51,282 bases of DNA from Reclinomonas americana ATCC 50394 (GCA_048213135.1 PS015098.1:123965-175246), one strand, 5' to 3'; shown: positions 1 through 51,282, counted from the first letter of the stretch. Notes: generated by a model not told the origin, from the letters alone. Numbers and translations are program-made.

Positions 1-100
1 CGCAACTTGAACGTGTCATACATGGTGGTGACGGGGATCGGAAGCTCCACAGCCGGAGTTGTAATCAGCTGCTCAAAGTATCGTCCATTGCGCCACACAC

Positions 101-138
<38 letters not shown>

Positions 139-446
139 AAGAAGNNNNNNNNNNNNNNNNNNNNCAAAGAGAGAGAGAGAGGAAAGAGACAAAGAGAAGA
201 GTGTGTGAGTCTCTCAGCTGATGCGTCTCTTGTGTGGTCGCCAATGTCTGACGCGCGTGGACATGACAACTGCACACTGCATCACTTGCTTTCTTGTCTC
301 TTGTCTATTGTCTTGTCTTGTCTTCCTCTCTTATCTTTATGTGTCTGTGTGTGTTGCTCACCATCGCCAATGTTGCGGCCTTGCTGATCGACCTCCGCAA
401 AGTGTGCGTACTCGGGGATGACTTGTGACGATTCTCCTGCTCCCAT
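1..446 (-). CDS. 5' end of a probable long-chain fatty acyl-CoA synthetase with an N-myristoylation-type start (runs off the window)
   Basis: Exons 446-362 and 100-1 are joined by a GTGAGC..CAG intron in phase 1. Product: MGAGESSQVIPEYAHFAEVDQQGRNIGDGVWRNGRYFEQLITTPAVELPIPVTTMYDTFKLR. The VWRN..L..P..T.YD.F stretch resembles the N-terminal region of eukaryotic ACSL/LACS enzymes. The catalytic motifs lie outside the window. Confidence 0.5.
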
Positions 447-699
447 TTGTGTTTTGTAGCTTGTTCTGCTCTTCTTTTAGTGTCTGTCTGTCTCTCTGCG
501 CGCGCTGAGAGTGTGCAAAGTTGTAAAACAATGCATTGATCCGAACAGGACAGCTGCGGGCAATTGTCCGCTCACGGTTTCTCGTGACCGCTGGAGCCTG
601 TATCGCGCAAGAAAGAAAATGAGACGATGCTGTGAGACGCAGAGCTGGTATGGCCTGTCGTTGAGCTGCGTTTCGACAGGAATTTCAATTTGCGACGTG

Positions 700-929
700 C
701 GAGGTCGTCGTGGCGGCTGCGTGCAACTAGAGTTCTGCGGACCCGAGGGAGCACAAGTGATTGCTGTAGCAGCTGGCAGTCGTGCAGGCTTGCAGCAATG
801 GCGGATGTCGGAGGTGGATCCGGAGTCGTGTTCGGATTCGAGGTCGTCGTGGCCGCGCGCTGCATGCAACCAGAGTCCGTGCGCAGTTCTGCGGACCCAA
901 GGGTGCACAAGCAGCTGGCAGTCTTGCAG
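700..929. repeat. Diverged ~90 bp direct repeat in the divergent intergenic region
   Basis: CGAGGTCGTCGTGGC..TGCAAC.AGAGT..AGTTCTGCGGACCC.AGGG.GCACAAG..AGCAGCTGGCAGTC.TGCAG occurs at about 700-789 and 839-929. Confidence 0.8.
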
Positions 930-1422
930 CGTTGGCACAATACAGTGGAACGCTGCGCATGCGTTTTCTCACGTGTTCGCGATCGGATTTGAGTTGCAGC
1001 TGCAGGCTCAGCAATGCGCGCCCTCACAATCCCTGAGGAGGGAGACGCAAGGCCCAATTCCGCGCTCATATCTGAGGAAGCAATTGGCCAGAGCACGCGC
1101 ACCGCCGTGCTCGAGTGTGCACAATATATCGAACTTCGCAGTCGTCGAACCATGGGCCCTCCCTGTCGTCGATGCAGCAGCACACAGCAGCGCTTCGTAT
1201 GAACAGATCTTGAGCAGCACATCGACGTACGCGTCATCTCGACGTTCAGTCTCTCCTCGTGCATTCTTCTCGCACCTCCGCAGCACCCTGCAGCAACCAC
1301 TCTACTCTATACTGCTCCACTATTCCGACAAGGAAAGAGAAGAGAAGACGCGAGAGGACACGACGACGTCTGCAGTCAAACTTTTTGTCATTGTGTGTGT
1401 TTTTCCGCGCGCGCGTGCACCA

Positions 1423-4400
1423 ATGGAAGGCTCTGTTACTGTTCTCGCCGACAATGGTCCTCTCATGCGATATGCGACACCAGAGGAGGCGACGATTGTG
1501 GAGTGGTGGGGTGAGTGTCTCACTTGAGAGAGAGAGAGAGAGTGGTGTGTGTGTGAGAGAGAGAGAGTACTGATTGAGGGAGCGCTGTGTGCAGTCAGTG
1601 TGAGAGTGAGGAGTATGTGTGTGCGTAGGGAATGAGAGAGAAGAGAGCACTGAGTGTAAGACATGAATGCCATTTAGTCAATCACTTTCTTTCTCTCTGC
1701 CTCCCTCCCTCTCCCTCTCTACCTCGTGCACTTGTTCTCTCATTGACTCAGTCCCTCGTTGCAGAGTCGCACTCATACACACTCTGCCTTGCACACTCCC
1801 TTCCTCTCTCTCTCTCTCTCAGACACACTCCCTCACTCATTCTCCTTCTCGCCCTCTCCCTCTCCAGTCATTCACTCACTCAGTCCCTCGTTGCACGACA
1901 GTTGCACTCATTCACACTCTGTCTTGCACACTCCCTTCCTCTCTCACTCTCTCTCACAGACACACTCCCTTACTCATTCTCCTTCTCGCCCTCTCCCTCT
2001 CCAGTCATTCGTTCACTCAGTCCCTCGTTGCAGAGTTTGCACTCAAACACTCATACACACTCATCCTTCCTCTCTCTCACAGACACACTCCCTTACTCAT
2101 TCTCCTTCTCACCCTCTCCCCCCCAGTGCTGCGCGGATTCAAGGTGTTCTGCTACCCTGCACGAACGGTGAGTCTGTACACTTCTCTCTCTATGTTCTTC
2201 CTCCCCTCCCTTCACTCACACCCACTCCCTTGCTGACAACAAGGCCCCCGTGTACACCGGTGTCATCTCCCTCCTCGAGTGCACCTCTGTGTGCCGCTCC
2301 TTCCCGCCCGACTTTATCATTTCGCGACCGGAGGAGAAGGGCGGGACGGTGGTGGTGCGTGCGGCCTCGGATGATGAGCGGGAGATGTGGGTGGCCACAC
2401 TGGAGAGTCTGCTGGCGGCGTCGCTGGAGCTGCGTGAGCGAAAGCAGCGGGAGGAGGAGTTGGAGCGCAAGGTGGCCAGGCATCAGGCGAAGATTGCGGA
2501 GGAGTTGCACAAGCAGCAGGTATGGGAGGAGAAGGGGGGAAAGGAGGCAAGGGAAGGGGAGGGAGAGATGTGCTCTCTCGCCACTCCTTGCCGCTCATTT
2601 TGCTCCTCTCCTCGTCCTCGTATCGCATAATCTTTCATCCCGTCTGTTGCCGTGACCAGCAGGGCAGGTGCTCGTGCTCCCCTCATTGCCACCTCGCTAC
2701 ATCGTCGCATCGCATAATCCTTTCACGCACTCGTTGCTCTGTTCTCCTGCTTCGCTCTTCATCAAGAGTTTTTCCGTGCGCTGTGTTGTGGGAATTCTAC
2801 TCATCTGTCACCACATGATCCATTCAACAGCTTGTTATTACTCTGTCGAGTGGCAAACTCGCTTCCGTCCTCTAATGCTCTTCTCGTGCGTTCTGTCATC
2901 CAGCGTCAATATTGCTTGTTGCTTGGTGTTCATTGCCTTCGCCTCCGTGCGCCACCCTGCACCCCTCATTCGCATGGTCTATTCTTCTGCAAGTTGTGCT
3001 GTCGAGCAAGAAGTGTGCCTCTGTGCTGTGGTCGTCAGTTGTCTTCTTGCTCCACATTTGCTCCCTTCTACGAGTTTTTCTGTGCCACCCTTACTCTTTT
3101 CTCCCCCTCCCTTCCCTCTCTCCCCCTGCCCCCTCTCCTTCCCCCTCTCCTTCCCCCTCTCGTTCCCCCTCTCGTTCCCCCTCCCCTTCTCCCTCTCCTT
3201 CCCCCTCTCCTCATCCCCCTCCTTCTCCCTCGCCTCCCCGTTTCCCCCGCAGACCGCCCTTGCCGAAAAGCGCCTCTCCGCCGCCTTTGACGTTGCCATT
3301 CGCGGCGAGTACATCTGGAAGGCCTGCGACCGGAAACCAAAAGAAGTCCGACGATACCTCCGTCTCTCGTCCGACAGAACCAAGCTGCAAGTTGCGCTCT
3401 CTGCTTCCCTCTTCCCTCCCCCATCGCTACTCACCTTTCGAGGCGTGACACAGTGGGGACCATCGCCGAGCAGCATGACGTCGCAGCTGCTGCTGTCCGA
3501 GTGCAAGGCGCTCTTTCGCGGTGTGCAGACGGAAAACATGCGCAACGTGTGCACGCACATTGACGACGACGGCACAAATTGCTTCTCGGTGCTGACGCCC
3601 AAGCGAACACTGGACATTGCGTGCGAGTGCGTGGGAGATGGAAGGCACAGTCGTCCTTGTTTCGCAAGTTTTTCTCANNNNNNNNNNNNNNNNNNNNNNN
3701 NNNNNNNNNNNNNNNNNNNNNNNNNNNNNNNNNNNNNNNNNNNNNNNNNNNNNNNNNNNNNNNNNNNNNNNNNNNNNNNNNNNNNNNNNNNNNNNNNNNN
3801 NNNNNNNNNNNNNNNNNNNNNNNNNNNNNNNNNNNNNNNNNNNNNNNNNNNNNNNNNNNNNNNNNNNNNNNNNNNNNNNNNNNNNNNNNNNNNNNNNNNN
3901 NNNNNNNNNNNNNNNNNNNNNNNNNNNNNNNNNNNNNNNNNNNNNNNNNNNNNNNNNNNNNNNNNNNNNNNNNNNNNNNNNNNNNNNNNNNNNNNNNNNN
4001 NNNNNNNNNNNNNNNNNNNNNNNNNNNNNNNNNNNNNNNNNNNNNNNNNNNNNNNNNNNNNNNNNNNNNNNNNNNNNNNNNNNNNNNNNNNNNNNNNNNN
4101 NNNNNNNNNNNNNNNNNNNNNNNNNNNNNNNNNNNNNNNNNNNNNNNNNNNNNNNNNNNNNNNNNNNNNNNNNNNNNNNNNNNNNNNNNNNNNNNNNNNN
4201 NNNNNNNNNNNNNNNNNNNNNNNNNNNNNNNNNNNNNNNNNNNNNNNNNNNNNNNNNNNNNNNNNNNNNNNNNNNNNNNNNNNNNNNNNNNNNNNNNNNN
4301 NNNNNNNNNNNNNNNNNNNNNNNNNNNNNNNNNNNNNNNNNNNNNNNNNNNNNNNNNNNNNNNNNNNNNNNNNNNNNNNNNNNNNNNNNNNNNNNNNNNN

Positions 4401-5710
4401 NNNNNNNNNNNNNNNNNNNNNNNNNNNNNNNNNNNNNNNNNNNNNNNNNNNNNNNNNNNNNNNNNNNNNNNNNNNNNNNNNNNNNNNNNNNNNNNNNNNN
4501 NNNNNNNNNNNNNNNNNNNNNNNNNNNNNNNNNNNNNNTCTCGGCTCTCCCCCCTCTCTCTCGCTCTCCCCCTCTCGCTCTCCCCTCTCGCTCTCCCCTC
4601 TCTCGCTCTCCCCCTCTCGCTCTCCTTCCCTCTCACTCTCCTTCCCTCTCACTCTCCCCCTGTCGCTCTCTTGCTCACCCCTCTCTCTCCCCATCTCGTC
4701 AGATGCGCTCGACCAGTCGCGATTCGAGGAGGCGAGCAATGCGCTGCATGAGTTGCGTGCGTGTCTCTGCCCATTTCCCCTCTTTTTTCAATGGTCCTGA
4801 CTCTCTGTGGACGGCAGCATGTGCACGGTCCTGTCGAACAACATTCCACTGTTGATCCTCGCCAACAAGATAGACCAGGAAGGCGCGCCGTCGGCGGCCA
4901 TTCTGTCTTCCGCTCTGCGTCTGGATCGCCTGCGCAAGCGACGTGAACACACACTGATTATGACCTCGGCGTTTTTGGCAGGTTGGTGATTGCTCTCCCT
5001 CGTTCCCGTCTCCCTCTTTCCCCTCTCCCGGTTTCTCTTCTCCCTCTTTCCCCTCTCCCTCTTTCCATTCTACACACAGAACAGTTGAGAACAAAGAAAC
5101 CTCACCCTTCTCCGCATTGCGCAGAAAACACATATGTGGCACTCGATTGGATGATTCAGCGCATCAAGATTCAACGACGCACTGTCATGCAAGCCGTCAA
5201 GGAGAGTGCCGTTCGCGGTCTTCACCAGCTGCAGGCCGGTTTCGACATTTCAAAGCCTGCGCCGGCGGTGAACGGAACGGCGACGGCCACCTCTGCCGCT
5301 GCTGCAGCCAGTGGCGCCGCCGACGGGGCTGCAAAGACCAGGAAGCGTGGAGCCACGCTCGCGCAGCGCATGATTGCTGTCGACCAGACCAAGACCGCAA
5401 ACAGTTGCGATGCAGTTTGGGAGGGGAGAGGTAGTCTGGCTCTTGATGTTTACTCTTTTTTTTTATGTCAGCCTCAACACGAGTGCCTGCGTCGGGTGGC
5501 ACGCCGAATCCACTGGCCGCATCCGCCAATGCCCCCGCGCGGGTTCCGGCGCCCGCCACGTCAGCGCTGCCACCACCGCCCTCCGCACCTGCATCGTCAC
5601 GCTGGCCAACCCACCAAGCCTCCGCCGCCACCGCCGCCTCGCCTGCACAGGCACCGGCGTCACCGACTCCGGCACCACCGAGCTCGGCAGTACGCTCGCC
5701 TGTGCGATGA
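1423..5710 (+). CDS. Multi-domain protein: PH domain, charged helix, second (PLC-type) PH domain, Arf/Arl-like small GTPase and Ala/Pro-rich tail
   Basis: Exons: 1423-1510, 2127-2167, 2244-2519 (PH C-terminal helix RAASDDEREMWVATL), 3253-3390, 3454-~3620 (RRYLRLSSDRTKLQW..FSVLTPKRTLDI), gap 3678-4538, 4703-4751 (DALDQSRFEEASNALH), 4818-4981 (IPLLILANKID G4; TSA G5), 5125-5403 (ALDWM C-terminal helix), 5472-5710 with stop. G1-G3 must lie in the gap. Confidence 0.8.
1745..2126 (+). repeat. Three tandem ~125-135 bp units in intron 1 of the PH-Arf gene
   Basis: CTCAGTCCCTCGTTGCA...CAGACACACTCCCT.ACTCATTCTCCTTCTC.CCCTCTCCC..CCAG is repeated three times. Confidence 0.85.
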
Positions 5711-5837
5711 TGTCGTGGAGAAGATTTTTGAGATATTCTTTCTTGTTTTACCCACACGGCTTGCCTGCTGGTGTGTCTTTTTTTTTTCTCTTTCTACGCT
5801 CGCTGCTACTACAACATCAAAAATGGAGACAAAATAA

Positions 5838-6809
5838 TCATCGCCCATTGTCGACCATCAGCGTTGATCCTGCGTGTGTGCGAGGTCAGCAAGGGGAGGG
5901 CGACAAGGAGAAGGAGGCGGAAAACAAGAAGGAGAAAGAAGGACGTACAAGAACAATAGCCACATCACATGAAGGGGGAGGAAGGTCACATCGATGCGTC
6001 ACGCAAATCACGCGACGCGAGAGAGGGAGGCAAAGAGGATGACAGTTGCGTGCGTGTGCGAGAGAGAGATGGAGGTTGCATGAAACGAATAAGAGCAAGA
6101 GGAAGAGAAAGAGGACAAGAAGAGGAAAGAGACGAGTCTTGGGATGAGAATAAAGGAGAGAAACGGGAGGTATAAAAAAGAGGAGGAGCAGATGAGAGAA
6201 AACCCCTCCCGGAACAAGGAGGAAGCGAGAAACGGGAGATCAGGGTGCGCAGTCGTCAGAGGAGAGAGGTAGTGAAAACGACAGAAACCGAGGAGGAGCC
6301 GCAGAACATCCAAAAACAAGAAGGAGAAAGAAGGACGTGTGTCAACAAACCTGGCACCGTCGGCGGTCTGGCCACCCGCATCAACAACGGCAGATGCCTC
6401 TCGCAAAACGCCTCCGTGCCCTCCCACACATGCGGAACGGCCAGCCATCGCCTTTCCCCTCCAGCAGTCGACGACGACGACGCCACAGAAGCTACTCTCC
6501 TCTGCTGCGCACGCTTTCCCTTGCCAGACTTGCCTCCACCCTGCTGCTGTTGCGGAGCTGCTGCTGCTGCTGCTACTGGCGACGACGACGAGGCAGAAGA
6601 AGAAGGCGGAGGTGGTGGAGAAGACGAGCTCTCCCTCGCTCCCTCCTGCGTCGACGACAACTCCTCGCCGCACGTCTGACACACCAAATGAATCGACTCC
6701 AGCGATGGCGATGCCCAGGCCCATCGTCGTGAGGTGGTCTCCAGGTGCTGGCTCAGCACTGAGGGAGTGATGGCGCGTGCGGGTGGCAGTGTTCGTGGTT
6801 CCACTGAGG

Positions 6810-6850
<41 letters not shown>

Positions 6851-7282
6851 GAGGAGGAGGAAGGAAGGGAAGGAGGAGGAGGAGGGAGGGAGGAAGGAAN
6901 NNNNNNNNNNNNNNNNNNNNNNNNNNNNNNNNNNNNNNNNNNNNNNNNNNNNNNNNNNNNNNNNNNNNNNNNNNNNNNNNNNNNNNNNNNNNNNNNNNNN
7001 NNNNNNNNNNNNTCTCTCTCTCCTTATCCTCCTCCTCCTCTCTCTCTCTTTCTCTCTCTCTCACTCACAAACTGAAACACCAACGTCGCGGCCATCGACA
7101 CGGCCACCACGAGCGCGGGAGCAGACAGAAGGCCAAGAGGAGCAACACACCCAGTGCTGCAGAGAGGGAGAGAAGCACAACAGTGGCGGAGATGCCGGCC
7201 AGGTCTCCTCCTGTTGTTTCCATTTGTCAAGTGAGAAGTGAGAGGGGACAGACCCATTGTCAACTTCGACTTCGTCATGCAT
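5838..7282 (-). CDS. Uncharacterised spliced protein with CxxC ... CxxH motif and a low-complexity insert; start uncertain
   Basis: Donor GTGAGT at 7068. Exon 6803-6351 encodes ..LVCQTCGEEL..RRWLAVPHVWEGTEAFCERHLP... Donor GTTTGT follows, then terminal exon 5869-5838. A gap at 6900-7012 may hide sequence, and the frame of exon 1 is ambiguous. Confidence 0.4.
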
Positions 7283-7657
7283 GCAGCTGCTGCTGTCTTT
7301 CTTATCGTTCTTAACTCGTGAAACGCTGTTCGCCTTTGTAATATACATCAAATTCGCGCGCGCGCCTTGCTGTGACAACCCTGTGGGCTTATAACGTTAA
7401 CCGTCGGCAAGGGATTTGTGGACATTTGTCGCATTTGGAATGCGGTGTATGAAGTGTTTTGTTTGTTTAGTGCCCTTCGCCCTTGACTCCAGATCTTGCA
7501 ATTGACACTTGTACACGTGACGTCGACTGTTGACCCTTATAATTAGCTTAGCAGAGCAACTATCGGAAGTCAAGCTCGGTCAAACCGAAGACGCATGCAC
7601 AAGAATCATTGTACAATATCGATGGTGGTGCAGATACAAAGGTCAAAGAGTCAAGGA

Positions 7658-7927
7658 TTATGGTGCACGTGGCTCTTGCTTGACATCGTCCTTGTTTTGC
7701 AGAGTACCTGCCGCGCTACCGTGAGGACTCAGTGGCGTTGTGTTGGTAGCTCCGCCCACGCGCATGGCGTCTGTGGCTGCAGCAGTAGGAGAAACATGTG
7801 TCAGAGCCGATCGTGACGACGAGGCAACGGCAATCGTATTTCGCAACTCAATCTGGTGATGTTTCTTGGCCGCCTTGCGGCGGCCGCAGTTGTCGCGACG
7901 AAAACGACCTCCGATGATTGCAACGGA

Positions 7928-7961
<34 letters not shown>

Positions 7962-10770
7962 GTGGTGGTGGTGGTGGTGATGATGGGGACAACCGAAGAG
8001 GCTGAGCGGTGGCAGAGGCAATGGAATCCGCAGCGAGCGCAGCAGGTTGATCCTGTGAATAGGAGAGTGTCAGAAAATTGAAGCAGCTTACAGCACAGCA
8101 GTCACAAAGCACCTTTTCGCTTGATACGCCCAAGCCATCGTTCGAGCGCCGCCGTTTCTTCGGTGGGCCGTCATCGCCACCGACAAGACCATCTCGTTGG
8201 TCCACTGTCCGCTTGTCGCCAGTATGCGGTTCCCCATTACTCATTTCCGCAGCCGCAGTATCGACGGGGGGAGCAGCCGCCGACTCTGCCGTTGGCGCGT
8301 GGCTGGTTGCGCGCCGACGCTTGACAGCAGCTTCTGACGGCGGCCGTTCTTCACCTGGGGGAGTTGTCATGGACGCCGCTGACTCTGCCGTTGGCGCGTG
8401 GCTGGTTGCGCGCCGACGCTTGACAGCACCTTCTGACGGCGGCCGTTCTTCACCTGGGGGAGTTGTCATGGAAGCCGCTGACTCTGCCGTTGGCGCGTGG
8501 CTGGTTGCGCGCCGACTCTTGACAGCAGCTTCTGACGGCGGCCGTTCTTCACCTGGGGGAGTCGTCATGGTTGTGGAGACAGAGTGCGGTCTCTTGCGAC
8601 CCCTCTCATCCGCAGACGGCGCCGCGGCTGGACGCTTTCCAGTTGCCTGCAAGGTGCAGCGAGCGATAAGTAGCGAATGGTGCAACGCGAAGCACATGCA
8701 CACGTACCGAGCGTCGCGGTCGAGGAGATGCCGCAGCACTTATTTCTACATCTCGCACTGGCAGTGAGATATTAACGTTAGAGACAACGCACGCGTTGTG
8801 TACAGTTGTATACTTACCAGTTGGGGAGACGGAGTGCGAGGCAGCGAGGAAGCGAGAATCGGCTGAGCAGCTGCTATGGCAGCAGTTGGCGCCGACTTCT
8901 GCCGTGACAAACACAGCGAACACATATCAGCGACACGCGAAAACCATCAGTGGTGACAACACATTTGTGCGCACGAACCGTACGACGGGATGAGCTGACA
9001 CGAATGTCTGCAGCATATCGAAACCATCAACACACTTCTTGGCATGACTCATAACGAAAAGCAACACCCACCCAGTTCACCGCTTTGTGGAGTCGAGTTG
9101 CTGGCTTGTTCGACGCTGCTTGCAGTTCTCCTTGTGCGTGGGGAGGCGAGTGGCGGCACCACAGCGACTGAATCCGATAGAGGTGGCGATGCCTGTGGTG
9201 GAGAAGTAAGGAACAAATGCTGCACAGACAGAATCTCCAGCATGACGCACCTCCTGGCGCCGCTGCCTAGGCCTGTACCGAGTACCGTTCTCCTGCACAG
9301 CAGCCACTCCTCCAGCCGGCGGCGGCGGGGGCGGCGAAATCGACGGCAATGACGATGGTGGAGGAGGCTGTGACGCGCATATTCAATGAGATTTCAGTAC
9401 GACCAAGCCACACAACGATAACGTTGTCGGTGTACACTTACGGTTGGTAGTCTTCGCATCTCTCTTGTCGCCCTGTCAGTTACCGGTGGTGCAGGATCGA
9501 TGGCTGATCTGCTGGAAACAACGATACGTTATAAAGAAATCGTGCAAGGCGGGCCCGGGGGTGGCCACCGTAACTTGGTTCCGCGACGACTGCTTGACGG
9601 TGGGGAATCACTCTCAGACTGCTTCGCTGCCGGCGGTGATGACGGGGCGGCGGCAGTTGCAGTCTTGGAAGACAGTTTCGCGGCAGCCGGCGATTGTGGA
9701 GCGGCAGCAGTTGGGCGAGTTGCTGCTGCGGGAACCCCCTTGGTCACATGCGGAGATGTCTGAGCGTCTACCGCGGGGCGAGTTCGTGCATTTGAAGGCT
9801 GTCGGAGTGCCACTCTTGCCGCGAGTGCTGGCGGCGGTGGTGGTGGTGGCGATGGCTGTCGTCTTGGGGGTGCTGGCGGCGGGCGTCGTCCTGGATCCGG
9901 AGGCGGAGGTGGTGGTGGTGGTGGTGGCGGCGGTGGCTACGGGGAGCAGGACCAGGCGACTTCAGTACCGGCGATCATTCAATTGCAAGCAGACTCATGT
10001 CAGCTTGTACTCACCAAAGTCGGCGGAGCTGGATGAGGCTGCGCAGTGATTGCACCACCGGCTGTGTCGACGTCTCGCCTGAGTAGCCAGACAACCAGCA
10101 CCACTGCTTGCACCACATACTGCACAGTGAACAGGATTGCAGCAAGGAACACAGAGTACGGCGCGGTGTTGGTGACAAGCAGGTTTCCAAAGACCGAGGC
10201 ACCGGCAGACAACATCAGTATCAACGCAGGGCGTTGCACGAGCCTTTGCACGTTTCCAGCCAACAATCGCAAACGAAGCCGTTGCAGCACCGGCAACAAG
10301 CACAAGAGGCGGACTCCAACCACGTTCATGACAAGCAGCACAAGCGCGCCTGCAACTACCGCCCATCCATCGGCGATGACCTCATATGCATGCAGTCCTC
10401 GCACTATCGCAGTCAACAGTATCCAAACGATGTATCCGCACAGCACTGAGTACGCGATCAGTTTGTCAACAGCATCCAGCTGCCACAACCACGCGCGTGT
10501 GCGACGTGCAACAGCATGCAGCACATCTCTCAGTAAGTAAAACAAGAATGTCACCCCCACCGCGATGGCGAGGAGCAGGTAATAAGGGAGCAATGCGACA
10601 TGTTTCTGCAACATCCAACCCACGAAAAAAACACGGGAGAGAGAGAGAAAGAGAGTCAGGAAAAATGCATGATCTGGTCGGTTATTGTGACATGTGCACG
10701 CAAGCAAGCTCACCGCCAGTGTGATGCAGACTCTTAACGTCCTCCTCACGATCGACTTGGTTGCCTCCAT
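7658..10770 (-). CDS. Tandem paralog A: N-terminal multi-pass membrane domain plus long Pro/Ser/Ala-rich disordered region with NLS-like motifs and C-terminal VKQEP
   Basis: About 12 exons from MEATKSIVRRTLRVCITLA through WQLDAVDKLIAYSVL and hydrophobic segments, then KRPAA..RKRP and PPKKRRR, to ..NKDDVKQEPRAP*. Exon structure is largely shared with paralog B. One apparent 1-nt homopolymer deletion at about 8823-8826. Confidence 0.7.
8276..8570 (-). repeat. Three exonic tandem copies of a 99-bp (33-aa) unit
   Basis: The anchor GACTCTGCCG occurs at 8282, 8381 and 8480. The unit encodes MTTPPGEERPPSEAAVK(R/S)RRATSHAPTAESAAS. Paralog B has a single copy. Confidence 0.95.
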
Positions 10771-10967
10771 GCTTTGCGCGAAGGGCGATGTCTCCTGCAC
10801 GCCGTGCGTTGTGTGTTCGGTTTGCATGACAGGACATGTCGACGGCCTTCCGCCCCGTGCTGTGTTCCTATCAACAACGACTCCCCAGAAGATGCCGTAC
10901 TGCCTTGCTTGCTGCTGTTCTTTCTAGCCCGTCAGCTGTTGTTTTCAAATTCACTCATGCCGATCAT

Positions 10968-13870
10968 TCATGGTGGCTCTTGCTTGACAACGTCCTTGTT
11001 TTGCAGATGTCTTGCCGCGCGACCGTGAGGACTCAGTGGCGTAGTGTTGGTGGCTCCGCTCACGCGCATGGAGTCTGTGACTGCAGCGGCAGGAGAAAAC
11101 ATGTGTCAGAGACAATCGTTGCGACGACGACGGATCTACTTCTGAGGGGTTTTCGCAACTTTGTCTGCTCATGTTTCCTGGCTGCAGACCTGCGGCGGCA
11201 GCAACAGCAGCCGCAGTTGTCGCGACAACTAAGACCTCAACCTCCTCCAAAGGATGGGACGCAGGCGGTGGTGGTGGTGGTGGTGGTGGCAATGGAGGCG
11301 ATGCATGGTAGTGAGCGATGGCAGAGGCAGTGGAATCCGCAGCAGGCTGATCCTGTGAACGGGAGCAGGTCACAGCAATGAAGAAGCTTCCAGCACGGCA
11401 GTCAGGAAGCACCTCTTCGTTGGAGACGCCCGAGCCACCATTCGAGCGCCGCCGTTTCTCCGGTGGGCCGCCATCGCCGCTGACGCTTGCAAGACCATCA
11501 CGTTGGTCCACTGTCCGCTTGTCACCAGCATGCGGTCCCGACTCGTGGGAAGCATGCGGGTGGAAGCCATTACTCGCTTCCGCACCGACAGCATCGACGA
11601 GTGGAGCAGCCGCCGACTCTGCTGTTGACGAGCGCCTGGTTGTGCGCCGACGATTGACGGCAGCTTCCGACGGCGACCGATCTTCACCTGGAGGAGTCGT
11701 CGCGGATGTGGAGACAGAGTGTGGTCGCTTGCGACCCCTCTCATCCGCAAGCGACGCCGCGGCTGGACGCTTTCCAGTTGTCTGCGGGCGAGAGATAAGC
11801 AGCTGACGACACTACGCGTAGCAAAGTGCACCCGTACCGAGCGTCGCGGCCGAGGAGATGCCGCAGCTCCTGCTCCTGCAAGTCGCACATGGAGTGAGAG
11901 ACATCGGAGTCGCGCATGCGTTGTGCAAAGTTGTATACCCACCGGTTGGGGGAGACGGAGTGCGAGGCAGCGAGGGCGCAGGGACCGGCTGTTCTGTTGC
12001 CGTGGTTGCAGTTGGCGCCGACCTCTGCCGTGGGGGAGAACACATCAGCGACAAGTGACCATTGCCAATGGTGATCAGATATATCTGTGTGCACACGAAC
12101 CGTACGACGAGATGGACTGACACGGTAGTCTGCTGCCAGCTCGAAACAATAAGCACACTTGTTGGCATTACTCACAACGCAAAGCAAGACGCACCCGGTT
12201 CACCGCTCTGCGGAGTCGAATCGCTTGCTTGTTCGCTGCTGCTTGCGGTTCTCCTTGTGCGTGAACAGTGAGGCATTCATATGCGATCGCGCGACGAAAG
12301 AAGCGAGGCAGCGAAACTTGTTGCGATGCCGAGACTGCGGCAGCTGCTTGTCGCCGTTGTTGATCGGCGGCTCGGAACCACCATTCGAGGACGGTGACGA
12401 CGACGGTACTCCACTGCTCGTTGTCTTCTTGACAGCAGGCAGCGTGGACGGCGGAGCAGCAGCAGTCGAAGAAGTCCGCTTCACCGCAGGCAGCGAAGGT
12501 GGCGCTGGCGAAGCCACAGCAGAAGCTCTTCCAGCCGGCGGTGGTGGGGGAGGCGGCGAGGACGACGGCGATGACAATGGAGGCGACTGTCAACTTTGAC
12601 GATTAGAGTGGAGAGCGATGAAGCGAGGACATGCTGCGGGCTTCTGCTCACCGTACGCTGCTTTTGTCGCCCCCGACGCGTTGTTTTAGTAGTTGACGGT
12701 GCAGCGTCGGAGGCAGATCTGTCGCAACCGGTGAGGCATGAGATCGCGCGATGAAAGAAGCGAGGCAGCGAAACTTGTCGCGATGTCGAGACCGCGGCAG
12801 CTGCTTGTCGCCGTTGTTGATCGGCGGCTCGGAACCACCATTCGAGGACGGTGAGCCGCCGCTAGCAGCCGGGCGCGACGACGGTACTCCACTGCTCGTT
12901 GTCTTCTTGACAGCAGGAAACGTGGACGGCGGAGCAGCAGCAGTCGAAGAAGTCCGCTTCACCGCAGGCAGCAACGGTGGCGCTGGCGAAGCCACAGCGG
13001 GATGCATCGGCGGCGGTGGCGGCGGTGGCGGCGGCGGCGGTGGATTGATGACAGGCAATGGCGCATTGTTGACATTCCGCTGAGCATTGGTCGCAGACCG
13101 AAGCACCCGCGGTACCGGTTGTGGAGGAGGCGACGGAGGACGTGGCCGCGCTTCGGCTGCAGCGACAAACTCCTGATTCGCCACCACTCGCACACCAGCG
13201 CCGTCTCGCATGACGAACAACACCACTGGCAACACCGCCAGCACGACAAACAGCACGGCGAGCACGATCGAGTACGACGCGATGCCTGCGACAAGCATAT
13301 TTCCGCAGCTCAGCGCCACAATCACCGCCGGTCGCAGGAGTCTCCTCTGCGTGTCTCCCTGCAAAAGACGCGCCCGTTGCTGCTGCATGACAGGCACACG
13401 ACACAGAAGCCGACCGATCGCCACGCACACCACAGGCATGGCCAGTGAGGTCGCCGTGGTCACCAACACATCACTGATATCATCACGTGCAGCCGGTGTC
13501 ATGAGCGACTGCAACATGCTCCACGCGAGGTACCCAAAGAGCACAGAGTACGCGATCAGCTTGTCCACTGCGTCCAGCTGCCACCACGCGCCAGTGCCTT
13601 GTGCGAGTCTTCCCAGCGCGAGTGTAACGTTCGCAGCCTGTGCCACCAGTGCTCTCCAGACCGCTTTCAGCGATCTTCCCATGAGGAGAGTCACATGCGC
13701 TCCAGCAGACACGACGCGGAGCAGAAGGTGGAGTGTGAGTGACCACGCGCGCGCCTGCAACACACCATGAGTGGAAAGAGTGTCACTGACACTGCATGCA
13801 ACAATGAACGCACTGCGAGTGTGATGCACGCGCGCATCGCTCGAGTCAGTCTCGACTTGATCGCCTCCAT
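10968..13870 (-). CDS. Tandem paralog B of the multi-TM plus disordered NLS protein
   Basis: MEAIKSRLTRAMRACITLA|ARAW..WQLDAVDKLIAYSVLFGY..KRPAA..RKRP..PPEKRRR..NKDVVKQEPP*. About 11 exons join in frame. Clear nucleotide similarity to 7658-10770. Confidence 0.75.
12285..12998 (-). repeat. Internal ~240 bp duplication of an exon plus its splice donor in paralog B
   Basis: About 12745-12998 and 12285-12520 are near-identical: AVASPAPP.LPAVKRTSS...RHR.K followed by GTTTCGCTGCCTCGCTTC. Confidence 0.9.
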
Positions 13871-14019
13871 GGGGCGTTTGCTGTCCGCTCTTATAGTATG
13901 TTATCGTGTTTCATGCAGGACGCGACAACGGCTGTCATTTTCCCGCCTGGCTGCTTTCCTCCTTCCAACAAGCACCTCTGAGCGTGCATGCCGTTTGTAG
14001 TTGTTTGTTATCCATCCAT

Positions 14020-17000
14020 TTACTCATCACCCACAATCGGTATGATTGTCAACCCGCTCTTCACCGCCGCGCCACGCTCGACGACCCATCGGCCGAGACG
14101 CGGTTCAATGGCCACTGTGCCCACCAGCAGCCGCGCATCGGGCGTGAAGGCCATGGATGTTATCCACCCGTGTGCCGACGTGGCCGCGGCCAGCGGCTCA
14201 AGCAAGCCCATTTTGTGGTGCGACTCGGTGTGGTTGCGGTACGAGGCGCGGTAGAAGCGAATCGAGCCTGTGTGAGACGCCGAGGCGACCAGATCGCCAC
14301 GGCGCGTGCAGGCGAGCGAGGAAACCCACGAGTCTGGTCCGTGGGCATCCGGAATGACACACACGGGCCTCTTCTTGTGGGCGACCCACATGCACACGGA
14401 GCTGCGGGAAAAGGAGTGTGAGCATGAAAATTGTGAGCAGCAGAAGACTCCTAGTGACCCACGCACCCGTCCTGCGAGCCCGACACAAACGACTCGTCGT
14501 CGAGGCCGCGCACGCATTCGACAGGGGGAGCAGCCGAGGACTGCTCGTACACCAGTTGCGATTCTTCTGCCACCTTCCACAGCCTCACCGTGCCATCCAC
14601 ACCGCTGCTCAGAGCGCGTTCCTGGGGGAAAGGGGAAGGGTGAGGGAAGGGGGGAGGGGGGAGGCAAGGGAAAGACATGGAAGAACATCTCTCGCTTTTC
14701 TCACAGAGATCTGCCTTCACTCACTCGCTGATACAGAGGAAAGAGAAAGGGAAGAAGCTGCGAACTGCAGCAATCACAGCAGTTGGAGAGAGAGATTGAA
14801 AAGAGAGAGATACAGAGGCTTGCCACCGCATGCTCAACACTGCTCGTCACTTGCTCTCCCTCTATCTTTTCAGGCAGGAGAGCGACTTGCGAAAAAATAA
14901 AGAATTACTGCAGTTCTCAGAGACAGAGAGAGAGAAAGGGAGACACAGAGAGCAAAGGAGAGAAAATACAGAGGCTCGCCACCACATGCTCTCTTGCCGA
15001 GCACTGAAGCAACACTGCGCGCCACTTGCTCTCTCCCTGTCTCTCTCTTCAGGCAGGAGAGTGACTTCTGAAAAGACTCACTGCGCTCCAGTGAGAGAGT
15101 GAAAGAGAGAAGAGACGTAGGAGGAAACGGAAAGAGGTACAGTGTGTTGAAAACAGAGAGAAAATACAGAGGCTTGCCACTACACACTCTCTTGCCGAGA
15201 ATCGCTTTCCGCCTCATCTGCTCAAGCTGAATGACCTTAGAATTTGCAGAGCAATCACTTACTCTCTTCTGCAAAAGAGACGAGAATGGCCGAGAGCTTC
15301 AGCAACTCTTCTCAAATCCTCACTGTCTCAACAGACCCAGCAGAACAACCTTAGAATTCGCTATCACTCGCTCTCTTCTGTATACAATGACAGAGGCTCT
15401 GCTCGTCACTCGCTCTCTACTCTCCCAATCACGTGAACAGTCTGCATATCACTCATTGCTTCTCGCTCCCGCTCTCTGCAGAGGTTCTACTTGTCGCTCT
15501 CCTCTATTTCAACCACGACGAACAGTCTGCATATCACTCACTGCTTCTCGCGTGTCTACAATCCCGCCCTCTGCACAAGTACTGCTTGTGGCTGTCGTCT
15601 CTTTCAATGACAGCACGTGAGACAGTCTGCACATCACTCCTTGCCTTCAATCACACCCTCCTGAGCTGCAACAACTTTGTTGGTCATCTCATCTCATATT
15701 CCCCCTCACTCACGCTTCTACAGCGATGATGGGCAGAGATATTCTCATAGCTCCCTTCTCCATTTCATCGTTCCCCTCTCCTTCTCCTCTCTCACCCCTC
15801 TCCTTCTCATCACTCCCCTCTCCTTATTCCTCTTTCCCCCCTCTCCTTCTCCTCTCTCCCCCCACTCCTTCTCATCACTTCCCTCTCCTTTTCATCGCTC
15901 CCCTTACCTTCCATCGCTCCCTTCTCCTTTTCGTCGCTCCCCCCTCTCCTTCTCATCGCTCCCCCCTCTCCTTCCCTCATCACTCCCTTCTCCTTTTCAT
16001 CACTCCCTTCTCCTTCCCTCATCACTCCCTCCTTCTCATCACTCCCTTCTCCCTCTCCCATCGCTCACCTTGTTCACATGGAAACCATTCGTGTCCACAT
16101 CGGTGACACCACTGCGATGTCCGTACAGCGCATCCACATAGCTCATCAACGACAGACTCCACATCTTGATGGTGCGGTCGGCGCTGGCCGAGTACAACTC
16201 TGCGCCCGATCCCGTGCCACCCATGCTGCCGGATCGGAACGCCAACGCATTCACTGCGCCCTTGTGGCCGGTCAGTGCATCAATCTGCAATCGCCCACAG
16301 ATAAGAGCCGAGAGAATGGATTCAGTGCCAATGTATGCTTGCAGCAGCAATCAACAACGACGACGACGACGACGACGACGCACAAGACTGCCCGATCGTG
16401 TGTCCCACACACGAATGAGTCCATCGCGGCTTCCCGTGACCAGCAAGCTGTTGTCGCCATTCACCGCCACCGACAGCACATGCGGTCGCTGGTTGTTCTG
16501 CAACGGCTTGACGAATCCGGCAGCCACCACGGCGGCCGACGGAGCGGCAGCAGACGCCACCTTGGCGCCCGCCGTGCTGGTGCTGGTGGTCGTCGTGGTC
16601 GACGTGGCGGTCCTTCCATCGCTCTTCTCGGCATAGACGCGTAACCGCTGACCGGTCTCCAGATCCCACTGCAGCACAGCACAGTCCTTGCCGCCCGTGA
16701 ATGCCTGCGTGCCATCGGCCGACAAGCACAAGCACGTCGCCGGCGCACGGTGGCCATTCAGCGCGCGATATCTGCAAGCAGAGAGAATGAGGAGAAGACA
16801 GACAGGAAGACACATAGATCTCTCCTCTCTCTCTCTCACGCACTCTCACACACAGACGCACACACAGCTTTCTCTCTCTCAGGAGAATGCGGAGATGACA
16901 GACAGGAAGACGCATAGATCTCTCCCTCTCTCTCACACACACACAACTCTCTCTCTCCGTCTCTCTCTCTCTCTCTCTCTCNNNNNNNNNNNNNNNNNNN

Positions 17001-17747
17001 NNNNNNNNNNNNNNNNNNNNNNNNNNNNNNNNNNNNNNNNNNNNNNNNNNNNNNNNNNNNNNNNNNNNNNNNNNNNNNNNNNNNNNNNNNNNNNNNNNNN
17101 NNNNNNNNNNNNNNNNNNNNNNNNNNNNNNNNNNNNNNNNNNNNNNNNNNNNNNNNNNNNNNNNNNNNNNNNNNNNNNNNNNNNNNNNNNNNNNNNNNNN
17201 NNNNNNNNNNNNNNNNNNNNNNNNNNNNNNNNNNNNNNNNNNNNNNNNNNNNNNNNNNNNNNNNNNNNNNNNNNNNNNNNCGACGCCGCGTCGCCTCTGA
17301 TCGCGCGCCACGTCATCCTCATCTTCGTCGTCCTCATCGTCGTCTCCATCCTCACCCTCGTGTTCTGTGCACCGCATTGTGTAAGCGCGCGCACACACAC
17401 ACTTGTATGAGCGTCGTCTTGCATCGCTGCACTGCACCTTTCCGCAAGTCATCCAGCTTGCGCAAGTACTCCTTGGCCAGTCGCAATCGTCGCTGCTCGA
17501 CACTCTCATCCTCGTCCTCCTCCTCTTGCTGCTTCTGCGCCACTCCATTGACCTTGCTCTTTGCGGCCTGTTTCCTCTTCTTGTCAAGGTCGCCATAGTC
17601 GTTCTCCTCCTCCTCGCCCGCCGACGACTCCGACGAGGCAATCTCCTCGTCTAGTCGCAGGTCGGCAGTGCGGCTGCTGGGTGCGCCTCCCTTCTTGCTG
17701 CGCTTGCGTGGTGGGCCACTGCTCTTTCCGCCGCGTGCTCTCTTCAT
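14020..17747 (-). CDS. RRP9: U3 snoRNP-associated WD40 protein RRP9 (U3-55K)
   Basis: Basic/acidic N-terminus with ESVEQRRLRLAKEYL. WD40 repeats including YVDALYGH, VRLWKVAEESQLVY, KKRPV, WVSSLA and C-terminal EPRLGRW, all characteristic of RRP9. One internal gap at 16982-17280. Confidence 0.92.
14800..15650. repeat. Intronic dispersed/tandem repeats in the long RRP9 intron
   Basis: ATACAGAGGCT.GCCAC occurs at about 14810, 14965 and 15163. ACAGTCTGCA.ATCACTC occurs at about 15437, 15522 and 15622. Confidence 0.75.
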
Positions 17748-18207
17748 TGTGAAAAAATGGATTTGCATGAAACCAATGGACTGTGGATTGTGGAAATCGA
17801 AATCATCACGCGGCACCACACCCTTTCATTCCAAACACCTCCGGCACTTGCAACAAAACAAAACAGAACATCACACGCACACATACACACCCACCCACCC
17901 GCCCACAGATGCACACACACACACCGAGGCATCGGGGGAATGAGAATGGAGAGAAGAGAAAAATGACGACAATGACAAGACAAACAGAGAGAGCGAGGAG
18001 GGGTGTGGGAAGCAACAACGTCAGTCATTACTCCCACCACCGCCATCGCCACCTATCCATCCTCAGAAGACCGCAGAGCCTCCCAACAAGAGCATCGTCG
18101 TCATCAACATCATCATCCTTCCTTCCCATCCCATCAAGCGTTATCCGGCAAGTGCACAAAAGTGGGCGGGGTCGATGGAGTGAAAGTGGTAAGAGTGGTG
18201 GTCCGCC

Positions 18208-19154
18208 TTACAGGGCGAGCTTCGTGCGGCGCCAGTTGCGGCGCTTCGCGTTGTAGCTGCGGGAGGAGGAGGAGGAAAGGGAGAGAGAATGGTAAGTGAA
18301 TGAAGCGAGACAAGCAAGAGAGAAGGAAAGGCTGAGAGTGCAAGTAGCGAGGGACACAGCGCGCGTGGAACAGTGAGGGAGGGAGAGAGACTGCTGTGGA
18401 AAGCGCTTGCACGTTTGAGTGAGTGGGACACATGACGACGTAAATCAGCGAGTGATCAAGAGGTAGCAGAGTGCACGCCTCAGTAGATGGAGGTGAGGGA
18501 ATGTAGAGCACGCACGCGTGTACGAGTGAGTGTGCTTGCGTGCGTGAGAAAAGAGAGGAGAGCAAGGGACAGTTGAAGATGGGAGAAAAACATGAACTTC
18601 AACTAATCACAACAGGAGCAAGGAGTGACAGAGACACGCTGTCTTACACAGGCTGTGAGAAGAGCGAGCTGTGTGCTGTGTACGTGCGAGAGAGAGAGAG
18701 AGCGCAACTATCGTCTCTCCTTCTCATTCTCACTCTCACTCTCTCTGTAGTGCCATCTCGTGTGTGCATGTGTGAGAGAGAGGCCAAACTCACCGAATCT
18801 TGGTGTCGATCTTGTAGGGGAACCAGCGCGGCAAGGGGCGGTTCTGTGAGGCCTTGCGAGCCAGCTTCTTCTTCAGGCGGAGTGTCTTGTGTGAGCCCTG
18901 CACATTGACAAGAGACACACACGCGCACACACACAGACAAACGATAAACAGAGAGCGAGTGAGCAACAGAGACGGAGAGAAGGGGGGGGAGAGTGTGTGC
19001 GTGCGTGAGGGCGGTCATCATGTGCACATGCATGGCCCCCCTTTCACACACGCGCGCACACACTTGCGCGCTCATTTCTGCGTGTTGTGCTCTCACTAGC
19101 TCACTGCACGCACGCACACATCAACACACACACACAAACACGCGTGCGAACCAT
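18208..19154 (-). CDS. RPL39: 60S ribosomal protein L39 (eL39), 51 aa, 3 exons
   Basis: ATG-only coding exon 19154-19152, then exons 18897-18794 and 18256-18208. Product: [51 protein letters not shown]. Not present in the ORF track. Confidence 0.96.
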
Positions 19155-19228
19155 GGCGATGTCGACGCGATTAAGAAAAGTGAGTGACCCGTCGGTCCAC
19201 CCGACCGGACCGTGGAACCGTGCACAAC
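19155..19228. promoter_or_regulatory. Very short head-to-head region between RPL39 and a WD40 gene, with a pyrimidine-rich (TCT/5'TOP-like) tract
   Basis: The minus strand reads CTCACTTTTCTTAATCGCGTCGACATCGCC-ATG. Only 74 nt separate the two start codons. Confidence 0.5.
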
Positions 19229-20334
19229 ATGATCATCGACCACGCGGGTGAGGTGTGGTGCGTGGCAGTGTGGCGCGACCTGCTGGCCACTGCCTGCGCC
19301 GACGGTGGCGTTCGTCTGTTCAACCCGCTCGCGTCGACATCGACATCTCCAGTGGCCGAGGATCGCGCGCACGGCGATGAGCCAGTGCACGTGGTCGCGT
19401 TTGGCCACCACGGCGACGGTGAGGTGTCGCTGATCAGCGGCGACGAGAGCGGCACGATTGTGCGACGACGATTGGAGGTCGATGTCGATCGTTGCGAGTT
19501 GTCGATATCGTGGGTGGGCGAGGGCGGACACAAGGATGGAGTGTACTCGGTGGCGTCGTCGGCGTCGCTCGTGTACACTGGATCGTATGATATGACGGTG
19601 TGCGTGTGGCGAGCGGAGAGTGGCGAGCGAGTGCGATCGATTCGTGGAGTGCACGGGCATTGGGTGACGGCGTTGGCGCTGGTCGGTGTGACGCTCGTCA
19701 GTGGATCGTACGACGGGAGCATTGTGTGGCAATCGGCGGGCGATGTTGACGAGGGTGATGGCGAGCACGACAAGATCGATGCCAAGTCGCCCGTGTGCGC
19801 GCTGGTGCTGTTGCCGGAGGAGCGCTGTCATCATGCGGTGGTCAGTGGGCATGTCGATGGGCGCGTACGGGTGTGGTCGTCGGCGACGCGCGGCAAGCCG
19901 AAGCTGCTGCATGTGATGGAGGGGCACGAGTGTGATGTCTCGTCGCTGGCGGTGTCGGCGGATGGACAGGTGTTGGTGTCGGGGTCGCATGGTGAGAGGG
20001 TGGAAGGGGAAGGGTGGAGGAGAAGAGAGGGAGAGAGGGAAACAAGACAGCTGCAGGCCTCTTTTCTCGCCTTCTGATGGTCACCCTGTCGGCGTTGCTG
20101 ACTTGGCGAGGCATCCGCATTTGTTGCTCACACCTGTCTCTGTCTCTCGCAGACGACACAGTTCGGGTGTGGAAGATCGCCGCCAACGGCCGCGGTCAGT
20201 GCGTGCGGGTGCTGGAGGGCCACTCCAAAGTGGTCAACAGCGTCGCGCTGCTGAGCGACGGTCGCTGCGTGAGTGGCAGTCAAGACGGCACCGTGAGGGT
20301 GTGGGATATCGAGGTGAGCGGGAAGGAGAAGTAA
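19229..20334 (+). CDS. WD40-repeat beta-propeller protein (~7 repeats); 3' end uncertain
   Basis: GH..V..SGS.D.T.RVW-type repeats throughout. Intron 19992-20152 in phase 1 (SGSH|DDTVRVW). Ends either at VSGKEK* (20334) or splices from the GTGAGC near 20313 to an exon ending at 20681. Confidence 0.85.
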
Positions 20335-20545
20335 GAGGAGGGGAAGGAGGAGGAGGAGGAGGAGGAGGAGGAAGAGGAAGAGGAGAAGAAGAGGAGGAGG
20401 AAAAGAATAAGGAGGAGGAGGAGAAAGAGGAGGAGATGAAGGAGAAAGGGCAGATGCAGAAGGAGGAGATGGAGGAGAAAGAGCAGATGCAGAAGAAGAA
20501 GAAGAAGAAGAAGAAGAAGAAGAAGAAGAAGAAGAAGAAGAAAAG
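20335..20545. repeat. (GAG)n/(AAG)n trinucleotide tract
   Basis: Visible purine triplet repeats. Confidence 0.9.
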
Positions 20546-20824
20546 AAGGCAGTTCCTCGATGGTCTTTTGATTACTGTATACGGCAGTGATTCGCTGCTG
20601 ACGGAGTCGGATGCCGATGTATATAATGAAGAAACGGCGAGCGGCCGTGCGAAGTTGAGCTGGCCGAATGTTGTAATGTAACCTGCGAAGTGTGTCTTGA
20701 ACCGTTCTTCCATCCAAAGCGTCGACTGGACGTCCAGCAGGTTCCACGATTCCCAGCGTGGCAAGATAGGAACAAAAGCTTCGTTGTCCCACGCGCGAAG
20801 CTCGAATCAAATCCGAACGCCACC

Positions 20825-23800
20825 ATGGGCAACGCCGGTTGCGTCTCTCTCTCGCCCCTGCTCCTCCTCCTCCTACCAATCTTCATCTCACATCCACACA
20901 GCCTCCACCGCCTCCTCCTCACCACCATCCTCCTCACCTCCTCTCCCTCCACCTCTCCCGCCTCCACCACCACCACCTCCACCTCTCACCGAACCCGCCG
21001 ACGAGATCCTCCTCGCCACCGTCGACCCCGCCGCGCTCCTCCCCGCGCCCTCTCACAGCGAGCCTCCTCCTCGCATCGACGCAGCAGACGCCCTCCACGC
21101 GCTCTTCCCTGCGGCCTCCGACTCGCGCGAACAGTACCGCCTGCGCGAGGTCATGGTCGCCGCGCACCTCAGCGCAGCCGCCTATCACGTCGACTGCGCG
21201 GTCGGCGTGCGCGGAGGCCCGCTGAGTGTGTCGGCGTTCTCGGCCCGGCGAGTGCTGGAGTCGCGCGGGCTGTTGCGCAGTGTGAGGGCCGTGCAGAGGG
21301 TGTCGTTGTCGCGATATCAGCAGGGATCGTCGTCGTTTGAGGGCGAGGATAGTGAGGATGAGGGTGAGTTGATGTCGTCGCCGTCGAGTGCGGATGCGTG
21401 GCCGTTTGGGCCGCCGTTGTTGCAGCGCGTGCAGGTTACGATTGCTGAGGCGCCGCAGGTGGGTGAAGGGGGGAGGAGGGAGAAGAGTATTTTTACTCAG
21501 TTGTCGCGTTTGTCGGGCTCACGTTCTTCTTCTCCTTCTTGCTCCTGTCCTTCTCTTCGTGCCTTCTTCATTGTTGCTCCTCGTCTTCGTTAGCGTTGCC
21601 TTCTTCATCCTTCTCTTGGTCTTGGTGTTCTGGCACCTTCTCCTTCTTGCTCCTGTCCCTCTCCGCTCCTCTTTCTTATTGTTGTTCTTCGTGGCTTCTT
21701 CATCCTTTTTCTTGTTCCTCTCCTTCCTTCGTTGTTCTTCTTGCCTTCTTCATCCTTTTCCTTGTTTCTCTCCTTCTCTTCGTTGCTCTTCTTGACGTCT
21801 TGCTTCTCCACCTTGTTCTTGCCCATCCGCGCTCGTGTTTCTTCTCCTTCTTGTTCCTCCCCTTCTCCTTCTCTTTCTCCTCCTTGTTCCTCGCCTGCTG
21901 CGTTTTCCTCGCCTTCTCCTTTCTTTGTGATTCATCTTGCCTCATTCACCTTCTCCTCCTTCTTCTTGTTCCTCCCGTCTCCTGCCTTCTCCTCGTTATT
22001 CTTCCTGCCTTGCTTATTCTTGTTGTTCTTCTCACTCTCTTCTTGTTCCTCCTTCTCTTTTTCTTTGTGATTCATCTTGCCTTCGTCGTCTTCTCTTCCT
22101 TCTCCCGCTCCACGTCCTCCTCCGTCATCTTCTTCTTCATTTCTTCGTTGCTCCTCTTCTCCTTTTCTTCGTGATTCTTCTTACCTTCTTCTTCCTTTCC
22201 TTCTTCTTCTCTCCTTGTTTTTCTCTGTTCCACCTCCTTGTTCTTCATTCTCCTCCTTTGTCCTCTTCTTCTTTTTCTCTCCTCGTCCTTATCCTCACTC
22301 CCCTCCCCTTCCCCCTTAATCCCCCCTCTCAGTTCTGCATGCTGGCGGAGGACCCGGAGACCCTGTACGTGTGCTTCAAGGGCACCTCGCTCTCCGACGC
22401 CGCCGACATTGTGGCCAACGCGCGCCGCGTCGCCATCCCCTTCCCCGGCCTGCGCAACGTGCTTGTGCACGAGGGCTACTATGCGCGCGCCAAGACCATG
22501 CAGATTCGCGAGATTGTCGACCGGGCGCGCCGCACGCGCCGCCGTCTCGTCTTTTGCGGCCACTCGCTGGGCGGAGCAGTGGCGGCGCTGGTGGCGCTGC
22601 GCGTCATTACCGAGGCACGGGTGGGCTCGCCGAATCACATTGCGTGCTACACGTTTGGTGCGCCGCTCTTTGTGGCCGCGGACTCGGTGCCGGCGATGCT
22701 GGAGCGACGGCTCGACAATATCTTCTTCAACTTTGCCATGGAGGGCGATTGGATTCCGTTCTGCCACATGCGACTCAACGAGGCGCTTGGTGGGGTGGTG
22801 AGTGGGTGGGAGGGGAAGGGGGAAGGGGGAAGAGGGGGAAGAGGGATGATTGGCACGATTCTCTTTGCTTGACCGCTCTCATTGCTCACTTGTCGCTCCA
22901 CTCGTTTTCTTTCTCTCACTCTCTGACTCTCGCAATATGTCTCTCTGTTTCTCCCTCTTTCTCCCTCTCACTTTCCTTTTGTTGCATTTTCTCTTTCTTT
23001 TTTTCTCTCACTCGCTTGAATCCCCTCCGCTTTCAATGTGATTCGAAGTTGCTCTCCCTCCTGCACTCCTCATGCTTGCTTTCTTTCTCTGTTTCCGTTT
23101 CCGCTGTCCTGACGATTTCTTCTCTTACCCTCTTTCTCTCGCTCTCCTCAAACTCTCTTTCTCTCTCTCTCTCTCTGTCTGTCTTTCTCGCCTCATTTCA
23201 TCTCTCTCACTGTCCTCGGTATCGCTTTCGTTCTTTTTCTTGCTGTCTCTCTCTCTCCTCGTTCTCACTTTCGCTGTCTCTCCCCTTCCACCTTTTCCCT
23301 CCTCTCTCTCACTCCCTCCTTCCCTCTCCCTCGCCTCCTCTCTCTCTCTCCCTCTCTCCCTCCCTCCCTCTCTTCCTCCCTCTCTTCCGCCCTCCCTCCC
23401 TCCCTCTCACTCCCTCCCTCCCTCCCTCCCTCCCTCTCACTCTGTCTTTCTCTCTTCCACCTACAGGCAGCCTCGCTGGTGCAACAGTACGCGTCGCCGT
23501 GGGACTGCCTGATGATCGGGCAAGACGGGTGCACGCGCATGTATCCTCGGGACATCTTCAGCCAGGCGGCGCCACCGTTCCCGGTGAGTGCCGAGTGGCA
23601 TCGCGCCGTCCTGTATCGGGAGCGATTGGACTCGGTGGTGCGCAGTTACACGCCGCTGCCGAGTGCCTCGCTCGACAGCTTTGACAATTACGGAACGCTG
23701 CCGGGCACGCTATTCCGTGGACTCTCGTGGATCGAGCAGACCGTGTCGCCCACGTCGCCCACTGCCGTCACACTCGGTACAACAGCGGCAGCACCAAGCG

Positions 23801-25988
23801 CCACGGCTACTGCCGCCGCCGGTCCCTCCTGCTCGACTGCTCCAGTGGTGGAGAGCGACGATGTGGTCTTTCCGCCGCCGGTGCTGCCGGACGAGGTGTC
23901 GTTCCAGTACGTGCCCAGTGACAAGCACATGGTGGGAGAGATTCAAGGCGATCGTCTCCAGCAAATCACCCATGCCGAGCTGGTCTACGAAGGTGTGCTT
24001 CTCGGCTCCTTCTGTTTGACCAAAGGCTGTGCCGCGAAACTCACCCATCGTGTGTGTTGGCAGGCGAGGTGTATCCGGCCACCATTGTCAACTCGCGACA
24101 CACGCTGTCGTTCCGTGTGTCGATTCCGCGTGCCACCTCTGGCCGCTCATCGCAAATCACCATGCGGTTGCTGTCGCCCTTCCACAAATGCGAGGTGCTG
24201 GCTCACATTACGTTCCTGCGGTGCGCACTCATCGCCATTTCCCTCCTCTCGTTTATCCTCCTCTCACGATTTCTGCCCTTTTCTGCAGCGTGCTGCTCCT
24301 GGGTCCCACTGGCTCCGGCAAGACGAGCCTCTGCAAGGCGCTGATGGAGGAGGCGCCGGGGAGAGCGTACTATCAGTCGCAAGACCCCATGGGCAGTGGG
24401 TTCCCGCAAGAGTCGTTTGTCGTACCCGGTCGCATCACGGGTGTGGTGCGCATGAAGTTCCTGGAGATTGTCGATCGAACCGGTCTCGAGCGCTACGGTC
24501 CAGAAGAGGTATGGCACATGTGGGATGCAGACGCATACGTGGTGAGCTGACGACGTAGGAGAACAGGTCGACCAATTCCGTCGCGATTTCATCGACACGG
24601 CCACGCCGCCTGCGCTCGTGCTCTTTGTCACGTCGCCGCTGTCACGCCTGCTGCTCGAGGAACCCGCAGGCTCGTCATCGCAGTCACCGGTAGCGACAGC
24701 GGTCGGTGCTGGCGGCTCTGGCATTGGTGCCTCCTTGTCGGCCGCGTCCTCGATGCCGCCTGCGCCGCCCCAACCGCCACCGCCACCACCACCACCTTCT
24801 TCACTCTCGTCGCCGCCACCGCCGCTCTCGTCCATAGCCGCGGCCTCGTCGGCTGGGTCAGCAATCTCAGCTCAGGCAGTTGCCGGTAGCAGCGGCAGCG
24901 GCGGCGGCGGTGGTGGTGGTGCGTCGTCTTCCGGCTCCGCGACCTCGGTGCGCCTCGCCGTGTGCACTCTGCTGGAGGAAGTCACGCGCCGCGGTCTGCC
25001 GCTGCTCTACGTCATGTCGAATTGCTTTAGTGTCGACCCGAGTGAGCTCGTCAAGATCAAGGACGTGTACCAGCAGAGGCTGGGCGTGGAGCCGCGGCAG
25101 TGGATCGATGTCAACTCCAAGCCGATTCACCGCTTCCCGGTGACGATGAACAATCTGATTGAGCAAATGGTGGCGCGTATTCGGCACGATTTGCGAGGTC
25201 CGCTGTTGGAGTCGCTGCCGTCGCGATGGGTGACGGAGGTGAAAGGTGAGGGGAAGGGAAAGGAGTATGAGGTGGATAGGAGGGGTTTGATTTGTTGGCT
25301 GTGTGTCTCTTCATGCATGTCTGTCTGTCAGTGTTTCACTGTGTCTCTCTCTTTGTGGCTGTGTCTCTGTCTCTAATGTTAATCTCTGGCTCTCTCGAGG
25401 TGAACGTCCGTGCGTCTCTGTCTTTCTTCTCCTCTGTCGCTAAGTGTGCCTCGCTCTCTGTGCTTTCCCTCGCTGTCCATTTTCCCCTCTCTCTCGTAAC
25501 CTCTTTCAGTGTCTGTGTGAGTGAGAGAGTTAGAATAAGGAGAACTAAGAACGAGAGAGACGATCAGCAACGCAGTCAAGGCAGGAGTGAGATCGGCCAT
25601 CAGCAGTCGAAAGTGAAATTAGCAGTGCACACCAGGAAAAGGCGGACGAGGCAACATTGCATGTGAGAAACGAACGACAGGCAGACGGACAGACGTGCAC
25701 AAAGGAGTCGTATAGAGAGCAGTGCAAGAGACCGAGACAGCGCACAAGCTGTCTTTCAGACTTGACTGGATAGCTCTTTCTTTCTTTCTCCTTCGACCTC
25801 TTTCTGTCTCGCTCGCTGTGCTTTTTTGAAGGTCTTCTCTTCCCTTTCTCTCCCCTATCTGTGTCCTTCCGCTCACCACCCTCCCCACAGGTTGGCTGCA
25901 ATCGCTCGACTGGGTATTCGTCGGCAAGGTGGCAGCGGTGGCTGGTATCGGCCTGGGCGCGCTAAAGTACGTCTTGGGCAAGAGGTAA
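20825..25988 (+). CDS. Class 3 lipase fused to a P-loop GTPase-like domain, with an N-myristoylation motif and a C-terminal TM anchor
   Basis: Exons 20825-20837, 20902-21458, 22333-22797, 23467-23992, 24064-24220, 24289-24508, 24567-25245, 25891-25988. Start MGNAAST. Lipase motifs FKGT, VHEGY, CGHSLGG, TFGAP, DWIP and WH..Y. GTPase motifs GPTGSGKT (G1) and DRTG (G3). Tail WVFVGKVAAVAGIGLGALKYVLGKR*. Confidence 0.85.
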
Positions 25989-26039
25989 CAGCGACGGAGG
26001 AGGTTACACACAAAGCAAAACAATTGTCTATTAAAATCA

Positions 26040-27192
26040 TCATTGTTGAGGTCCCACACGCGACATGGCCCGCAAGAACTGTTTCCTGGTGCGAATGGCT
26101 TCGCGGGCCAGCAGAATGTCGAGCTCGAGTTCCAACTTGCGCCGAGAGCGCGGTGATAGGGAGTCGGGTACCGCTGTGTGATGGAGGGAAAGAAAAGGCG
26201 TAAGCGATTGGTGTTCGCACTCGGAACAGGTCGCAAAGAAAAGAGAGGCTGTGAGAATGAGCGGAGGCCAGTGGGGAGCAGCGAAAGCAACGGAGACAGA
26301 AGAGAGAGAGGGAGAGAGAGGGAGAGAGAGGGAGAGAGAGATAGGGGAGACTGTGAGAAAGAACGGAGGCCAGTGCGGGGCAGCGAAGGCGAAGGAACCA
26401 GAAGAGAGGGAGTGAGAGAGAGGGAGAGATAGAGAGAAGAGAGAAAGAGGAGAGACTGAGAAAGAACGGAGGCCAGTGAAAGGGAGAGAGAGAGAGAGAA
26501 GAGAAGAGAGAGAGAGAGAAGAGAGAGACAGGAGAGACTGCGAGAAAGAACAGTGGCAAGCGAAAGCGAAGAAGGAGAGGGAGAGAACTCGTCTCACCTG
26601 TGGACCTCTCGCGCAACCAATCCGTCAGCTGCACGCTCTCCCTCAGCGAACCACTCTGTGTCAGCAACGGCCGTCCCACTCGCCCACCAGCCGCAGTGGG
26701 AGGTCTCGGTGGCGACGGAGACAACACCAAGCTCGCTCGCGACCTCGGAGGCGACACGCGATCCAACTCGTACGATGCCGGCGATGCAGGTCTGACCAGT
26801 GGAGGCGGCTCTTGCTGTGACACTGCCTGTGCATCATCATCCATCGAGTCCTCTGCGACTGGCCACCGATCACTGCTCGTCTGCACAGCTGTCGACGCGC
26901 GCAGCGGAGTCATGGACGACTCGGTCCACATTGGCTTTTGTGTTTGGCGCAAAGTGGCCAGCGTGAGCTTGCGCGGGAGAGGCACCACTGCGCCGGGTGA
27001 GCGGAAGGCACCCTCGATCTCGCGACAGATCGCTCCGTAGTCCTCCAACGCCTGTCGCATGCGAGCGCGTACTCGGTGCCCGCGGAATACTCTCTGCACG
27101 CAAGTGAGGAAGTCATTGAGAGTGTGTGTGAGAGCGTGTAAGAAAGTGGGACGCACTTGAATGACAGTGGCTGCGCGACGCCTTCTCTCCAT
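26040..27192 (-). CDS. IQCC: IQ-motif protein, IQCC-like
   Basis: N-terminal IQ motif AATVIQ|RVFRGHRVR followed by EDYGAICREIEG, and last exon LELDILLAREAIRTRKQFL. These match the two conserved blocks of IQCC (Y.AI.RE.EG and EL...AI.SRK.YL). Three exons. Confidence 0.7.
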
Positions 27193-27405
27193 CAATCACA
27201 ATCTCGTAACGACTAGTTTTTTTCGAGGCAAATGCGGAGAAAAGTCATGCGATCGGACCAAGCACACTCTACCAGTGTGTGTGTGTGTGTCGCTGACAAT
27301 GGAAGGACGCTCGCAAAGCCCCAGAGAGAAAGCAGAGTGCATTCAAACAACTTTGTTCATTTTGCAGTCCTCTCTTTGTCTCTTCTCCAGTCTCTCTCTC
27401 CACTG

Positions 27406-28014
27406 TCAGTGGGAGCTGCCGAGCAACACAAACGGCGTGAACTGGCAGCGATTTCCGTACCAGTAGCCGCAGCAGTTACCGTTGCCCACGTTGGTGCTGG
27501 TGCCTGGGCAGGGTGCGGTGCCGGCGGCCACCTCTGCGTAGGTCGCACAATTGTAGTGGCACGTGCAGCTGTCGAACTCGTTGCAGTTGCCGTGTGAGCC
27601 GCAGGCGGTGGCGGACTTGTCGTCGGTGCACACACCCACGGGCCACTTGTCGGGGAAGGGCGAGATGTCGCAGTTGGGGCCGGAGAGGAAGCCGCAGCAG
27701 TTGCCTGCGAGAGGGGAGGTTAGATTCGCATCAACGGTGACAGAAAGGGAGAGGGAGACAGAGACAGGACGAGAGAGAGAGAGAGGAGGGGGGGGGACGC
27801 ATGCACAGAGCACAGTGCAGAACGACCAGCGAGTGGAGAGAGGGAGAGAGAGAGAGAGCGCGCGCGCACCATTGCCAACGGTCACGGTGCCTGGTGGGCA
27901 GGGGGCGCCAACGGCGTACGTCTTGCAGTTGCGCTCACAGGCAAGTGCAAGTGGGGCCATGGCAGTGATCGCGATCACGACGAGGAGGGCGAGGCGCACA
28001 GCGGACGACGTCAT
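27406..28014 (-). CDS. Small secreted cysteine-rich protein with two internal repeats and an EGF-like linker
   Basis: Signal peptide MTSSAVRLALLVVIAITAMAPLALA. Intron 27869-27705. Sixteen Cys in the mature part. The repeat C..NC.TYA..PCP..T..VGNGNCCG...G..C...PF occurs twice. Confidence 0.85.
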   Translation of the reverse strand: MTSSAVRLALLVVIAITAMAPLALACERNCKTYAVGAPCPPGTVTVGNGARALSLSLPLSTRWSFCTVLCACVPPPPLSLSRPVSVSLSLSVTVDANLTSPLAGNCCGFLSGPNCDISPFPDKWPVGVCTDDKSATACGSHGNCNEFDSCTCHYNCATYAEVAAGTAPCPGTSTNVGNGNCCGYWYGNRCQFTPFVLLGSSH

Positions 28015-28843
28015 TCTTCTTTGGCTCCCAAAAACGATGGAAAAACGAGTTGATTGAATTGTGCGCATCTTTTCATTTTGTTCGACCTCGCTCTGTGTTT
28101 CTCCGGATCCGCAGATGCGGACCGTGGGAAGGGGAGTGGATGCGAATACTCGAATATGTGCGGTGACCACAGGTGAGTGTGCAGAACTGCAACCAGCTGC
28201 AGTGAATGAATTCGAAGGTGGTGCGAGCAATCGCGCGCGCTCGACTCGAAGATCATCAAGGCCAACGACGGCAGCCACTTCTCGAGCCTCATGAGTACGT
28301 AACCTATGGCTAGAAGTCTAGGGGCCAAGGAGCTCGTTGGCCGCTTCGGCGAGCGTTCATGAACCAAGCATGTTTGAATTCGATCGCGAATTCCGGATCC
28401 TGATCATGACGCGACTCACTGCGAGAGCCCAATTGCAAAGCACTAGCAACAGGAGGACAAATTCACCACGTCGCTGAGCCAGCGGAGCTTGAGCCGTGGT
28501 TTCTCCCAGCAACGCCCCATATGCATGAGCCATCGATATCTCGTGCTCGACTTTTCTGCACCGCTGCGTTGCCGCGATGTATCTGTTTCTGGTTCTCACT
28601 CAAGATGGTGATCATCATGCAGCTGTGTTGCTGTTTGGATTGTAAAGTTGTTGTTGTTGTTCTGTGTGCCACGAAAATCGGAGCGACTTCGCAATATCAA
28701 CATCACCACAATCTCGCCGACCTGTCGCGCTCTATCGCTAGCCAGTGCAGCCTTGTCTCATCCCAAGTGTTATACACGCGACTCGGACATTGCAAACCCC
28801 TTCCCATCAAAGTGCGTCCCACATGACAAAAGAACAATCAATC

Positions 28844-31800
28844 ATGCGGCGCCGGTTCGCCGAGACCGCTCTCCCACACGAGGGCGGCACCACTTCAACC
28901 ACAACGACCACGACTGCAACCAGCGCAGCCTCGGCGCTGTTCATGGTGCAAGAGGAGCTGCTGCGCTCGCGTGGACATGGCACCAAGTACTCCACTTCCG
29001 CCACCTCCTCGCCTCCGTCAACGGCAACAGCGACAACGGCTGTGCGTGTGGTGCTCGCTGCCTTGTTCGTCGCCAGCTCCATGTTGAGTTGGACGTGTGT
29101 GAGCGAGTGTGAGAGAGTGGGAGAGACTGAAGTGGGGGGAAAAACGCGCGAATCTCTGCATATCGATGCTTTGTGTATGCCGACTGATACTCGCTGCTGT
29201 GTGTGCACGTGCATGTCTCTCTATGTGTGCGTGTCTCTCTCTCCCACACAGTGTGCATACGTGTGCATGCGCATTTCCGATGCATTCCCGCTGTTGTCAT
29301 TTGTCTGTCTACGCACTCTCACTCGCTCTTGCACACTCACGCACTCTTAGCACACACTGTGTCAAAGCGAGCTGCATACAGTGAGTGAGAAGCGCAATGC
29401 TTCGACTGATAAGATTACATAAGGCGACTTCAGCAACCTTCAGACACACTGGCCTCTCTCACTCACTGACTCTCTCGCTCCAACATTCACACACTGTGGC
29501 GTAGTGAGCTGCACATGATGAGGGAAGAGAGCAACAACTTGACAGAAGGGATTACAGAAGGCGACTGGAGCAATCTGCAGGTGTTTTCTCTCTCGCACTC
29601 TCTCTTTCACTCTCACACTCTCTCACTCTCCCACTATCATGCACACGCTGTACAAAGTGAGCTGCATACCGCGCGAGAGAAGGACTTGATGGAGGGGATT
29701 ACAGAATACAACTGAACGCGCGCCCAAACTTGGACTCTCTCTTCTCTCTGCTTCCTTCCCTCGTCTCTTTCCGTCTCTTTCCGTCTCTTTCCGTCTCTTT
29801 CCCACTCTCTCTCTCGATCACTCTCTGACCTTCTTGCGTGTGTACAGAATTGGACTCTTCATGGTCGACGTGCATGTGTTGGCGACATACGGCGATGTTT
29901 CGGCCATGGACACGTACTTGATGTGGCTCGGCAGTGTACAATACGACCACGTGCTAGCGGCGCAGCTATTAGGGCCGTCGGTGTCGCCGTTGGAGTTGGA
30001 ATCGACGTTGCAAGTTGAGTTTCAATGTGTGATCACTCGCCGGCTTTCTCGCTCGTTCTTGTCTCGCCCTCGCGCTCTCTCTCTCTCTCACTTACACGCT
30101 CACCCTCCCACGCTCTCTCACTCACTCGCTGTCGCTCTTGTTGCTGAGCTTCGCGTTGTAGTCGCTGACTCTTCTATTCCTCCCTTGTCTCTCATTCTGA
30201 GGGTTGCTCACCTTGACTTATCCTGGCTCACCCTCAATCGCACGCACTCACTCATGCTCACTCTTGTTGATGGGCGTTCGCTTTGCCGTCGCTCATTCTC
30301 TTGCCCATCATCGTTTGTCTTCTCCTTGGTGTGAATGCTTGTGCTTCGTCTCACGTCACCCTTGCATGTGATTCTGGTCCCTTTTCAGCAAGGCTCGCCT
30401 CAGTTGCACACGCGCTCTCTCTTGCTCACTCTCCAGCTTGTCCACACTCGCCTTCCGCTCACTCCTCTCGCTTCACACTCAGCCACATTTATTACTTAGC
30501 TTTTCTCACCTTCCCTCCATCTTCCCTCCCTTCTCCTTCTCCTCCCCTTCTCCTTCTCCTTCCCCTCCTGCCTCGCAGGCATTAAAAGCCCGGGCAAGTC
30601 GCACCTCTGGCAGCGAAGACGAACGCTGCAACGCCATGATGAAGCTGGCCAGGTTGCACGACGAATTGCTGCAGGATTGGCCCGTCGCGCAGCACTTGTA
30701 CAATACGGCGGCGGCGGAGTCGAAGCGATGGCGTGTCGATGCGTGGTATCATTTGGGTCGCCATTTTCGACGCGCTGGTACGTGATCACCGTCCATGTCT
30801 CTTTGCCTTCTCCCCTCACACTCCTCCTCCTCCTCCTCGCAGGCGACATCAAACAAGGCCTCCGGTACCTCTCCCAGGCGGTGGCACTGGAGGCTTCGGA
30901 GACCAACGCTGCGCCGTCGCCGCTCCCGCTCACCTCGGCCAGCCCTTTAGATCCCTCCTCCGAGTTCACCATTGGCATTGGCACGCGGGGTGCCTCGTCG
31001 CACGCCGCGCCCAACAGCACTCCGCTCTACCCGCTGCTGGATCGCTGCATCCTGCACCTGGAGTACCTCACCAACGCCGTGCTCGCGCTGGAGCCGTCGT
31101 CTCCTGAGTGGGTCAATGCGGTCAAGCGCAGTTTGGCGCAGGTGTGTGTGGGCGGGGGAGGGTGAAGAGAAGGAGTGTGGCAGAGAGAGTGAAAGAAAGA
31201 GAGTGAGGCAGAGAGAAGCAGACATATAGTCACGCCCAGAGAGGAGAAAGAAACAGATTCAAAGACACTCTTTCTGCTCTCTCAGTGTGTCTATGAATCT
31301 GCCTCTCTGCCTCTCTCTTTCTCTCTCTCTCCCTCTCTCTCNNNNNNNNNNNNNNNNNNNNNNNNNNNNNNNNNNNNNNNNNNNNNNNNNNNNNNNNNNN
31401 NNNNNNNNNNNNNNNNNNNNNNNNNNNNNNNNNNNNNNNNNNNNNNNNNNNNNNNNNNNNNNNNNNNNNNNNNNNNNNNNNNNNNNNNNNNNNNNNNNNN
31501 NNNNNNNNNNNNNNNNNNNNNNNNNNNNNNNNNNNNNNNNNNNNNNNNNNNNNNNNNNNNNNNNNNNNNNNNNNNNNNNNNNNNNNNNNNNNNNNNNNNN
31601 NNNNNNNNNNNNNNNNNNNNNNNNNNNNNNNNNNNNNNNNNNNNNNNNNNNNNNNNNNNNNNNNNNNNNNNNNNNNNNNNNNNNNNNNNNNNNNNNNNNN
31701 NNNNNNNNNNNNNNNNNNNNNNNNNNNNNNNNNNNNNNNNNNNNNNNNNNNNNNNNNNNNNNNNNNNNNNNNNNNNNNNNNNNNNNNNNNNNNNNNNNNN

Positions 31801-31884
31801 NNNNNNNNNNNNNNNNNNNNNNNNNNNNNNNNNNNNNNNNNNNNNNNNNNNNNNNNNNNNNNNNNNNNNNNNNNNNNNNTCGTC

Positions 31885-31972
<88 letters not shown>

Positions 31973-32447
31973 TCCCCTCTCTTCTCCCTGTCCTGTTTCC
32001 TTCCTTACGCGCACCTTTACTCTTAGTCTTGGAGATACGTGAGCGCTGTCGCGTCCTCACCTCCTTCCCCCCTCTCCCTCCTCATTCTCACTGCGCCCTC
32101 CACGCAGCGCCCTGTCGCCCTTCCAAGTCTGGGAATACTGGTCGACAGCCGTGACTCGCATGCACGGCTTCTGCGGCCATATGTCACTGCCACCACCCAA
32201 CAGTAGCACCACTACTACTACTACTACCACCACCGGCTTGCCGTCTTCATCGTCTGCGGCGCCCTCGGCATTCTCGACAACTTCGACTTCGGCATCATCG
32301 TCGACAACAACCACAACAACACCTGGCGCAGCAAGCGCAGCACCAGCATCCTCAGCACAGTCTACAGATACTCAGAAGCCCGCGTCCTCATCATCGTCGT
32401 CAGAGAGCAAGGAGAAGAAGAAGAAGAAGAAACGGGTTGGAAAATAA
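28844..32447 (+). CDS. Putative membrane-anchored TPR-like helical-repeat protein with Ser/Thr-rich, lysine-ended tail
   Basis: Exons 28844-~29094 (hydrophobic VRVVLAALFVASSMLSW), 29848-30013, 30579-30777 (DAWYHLGRHFRR), 30843-31141 (GDIKQGLRYLSQAVALE), gap, then 32108-32447 ending EKKKKKKRVGK*. Confidence 0.6.
29365..29715 (+). repeat. Three degenerate ~135-150 bp tandem units in intron 1 of the TPR gene
   Basis: GAGCTGCA.A...GATTACA.AA(GGCGACT) occurs at about 29369, 29506 and 29659. Confidence 0.7.
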
Positions 32448-32605
32448 TGAAAAGAAGGAAGTCCCTCCGTCCTTCTCGTGTCCACACAACGAGGAAGGTG
32501 TCATGATGATGCAGGTGAGCAGTGCATGAGTGAGAGAAGGCTGTGTGAGCGAGAGGCATTCGGAGCAACGCGCTCAAGCTTCTCTCAGTCTCTCAGTCTC
32601 ACACT

Positions 32606-32720
<115 letters not shown>

Positions 32721-33138
32721 NNNNNNNNNNNNNNNNNNNNNNNNNNNNNNNNNNNNCAGCGTGAGAGCAGAGAGACGTGATACTTGCAAGTTGGGTGTCT
32801 GTCACACTCACGAACACGTACACTGAGAGGCGAGCGTACTGCACGCATACACACATACTCGCACATACGCACGCACACATACACTCAGGCACACTCACAG
32901 AGAGAGAATGAGACAGAGTGAGAGGCACACAACAAACAGAACGGGCTGGAAGGGAAGAGAAGAAGAGAGTGCTGCAGGCCGCGTACACACACACACAGGC
33001 GGGCACACTGAGGGACGAGCATGTTGCACGCGTGTATGCACGAAAGCATAGATTCAAGCGCACTGCACTCTTTGCAGAAGCAGCGCAACTTCCGACTCTT
33101 GAGCGTGTGTGAGCTCACTCATTGTTCTGTACACGCAG

Positions 33139-36100
33139 TGTCGTGGGGAGGCGACAATCTGCGCAACATGCCCGACAAGGAGCACTTGCCGGAGGTGCTG
33201 CCGATTGTGCAAAAGTCCACCGTCTTCAAGGTTTGTGCTAGCAGTGTCGCGAGATCTTCAGCAGAACGCAATTGGCTGACTGTGTGATGATCAGTACCGG
33301 TACGCGTGGAACACGTGCACCTTTGGCTACAGCTCCGTCTTCTGGTCGTGGAATCGGTGGGAGCGCGAGATCGACTGGATGGCCCTGCACGGTTCCGCTC
33401 GATTGCGTTGCCGTGCTGTTGTTGTTTCGCGTTTATGCTCACCGCCTTGTCGCAGGCATCAATTTCCCGCTGGCCCTGATCGGTCAGGAGTACGTGTGGC
33501 TGCAGGTTCGCTGACGCGCTGCTCCTTCGTGTCAACTGGCTGGTGTGTTTCTCACCTGTTGTGACACAAGGTGTGGGAGTCCCTCGGCCTCAACGCCACG
33601 GATGTTGTCTCCGAGTTTTACAGTGGCCCTGCATTCCTTCCATGGTTCGTGGAGGGGTTGATCGGGTTGCATGAGCGTTGTATGCACTCATTTGGCTCGC
33701 AGGCATCGCATGGGCAATCTGAACGGCTGGATGTCGCCGCTCACCGACAACTGGCTCACCGGTCAGCGTGATCTGCAGCTGAAGATCCTGCAGCGCTTCC
33801 GTGCGTTCGGCATGAAGCCGATCCTCGGCGGCTTTGCCGGTCACGTGCCGAAGAGTCTGTCGCTGAAGTACCCGCAAGCGAACATCACGCAGGTAACAGC
33901 AGGCTTCTGGAGTAATAGACGCATTCTATCTTTCCGCTGCCTTTGCCACTTTCGTGCCTTCCTCTCTTTCACTCACTCTGTGTGTACTGTAATCAGCTCC
34001 TCACTCTTGTTTTGCCATTCATCGAGTATCGTCTTCTGTCATCCATGATCGTCAATCTCTCCTGCATCTCTCTTCCTGCATATCTCTCACTCTGTCTCAC
34101 TCTCCTTCTCTGCATTCCTCTCACTCTTGTGACATCATCTTCTCCGCGTGTCTTCCTCTGCCCTCTCTCAGTCTCAGGCTCCTTCTGCCTCTCTCTCGCA
34201 CATCTGAGCATCTATTTCACTCTCTCCTCTCCTTTCTCCAATCAGCAGCTTCCTCTCCACGTGGTCTTCACTCGCTCTCTGCCTTCTCTCACACTCAGGT
34301 CTTTCTCAGCATATTGGCTTTGGCGCGTGATCTTCACTTTCTTGAACTCCTTGGTTTTGCTCTGCTGCTTCCTCTCCCGTCTCCCTTCTTCTCTCTTCTT
34401 CTCTTCTTCCTGTCCCCTCTCCCCTCCCTTCTCCTTCTCCCTTCTCATCCTCCCTTCCCCTTCCCTCCTCTCACGCAGCTGGCGGAATGGGCCGACTTTG
34501 AGGGCACCTACTTCCTCAGCCCCACCGATCCGCTCTTCCAGACCATTGGGCGCACATTCATTGCCAAGCAGACTGAGATCTTTGGCACCGATCACTATTA
34601 CTCGGCCGATCCCTTCAATGAGGTGCGTAGAGGATGAAAGAGAGATGCGGGGTACATGCTTTTTCTCATCGCCTCCTCAACAGCTGGAGCCAAGCAGCAA
34701 CGACCCGACGTACTTGCGCAACGTGGGCAGCTCGATCTACAACGCCATGGCGTCGTCGGATCCACAGGCCGTGTGGGTGATGCAGGCGTGGTACGTGGGG
34801 GGAGGCACTTGACCGATCATCCCTCCCGACTGCCGCTCACTTGCACCGTGACGCACAGGTTCCTGGAAAATGAGGCCGACTGGTGGCAGCCGCCGCAAGC
34901 AGAGGCGATTTTGACGAGCGTGGTGCGTTGCTCCTCCCTTCTCTCTCTCTCCCCCTCGCCGCCTTCAGATTCTTCTTCTTCTCATGCGCTCCTCCCGCAG
35001 CCTGGCGACAAGCTGCTCATGCTCGATCTGTGGTCCGAGGTGGCTCCAGTGTACACGACCACGAAGAATTTCTACGGCAAGCCGTTCATTTGGAACATGC
35101 TGCACAAGTTGCGCCATCGCACTCGCATCACTCCCTCTCCTCACCACTGATCTCAACGCACTCGACAGCTTTGGCGGCCGCTCCGGACTGTATGGACGCA
35201 TGAACCAAGTCAATGTTGGTCCCGCCACCGCCATTGGCACGCAAGAGAGTAATGTCGTTGGTATTGGCATGACACCGGAGGCGATTGAGACGAATCCGGT
35301 GCGTCGTATCCGATCTTTTCCGTGCCCGCTTGTTGTTGCTCATCATCTTCGGCAGGTCATGTACTCACTGCTCACCGATCACATCTGGCACTGGCGACCG
35401 TTCGATCTGGAGGACTGGGTCACCAAGTACCCGCTGCGTCGCTACGGCATCAACGACCTCAACCTGCAACTGGCCTGGCGCCTGCTGGCATCGTCGGCCT
35501 ACGATTGCCCCACTGGGCAGCAGGGCACGACGGACTCTATCGGTGCGCTGCTGGTCATTTTCCACTGCTGCTGCGAGGCTTCTCTCGTCCCTCACTCGAT
35601 GTTCACAGTCGCCTTCCGACCCTCCATCTCCATCACCGGCGCGACTCTTTACTACGACACATCGCTGGTCAGCGACGCCGCGCAGTTGTTGGTCGCTGCT
35701 CGTTCGCAGCTGGCCGGTCTGCCGACTTACGAGTTTGATGTGGTTTCGTGTGCGAGTCCGCCAGCCTCCGCTCGTCGCCTCGTACTCATGTCTCTTTCTC
35801 TGCGCAGGTTTCCGTCGGCGTTCAAGTGCTAAAGTGCGTTGACCAGCTCGATTATCCCTCACTCTGTTGTTGTTGGTCTCATTCACCTCTCCCCACGTAT
35901 CGCAGCAACCAGGCAGTCGTCGAATACCAGAACATGGTCAAGGCCGTCAACGCTGGCGACGGCAATCAGTTCTCGGTGGCCGCCGCCGAATTCCTCTCTC
36001 TTGTCGACGACATTGAATCGGTGCTGGCGAGCAACAGCTTCTTCTCACTCGACAACTGGTTTCGTCATCTTGCTCCCTCTCTCTCTTCTCTTACGTGCTC

Positions 36101-36596
36101 GTGCGTCAGTCCTCATTCCTTTTCGTCGCCACTTGTAGGTTGCTGAGTGCACGTCAGTGGGCCACAAACGCTGCTGAGCGTGTGCAGTACGAGCTGAACG
36201 CCCGCACGCAGCTGACGTTGTGGGGACCGTCGGACTCACCGCTGCACGACTACGCCTACAAGCTGTGGTCCGGTCTCGTCAGCGTTGCGTCACATGCTTG
36301 CACAACGTGGCAGCAGCTGTTGTTGTTTTTATTTGCTGACTGCCCGATGACAGACCTTTTATCGCCCGCGATGGGCGCTGTTCATCAGTCGCATGCAGCA
36401 AGCTCTGGATTCGCGCCAGCCGTTCGACGACAAGGCATTCACGCGCGACGTCGAGGCCCTCGAGTTGGCATGGACGAAGCGATTGAGTGCCAACGAGATG
36501 CCGCGCGTTGTCGATAACGCGAGTGAGGACAGCTTGTCGTCGCGCAAGTCGGCTGCCGATGTGCTGCACAAGATTTTCACCGCCCGCTCTCTGTAG
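33139..36596 (+). CDS. NAGLU: Alpha-N-acetylglucosaminidase (GH89), 5'-partial, 16 visible exons
   Basis: [124 protein letters not shown]. Confidence 0.96.
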
Positions 36597-36756
36597 TGTG
36601 CGTGTTGCGCGTGGGGGGAGAGTGAAGCGCGCGTCTCGATCATACATTCATGTCTTTTGAGGGCAAACACTCGAAAAGCAACGCGGAAAAAACAAAAGGC
36701 ATCACCAACAGCAACAACAACAAAACACATTCAGGAAACAGCAGACACGCGCGCGC

Positions 36757-39700
36757 TCACAGGAATTCCGTCCTGCGCAGGCTCATGAACTGCACCAGCA
36801 GCCACACAATGATTGCAAACAAGGGGATTACGGTGGCCCACTGGCCAAATACGTTCTGCCGCCGAACGAGCGCGCGCATCTGTCGGTTTTCTGCCTCGTA
36901 GGCCTCCACCAGTGACAAGAGCGAGGCAGCGGCCTCCTCGCGACGTGCCAGTGCTGTCTCGATTTTGCTCAGCAGTGCCGGTGGCACCGTGGACAACTGC
37001 TCCACCTCCTTTCCAACAACATTGTCCTCCACCTGTGCGCAAAAAAACAAGTGAGATTACAACAAAGCTGTGTGGGAGACATGGATGGAGAGACCTCGGT
37101 GGTGAGCGGCACAATGGCGGTGGCTGTCGACGGCCCAGCCGTGGGTGTGGTGACAAAAGTGAGCTTTGTCGGTCGCGGCACCGAGGCCACCACCACCGGG
37201 GCGGCGCGCTTCGCCTGCGATGTGTTGGGCTTGAGTGCCGACGCCAAGGGCGGAGTAAACGTGTCGTCGTGGCACATGGAGGAGATCATGTCACGCGGCG
37301 AATTGAAAACGGTCGACTTGTTGATGCCAGACACTGAGGTTCCGACCACCACCACATCCTCATCGTCTTCGTCGTCGTCATCGGCCTCCTTGGCAAAGTA
37401 CACGCAGTCGTCCTCCACCGAGGCGGCCACTCGAGCCACCACGTCAGTGTGCGGCACCGGCACCACGATTTCCTTCTCCACCTCGCCATCCTCGTCCACA
37501 GCGACGTCATCCAAGTTGTGCAAGGCCGTTGTGTCGCTCAGGCTGCTGTTCGTGCACTGCGAAATCGCCGTGACATTCGGCAGCCCGTACGCAAACGCGC
37601 GGGCGGCACTGCCGGTGCGCGCCGAGGCCACCAACGTGGAGTCGGGAGATGGCGACAGGGCGGCCAGCGACATGCCGGACTTGCCGGGGGTGACCGACAC
37701 CACAGTGAATGACGACGACGAGGCGGATGGCGATATGACCGAGTCATGCGTGGTGGTTTCTGTGGCGCTTGCGGGTGAGCAGAGGGTTGACGTCAAGAGG
37801 AGAGACATCAAGACACACAAACCGTCAGCAGCAATGGTAACCAGCGTCGAGTTGCCTTCGTCCTCGGGCGCTGTACGAGGAAAGGAATTTGGTCGATGGA
37901 GCACAGACACGCTCTTCCGCTCAGCACACTCACCGTCGTCGCGCGGCGCAGTCAGTTCCTGCCATCCGCGAGTGAGATTGGGAGACGGGGCAGGGGCGAG
38001 TGGCGGCGGCACTCCATCCATGGATGATCCCACAGGCACCCCGCCGCCTGCGGCAAACGACGAAGGTGGTGGCGGTGCAGGCGAGCTAATGTGCAACGAT
38101 CCGTTGGGTGACTGCCACATGCGATCGAGTACGCCCTCCAGGCGGCGAATGGTGGCACCCGGTGTCTCGCAGGCGGCGAGGCTGGTGCTGAGAGGCTATA
38201 TTTGTAAAGTGTGAGACGCGACCGGCCGGGCGATAAATGATGATGACGAAGAGCAGTGTGTGCATCTCACCCCTGCAACAGCGGCGGCGGTGGCGGGTGT
38301 CGGCGGTGCGGCGGCAGCCGGAGACGGGCTGCTGGCCACGTGCGCCTTTTTCGGCACGGCGACTTCGGGAGTTGCCTTGAGCGGTGTGTTGCGAGCGACC
38401 TTTTGCTTTTGGCGACGCGATGCCGACGACGCGGGTGTCTTGTTGAGGCTGTTGTCGGTCATGGGGGACAGCGGGGTGCGAGTGACGGCCGAGAGGTTGG
38501 CGCTGCGCGTCTCGCGGAGGGGGGAGGGGGTTTCGATGCCCTGATTGAGGGGAAGGAGAAGGGGGGAGTGAGGGAAAGGGGTGTGTGGAGGAAGGGGATA
38601 GGGGAAGGGTTTGAGGGGAAGGGGGTGAGGGGGAAGAGACAGAGGCACTGTACGAGCAAAAAAAAACAGAGAGAAGCAGAGACGGAATCAGAGAGAGGGA
38701 ACGAGAGCCTGAAGCGCAGCACGAGCCAGGAAGAGTAGAGAGGAGCAGAGACGGTATCAGACAGAGGGAAGGGGAGCCAGAGAGAAGCAGAGACGGAATC
38801 AGAGAGAGGGAAGGGAGACGAGGTGCACGTACCGCAAAGAACAGAGAGAAGCAGAGAGGGGTGAGGGGAAGGGGGATAGGAGGAAGGAGCGGGGAAGAAG
38901 GGAGGGGGGAAGGGAGAAGGAGAACGGGAAACACGGGTTCGGTGAGAGGAGAGGAACGGTCCATGAGCGATGAAACATCGCGAAGACAAGAGAGGGCGAA
39001 CAGAGTCGACTGCCATGAGATGGCGACACAGGTTACTGCAGCATGATTAAGGGTCTCAAGTGCGTGAGAGTAGAGACGTCGGCGAACCGAGACCGCATCA
39101 TTGGAGAAAGCAGAACGAGAACACAGGAGAGCCATGATAAACGACAAGTGTGCTTGGTAGAGAACGAAGCCATCAACAATACGGATCGCAGGAGGAGAGA
39201 ACTGAACAAGGAAGGCGATGAGCACGACAGATCGCGTTGCGAAAGAAGGAAGGGTGCTTGTGAGAGAACCGAGTCGATAACTTGGAGAACGCAGATCGCA
39301 ATGGATCGCAAAGGAGAGAGGCGTAACGTGCGGGAGTAGAGCTGCACAGAGAGAACAACCCGTAAAGAAGAGATGACTTGAGTGGCGAGAAGAAGAAGAA
39401 CAGAGGCGATCAGCTTGAGAGACTGCGACTCAGCTCAACGCAGAAGGAAAGAGTACTGAAGAAGGCGAATGTCACTGCGAAAGATGGAACCTCACAAGGC
39501 ACAAGAGTGAAAGCAGCGTTGAAGATCAGTGCCCTCTCAACGCCCTCCTCGGCAATGACGAGAGGCTGGTACACAAGAGACCGTACAAACGTGGCTGCAG
39601 AGTGCGTCACACACACGCACACACCTGGCGATTGCTCATTCGAACGTGCACAAGAACAGGAACAACAATTCAACAACAAAACGTGCTGTCTCCCACTCCC

Positions 39701-40068
39701 ACTCTTCCCTTTCGCTCGCGCACGTGCACTTGTCCGCTCCACTCTTCTCCGCACGCAACTCTCATGGCCTCCTCCTCCTCCTCCGCCACCTTTCTCCGCT
39801 CCAAATCCCGTTGCAACGGCGTCTTACCACCCTGCAGTCCCGTAATCACACGCTCCGCCTCGCGCCCACCCACCGGAGGCTCCAGCGCACGAATCGCAGT
39901 CGCAGCAGGCTGACGCGGAGTGCGCATCACCATGGCCGCCCCGACGACCACTGGCGACTCAATCGTGTTCTCCTGAAACGAAAAGTTGTTGCGTGCAGGC
40001 GACGTGCGCGACGGCGACTTGTGCATGCCGCGACTGAATCGCCCAGGCTTCACTGTGGCGCTGTACAT
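36757..40068 (-). CDS. Large disordered SP/TP-rich protein with C-terminal coiled coil and single TM (tail-anchored); 5' exons tentative
   Basis: The last exon encodes KIETALARREEAAASLLSLVEAYEAENRQMRALVRRQ then WATVIPLFAIIVWLLVQFMSLRRTEFL*. Upstream in-frame exons lie at about 38542-38271, 38196-37095 (two short introns) and 40068-39760. Confidence 0.6.
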
Positions 40069-40218
40069 TGCAGATGGGAGAGAAAGTCTTTTCTCGCGCA
40101 ATGCCACAAAACCTGTGTAACGTTCGCGAAATGGCGGAAGTCAAATTGCAGATCATCGACGACAACAATGGGGAAGGTGGACGTCTGAGGCCTTGGGGAA
40201 GATGCTGACTTGGTCTAA

Positions 40219-40284
<66 letters not shown>

Positions 40285-41063
40285 GTGTGACGACGAACGA
40301 ACCGCGTCGTCGTACGTCCGTGGTACGACTACCACGCGTCGTCGTCCCTCTACTCTACCTCCTACCCTTACCCACCCTCCGTCCCGCCGNNNNNNNNNNN
40401 NNNNNNNNNNNNNNNNNNNNNNNNNNNNNNNNNNNNNNNNNNNNNNNNNNNNNNNNNNNNNNNNNNNNNNNNNNNNNNNNNNNNNNNNNNNNNNNNNNNN
40501 NNNNNNNNNNNNNNNNNNNNNNNNNNNNNNNNNNNNNNNNNNNNNNNNNNNNNNNNNNNNNNNNNNNNNNNNNNNNNNNNNNNNNNNNNNNNNNNNNNNN
40601 NNNNNNNNNNNNNNNNNNNNNNNNNNNNNNNNNNNNNNNNNNNNNNNNNNNNNNNNNNNNNNNNNNNNNNNNNNNNNNNNNNNNNNNNNNNNNNNNNNNN
40701 NNNNNNNNNNNNNNNNNNNNNNNNNNNNNNNNNNNNNNNNNNNNNNNNNNNNNNNNNNNNNNNNNNNNNNNNNNNNNNNNNNNNNNNNNNNNNNNNNNNN
40801 NNNNNNNNNNNNNNNNNNNNNNNNNNNNNNNNNNNNNNNNNNNNNNNNNNNNNNNNNNNNNNNNNNNNNNNNNNNNNNNNNNNNNNNNNNNNNNNNNNNN
40901 NNNNNNNNNNNNNNNNNNNNNNNNNNNNNNNNNNNNNNNNNNNNNNNNNNNNNNNNNNNNNNNNNNNNNNNNNNNNNNNNNNNNNNNNNNNNNNNNNNNN
41001 NNNNNNNNNNNNNNNNNNNNNNNNNNNNNNNCCTCTAACCTCGTTTCGTCGTGCGTCTCTGCG

Positions 41064-41103
<40 letters not shown>

Positions 41104-41112
41104 GTGTGTGTG

Positions 41113-41175
<63 letters not shown>

Positions 41176-41186
41176 GTTGTGCACAG

Positions 41187-41744
41187 AAACCGCGCTCGAG
41201 TCCTGGTCGATCACCAGCTGGTCCCTCATCATCACCTTCACCCCATCCCGCGCAGTCTGCGGCAGCCGCAGCGGGGCCTACCAGTCCGCTGGCTGCGCAG
41301 ATGCATGTGATTGAAGTACGTGTGCACACAGTCACACAACACTTGTCTCTCTCTGCTGTCTCTCATTCGCCCCCCCCCCCCTCCTCACACACTCTCTCTT
41401 GTCCGTCTCTCTCTCGCGCGCTCTCGCTCTCTCTCTCATTCATTCTCCCATCGACACGTCAACTGACACACGAGATGCGCACAGGAGAAGCAAGCAGAGC
41501 TGAGGCGGGTTGTGCAAAGCCTCAGTGACAAGCTGCACGACGACAGTTCAACGATCGTTGTCTCGGTGTGCTTGCGTTTCTCGCTTAATTGTGTGTTTGT
41601 GTGAATGTGCATCTGACAACTCTCGCGCAGTCGTCGAGTGGCGCGCTTCTTGTCAACACGTTGCTCGGCGTCATCATCATTCTCCTGTTGTGTATGATAT
41701 TCTTGTGGAAGCATGTCAATGGTCCGGCGTGGTTCTTGCCGTGA
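41187..41744 (+). CDS. 3' exons of a coiled-coil plus TM protein; most of the gene lies in gap 40390-41031
   Basis: In-frame exons KPRSSPG..QMHVIE | EKQAELRRVVQSLSDKLHDD | SSSGALLVNTLLGVIIILLLCMIFLWKH... A possible first exon is MAEVKLQIIDDNNGE at 40131. The end is uncertain because the TGA overlaps a GTGAGC donor. Confidence 0.5.
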
Positions 41745-41854
41745 GCCGGGGGGAGGTTGGTGACGGGAGTGAGAGAAATGAAAATGTGAGGTGGTGTCGG
41801 AGAGGCGCAGGTGAGGTGCAGGGAATGGAGGACGCGGATTCTTGTAGGCGACAG

Positions 41855-42155
41855 GGAGGACGAGAGAGGGAGAGCGCAAGAGGCTTGAAGCAGCGCACAG
41901 GAGGATTGAAGAGCAAGAAGGGAGAGAAAGGGCGATTGCATGAGAGGTCAGAGGCGGAGCCGTGACTGAGGACGCAAAACAGAAGAGAGAGGGGAGAGAG
42001 AGAGAGAGAAAGAGGGAGGACGAGAGAGGGGGAGTGCAAGGGGCTTGAAGCAGCGCATAGGAGGATTGAAGAGCTTGGCAGGCAGAGAGAAAGAGGGAAG
42101 AGAAAGGACGATTGCATGAGAGGTCAGAGACAGGGCTGCAGCTCAAGAGGTGAAC

Positions 42156-42203
<48 letters not shown>

Positions 42204-42925
42204 NNNNNNNNNNNNNNNNNNNNNNNNNNNNNNNNNNNNNNNNNNNNNNNNNNNNNNNNNNNNNNNNNNNNNNNNNNNNNNNNNNNNNNNNNNNNNNNNN
42301 NNNNNNNNNNNNNNNNNNNNNNNNNNNNNNNNNNNNNNNNNNNNNNNNNNNNNNNNNNNNNNNNNNNNNNNNNNNNNNNNNNNNNNNNNNNNNNNNNNNN
42401 NNNNNNNNNNNNNNNNNNNNNNNNNNNNNNNNNNNNNNNNNNNNNNNNNNNNNNNNNNNNNNNNNNNNNNNNNNNNNNNNNNNNNNNNNNNNNNNNNNNN
42501 NNNNNNNNNNNNNNNNNNNNNNNNNNNNNNNNNNNNNNNNNNNNNNNNNNNNNNNNNNNNNNNNNNNNNNNNNNNNNNNNNNNNNNNNNNNNNNNNNNNN
42601 NNNNNNNNNNNNNNNNNNNNNNNNNNNNNGAGAGAGAGAGAGAGAGAGAGGGAGACAGGGCTGAAGCTCAGGAAGGCGGGAGAGAGAGAAAGGAGGCAAG
42701 AGACTCGGAAGTGTCAGCGACAGAGTACAAGTGAGAAATACTGGGCGATTGCATGAGGCGGATACAATGCTGCAGGTGACGAGGCGAAGACGTAAAAAAG
42801 AAAGAAGGAAAGAGAGAGAATGGAGTCAAGGGATACAGAAGTGTCAGCGACAGAGTGCAAGTGAGAAATACTGGGCGATTGCATGAGGCGTGATATAATG
42901 CTGCAGGTGACGAGGCGAAGACAGA
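41855..42925. repeat. Purine-rich duplicated blocks and (GA)n
   Basis: About 41855-41952 is similar to 42015-42129. GAAGTGTCAGCGACAGAGT.CAAGTGAGAAATACTGGGCGATTGCATGAGGCG occurs at about 42708 and 42838. Confidence 0.85.
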
Positions 42926-43660
42926 AAAAAGAATGAGAGAGAGAGAAACAGGCTGAGCGATGTAGGCACGAGATGCTGGAGGAAATACAGAGAGGCGAGA
43001 CGGAGCCGATGCTGAACAGGCGATACAGGCATAACACGGCACAGCTCCAAGCAGAGAGGACAGAGAGAGAAATAAAGGGGGGCGGAAGGGTGAGGAAGAA
43101 AAAGAAAGCAGTCGAAGCAGGAAGGCATCATGAGGGAAGTAACACAGGCGAGAGACTGAGCGATTGGAAGCTCAGGAGCCGAAAACACGCAAACAGCAAA
43201 GCTTGGCAGGCAGAAGCAGCAAGTGCAATCCAAGTTCCTCTTGCCAGGAAGTCCGGCGACAACTCTGTCGCGATTGAGGGGATTCATGCTCTCATGTTGC
43301 TTACGCACTTCTGTGCGAGTGACTGCGTACGTCGCAAGTGCCTCCCTGCGCGACGGAGAATGTCTTTGATGAGACGACATCAAACATCGTGTTCGCTCTC
43401 GGATCAATGACAAATCGACAGCGGCGGTCTGCATCAGCTCCATAGCACCGTGGATTCCACGCACCTGATCAGCTGGCGAAGAGCAGTGCAAAGACACACT
43501 GTGCTTGCAAAGAGGGTCCGGTTTGATGACATCTGTTCAGATTTCCCAACCGCTTCCCTCTCATTCCCCTCTCCTCTCCTCTGCCTCTCCCCACCCCTCC
43601 TCTCCCTCTCCACCTACACAGTCAAACATCTGTACATTTCTTAAAAAAACACAGCACGCT

Positions 43661-44028
43661 TTAACACATCAATCTCCTCCGCGTCGCCGCATCAATGCTC
43701 ATCAGCGGGCATCCACCCGACCTCCGCATCTGCACATTGGCAGAGGGCGCATCTTGTTGCATCGCCTTTTCTTCGTGTTTCCTGCTCTCTGCCTCTGATG
43801 CAGGCGCGGCAGTGTTGCTGCTGTTCCACCACACACACAGACGCGCCCATGCGTCCATGGCGTAGGCCGCCACTCGTCGCCAGCCAATGAGTACAAGCAG
43901 TGCGGCCATGGAGAACAAGAGGATCTGCAACATGGAAGGAGAAGGGGGAGTGAGTGGAAAACAGCAGCAGTGTGACCGTTGCAAAGTTGTGCGCTCTCAA
44001 TCACCTTGAACGGGCAAGCGGTGACCAT
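43661..44028 (-). CDS. Small (95 aa) single-TM protein with two Cys-Pro motifs
   Basis: Exon 44028-44005 encodes MVTACPFK. A GTGATT..CAG intron follows. Exon 43924-43661 encodes ILLFSMAALLVLIGW...SGGCPLMS..RRRLMC*. Confidence 0.6.
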
Positions 44029-44999
44029 TGTTGTTGTGTTGTTGTGTTGTTGATGAGAGGGAAAGGAGTGGAGGTTGTCTTGGCTCGAGAGAGTGTGTTG
44101 GAAATGTGGTGGGTGGACTTGTGGATTTTTGTCGCCTTTTGTGCGCAATCGATCCGCGATGATGATCGGTTGTGCGCTGCAAATTTGCGGTGTTCGGATC
44201 ATCAAAATCGCGACGCGCGACGTCGTGATGTCGGACACCAACCTACAGCACGCCGGCTCTCTCTCTCTCTGCTTCTGCATGCAGAGGGGCGATGGTGATG
44301 CTCAAGAGTGCGGGCACGCGCAGAGTGCCAGCAGTCGCGCGCGATATCGATTTTATTGCAGCCGAACAATTTCGAAAGGTGCTTCGAAATGCTTCCGGAT
44401 CCCGTCCTGGTCGTTGCCCAAGTGAGCCACTCGCACCCCAGGTTTCCGCACCGGCTTCTTCCTTGCGGCAAGCAGAATAAGAGTGTGTTGGAGTTGGATT
44501 GGCAAATATCGAAATATTAATCTCAATGTGACGTCGTGTGCAGAGCGACGCAGACCATCAACAACAGTAATGCAGCAAGCACCCAAGTGCAACACTACTC
44601 TCGGTGTCTTCAAGAGTTGTTCTGGAAAGTCACAAGGCTGACGGAAAAATCGATCGCGACGTTGACATGCGTCCCTCATGATCACTCCTTCTTCACTGCA
44701 GCTGGCACGCAAGCGATGAGCGTCAACGAGTGATCGCACTCACAGTTGGCACTGTCATACTCATCCACTGACTACTCATTCGCTCCCAACATCCCCGCAC
44801 CGCACCTCCACTCTGCTTCTCCATCTCTCACTCTCCCTCTCTCCATCAAACACCCTCACTCACAGTTGGCACTCTCTCACTCATCAACTCACTACTCATT
44901 CACGCAAGCTCCACTCGAAGTTGCTCAAGGAGGTTGCATGTTTTGAGTGTGTTTCAAAGTTTACACAATCTCTCACCCTCCTTTGACCACGTGCAGTCC

Positions 45000-46211
45000 A
45001 TGACCCACTCTGCACCAGACGAGCTTCAGCGCATCACACTGTCATCGCCTGTGTGCGGCCTCTGTCAGTCATCTGATGGTCGGCGCCTGGCGGCCATCTG
45101 TGAAGAGGGCGGAGGGACCATTGTGGAATTCACCTGCTCTCGCCCTCCACAACGGCGAGTCAACCCCTCGACCATCTTCCTGTCTCCAGTGTGCTCCATG
45201 GCGTGGATTCCGCAAGGAGACGACGATGGCAGTGCGATTGTGGGTGACTGGGCAGGGTGTGTCGCCCGTGTGGATGGGAGCTGGAGAGTGGCGTGGGCCA
45301 AAGACACCGGCGATGCTGAAGTCGTGAGCGTTTGCGTGTCGCTTGATGGCTCCTCGTTTGTGACAGTCGTGCGGAAGGCAACCGCATGTGCCTGGTCTGT
45401 CGACACTGGCGCTCTCTTGTGGAAAAAGTCGTTTCCTAATACCACGGCCTACTCCGCCGCGATAACGCGAGACGGCAACGTGCTTGTGACCTTGGACAAC
45501 GACGCTTACGTGCTGCACATCTCCGACGGCCGTGAGCTGCACAGATTACCGCATCCGCTCGGGGAGACAGCGTCGTGTGCCGCATCTCCCGCTGCAGATC
45601 TGGTCGCCACCGCCGCCTCTGATTACCGACTGCGGTTGTGGTCCGTCGTGACGGGGAAACTGCTGCAGACACTGACAGGCCACACGGACTTGGTGAGCGC
45701 GCTGGCATTCTTTCCCTCGGGGGCGCTCCTTGCCAGTGCTTCCTACGGTTCGTCGGCGCATAGTCTTCATTTCTGTCATCGTGATGCTGACCACTTTGCC
45801 GCAGACCGCTCGGTTCGCATCTGGTGCCCATCCACTGGTGAACAACTCCAGCTGCTCAAGGGCCATCATGCAGTGGTGTGTGGCCTTTTGATTTCAAACT
45901 TGAACGGCCTGCCGGTGAGCTGCGCGCTGGACGGAACGATCCGGGTGTGGCAGACCGATTCGGCCAAGTACGAAGTCGAGCTCGCCAAACGGGAGTACGA
46001 CGTGGCGAAGGCGGCCCGTGATGTTGTCAGAGAACTGGCGGCGGCGGATGGCAACTACGCCCTGGCATTGCTTGCCCTCGATTGCTTTATCGTGGAGGAC
46101 GCTCGAGTTCGGTTGTGGAACGCCGGCTGTGCACTCACCGATGCTCACGGTATTCGCACCGATTTGCTTCTCAGTGGTGCTACGCAGTCACTCAAACGCA
46201 TCTTCGTGTGA
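45000..46211 (+). CDS. WD40-repeat protein with a helical C-terminal extension
   Basis: LRLWSVVTGKLLQTLTGHTDLVSALAF, LLKGHH and DGTIRVW. A 57-nt intron at 45748-45804 (GTTCGT..CAG) restores SASY|DRSVRIW. Confidence 0.85.
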   Translation: MTHSAPDELQRITLSSPVCGLCQSSDGRRLAAICEEGGGTIVEFTCSRPPQRRVNPSTIFLSPVCSMAWIPQGDDDGSAIVGDWAGCVARVDGSWRVAWAKDTGDAEVVSVCVSLDGSSFVTVVRKATACAWSVDTGALLWKKSFPNTTAYSAAITRDGNVLVTLDNDAYVLHISDGRELHRLPHPLGETASCAASPAADLVATAASDYRLRLWSVVTGKLLQTLTGHTDLVSALAFFPSGALLASASYGSSAHSLHFCHRDADHFAADRSVRIWCPSTGEQLQLLKGHHAVVCGLLISNLNGLPVSCALDGTIRVWQTDSAKYEVELAKREYDVAKAARDVVRELAAADGNYALALLALDCFIVEDARVRLWNAGCALTDAHGIRTDLLLSGATQSLKRIFV

Positions 46212-47005
46212 CACAGCGATTCCAACTCCCATGCTCCCTCTTGTCGACGTGCCGGCTTCGTCACAGCGGCCACCGCCGGTTACATATGTGCCACCTTATC
46301 CTACCGCACTTTCAACAGCTGCCGTGTGACCCCTCGTCGCCGCCGTGCAATATCGACGGTCCGCGGCAAGTGTAGACGGAAGAAGAGCGTGTCACATTCC
46401 ATGTGTCTTGAGCGATCGCTTGCTGCAACCTGAGGGAACATCACGTATGGAGTTTGAGTTGGCGTTTCTGTGTGCTTTCGCTTGTTCGTGATGGTGTCGC
46501 GATTAGACAGCGATGCAGAACATCAGCAGTTATGCAGCATGGATCTGAGTCTCGAGTTGTTCCAAAAGCCACAAGTACAAATATCGATATATATTACCAG
46601 TTGGTATCGCGATCAATATCCTGCTGCTCCACCCTCCCTCCCTCTCCTCTCCTCTCCTCCTCTCCCCACTTTCCGCTACACACCATAAGCATCGCTCCAC
46701 CCACACTCCAAGTTTCTCCGTCGGACCACAATTTGGGACCGGCAATTTCAATCTTTAGTGCGAGAGAAGGAAAGGCCGTGTCACCTAATAATCAGCTCAC
46801 TCACGCGGCGGCCTGATTCACCCGCGCGCACACCCACTTGCTCACACACACACACCCTCTCCCGATCCACTCAACAACAACCGCAGTCGTGTTGGTGCGT
46901 TCGCTTGTCTTGTCTCAGGCACCAACGCAAAAAAATGTCCCAGACTCATCAACATTTGAACGCGCGCAGACTCTCTCTCACTTCCTCTCACACACACAAC
47001 CAACC

Positions 47006-48921
47006 ATGGGCTGCGTTAGTGGCAAACCTGTAATGGCCAGTGCTGGCACACAATCCAACGAGCCGCACCACGCCAGCTCGCCCGTCCAACGAGAGCGCAT
47101 CATTGTCCCGACTGCTGCAGTTCTCAATGCCGTCGCCGCCGGCAGACAAACCCGACAGGCACAACAACAGCAACAGCAACAACAGCAGCAGCAACAACAG
47201 TTGCAAGAGCACGTTCATCAGCGTCGTCGTCGTGGCAGCGTGGCCAAGGACAATGATGTCGAGGACAACAACAACAACAGGTTGACGCGACACAAGACGG
47301 TGGCGGCCTTGGTGACGACAACGTCGACTCCGCGTGGGAGCAGTAGCCGTGTGGGCAGGACACTTTCGTTGCGTTGGCAGGGACGGAGGCGGTTGGAGAA
47401 GTGTTTTGTTTGTTCCGTCTGCATGTATGTGTCGTGGGCGGAAAGCGAGGTGAACTGCAGCACTCACATCTTGTTGTTGTTGTGTGTGCAGTGATGTGAA
47501 GGCCATTAGCAAGTGCGCGTCATCTCCGTTGCGTCTGGGTGTCAGTGTGACGATCATCTCTCTTGAAAAGGCAATCTCTGTCTCCCTGCAGCGAGCTTGT
47601 TCGAATGCGCCCCTTCTCAGCCTCACTCCTCTTACTCTCGCACCTCTTCCTCATAAGTCTCAGTTCGGAAAGACTGCTGCTTGTCCCTTTTCTCAGTCGC
47701 TTCTTGTTCAGATGCTCCTCGTTGTCGATTCTGCCTCAGCCTCCCTTCTTTCTCTTGCACCACTGTGCCTGTTCCTCCTCAGCCTCTGTTCAGACAGACT
47801 GCTGCTTGTCCCTTCCTCAGTCGCTTCTTGCTCAGATGCTCCTCGTTGTCGATTCTGCCTCAGCCTCTCTTCTTTCTCTTGCACCACTGTGCCTCTTCCT
47901 CCTCAGTCTCTGTTCAGATAGACCACTCTCTGTCCCTTCCCCCCCCCCTTCTCAGCCCACCCCTTATTTCTCTCGTCTGCGTCCCTGCTTTCTCTCTGTT
48001 CAGGGACACCGCTGTCTGCCCCCTCAACAGTCGCTCTTTGTCATTCTCCTGTTGAAATGCTTCTCTGTCCCCCTTCCCAGCCCCTTTCTTTTATTCTCTC
48101 GCACTTCCCTCCTCAGTCACTCTTCAGATAGACTGCTGCCTGTCCCTTCCTCAGTGGCTCCTTGTTCCGATGCTCCTCTACGTATTCTCTCGCACCTCTG
48201 CACCTCTTCCTGTTCAGATGCACTGTGTCGTCTCCATGTTCAATGTACATTCCCCTTTCCCTTCCCCCTTCTCCCTTCTCCTTTTCCTCCCTTCCCCTTC
48301 CCCTATTCCCTTTCCCTCACTCCCTCCCCCTTTCTCCCCCTCCAGTGTGCGCAACAGAAAACGTGGCACCAGCAGCGGCGACTGTTACGCACCCTCCGTG
48401 GTCTCCATGGCCGGCAGCAGCACCGTCACCAGCAGCCAGCTGACGCCAAAGACCGGCAAGCGCAGCGGCGACGGCAGCAGTGGCACGCAGAACCTCGACG
48501 CGTCGTACTCGGACAGCGTGCCGACCTCGGTGGACGAGAGCAGCACCGTGGATATGAACGGATCGGCGCCGCAGTTGACCTCGCGCCGTCCGTCGCTAAT
48601 CGTGGCCGACATTGCGCGACGCATGCGGTCAGTCTTCTTCTATTGATTGTATTCTCCTGCTCGACAGGGTGCTGACTGTGTGTTGCATGGCAGACCGATG
48701 GCACAGCGCACCATGTCGGTCTCGGATCTGTCGTCGTTGGTGTCGAGCAAGGTGTGGCACGCTTACCGTTCTGCTCGTCTTCTCCCTCTCTGTCGTCCTC
48801 ACAAGCAAATCTCCTTGGACAGAGTCTCTGCTCTCCCGGCGTGCAACGATGCATGGCGGCGGACGAAATGTCGTCGGCACGGGCGAGTCCGTCGGCATTC
48901 CGGGCGGTGAACAGTGTTTAA
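47006..48921 (+). CDS. Disordered protein with an MGC dual-acylation start, polyQ and several basophilic kinase sites
   Basis: Exons 47006-47367, 47492-47512, 48346-48627, 48694-48751 and ~48822-48921. Start MGCVSGK. Sites RRRRGS, RKRGTS, RRPS and RTMS. The last exon is uncertain. Confidence 0.6.
47672..47920. repeat. Two tandem ~125 bp intronic copies
   Basis: GACTGCTGCTTGTCCCTT..CTCAGTCGCTTCTTG.TCAGATGCTCCTCGTTGTCGATTCTGCCTCAGCCTC is duplicated. Confidence 0.9.
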
Positions 48922-48934
48922 CTTTCTTTTCGTG

Positions 48935-49970
<1,036 letters not shown>

Positions 49971-50150
49971 CAACCAAGAAATATCAAGTGTGTGCTTCAA
50001 AAAAAGAAGACAGGCAGGGGGGAAAAACATTAACGATTAGTCGCTCTGTGATCAGACCAACACCCTTCCCTTTCATTCTCTCTCTCATCTCTCACTTTCT
50101 CCTCTCTCTCTCAACAACAAAAAAATATAAATCGCGTGTGTGTGTGGCAC

Positions 50151-51282
50151 TCAGTTTCCTGCACGCTTGTCTTGCAACTTCAGGAGGAAGTAGCCGAGAA
50201 TACGGAAGAACATGTACAGCGCAATCAGAATGACGGCACACTTCCACAGTTGCTCGCCCTGCGATGAAGAGGCATCGGTAAGTAAGTTGGTGAGCTGAGC
50301 GCTGAACAGTCACCGTCGACACTCACCAAGAATCCGAGCGCAGCCAGGTGCGTGTCGCCCGAGAAGGTCTTGCAGAGGCCCTTGGAGACCTCGGCCGGAG
50401 TGCAGATGAACGGCACACTGGTGGTGGTGGTGGTGTTGATGTGAGAGAAGGTTCGACGCGCGTGCATGAAGAAACAAGCAGGCTTACCCAGTGAACTCGT
50501 TGACGACCATGGCCTCGAACGCCCATCGCACAAACGAAATGTAGGTAATCTGTTTGCGCAGCCGTCATGTCAGTACGAGAAGGGGAGAGGAGGTAATCAC
50601 CCTCTCCTCCTCCCTTCTCTTCTCCATCTTTCTCTCCTCCTTCTCCTTGTCCTCCATTCTCTAACTCCATCCCCCCGTCGCGATTCCTGTCTCCGTGTCT
50701 GTTCTCTCCTCGCCCCGCCCCTTTCTATATCTCCTCGCTGACGATCGACACGCACCCAGCGCAACCAGACGGGAATCTATTGGTGGAAATCGCAGGTGAG
50801 TACAAGCAAGAAGGAGGAGGGGGAGGAAGACAAGTGAACAACGAAACGGTTTCGGTGTTGGCGAAGAAACCGGCGTAGCTGTGTCGTAGAGCGCAGACGG
50901 GGTGAGTGAGATGGTCGTCAACAGGAAAGAGCAAGAGCTGCGACGGGGTTTCGACGCACAGCACAAACACGACGACCTGTGTGTAACAGCAGCAGGTGAG
51001 TTTACAACCAAATCAGTCTTCTCAAATGCGGGGACAACGCACCGCCAGTGGTGCCAGGGCCGTGCCGATGGAGATGTTGGTGACGGCGGCCGAGATGGCG
51101 ATACCGAGTGCTAGCGCGACGTGGAAGAGCAACACGTAGAAGCCGATGAAAATGAAGAACGAGGAAGCCTGTGGCAAGGCATGTTAGTACAACATCAGCA
51201 CGAGACGATGACAGTCATGGAGGCACGCACCTCGCCACGCAGGCCAGCCATCCAGTACTGCACAGTGCCGAGGTGAGAAAAA
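50151..51282 (-). CDS. ABCG/White-family ABC transporter, C-terminal membrane domain (5' part outside the window)
   Basis: Spliced product YWMAGLRGE|ASSFFIFIGFYVLL..LAPLA|VVVFVL|YAGFFANTET|IPVWLRW|ITYISFVRWAFEAMVVNEFTG|VPFIC..C..FSGD..LGFL|GEQLWKCAVILIALYMFFRILGYFLL..*, a textbook ABC2-type membrane domain. Confidence 0.92.

What the first reader, a model, noticed from the sequence alone, without database searches (positions are those of the whole stretch)
3391..50847. A frequent class of 5' splice donors with an extra T at +3 (GTT-GCG/TCG/ACG/GAG), suggesting shifted or bulged donor recognition
Seen: the ordinary donors here are GTGCGT, GTGAGY, GTACGT and GTTCGY, with G at +5. Of roughly 90 introns I modelled, about 18 instead place that same motif one base later, with G at +6 and often T at +7. 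GTTGCG at 3391, 4752, 5404, 20838, 35108, 36284 and 47368 (+) and 7847, 11159 and 39759 (-). GTTTCG at 35743 and 36059 (+) and 12317, 12774 and 50847 (-). GTTCCG at 33392, GTTACG at 9574 (-) and GTTGAGT at 30014. Five lie in NAGLU and one in ABCG, where conserved protein sequence constrains the junction (LH|N-FGG, DNW|LL, WSGLVS|TFYRPRW). Known: +5G normally pairs with U1 and then U6, and bulged-register donor recognition is described as a minority mode in humans. Inference: this lineage may use such a register routinely, or may carry a variant U1/U6 snRNA or altered U1C/LUC7 specificity.
Basis: partly seen in the sequence, partly recalled or inferred. Interest (0 to 1): 0.85.

Follow-up and report, generated by a model that had tools for sequence, protein, structure and literature searches.

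The report
Splice donors with an extra T
In this eukaryotic window about a quarter of the best-supported introns begin GTT-N-CG instead of the usual GT-N-CG, as if the donor motif sat one base further in. This may mean the cell routinely uses a slipped pairing with the splicing RNA that is rare in humans.

Summary
All 18 strings are at the stated coordinates. Six are well-supported donors. Five lie in NAGLU, where each beats every in-frame alternative by 6.6-13.5 bits against a 30-homologue profile. One lies in the ABCG tail on the minus strand, where it is the only in-frame GT and fits the Pfam profile length exactly. One paralogous pair (7847/11159) has moderate comparative support. 4752 is probable. 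Three sites (9574/12774/12317) are copies of one locus with inconsistent frames. Six sites cannot be judged.

Of 24 supported donors, 6 are GTTNCG, against 1.5% of all GT sites (p 1e-6). The CG sits at +4+5 in 10 of 15 non-GTT donors and at +5+6 in 6 of 9 GTT donors, and at +5+6 only after GTT. The class is therefore real and tied to the extra T.

A looped-out or slipped U in the U1 pairing is the best reading, but it is untested. The window holds no snRNA gene and no genome is held. The +8 G of ordinary donors does not move with the motif. The gain in base pairs is modest. The tests reuse the introns that suggested the idea.

The parts
33231..36596 (+). NAGLU gene part: 15 introns, stop codon ends at 36596. 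Donor hexamers in order: GTTTGT, GTTCCG, GTTCGC, GTTCGT, GTAACA, GTGCGT, GTACGT, GTGCGT, GTTGCG, GTGCGT, GTGCGC, GTTTCG, GTGCGT, GTTTCG, GTTGCG
   Evidence: Pfam NAGLU and NAGLU_C hits on ORFs. The spliced product scores 792 bits against the 30-homologue HMM. The model junction is best at 14 of 14 introns tested. The first intron (33231) rests only on a weak HMM hit, E 0.57, and on my gene finder.
33392..33398 (+). GTTCCGC donor, 64-nt intron to 33455, phase 1
   Evidence: Best of 22 in-frame alternatives by 11.3 bits.
35108..35114 (+). GTTGCGC donor, 61-nt intron to 35168, phase 2
   Evidence: Best of 14 by 8.9 bits. The runner-up is a GC donor 3 nt downstream. The intron contains no other GT.
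35743..35749 (+). GTTTCGT donor, 65-nt intron to 35807, phase 0, followed by a 26-nt exon
   Evidence: Best of 32 by 6.8 bits. The GT 3 nt upstream scores 8.5 bits lower.
36059..36065 (+). GTTTCGT donor, 80-nt intron to 36138, phase 2
   Evidence: Best of 43 by 13.5 bits.
36284..36290 (+). GTTGCGT donor, 70-nt intron to 36353, phase 0
   Evidence: Best of 38 by 6.6 bits. The runner-up is a GC donor 3 nt downstream, and the next GT scores 10.8 bits lower.
50151..51257 (-). C-terminal part of an ABCG-type transporter, 8 exons and 7 introns. Donors: 51230 GTGCGT, 51042 GTGCGT, 50959 GTGCGT, 50847 GTTTCG, 50755 GTGCGT, 50487 GTAAGC, 50326 GTGAGT
   Evidence: Clean 160-aa reading frame ending in a stop. 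Weak ABC2_membrane hits on two exons, in the right order and with exact spacing. Sequence read.
50841..50847 (-). GTTTCGT donor, 71-nt intron to 50777, phase 0
   Evidence: The only in-frame stop-free GT-AG choice; two GC alternatives delete 5 or 9 residues. The 24 residues match the 24 profile positions across this junction.
7841..7847 (-). GTTGCGA donor in paralogue copy A, 71-nt intron to 7777; moderate support
   Evidence: Compared with copy B, the donor, a branch-like CTGAC element and the acceptor are conserved. The intron lengths differ by 8 nt, while the flanking peptides stay in frame.
11153..11159 (-). The same donor in paralogue copy B, 79-nt intron to 11081; not independent of 7847
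4752..4758 (+). GTTGCGT donor in an Arf-like gene, 66-nt intron to 4817; probable
   Evidence: Reading through hits a stop, so an intron is forced. An in-phase GT at 4761 would add 3 residues. The Pfam Arf hit covers only the downstream exon.
9568..9574 (-). GTTACGG; claimed donor, not supported
   Evidence: The exon end differs by 11 nt from its paralogous counterpart at 12774, and the homologous bases fall in different frames.
12768..12774 (-). GTTTCGC; claimed donor, unverified
   Evidence: Paralogous to 9574 and duplicated at 12317 by a 457-478-nt internal repeat.
12311..12317 (-). GTTTCGC; a duplicate of 12774, unverified
3391..3397 (+). GTTGCGC; claimed donor of a 63-nt in-frame intron, unverified
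   Evidence: Read-through stays open, so no intron is forced. No Pfam hit on either flank or on the whole stretch.
5404..5410 (+). GTTGCGA; claimed donor, unverified
   Evidence: The reading frame continues without it, and the downstream exon is low-complexity.
20838..20844 (+). GTTGCGT; claimed donor after a 13-nt first exon of the lipase gene, unverified
   Evidence: A 64-nt intron to 20901 would join the frames. A start at the ATG at 21153 needs no intron.
30014..30020 (+). GTTGAGT; claimed donor, unverified
   Evidence: My gene finder chose it with a 565-nt intron, but the gene has no homologue.
47368..47374 (+). GTTGCGT; claimed donor, unverified
   Evidence: only distant acceptors fit, and there is no homology.
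39753..39759 (-). GTTGCGT; claimed donor, unverified
   Evidence: no convincing acceptor or downstream frame.

Best explanation
GUU-N-CG(U) is a genuine, frequent class of U2-type GT-AG donor in this organism. It makes up about a quarter of the supported introns here, alongside the main class GU-N-CG-U.

I infer that it is read with one of the two adjacent U's (+2 or +3) left unpaired. N-C-G-U then takes the places that +3 to +6 hold in ordinary donors. This happens first in the helix with the 5' end of U1 (the 'bulge +2/+3' register, or its near equivalent, the register shifted by one). It may happen again with the U6 ACAGAGA box. Cleavage stays at the first GU.

Shown: the junctions, the one-base offset of the CG, and its strict link to T at +3.

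Inferred: the pairing itself, and which snRNA or protein tolerates it.
For: (1) Six junctions are fixed by protein homology in two unrelated genes.

(2) Of 24 supported donors 6 are GTTNCG, against 1.5% of the window's GT sites (p 1.2e-6).

(3) The position of the CG is sharp. It is at +4+5 in 10 of 15 non-GTT donors and 2 of 9 GTT donors. It is at +5+6 in 0 of 15 and 6 of 9. No donor has CG at +3+4 or +6+7 (Fisher p 0.0015).

(4) The extra base is always T. There are 0 GT[ACG]NCG donors, although the window holds 350 such hexamers against 88 GTTNCG (p 6.6e-5 that all six are T). A bulge that can sit on either of two identical U's, or a U at +3 pairing in place of +2, predicts exactly this.

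(5) Against a canonical U1 5' end, the five NAGLU sites form 4.0 pairs on average in the normal register and 5.8 in the bulged or shifted one. The ten other NAGLU donors form 6.7.

(6) Both registers have been proven by suppressor-U1 experiments in human cells (PMC4856993, passages read).
Against: - The idea came from these same introns, so the p-values are post hoc. All six firm sites lie in two genes.
- No U1, U6 or U5 gene could be inspected.
- The ordinary CG donors have G at +8 in 10 of 12. The GTT class has G at +9 in 1 of 6 and at +8 in 1 of 6, so the extended motif does not shift with the CG.
- T at +7 (4 of 6) is not significantly above intron composition.
- The gain in pairs is modest and assumes a human-like U1 5' end. 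Even the main consensus mismatches that end at +4.
- GTTNCG is not over-represented in the window as a whole.
- The bulged and shifted registers cannot be told apart: 5.8 against 5.8 pairs, and -1 is G, A, G, G, C, C.
Confidence: 0.5

Rival explanations
1. A changed snRNA, not a bulge. This lineage has a U1 with an altered 5' end, or a second U1 variant with an extra base opposite the second U. GUU-N-CG-U would then pair continuously, and the two donor classes would be served by different or re-tuned snRNAs.
For: The main consensus GT-N-CG-T-N-G (+4 C in 12 of 24 supported donors; +8 G in 10 of 12 CG donors) fits a canonical U1 5' end poorly. Authors have raised snRNA change as a possibility for the atypical GTGCGTG consensus of Ostreococcus (PMC2483917, passage).
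Against: There is no snRNA sequence to look at. From recall, the U1 5' end is among the most conserved RNA stretches known. The +3 base of ordinary donors varies (G 9, T 2, A 1), which argues for tolerance rather than exact pairing.
Confidence: 0.15
2. Flexible reading by something other than U1 pairing. The CG(T) element is recognised by U6, or by a protein of the early complex such as U1C or a LUC7-type factor, which tolerates a spacing of 1 or 2 bases after GU. U1 pairing would be weak for all donors here.
For: Even ordinary donors reach only 6-8 of 11 pairs with a canonical U1 end. The +8 G feature belongs to no canonical pair. The two classes differ at +8/+9, so they may not be read by one rigid helix.
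Against: It does not by itself explain why the spacer's first base must be T: 0 of 24 supported donors are GT[ACG]NCG. Nothing in the window tests it.
Confidence: 0.15
3. No shift at all. Position +3 is simply free in this lineage, GTT donors do without +5 G, and the CG at +5+6 comes from CpG-rich intron starts.
For: T at +3 is common (9 of 24). Three GTT donors keep G at +5 (GTTTGT, GTTCGC, GTTCGT). GTTNCG shows no window-wide excess. Entamoeba introns have GTTTGT as their consensus, so T at +3 can be normal (PMC4053983, passage).
Against: CpG frequency in intron cores is 4.7-6.6%, yet 6 of 9 GTT donors have CG exactly at +5+6 and none at +6+7 to +8+9. Only 7.9% of the window's GTT sites are GTTNCG (p 1.7e-5).
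Confidence: 0.1
4. Mis-modelled junctions or sequence error. Transcripts would use other nearby donors, or the extra T would be an assembly artefact.
For: The window is a gapped draft with 9 N runs. At 4752, 35743 and 39759 a GTGCG string lies 5-8 nt downstream. 11 to 12 of the 18 sites lack firm support. A GTTGCG at 18708 (minus) lies inside the RPL39 intron and is no donor.
Against: For the six firm sites every in-frame alternative scores lower or deletes conserved residues, and the nearby GTGCG strings are out of phase. The same GTTGCGAAA is present in both paralogue copies. A one-base error at the same position of six donors is not credible.
Confidence: 0.05

Closest known systems
Human 5' splice sites read in the 'bulge +2/+3' (and +3) register with U1 snRNA (Roca et al. 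2012, known to me through Tan et al. 2016, PMC4856993; passages read; the 2012 paper is not held)
   Same: GU followed by a second U, with the rest of the motif one base later. Either U can be the unpaired one. Cleavage stays at the first GU.
   Different: In human the class is tiny: 68 (+2/+3) and 51 (+3) of 201,541 sites, and all validated non-canonical registers together make 1.5%. Here it is 6 of 24 supported donors. The motif carried along is N-C-G-U, not A-A-G-U. No experiment exists here.
Shifted (+1) register of U1 pairing (Roca and Krainer 2009; cited in PMC4856993; paper not held; details partly recalled)
   Same: The intron part pairs one base later and +2 U is mismatched. The pair count here equals that of the bulge model.
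   Different: As I recall it, that register favours C-A before the G of the donor. The six firm sites have G, A, G, G, C, C at -1, so this feature is not met.
Entamoeba introns with extended 5' consensus GTTTGT (PMC4053983, one passage)
   Same: T at +3 as a normal, lineage-wide feature of donors.
   Different: G stays at +5, so no shift is implied. Those genomes are AT-rich (recalled), whereas this window has about 57% G+C outside its gaps.
Atypical GTGCGTG donor consensus of Ostreococcus lucimarinus (PMC2483917, passages)
   Same: C at +4 and G at +5 as the main consensus in a G+C-rich genome.
   Different: In the passages read, that consensus is strong (4.8 bits) in an intron-poor genome, and they mention no GTT-shifted class. 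This window is intron-rich: 15 introns in 3.4 kb of NAGLU.

Membership tests
U2-type GT-AG spliceosomal introns | GT at the start, AG at the end, a pyrimidine-rich 3' part, and removal restores a conserved reading frame | tested here: met
   All 22 NAGLU and ABCG introns are GT-AG and restore colinear proteins.
U12-type (minor) introns | Donor of the type [AG]TATCCTT and a matching branch box (motif recalled) | tested here: not met
   None of the 24 donor strings listed has it.
GC-AG introns | GC instead of GT at the donor | tested here: not met
   GC donors 3 nt inside GTTGCG (35111, 36287) score 8.9 and 6.6 bits lower than the GT junctions.
Bulge +2/+3 register 5' splice sites | U at both +2 and +3, with the downstream motif displaced by one base | tested here: met
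   6 of 6 sites; the CG offset is tied to +3 T (Fisher p 0.0015).
Bulge +2/+3 register 5' splice sites | Pairing with the U1 5' end is more stable in the bulged than in the canonical register | tested here: inconclusive
   4.0 against 5.8 pairs for the five NAGLU sites, counted against an assumed canonical U1 end. The organism's own U1 is unknown.
Bulge +2/+3 register 5' splice sites | Rescue of site mutants by suppressor U1 in the bulged register only | not testable with these tools
   This is a bench experiment.
Shifted (+1) register 5' splice sites | Exon end that mimics the consensus one base early (A at -1, C at -2; recalled) | tested here: not met
A at -1 in 1 of 6 firm sites.
NAGLU (alpha-N-acetylglucosaminidase), host gene of five sites | Pfam NAGLU TIM-barrel and C-terminal domains, colinear with homologues | tested here: met
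ABCG-type transporter, host gene of one site | ABC2_membrane domain above Pfam's threshold | tested here: inconclusive
   Two exon hits at E 0.017 and 0.04, 15.1 and 13.9 bits, below the 26.9-bit cut-off. They are in the right order with exact spacing. The rest of the gene lies outside the window.

The most novel reading that the evidence does not exclude
This lineage has made a one-base-displaced donor register a constitutive mode of splicing, used by about a quarter of its introns. It would be supported by a re-tuned recognition machinery: a U1 5' end, or a second U1 variant, fitted to GU-N-CG-U-N-G and GUU-N-CG-U, or a U1C/LUC7-type factor that stabilises the looped-out U.
Probability: 0.15. 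Interest if true: 0.85.

Novelty: new variant of a known kind. Interest (0 to 1): 0.6.

Why it matters
Non-canonical U1 registers are known from human cells, where they are rare exceptions (1.5% of sites, and 0.03% for the +2/+3 bulge; PMC4856993). An organism in which a quarter of donors have that form would be a natural system. It could show how much register freedom a spliceosome can live with. It could also show how cleavage stays fixed at the first GU while the pairing slips, and whether the snRNAs or U1 proteins have changed to allow it.

There is a practical side as well. Gene finders trained on +5 G would misplace a large share of exon ends in this genome.

Tried and rejected
- Whole genome: none is held, so U1/U6 could not be sought. 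Rfam found no snRNA in the window at gathering or at E 0.5.
- A census blind to the donor motif. My own GT-AG gene finder recovered 15 of 15 NAGLU introns when trained on them. It drifted on self-training and cannot separate in-phase donors 3-9 nt apart. A local scan was no better. Neither result is used as evidence.
- Acceptor-anchored enrichment test. The positive control GTGCGT failed (9 observed against 5.5 expected), so the null result for GTTNCG says nothing.
- Relatives. The metagenome scan with a WD40 protein gave only hits at or below 36% identity. The best NAGLU relatives are 44-49% identical. Homologue searches found nothing for the ABCG exon and only generic WD40 proteins (296 proteins at E <= 1e-8; every named hit among the 120 listed is bacterial) for the WD40 exon.
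- PDB searches on short exons found nothing. One search was in the wrong frame. One search gave only generic WD40 matches.
- The protein atlas was uninformative.
- Earlier findings of this scan: none.
- Pfam gave no support for the flanks of 3391 or for the short exon before 4752.
It is the minus-strand gene at the window end.
- Introner or shared-origin idea: read by eye, the five NAGLU GTT introns show no likeness beyond the donor.
- Literature. Searches turned up no report of a lineage-wide GTT-shifted donor class. They cover only the held library. Roca and Krainer 2009 and Roca et al. 2012 are not held. Supplements were not seen.

Full report
**What the window is**

The window is an intron-rich eukaryotic scaffold of 51,282 bases with 9 runs of N, 3,541 N in all. 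No whole genome is held. No Rfam family reaches its threshold, and none of the 12 weak matches at E 0.5 is an snRNA.

I ran Pfam on 254 of 458 stop-to-stop ORFs of 60 aa or more, chosen for sequence complexity. It found:
- a PH domain and an Arf-like gene (+)
- three WD40 genes
- RPL39 (-)
- a class-3 lipase (+)
- NAGLU (+, 33.2-36.6 kb)

An ABCG-type tail on the minus strand at the window end came to light later. The nearest NAGLU relatives in a 1.8-billion-protein library are only 44-49% identical. There is therefore no close relative and no annotation to lean on.

**The observation in NAGLU**

Five lie in NAGLU. I built a 15-intron model from the sequence. Its 616-aa product scores 792 bits against an HMM of 30 homologues and runs colinear through positions 123-712.

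For each of 14 introns I enumerated every in-frame, stop-free GT or GC donor and AG acceptor within 75 nt. That gave 379 combinations, the model's own included. The model junction was the best in 14 of 14. The five GTT-N-CG donors won by:
- 11.3 bits (33392)
- 8.9 bits (35108)
- 6.8 bits (35743)
- 13.5 bits (36059)
- 6.6 bits (36284)

The closest rivals of the two GTTGCG sites are GC donors three bases in. These would add a residue that the family does not have.

**The observation in ABCG**

The sixth firm site is 50847 on the minus strand. The eight exons there give a clean 160-aa frame ending in a stop. Two of them hit Pfam ABC2_membrane weakly but in order: profile 129-168 at E 0.017, and 193-211 at E 0.04. 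The 24 residues that my model places between these anchors equal the 24 profile positions between them. That stretch spans four introns, including the one at 50847. Position 50847 is also the only in-frame stop-free GT-AG choice.

**The other twelve sites**

- 7847 and 11159 are the same site in two tandem paralogues, 77% mean column identity in the two-copy alignment.
  - The donor, a CTGAC branch-like element and the acceptor are conserved.
  - The two introns differ by 8 nt, yet the flanking peptides stay homologous in one frame.
  - Substitutions fall evenly on the three codon positions (31, 33 and 36 of about 166 each). Constraint on the coding sequence is therefore not shown, and I call this support moderate.
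- 9574 and 12774 are paralogous, and 12317 is an internal duplicate of 12774. The exon ends differ by 11 nt and the homologous bases fall in different frames. These three are one doubtful site.
- 4752 needs an intron, because reading through meets a stop. An in-phase GT at 4761 cannot be excluded.
- 3391, 5404, 20838, 30014, 47368 and 39759 have no homology to fix them.
- A GTTGCG at 18708 (-) lies inside the RPL39 intron, whose donor is GTGAGT. The hexamer alone is therefore no mark of a donor.

**Census and chance**

I counted 24 donors backed by homology or by a forced reading frame:
- NAGLU, 15. Fourteen were tested; the first rests on a weak hit.
- ABCG, 7. Four are bracketed by the Pfam test; three rest on frame continuity.
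- RPL39, 1, read by eye.
- WD40, 1, read by eye.

I left out the paralogue family, the Arf-like gene, the lipase and all genes without homologues.

Results:

| Feature | Supported donors | Window background or test |
|---|---|---|
| GTTNCG | 6 of 24 | 88 of 5,885 GT sites; p 1.2e-6 |
| T at +3 | 9 of 24 | 1,109 of 5,885 GT sites (18.8%); p 0.025 |
| NCG among GTT donors | 6 of 9 | 88 of 1,109 GTT sites; p 1.7e-5 |
| CG at +4+5, non-GTT donors | 10 of 15 | |
| CG at +4+5, GTT donors | 2 of 9 | |
| CG at +5+6, non-GTT donors | 0 of 15 | |
| CG at +5+6, GTT donors | 6 of 9 | Fisher p 0.0015 for offset against +3 T |
| CG at +3+4 or +6+7 | 0 of 24 | |
| GT[ACG]NCG | 0 of 24 | 350 such hexamers against 88 GTTNCG; p 6.6e-5 that all six are T |

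CpG frequency in intron cores is 4.7-6.6%. It is not passed for T at +7 (4 of 6, p 0.12).

**Results that cut the other way**

- GTTNCG is not over-represented in the window as a whole: 88 against 85-92 expected under Markov models. GTGCGT is over-represented, at 67 against 31-36.
- The statistics above are run on the introns that suggested the idea, and all six firm sites sit in two genes.
- The ordinary CG donors carry G at +8 in 10 of 12 (p 4.5e-6 against 20% G). The GTT class has G at +9 in 1 of 6, and at +8 in 1 of 6. The longer motif does not simply slide by one.
- Against a canonical U1 5' end, the five NAGLU sites make 4.0 pairs in the normal register and 5.8 in either the bulged or the shifted one. 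The U1 end was taken as the complement of the consensus oligo printed in PMC4856993. The ten other NAGLU donors make 6.7 pairs. The gain is real but modest. It rests on an assumed U1 and does not separate the two registers.

**How it most likely works**

The sharp one-base offset and the strict need for a second T fit a donor in which either U of GUU can pair with the A of U1. The other U is looped out or mismatched, so N-C-G-U falls where +3 to +6 normally lie. Cleavage stays at the first GU.

The rivals are:
- a changed or second U1
- a reader other than the U1 helix that tolerates two spacings
- no shift at all
- mis-modelling

The last two are made unlikely by the positional data and by the homology tests. 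The first two cannot be tested without the genome.

**Comparison with what is known**

Bulged and shifted U1 registers are established in human cells by suppressor-U1 work. There the +2/+3 bulge accounts for 68 of 201,541 sites, and all validated non-canonical registers for 1.5% (PMC4856993, passages). T at +3 is the consensus in Entamoeba, but with G at +5 (PMC4053983, passage). GTGCGTG is the atypical consensus in Ostreococcus (PMC2483917, passages).

My searches found no report of a lineage in which the displaced form is a major class. They cover only the held library. The two founding papers are not held, and no supplement was seen.

**Verdict**

The class of donors is real and frequent in this window, and it is a new variant of a known kind of site. 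The proposed mechanism is the best available reading, at about even odds. Junction-level RNA data and the organism's snRNA genes would settle it.

Noticed in passing
window, 12 donors with CG at +4+5 (NAGLU, ABCG): Ordinary donors have an extended consensus GT-N-CG-T-N-G: G at +8 in 10 of 12 (p 4.5e-6 against 20% G). No canonical U1 pair explains a G there. The GTT class lacks it.
   Followed up: partly
window:7650-13740 (-): Two tandem paralogues of about 3.1-3.3 kb, 77% mean column identity in the two-copy alignment. They have Pro/Thr/Ala-rich low-complexity coding, 99-nt internal repeats and a 457-478-nt internal duplication in copy B. Substitutions are even over codon positions, so one or both copies may be under little constraint.
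   Followed up: partly
window:35808-35833 (+); 50960-50976 (-); 50756-50776 (-): Very short internal exons of 26, 17 and 21 nt in NAGLU and ABCG. Each is needed to keep the protein colinear with its family.
   Followed up: yes
The other GTTNCG sites have it in 10 of 70 (Fisher p 3.6e-4; 0.006 after dropping paralogous copies). Only 1 of 6 homology-supported sites has it, so it may reflect how the sites were picked.
   Followed up: partly
window:18258-18793 (-): RPL39 has a 536-nt second intron with donor GTGAGT. A GTTGCGCTC string at 18708 lies inside it and is not a donor. The first exon and start codon of RPL39 remain unresolved.
   Followed up: partly
window:31175-31340 and 6789-7068: Sub-threshold matches to several unrelated plant and animal miRNA-precursor models on both strands, next to N gaps. 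They are probably hairpin-forming inverted or simple repeats rather than genes.
   Followed up: no
window:24020-24547 (+): An ORF with weak P-loop hits (AAA_16, ABC_tran; E 8e-5 to 5e-3) and no PDB match. It is not the ABCG gene, and its identity is open.
   Followed up: partly
window:20330-20545, 40100-41300, 48800-49100 and many intergenic stretches: Abundant simple repeats: GAA/GGA runs, (CA)n, and CT-rich tracts. They produced false genes in my gene finder and false acceptors in my acceptor test.
   Followed up: no
window:33231-36353 and 50259-51230: Intron lengths are tightly clustered. In NAGLU 14 of 15 are 57-80 nt (one is 586 nt). In ABCG 6 of 7 are 62-81 nt (one is 206 nt).
   Followed up: no
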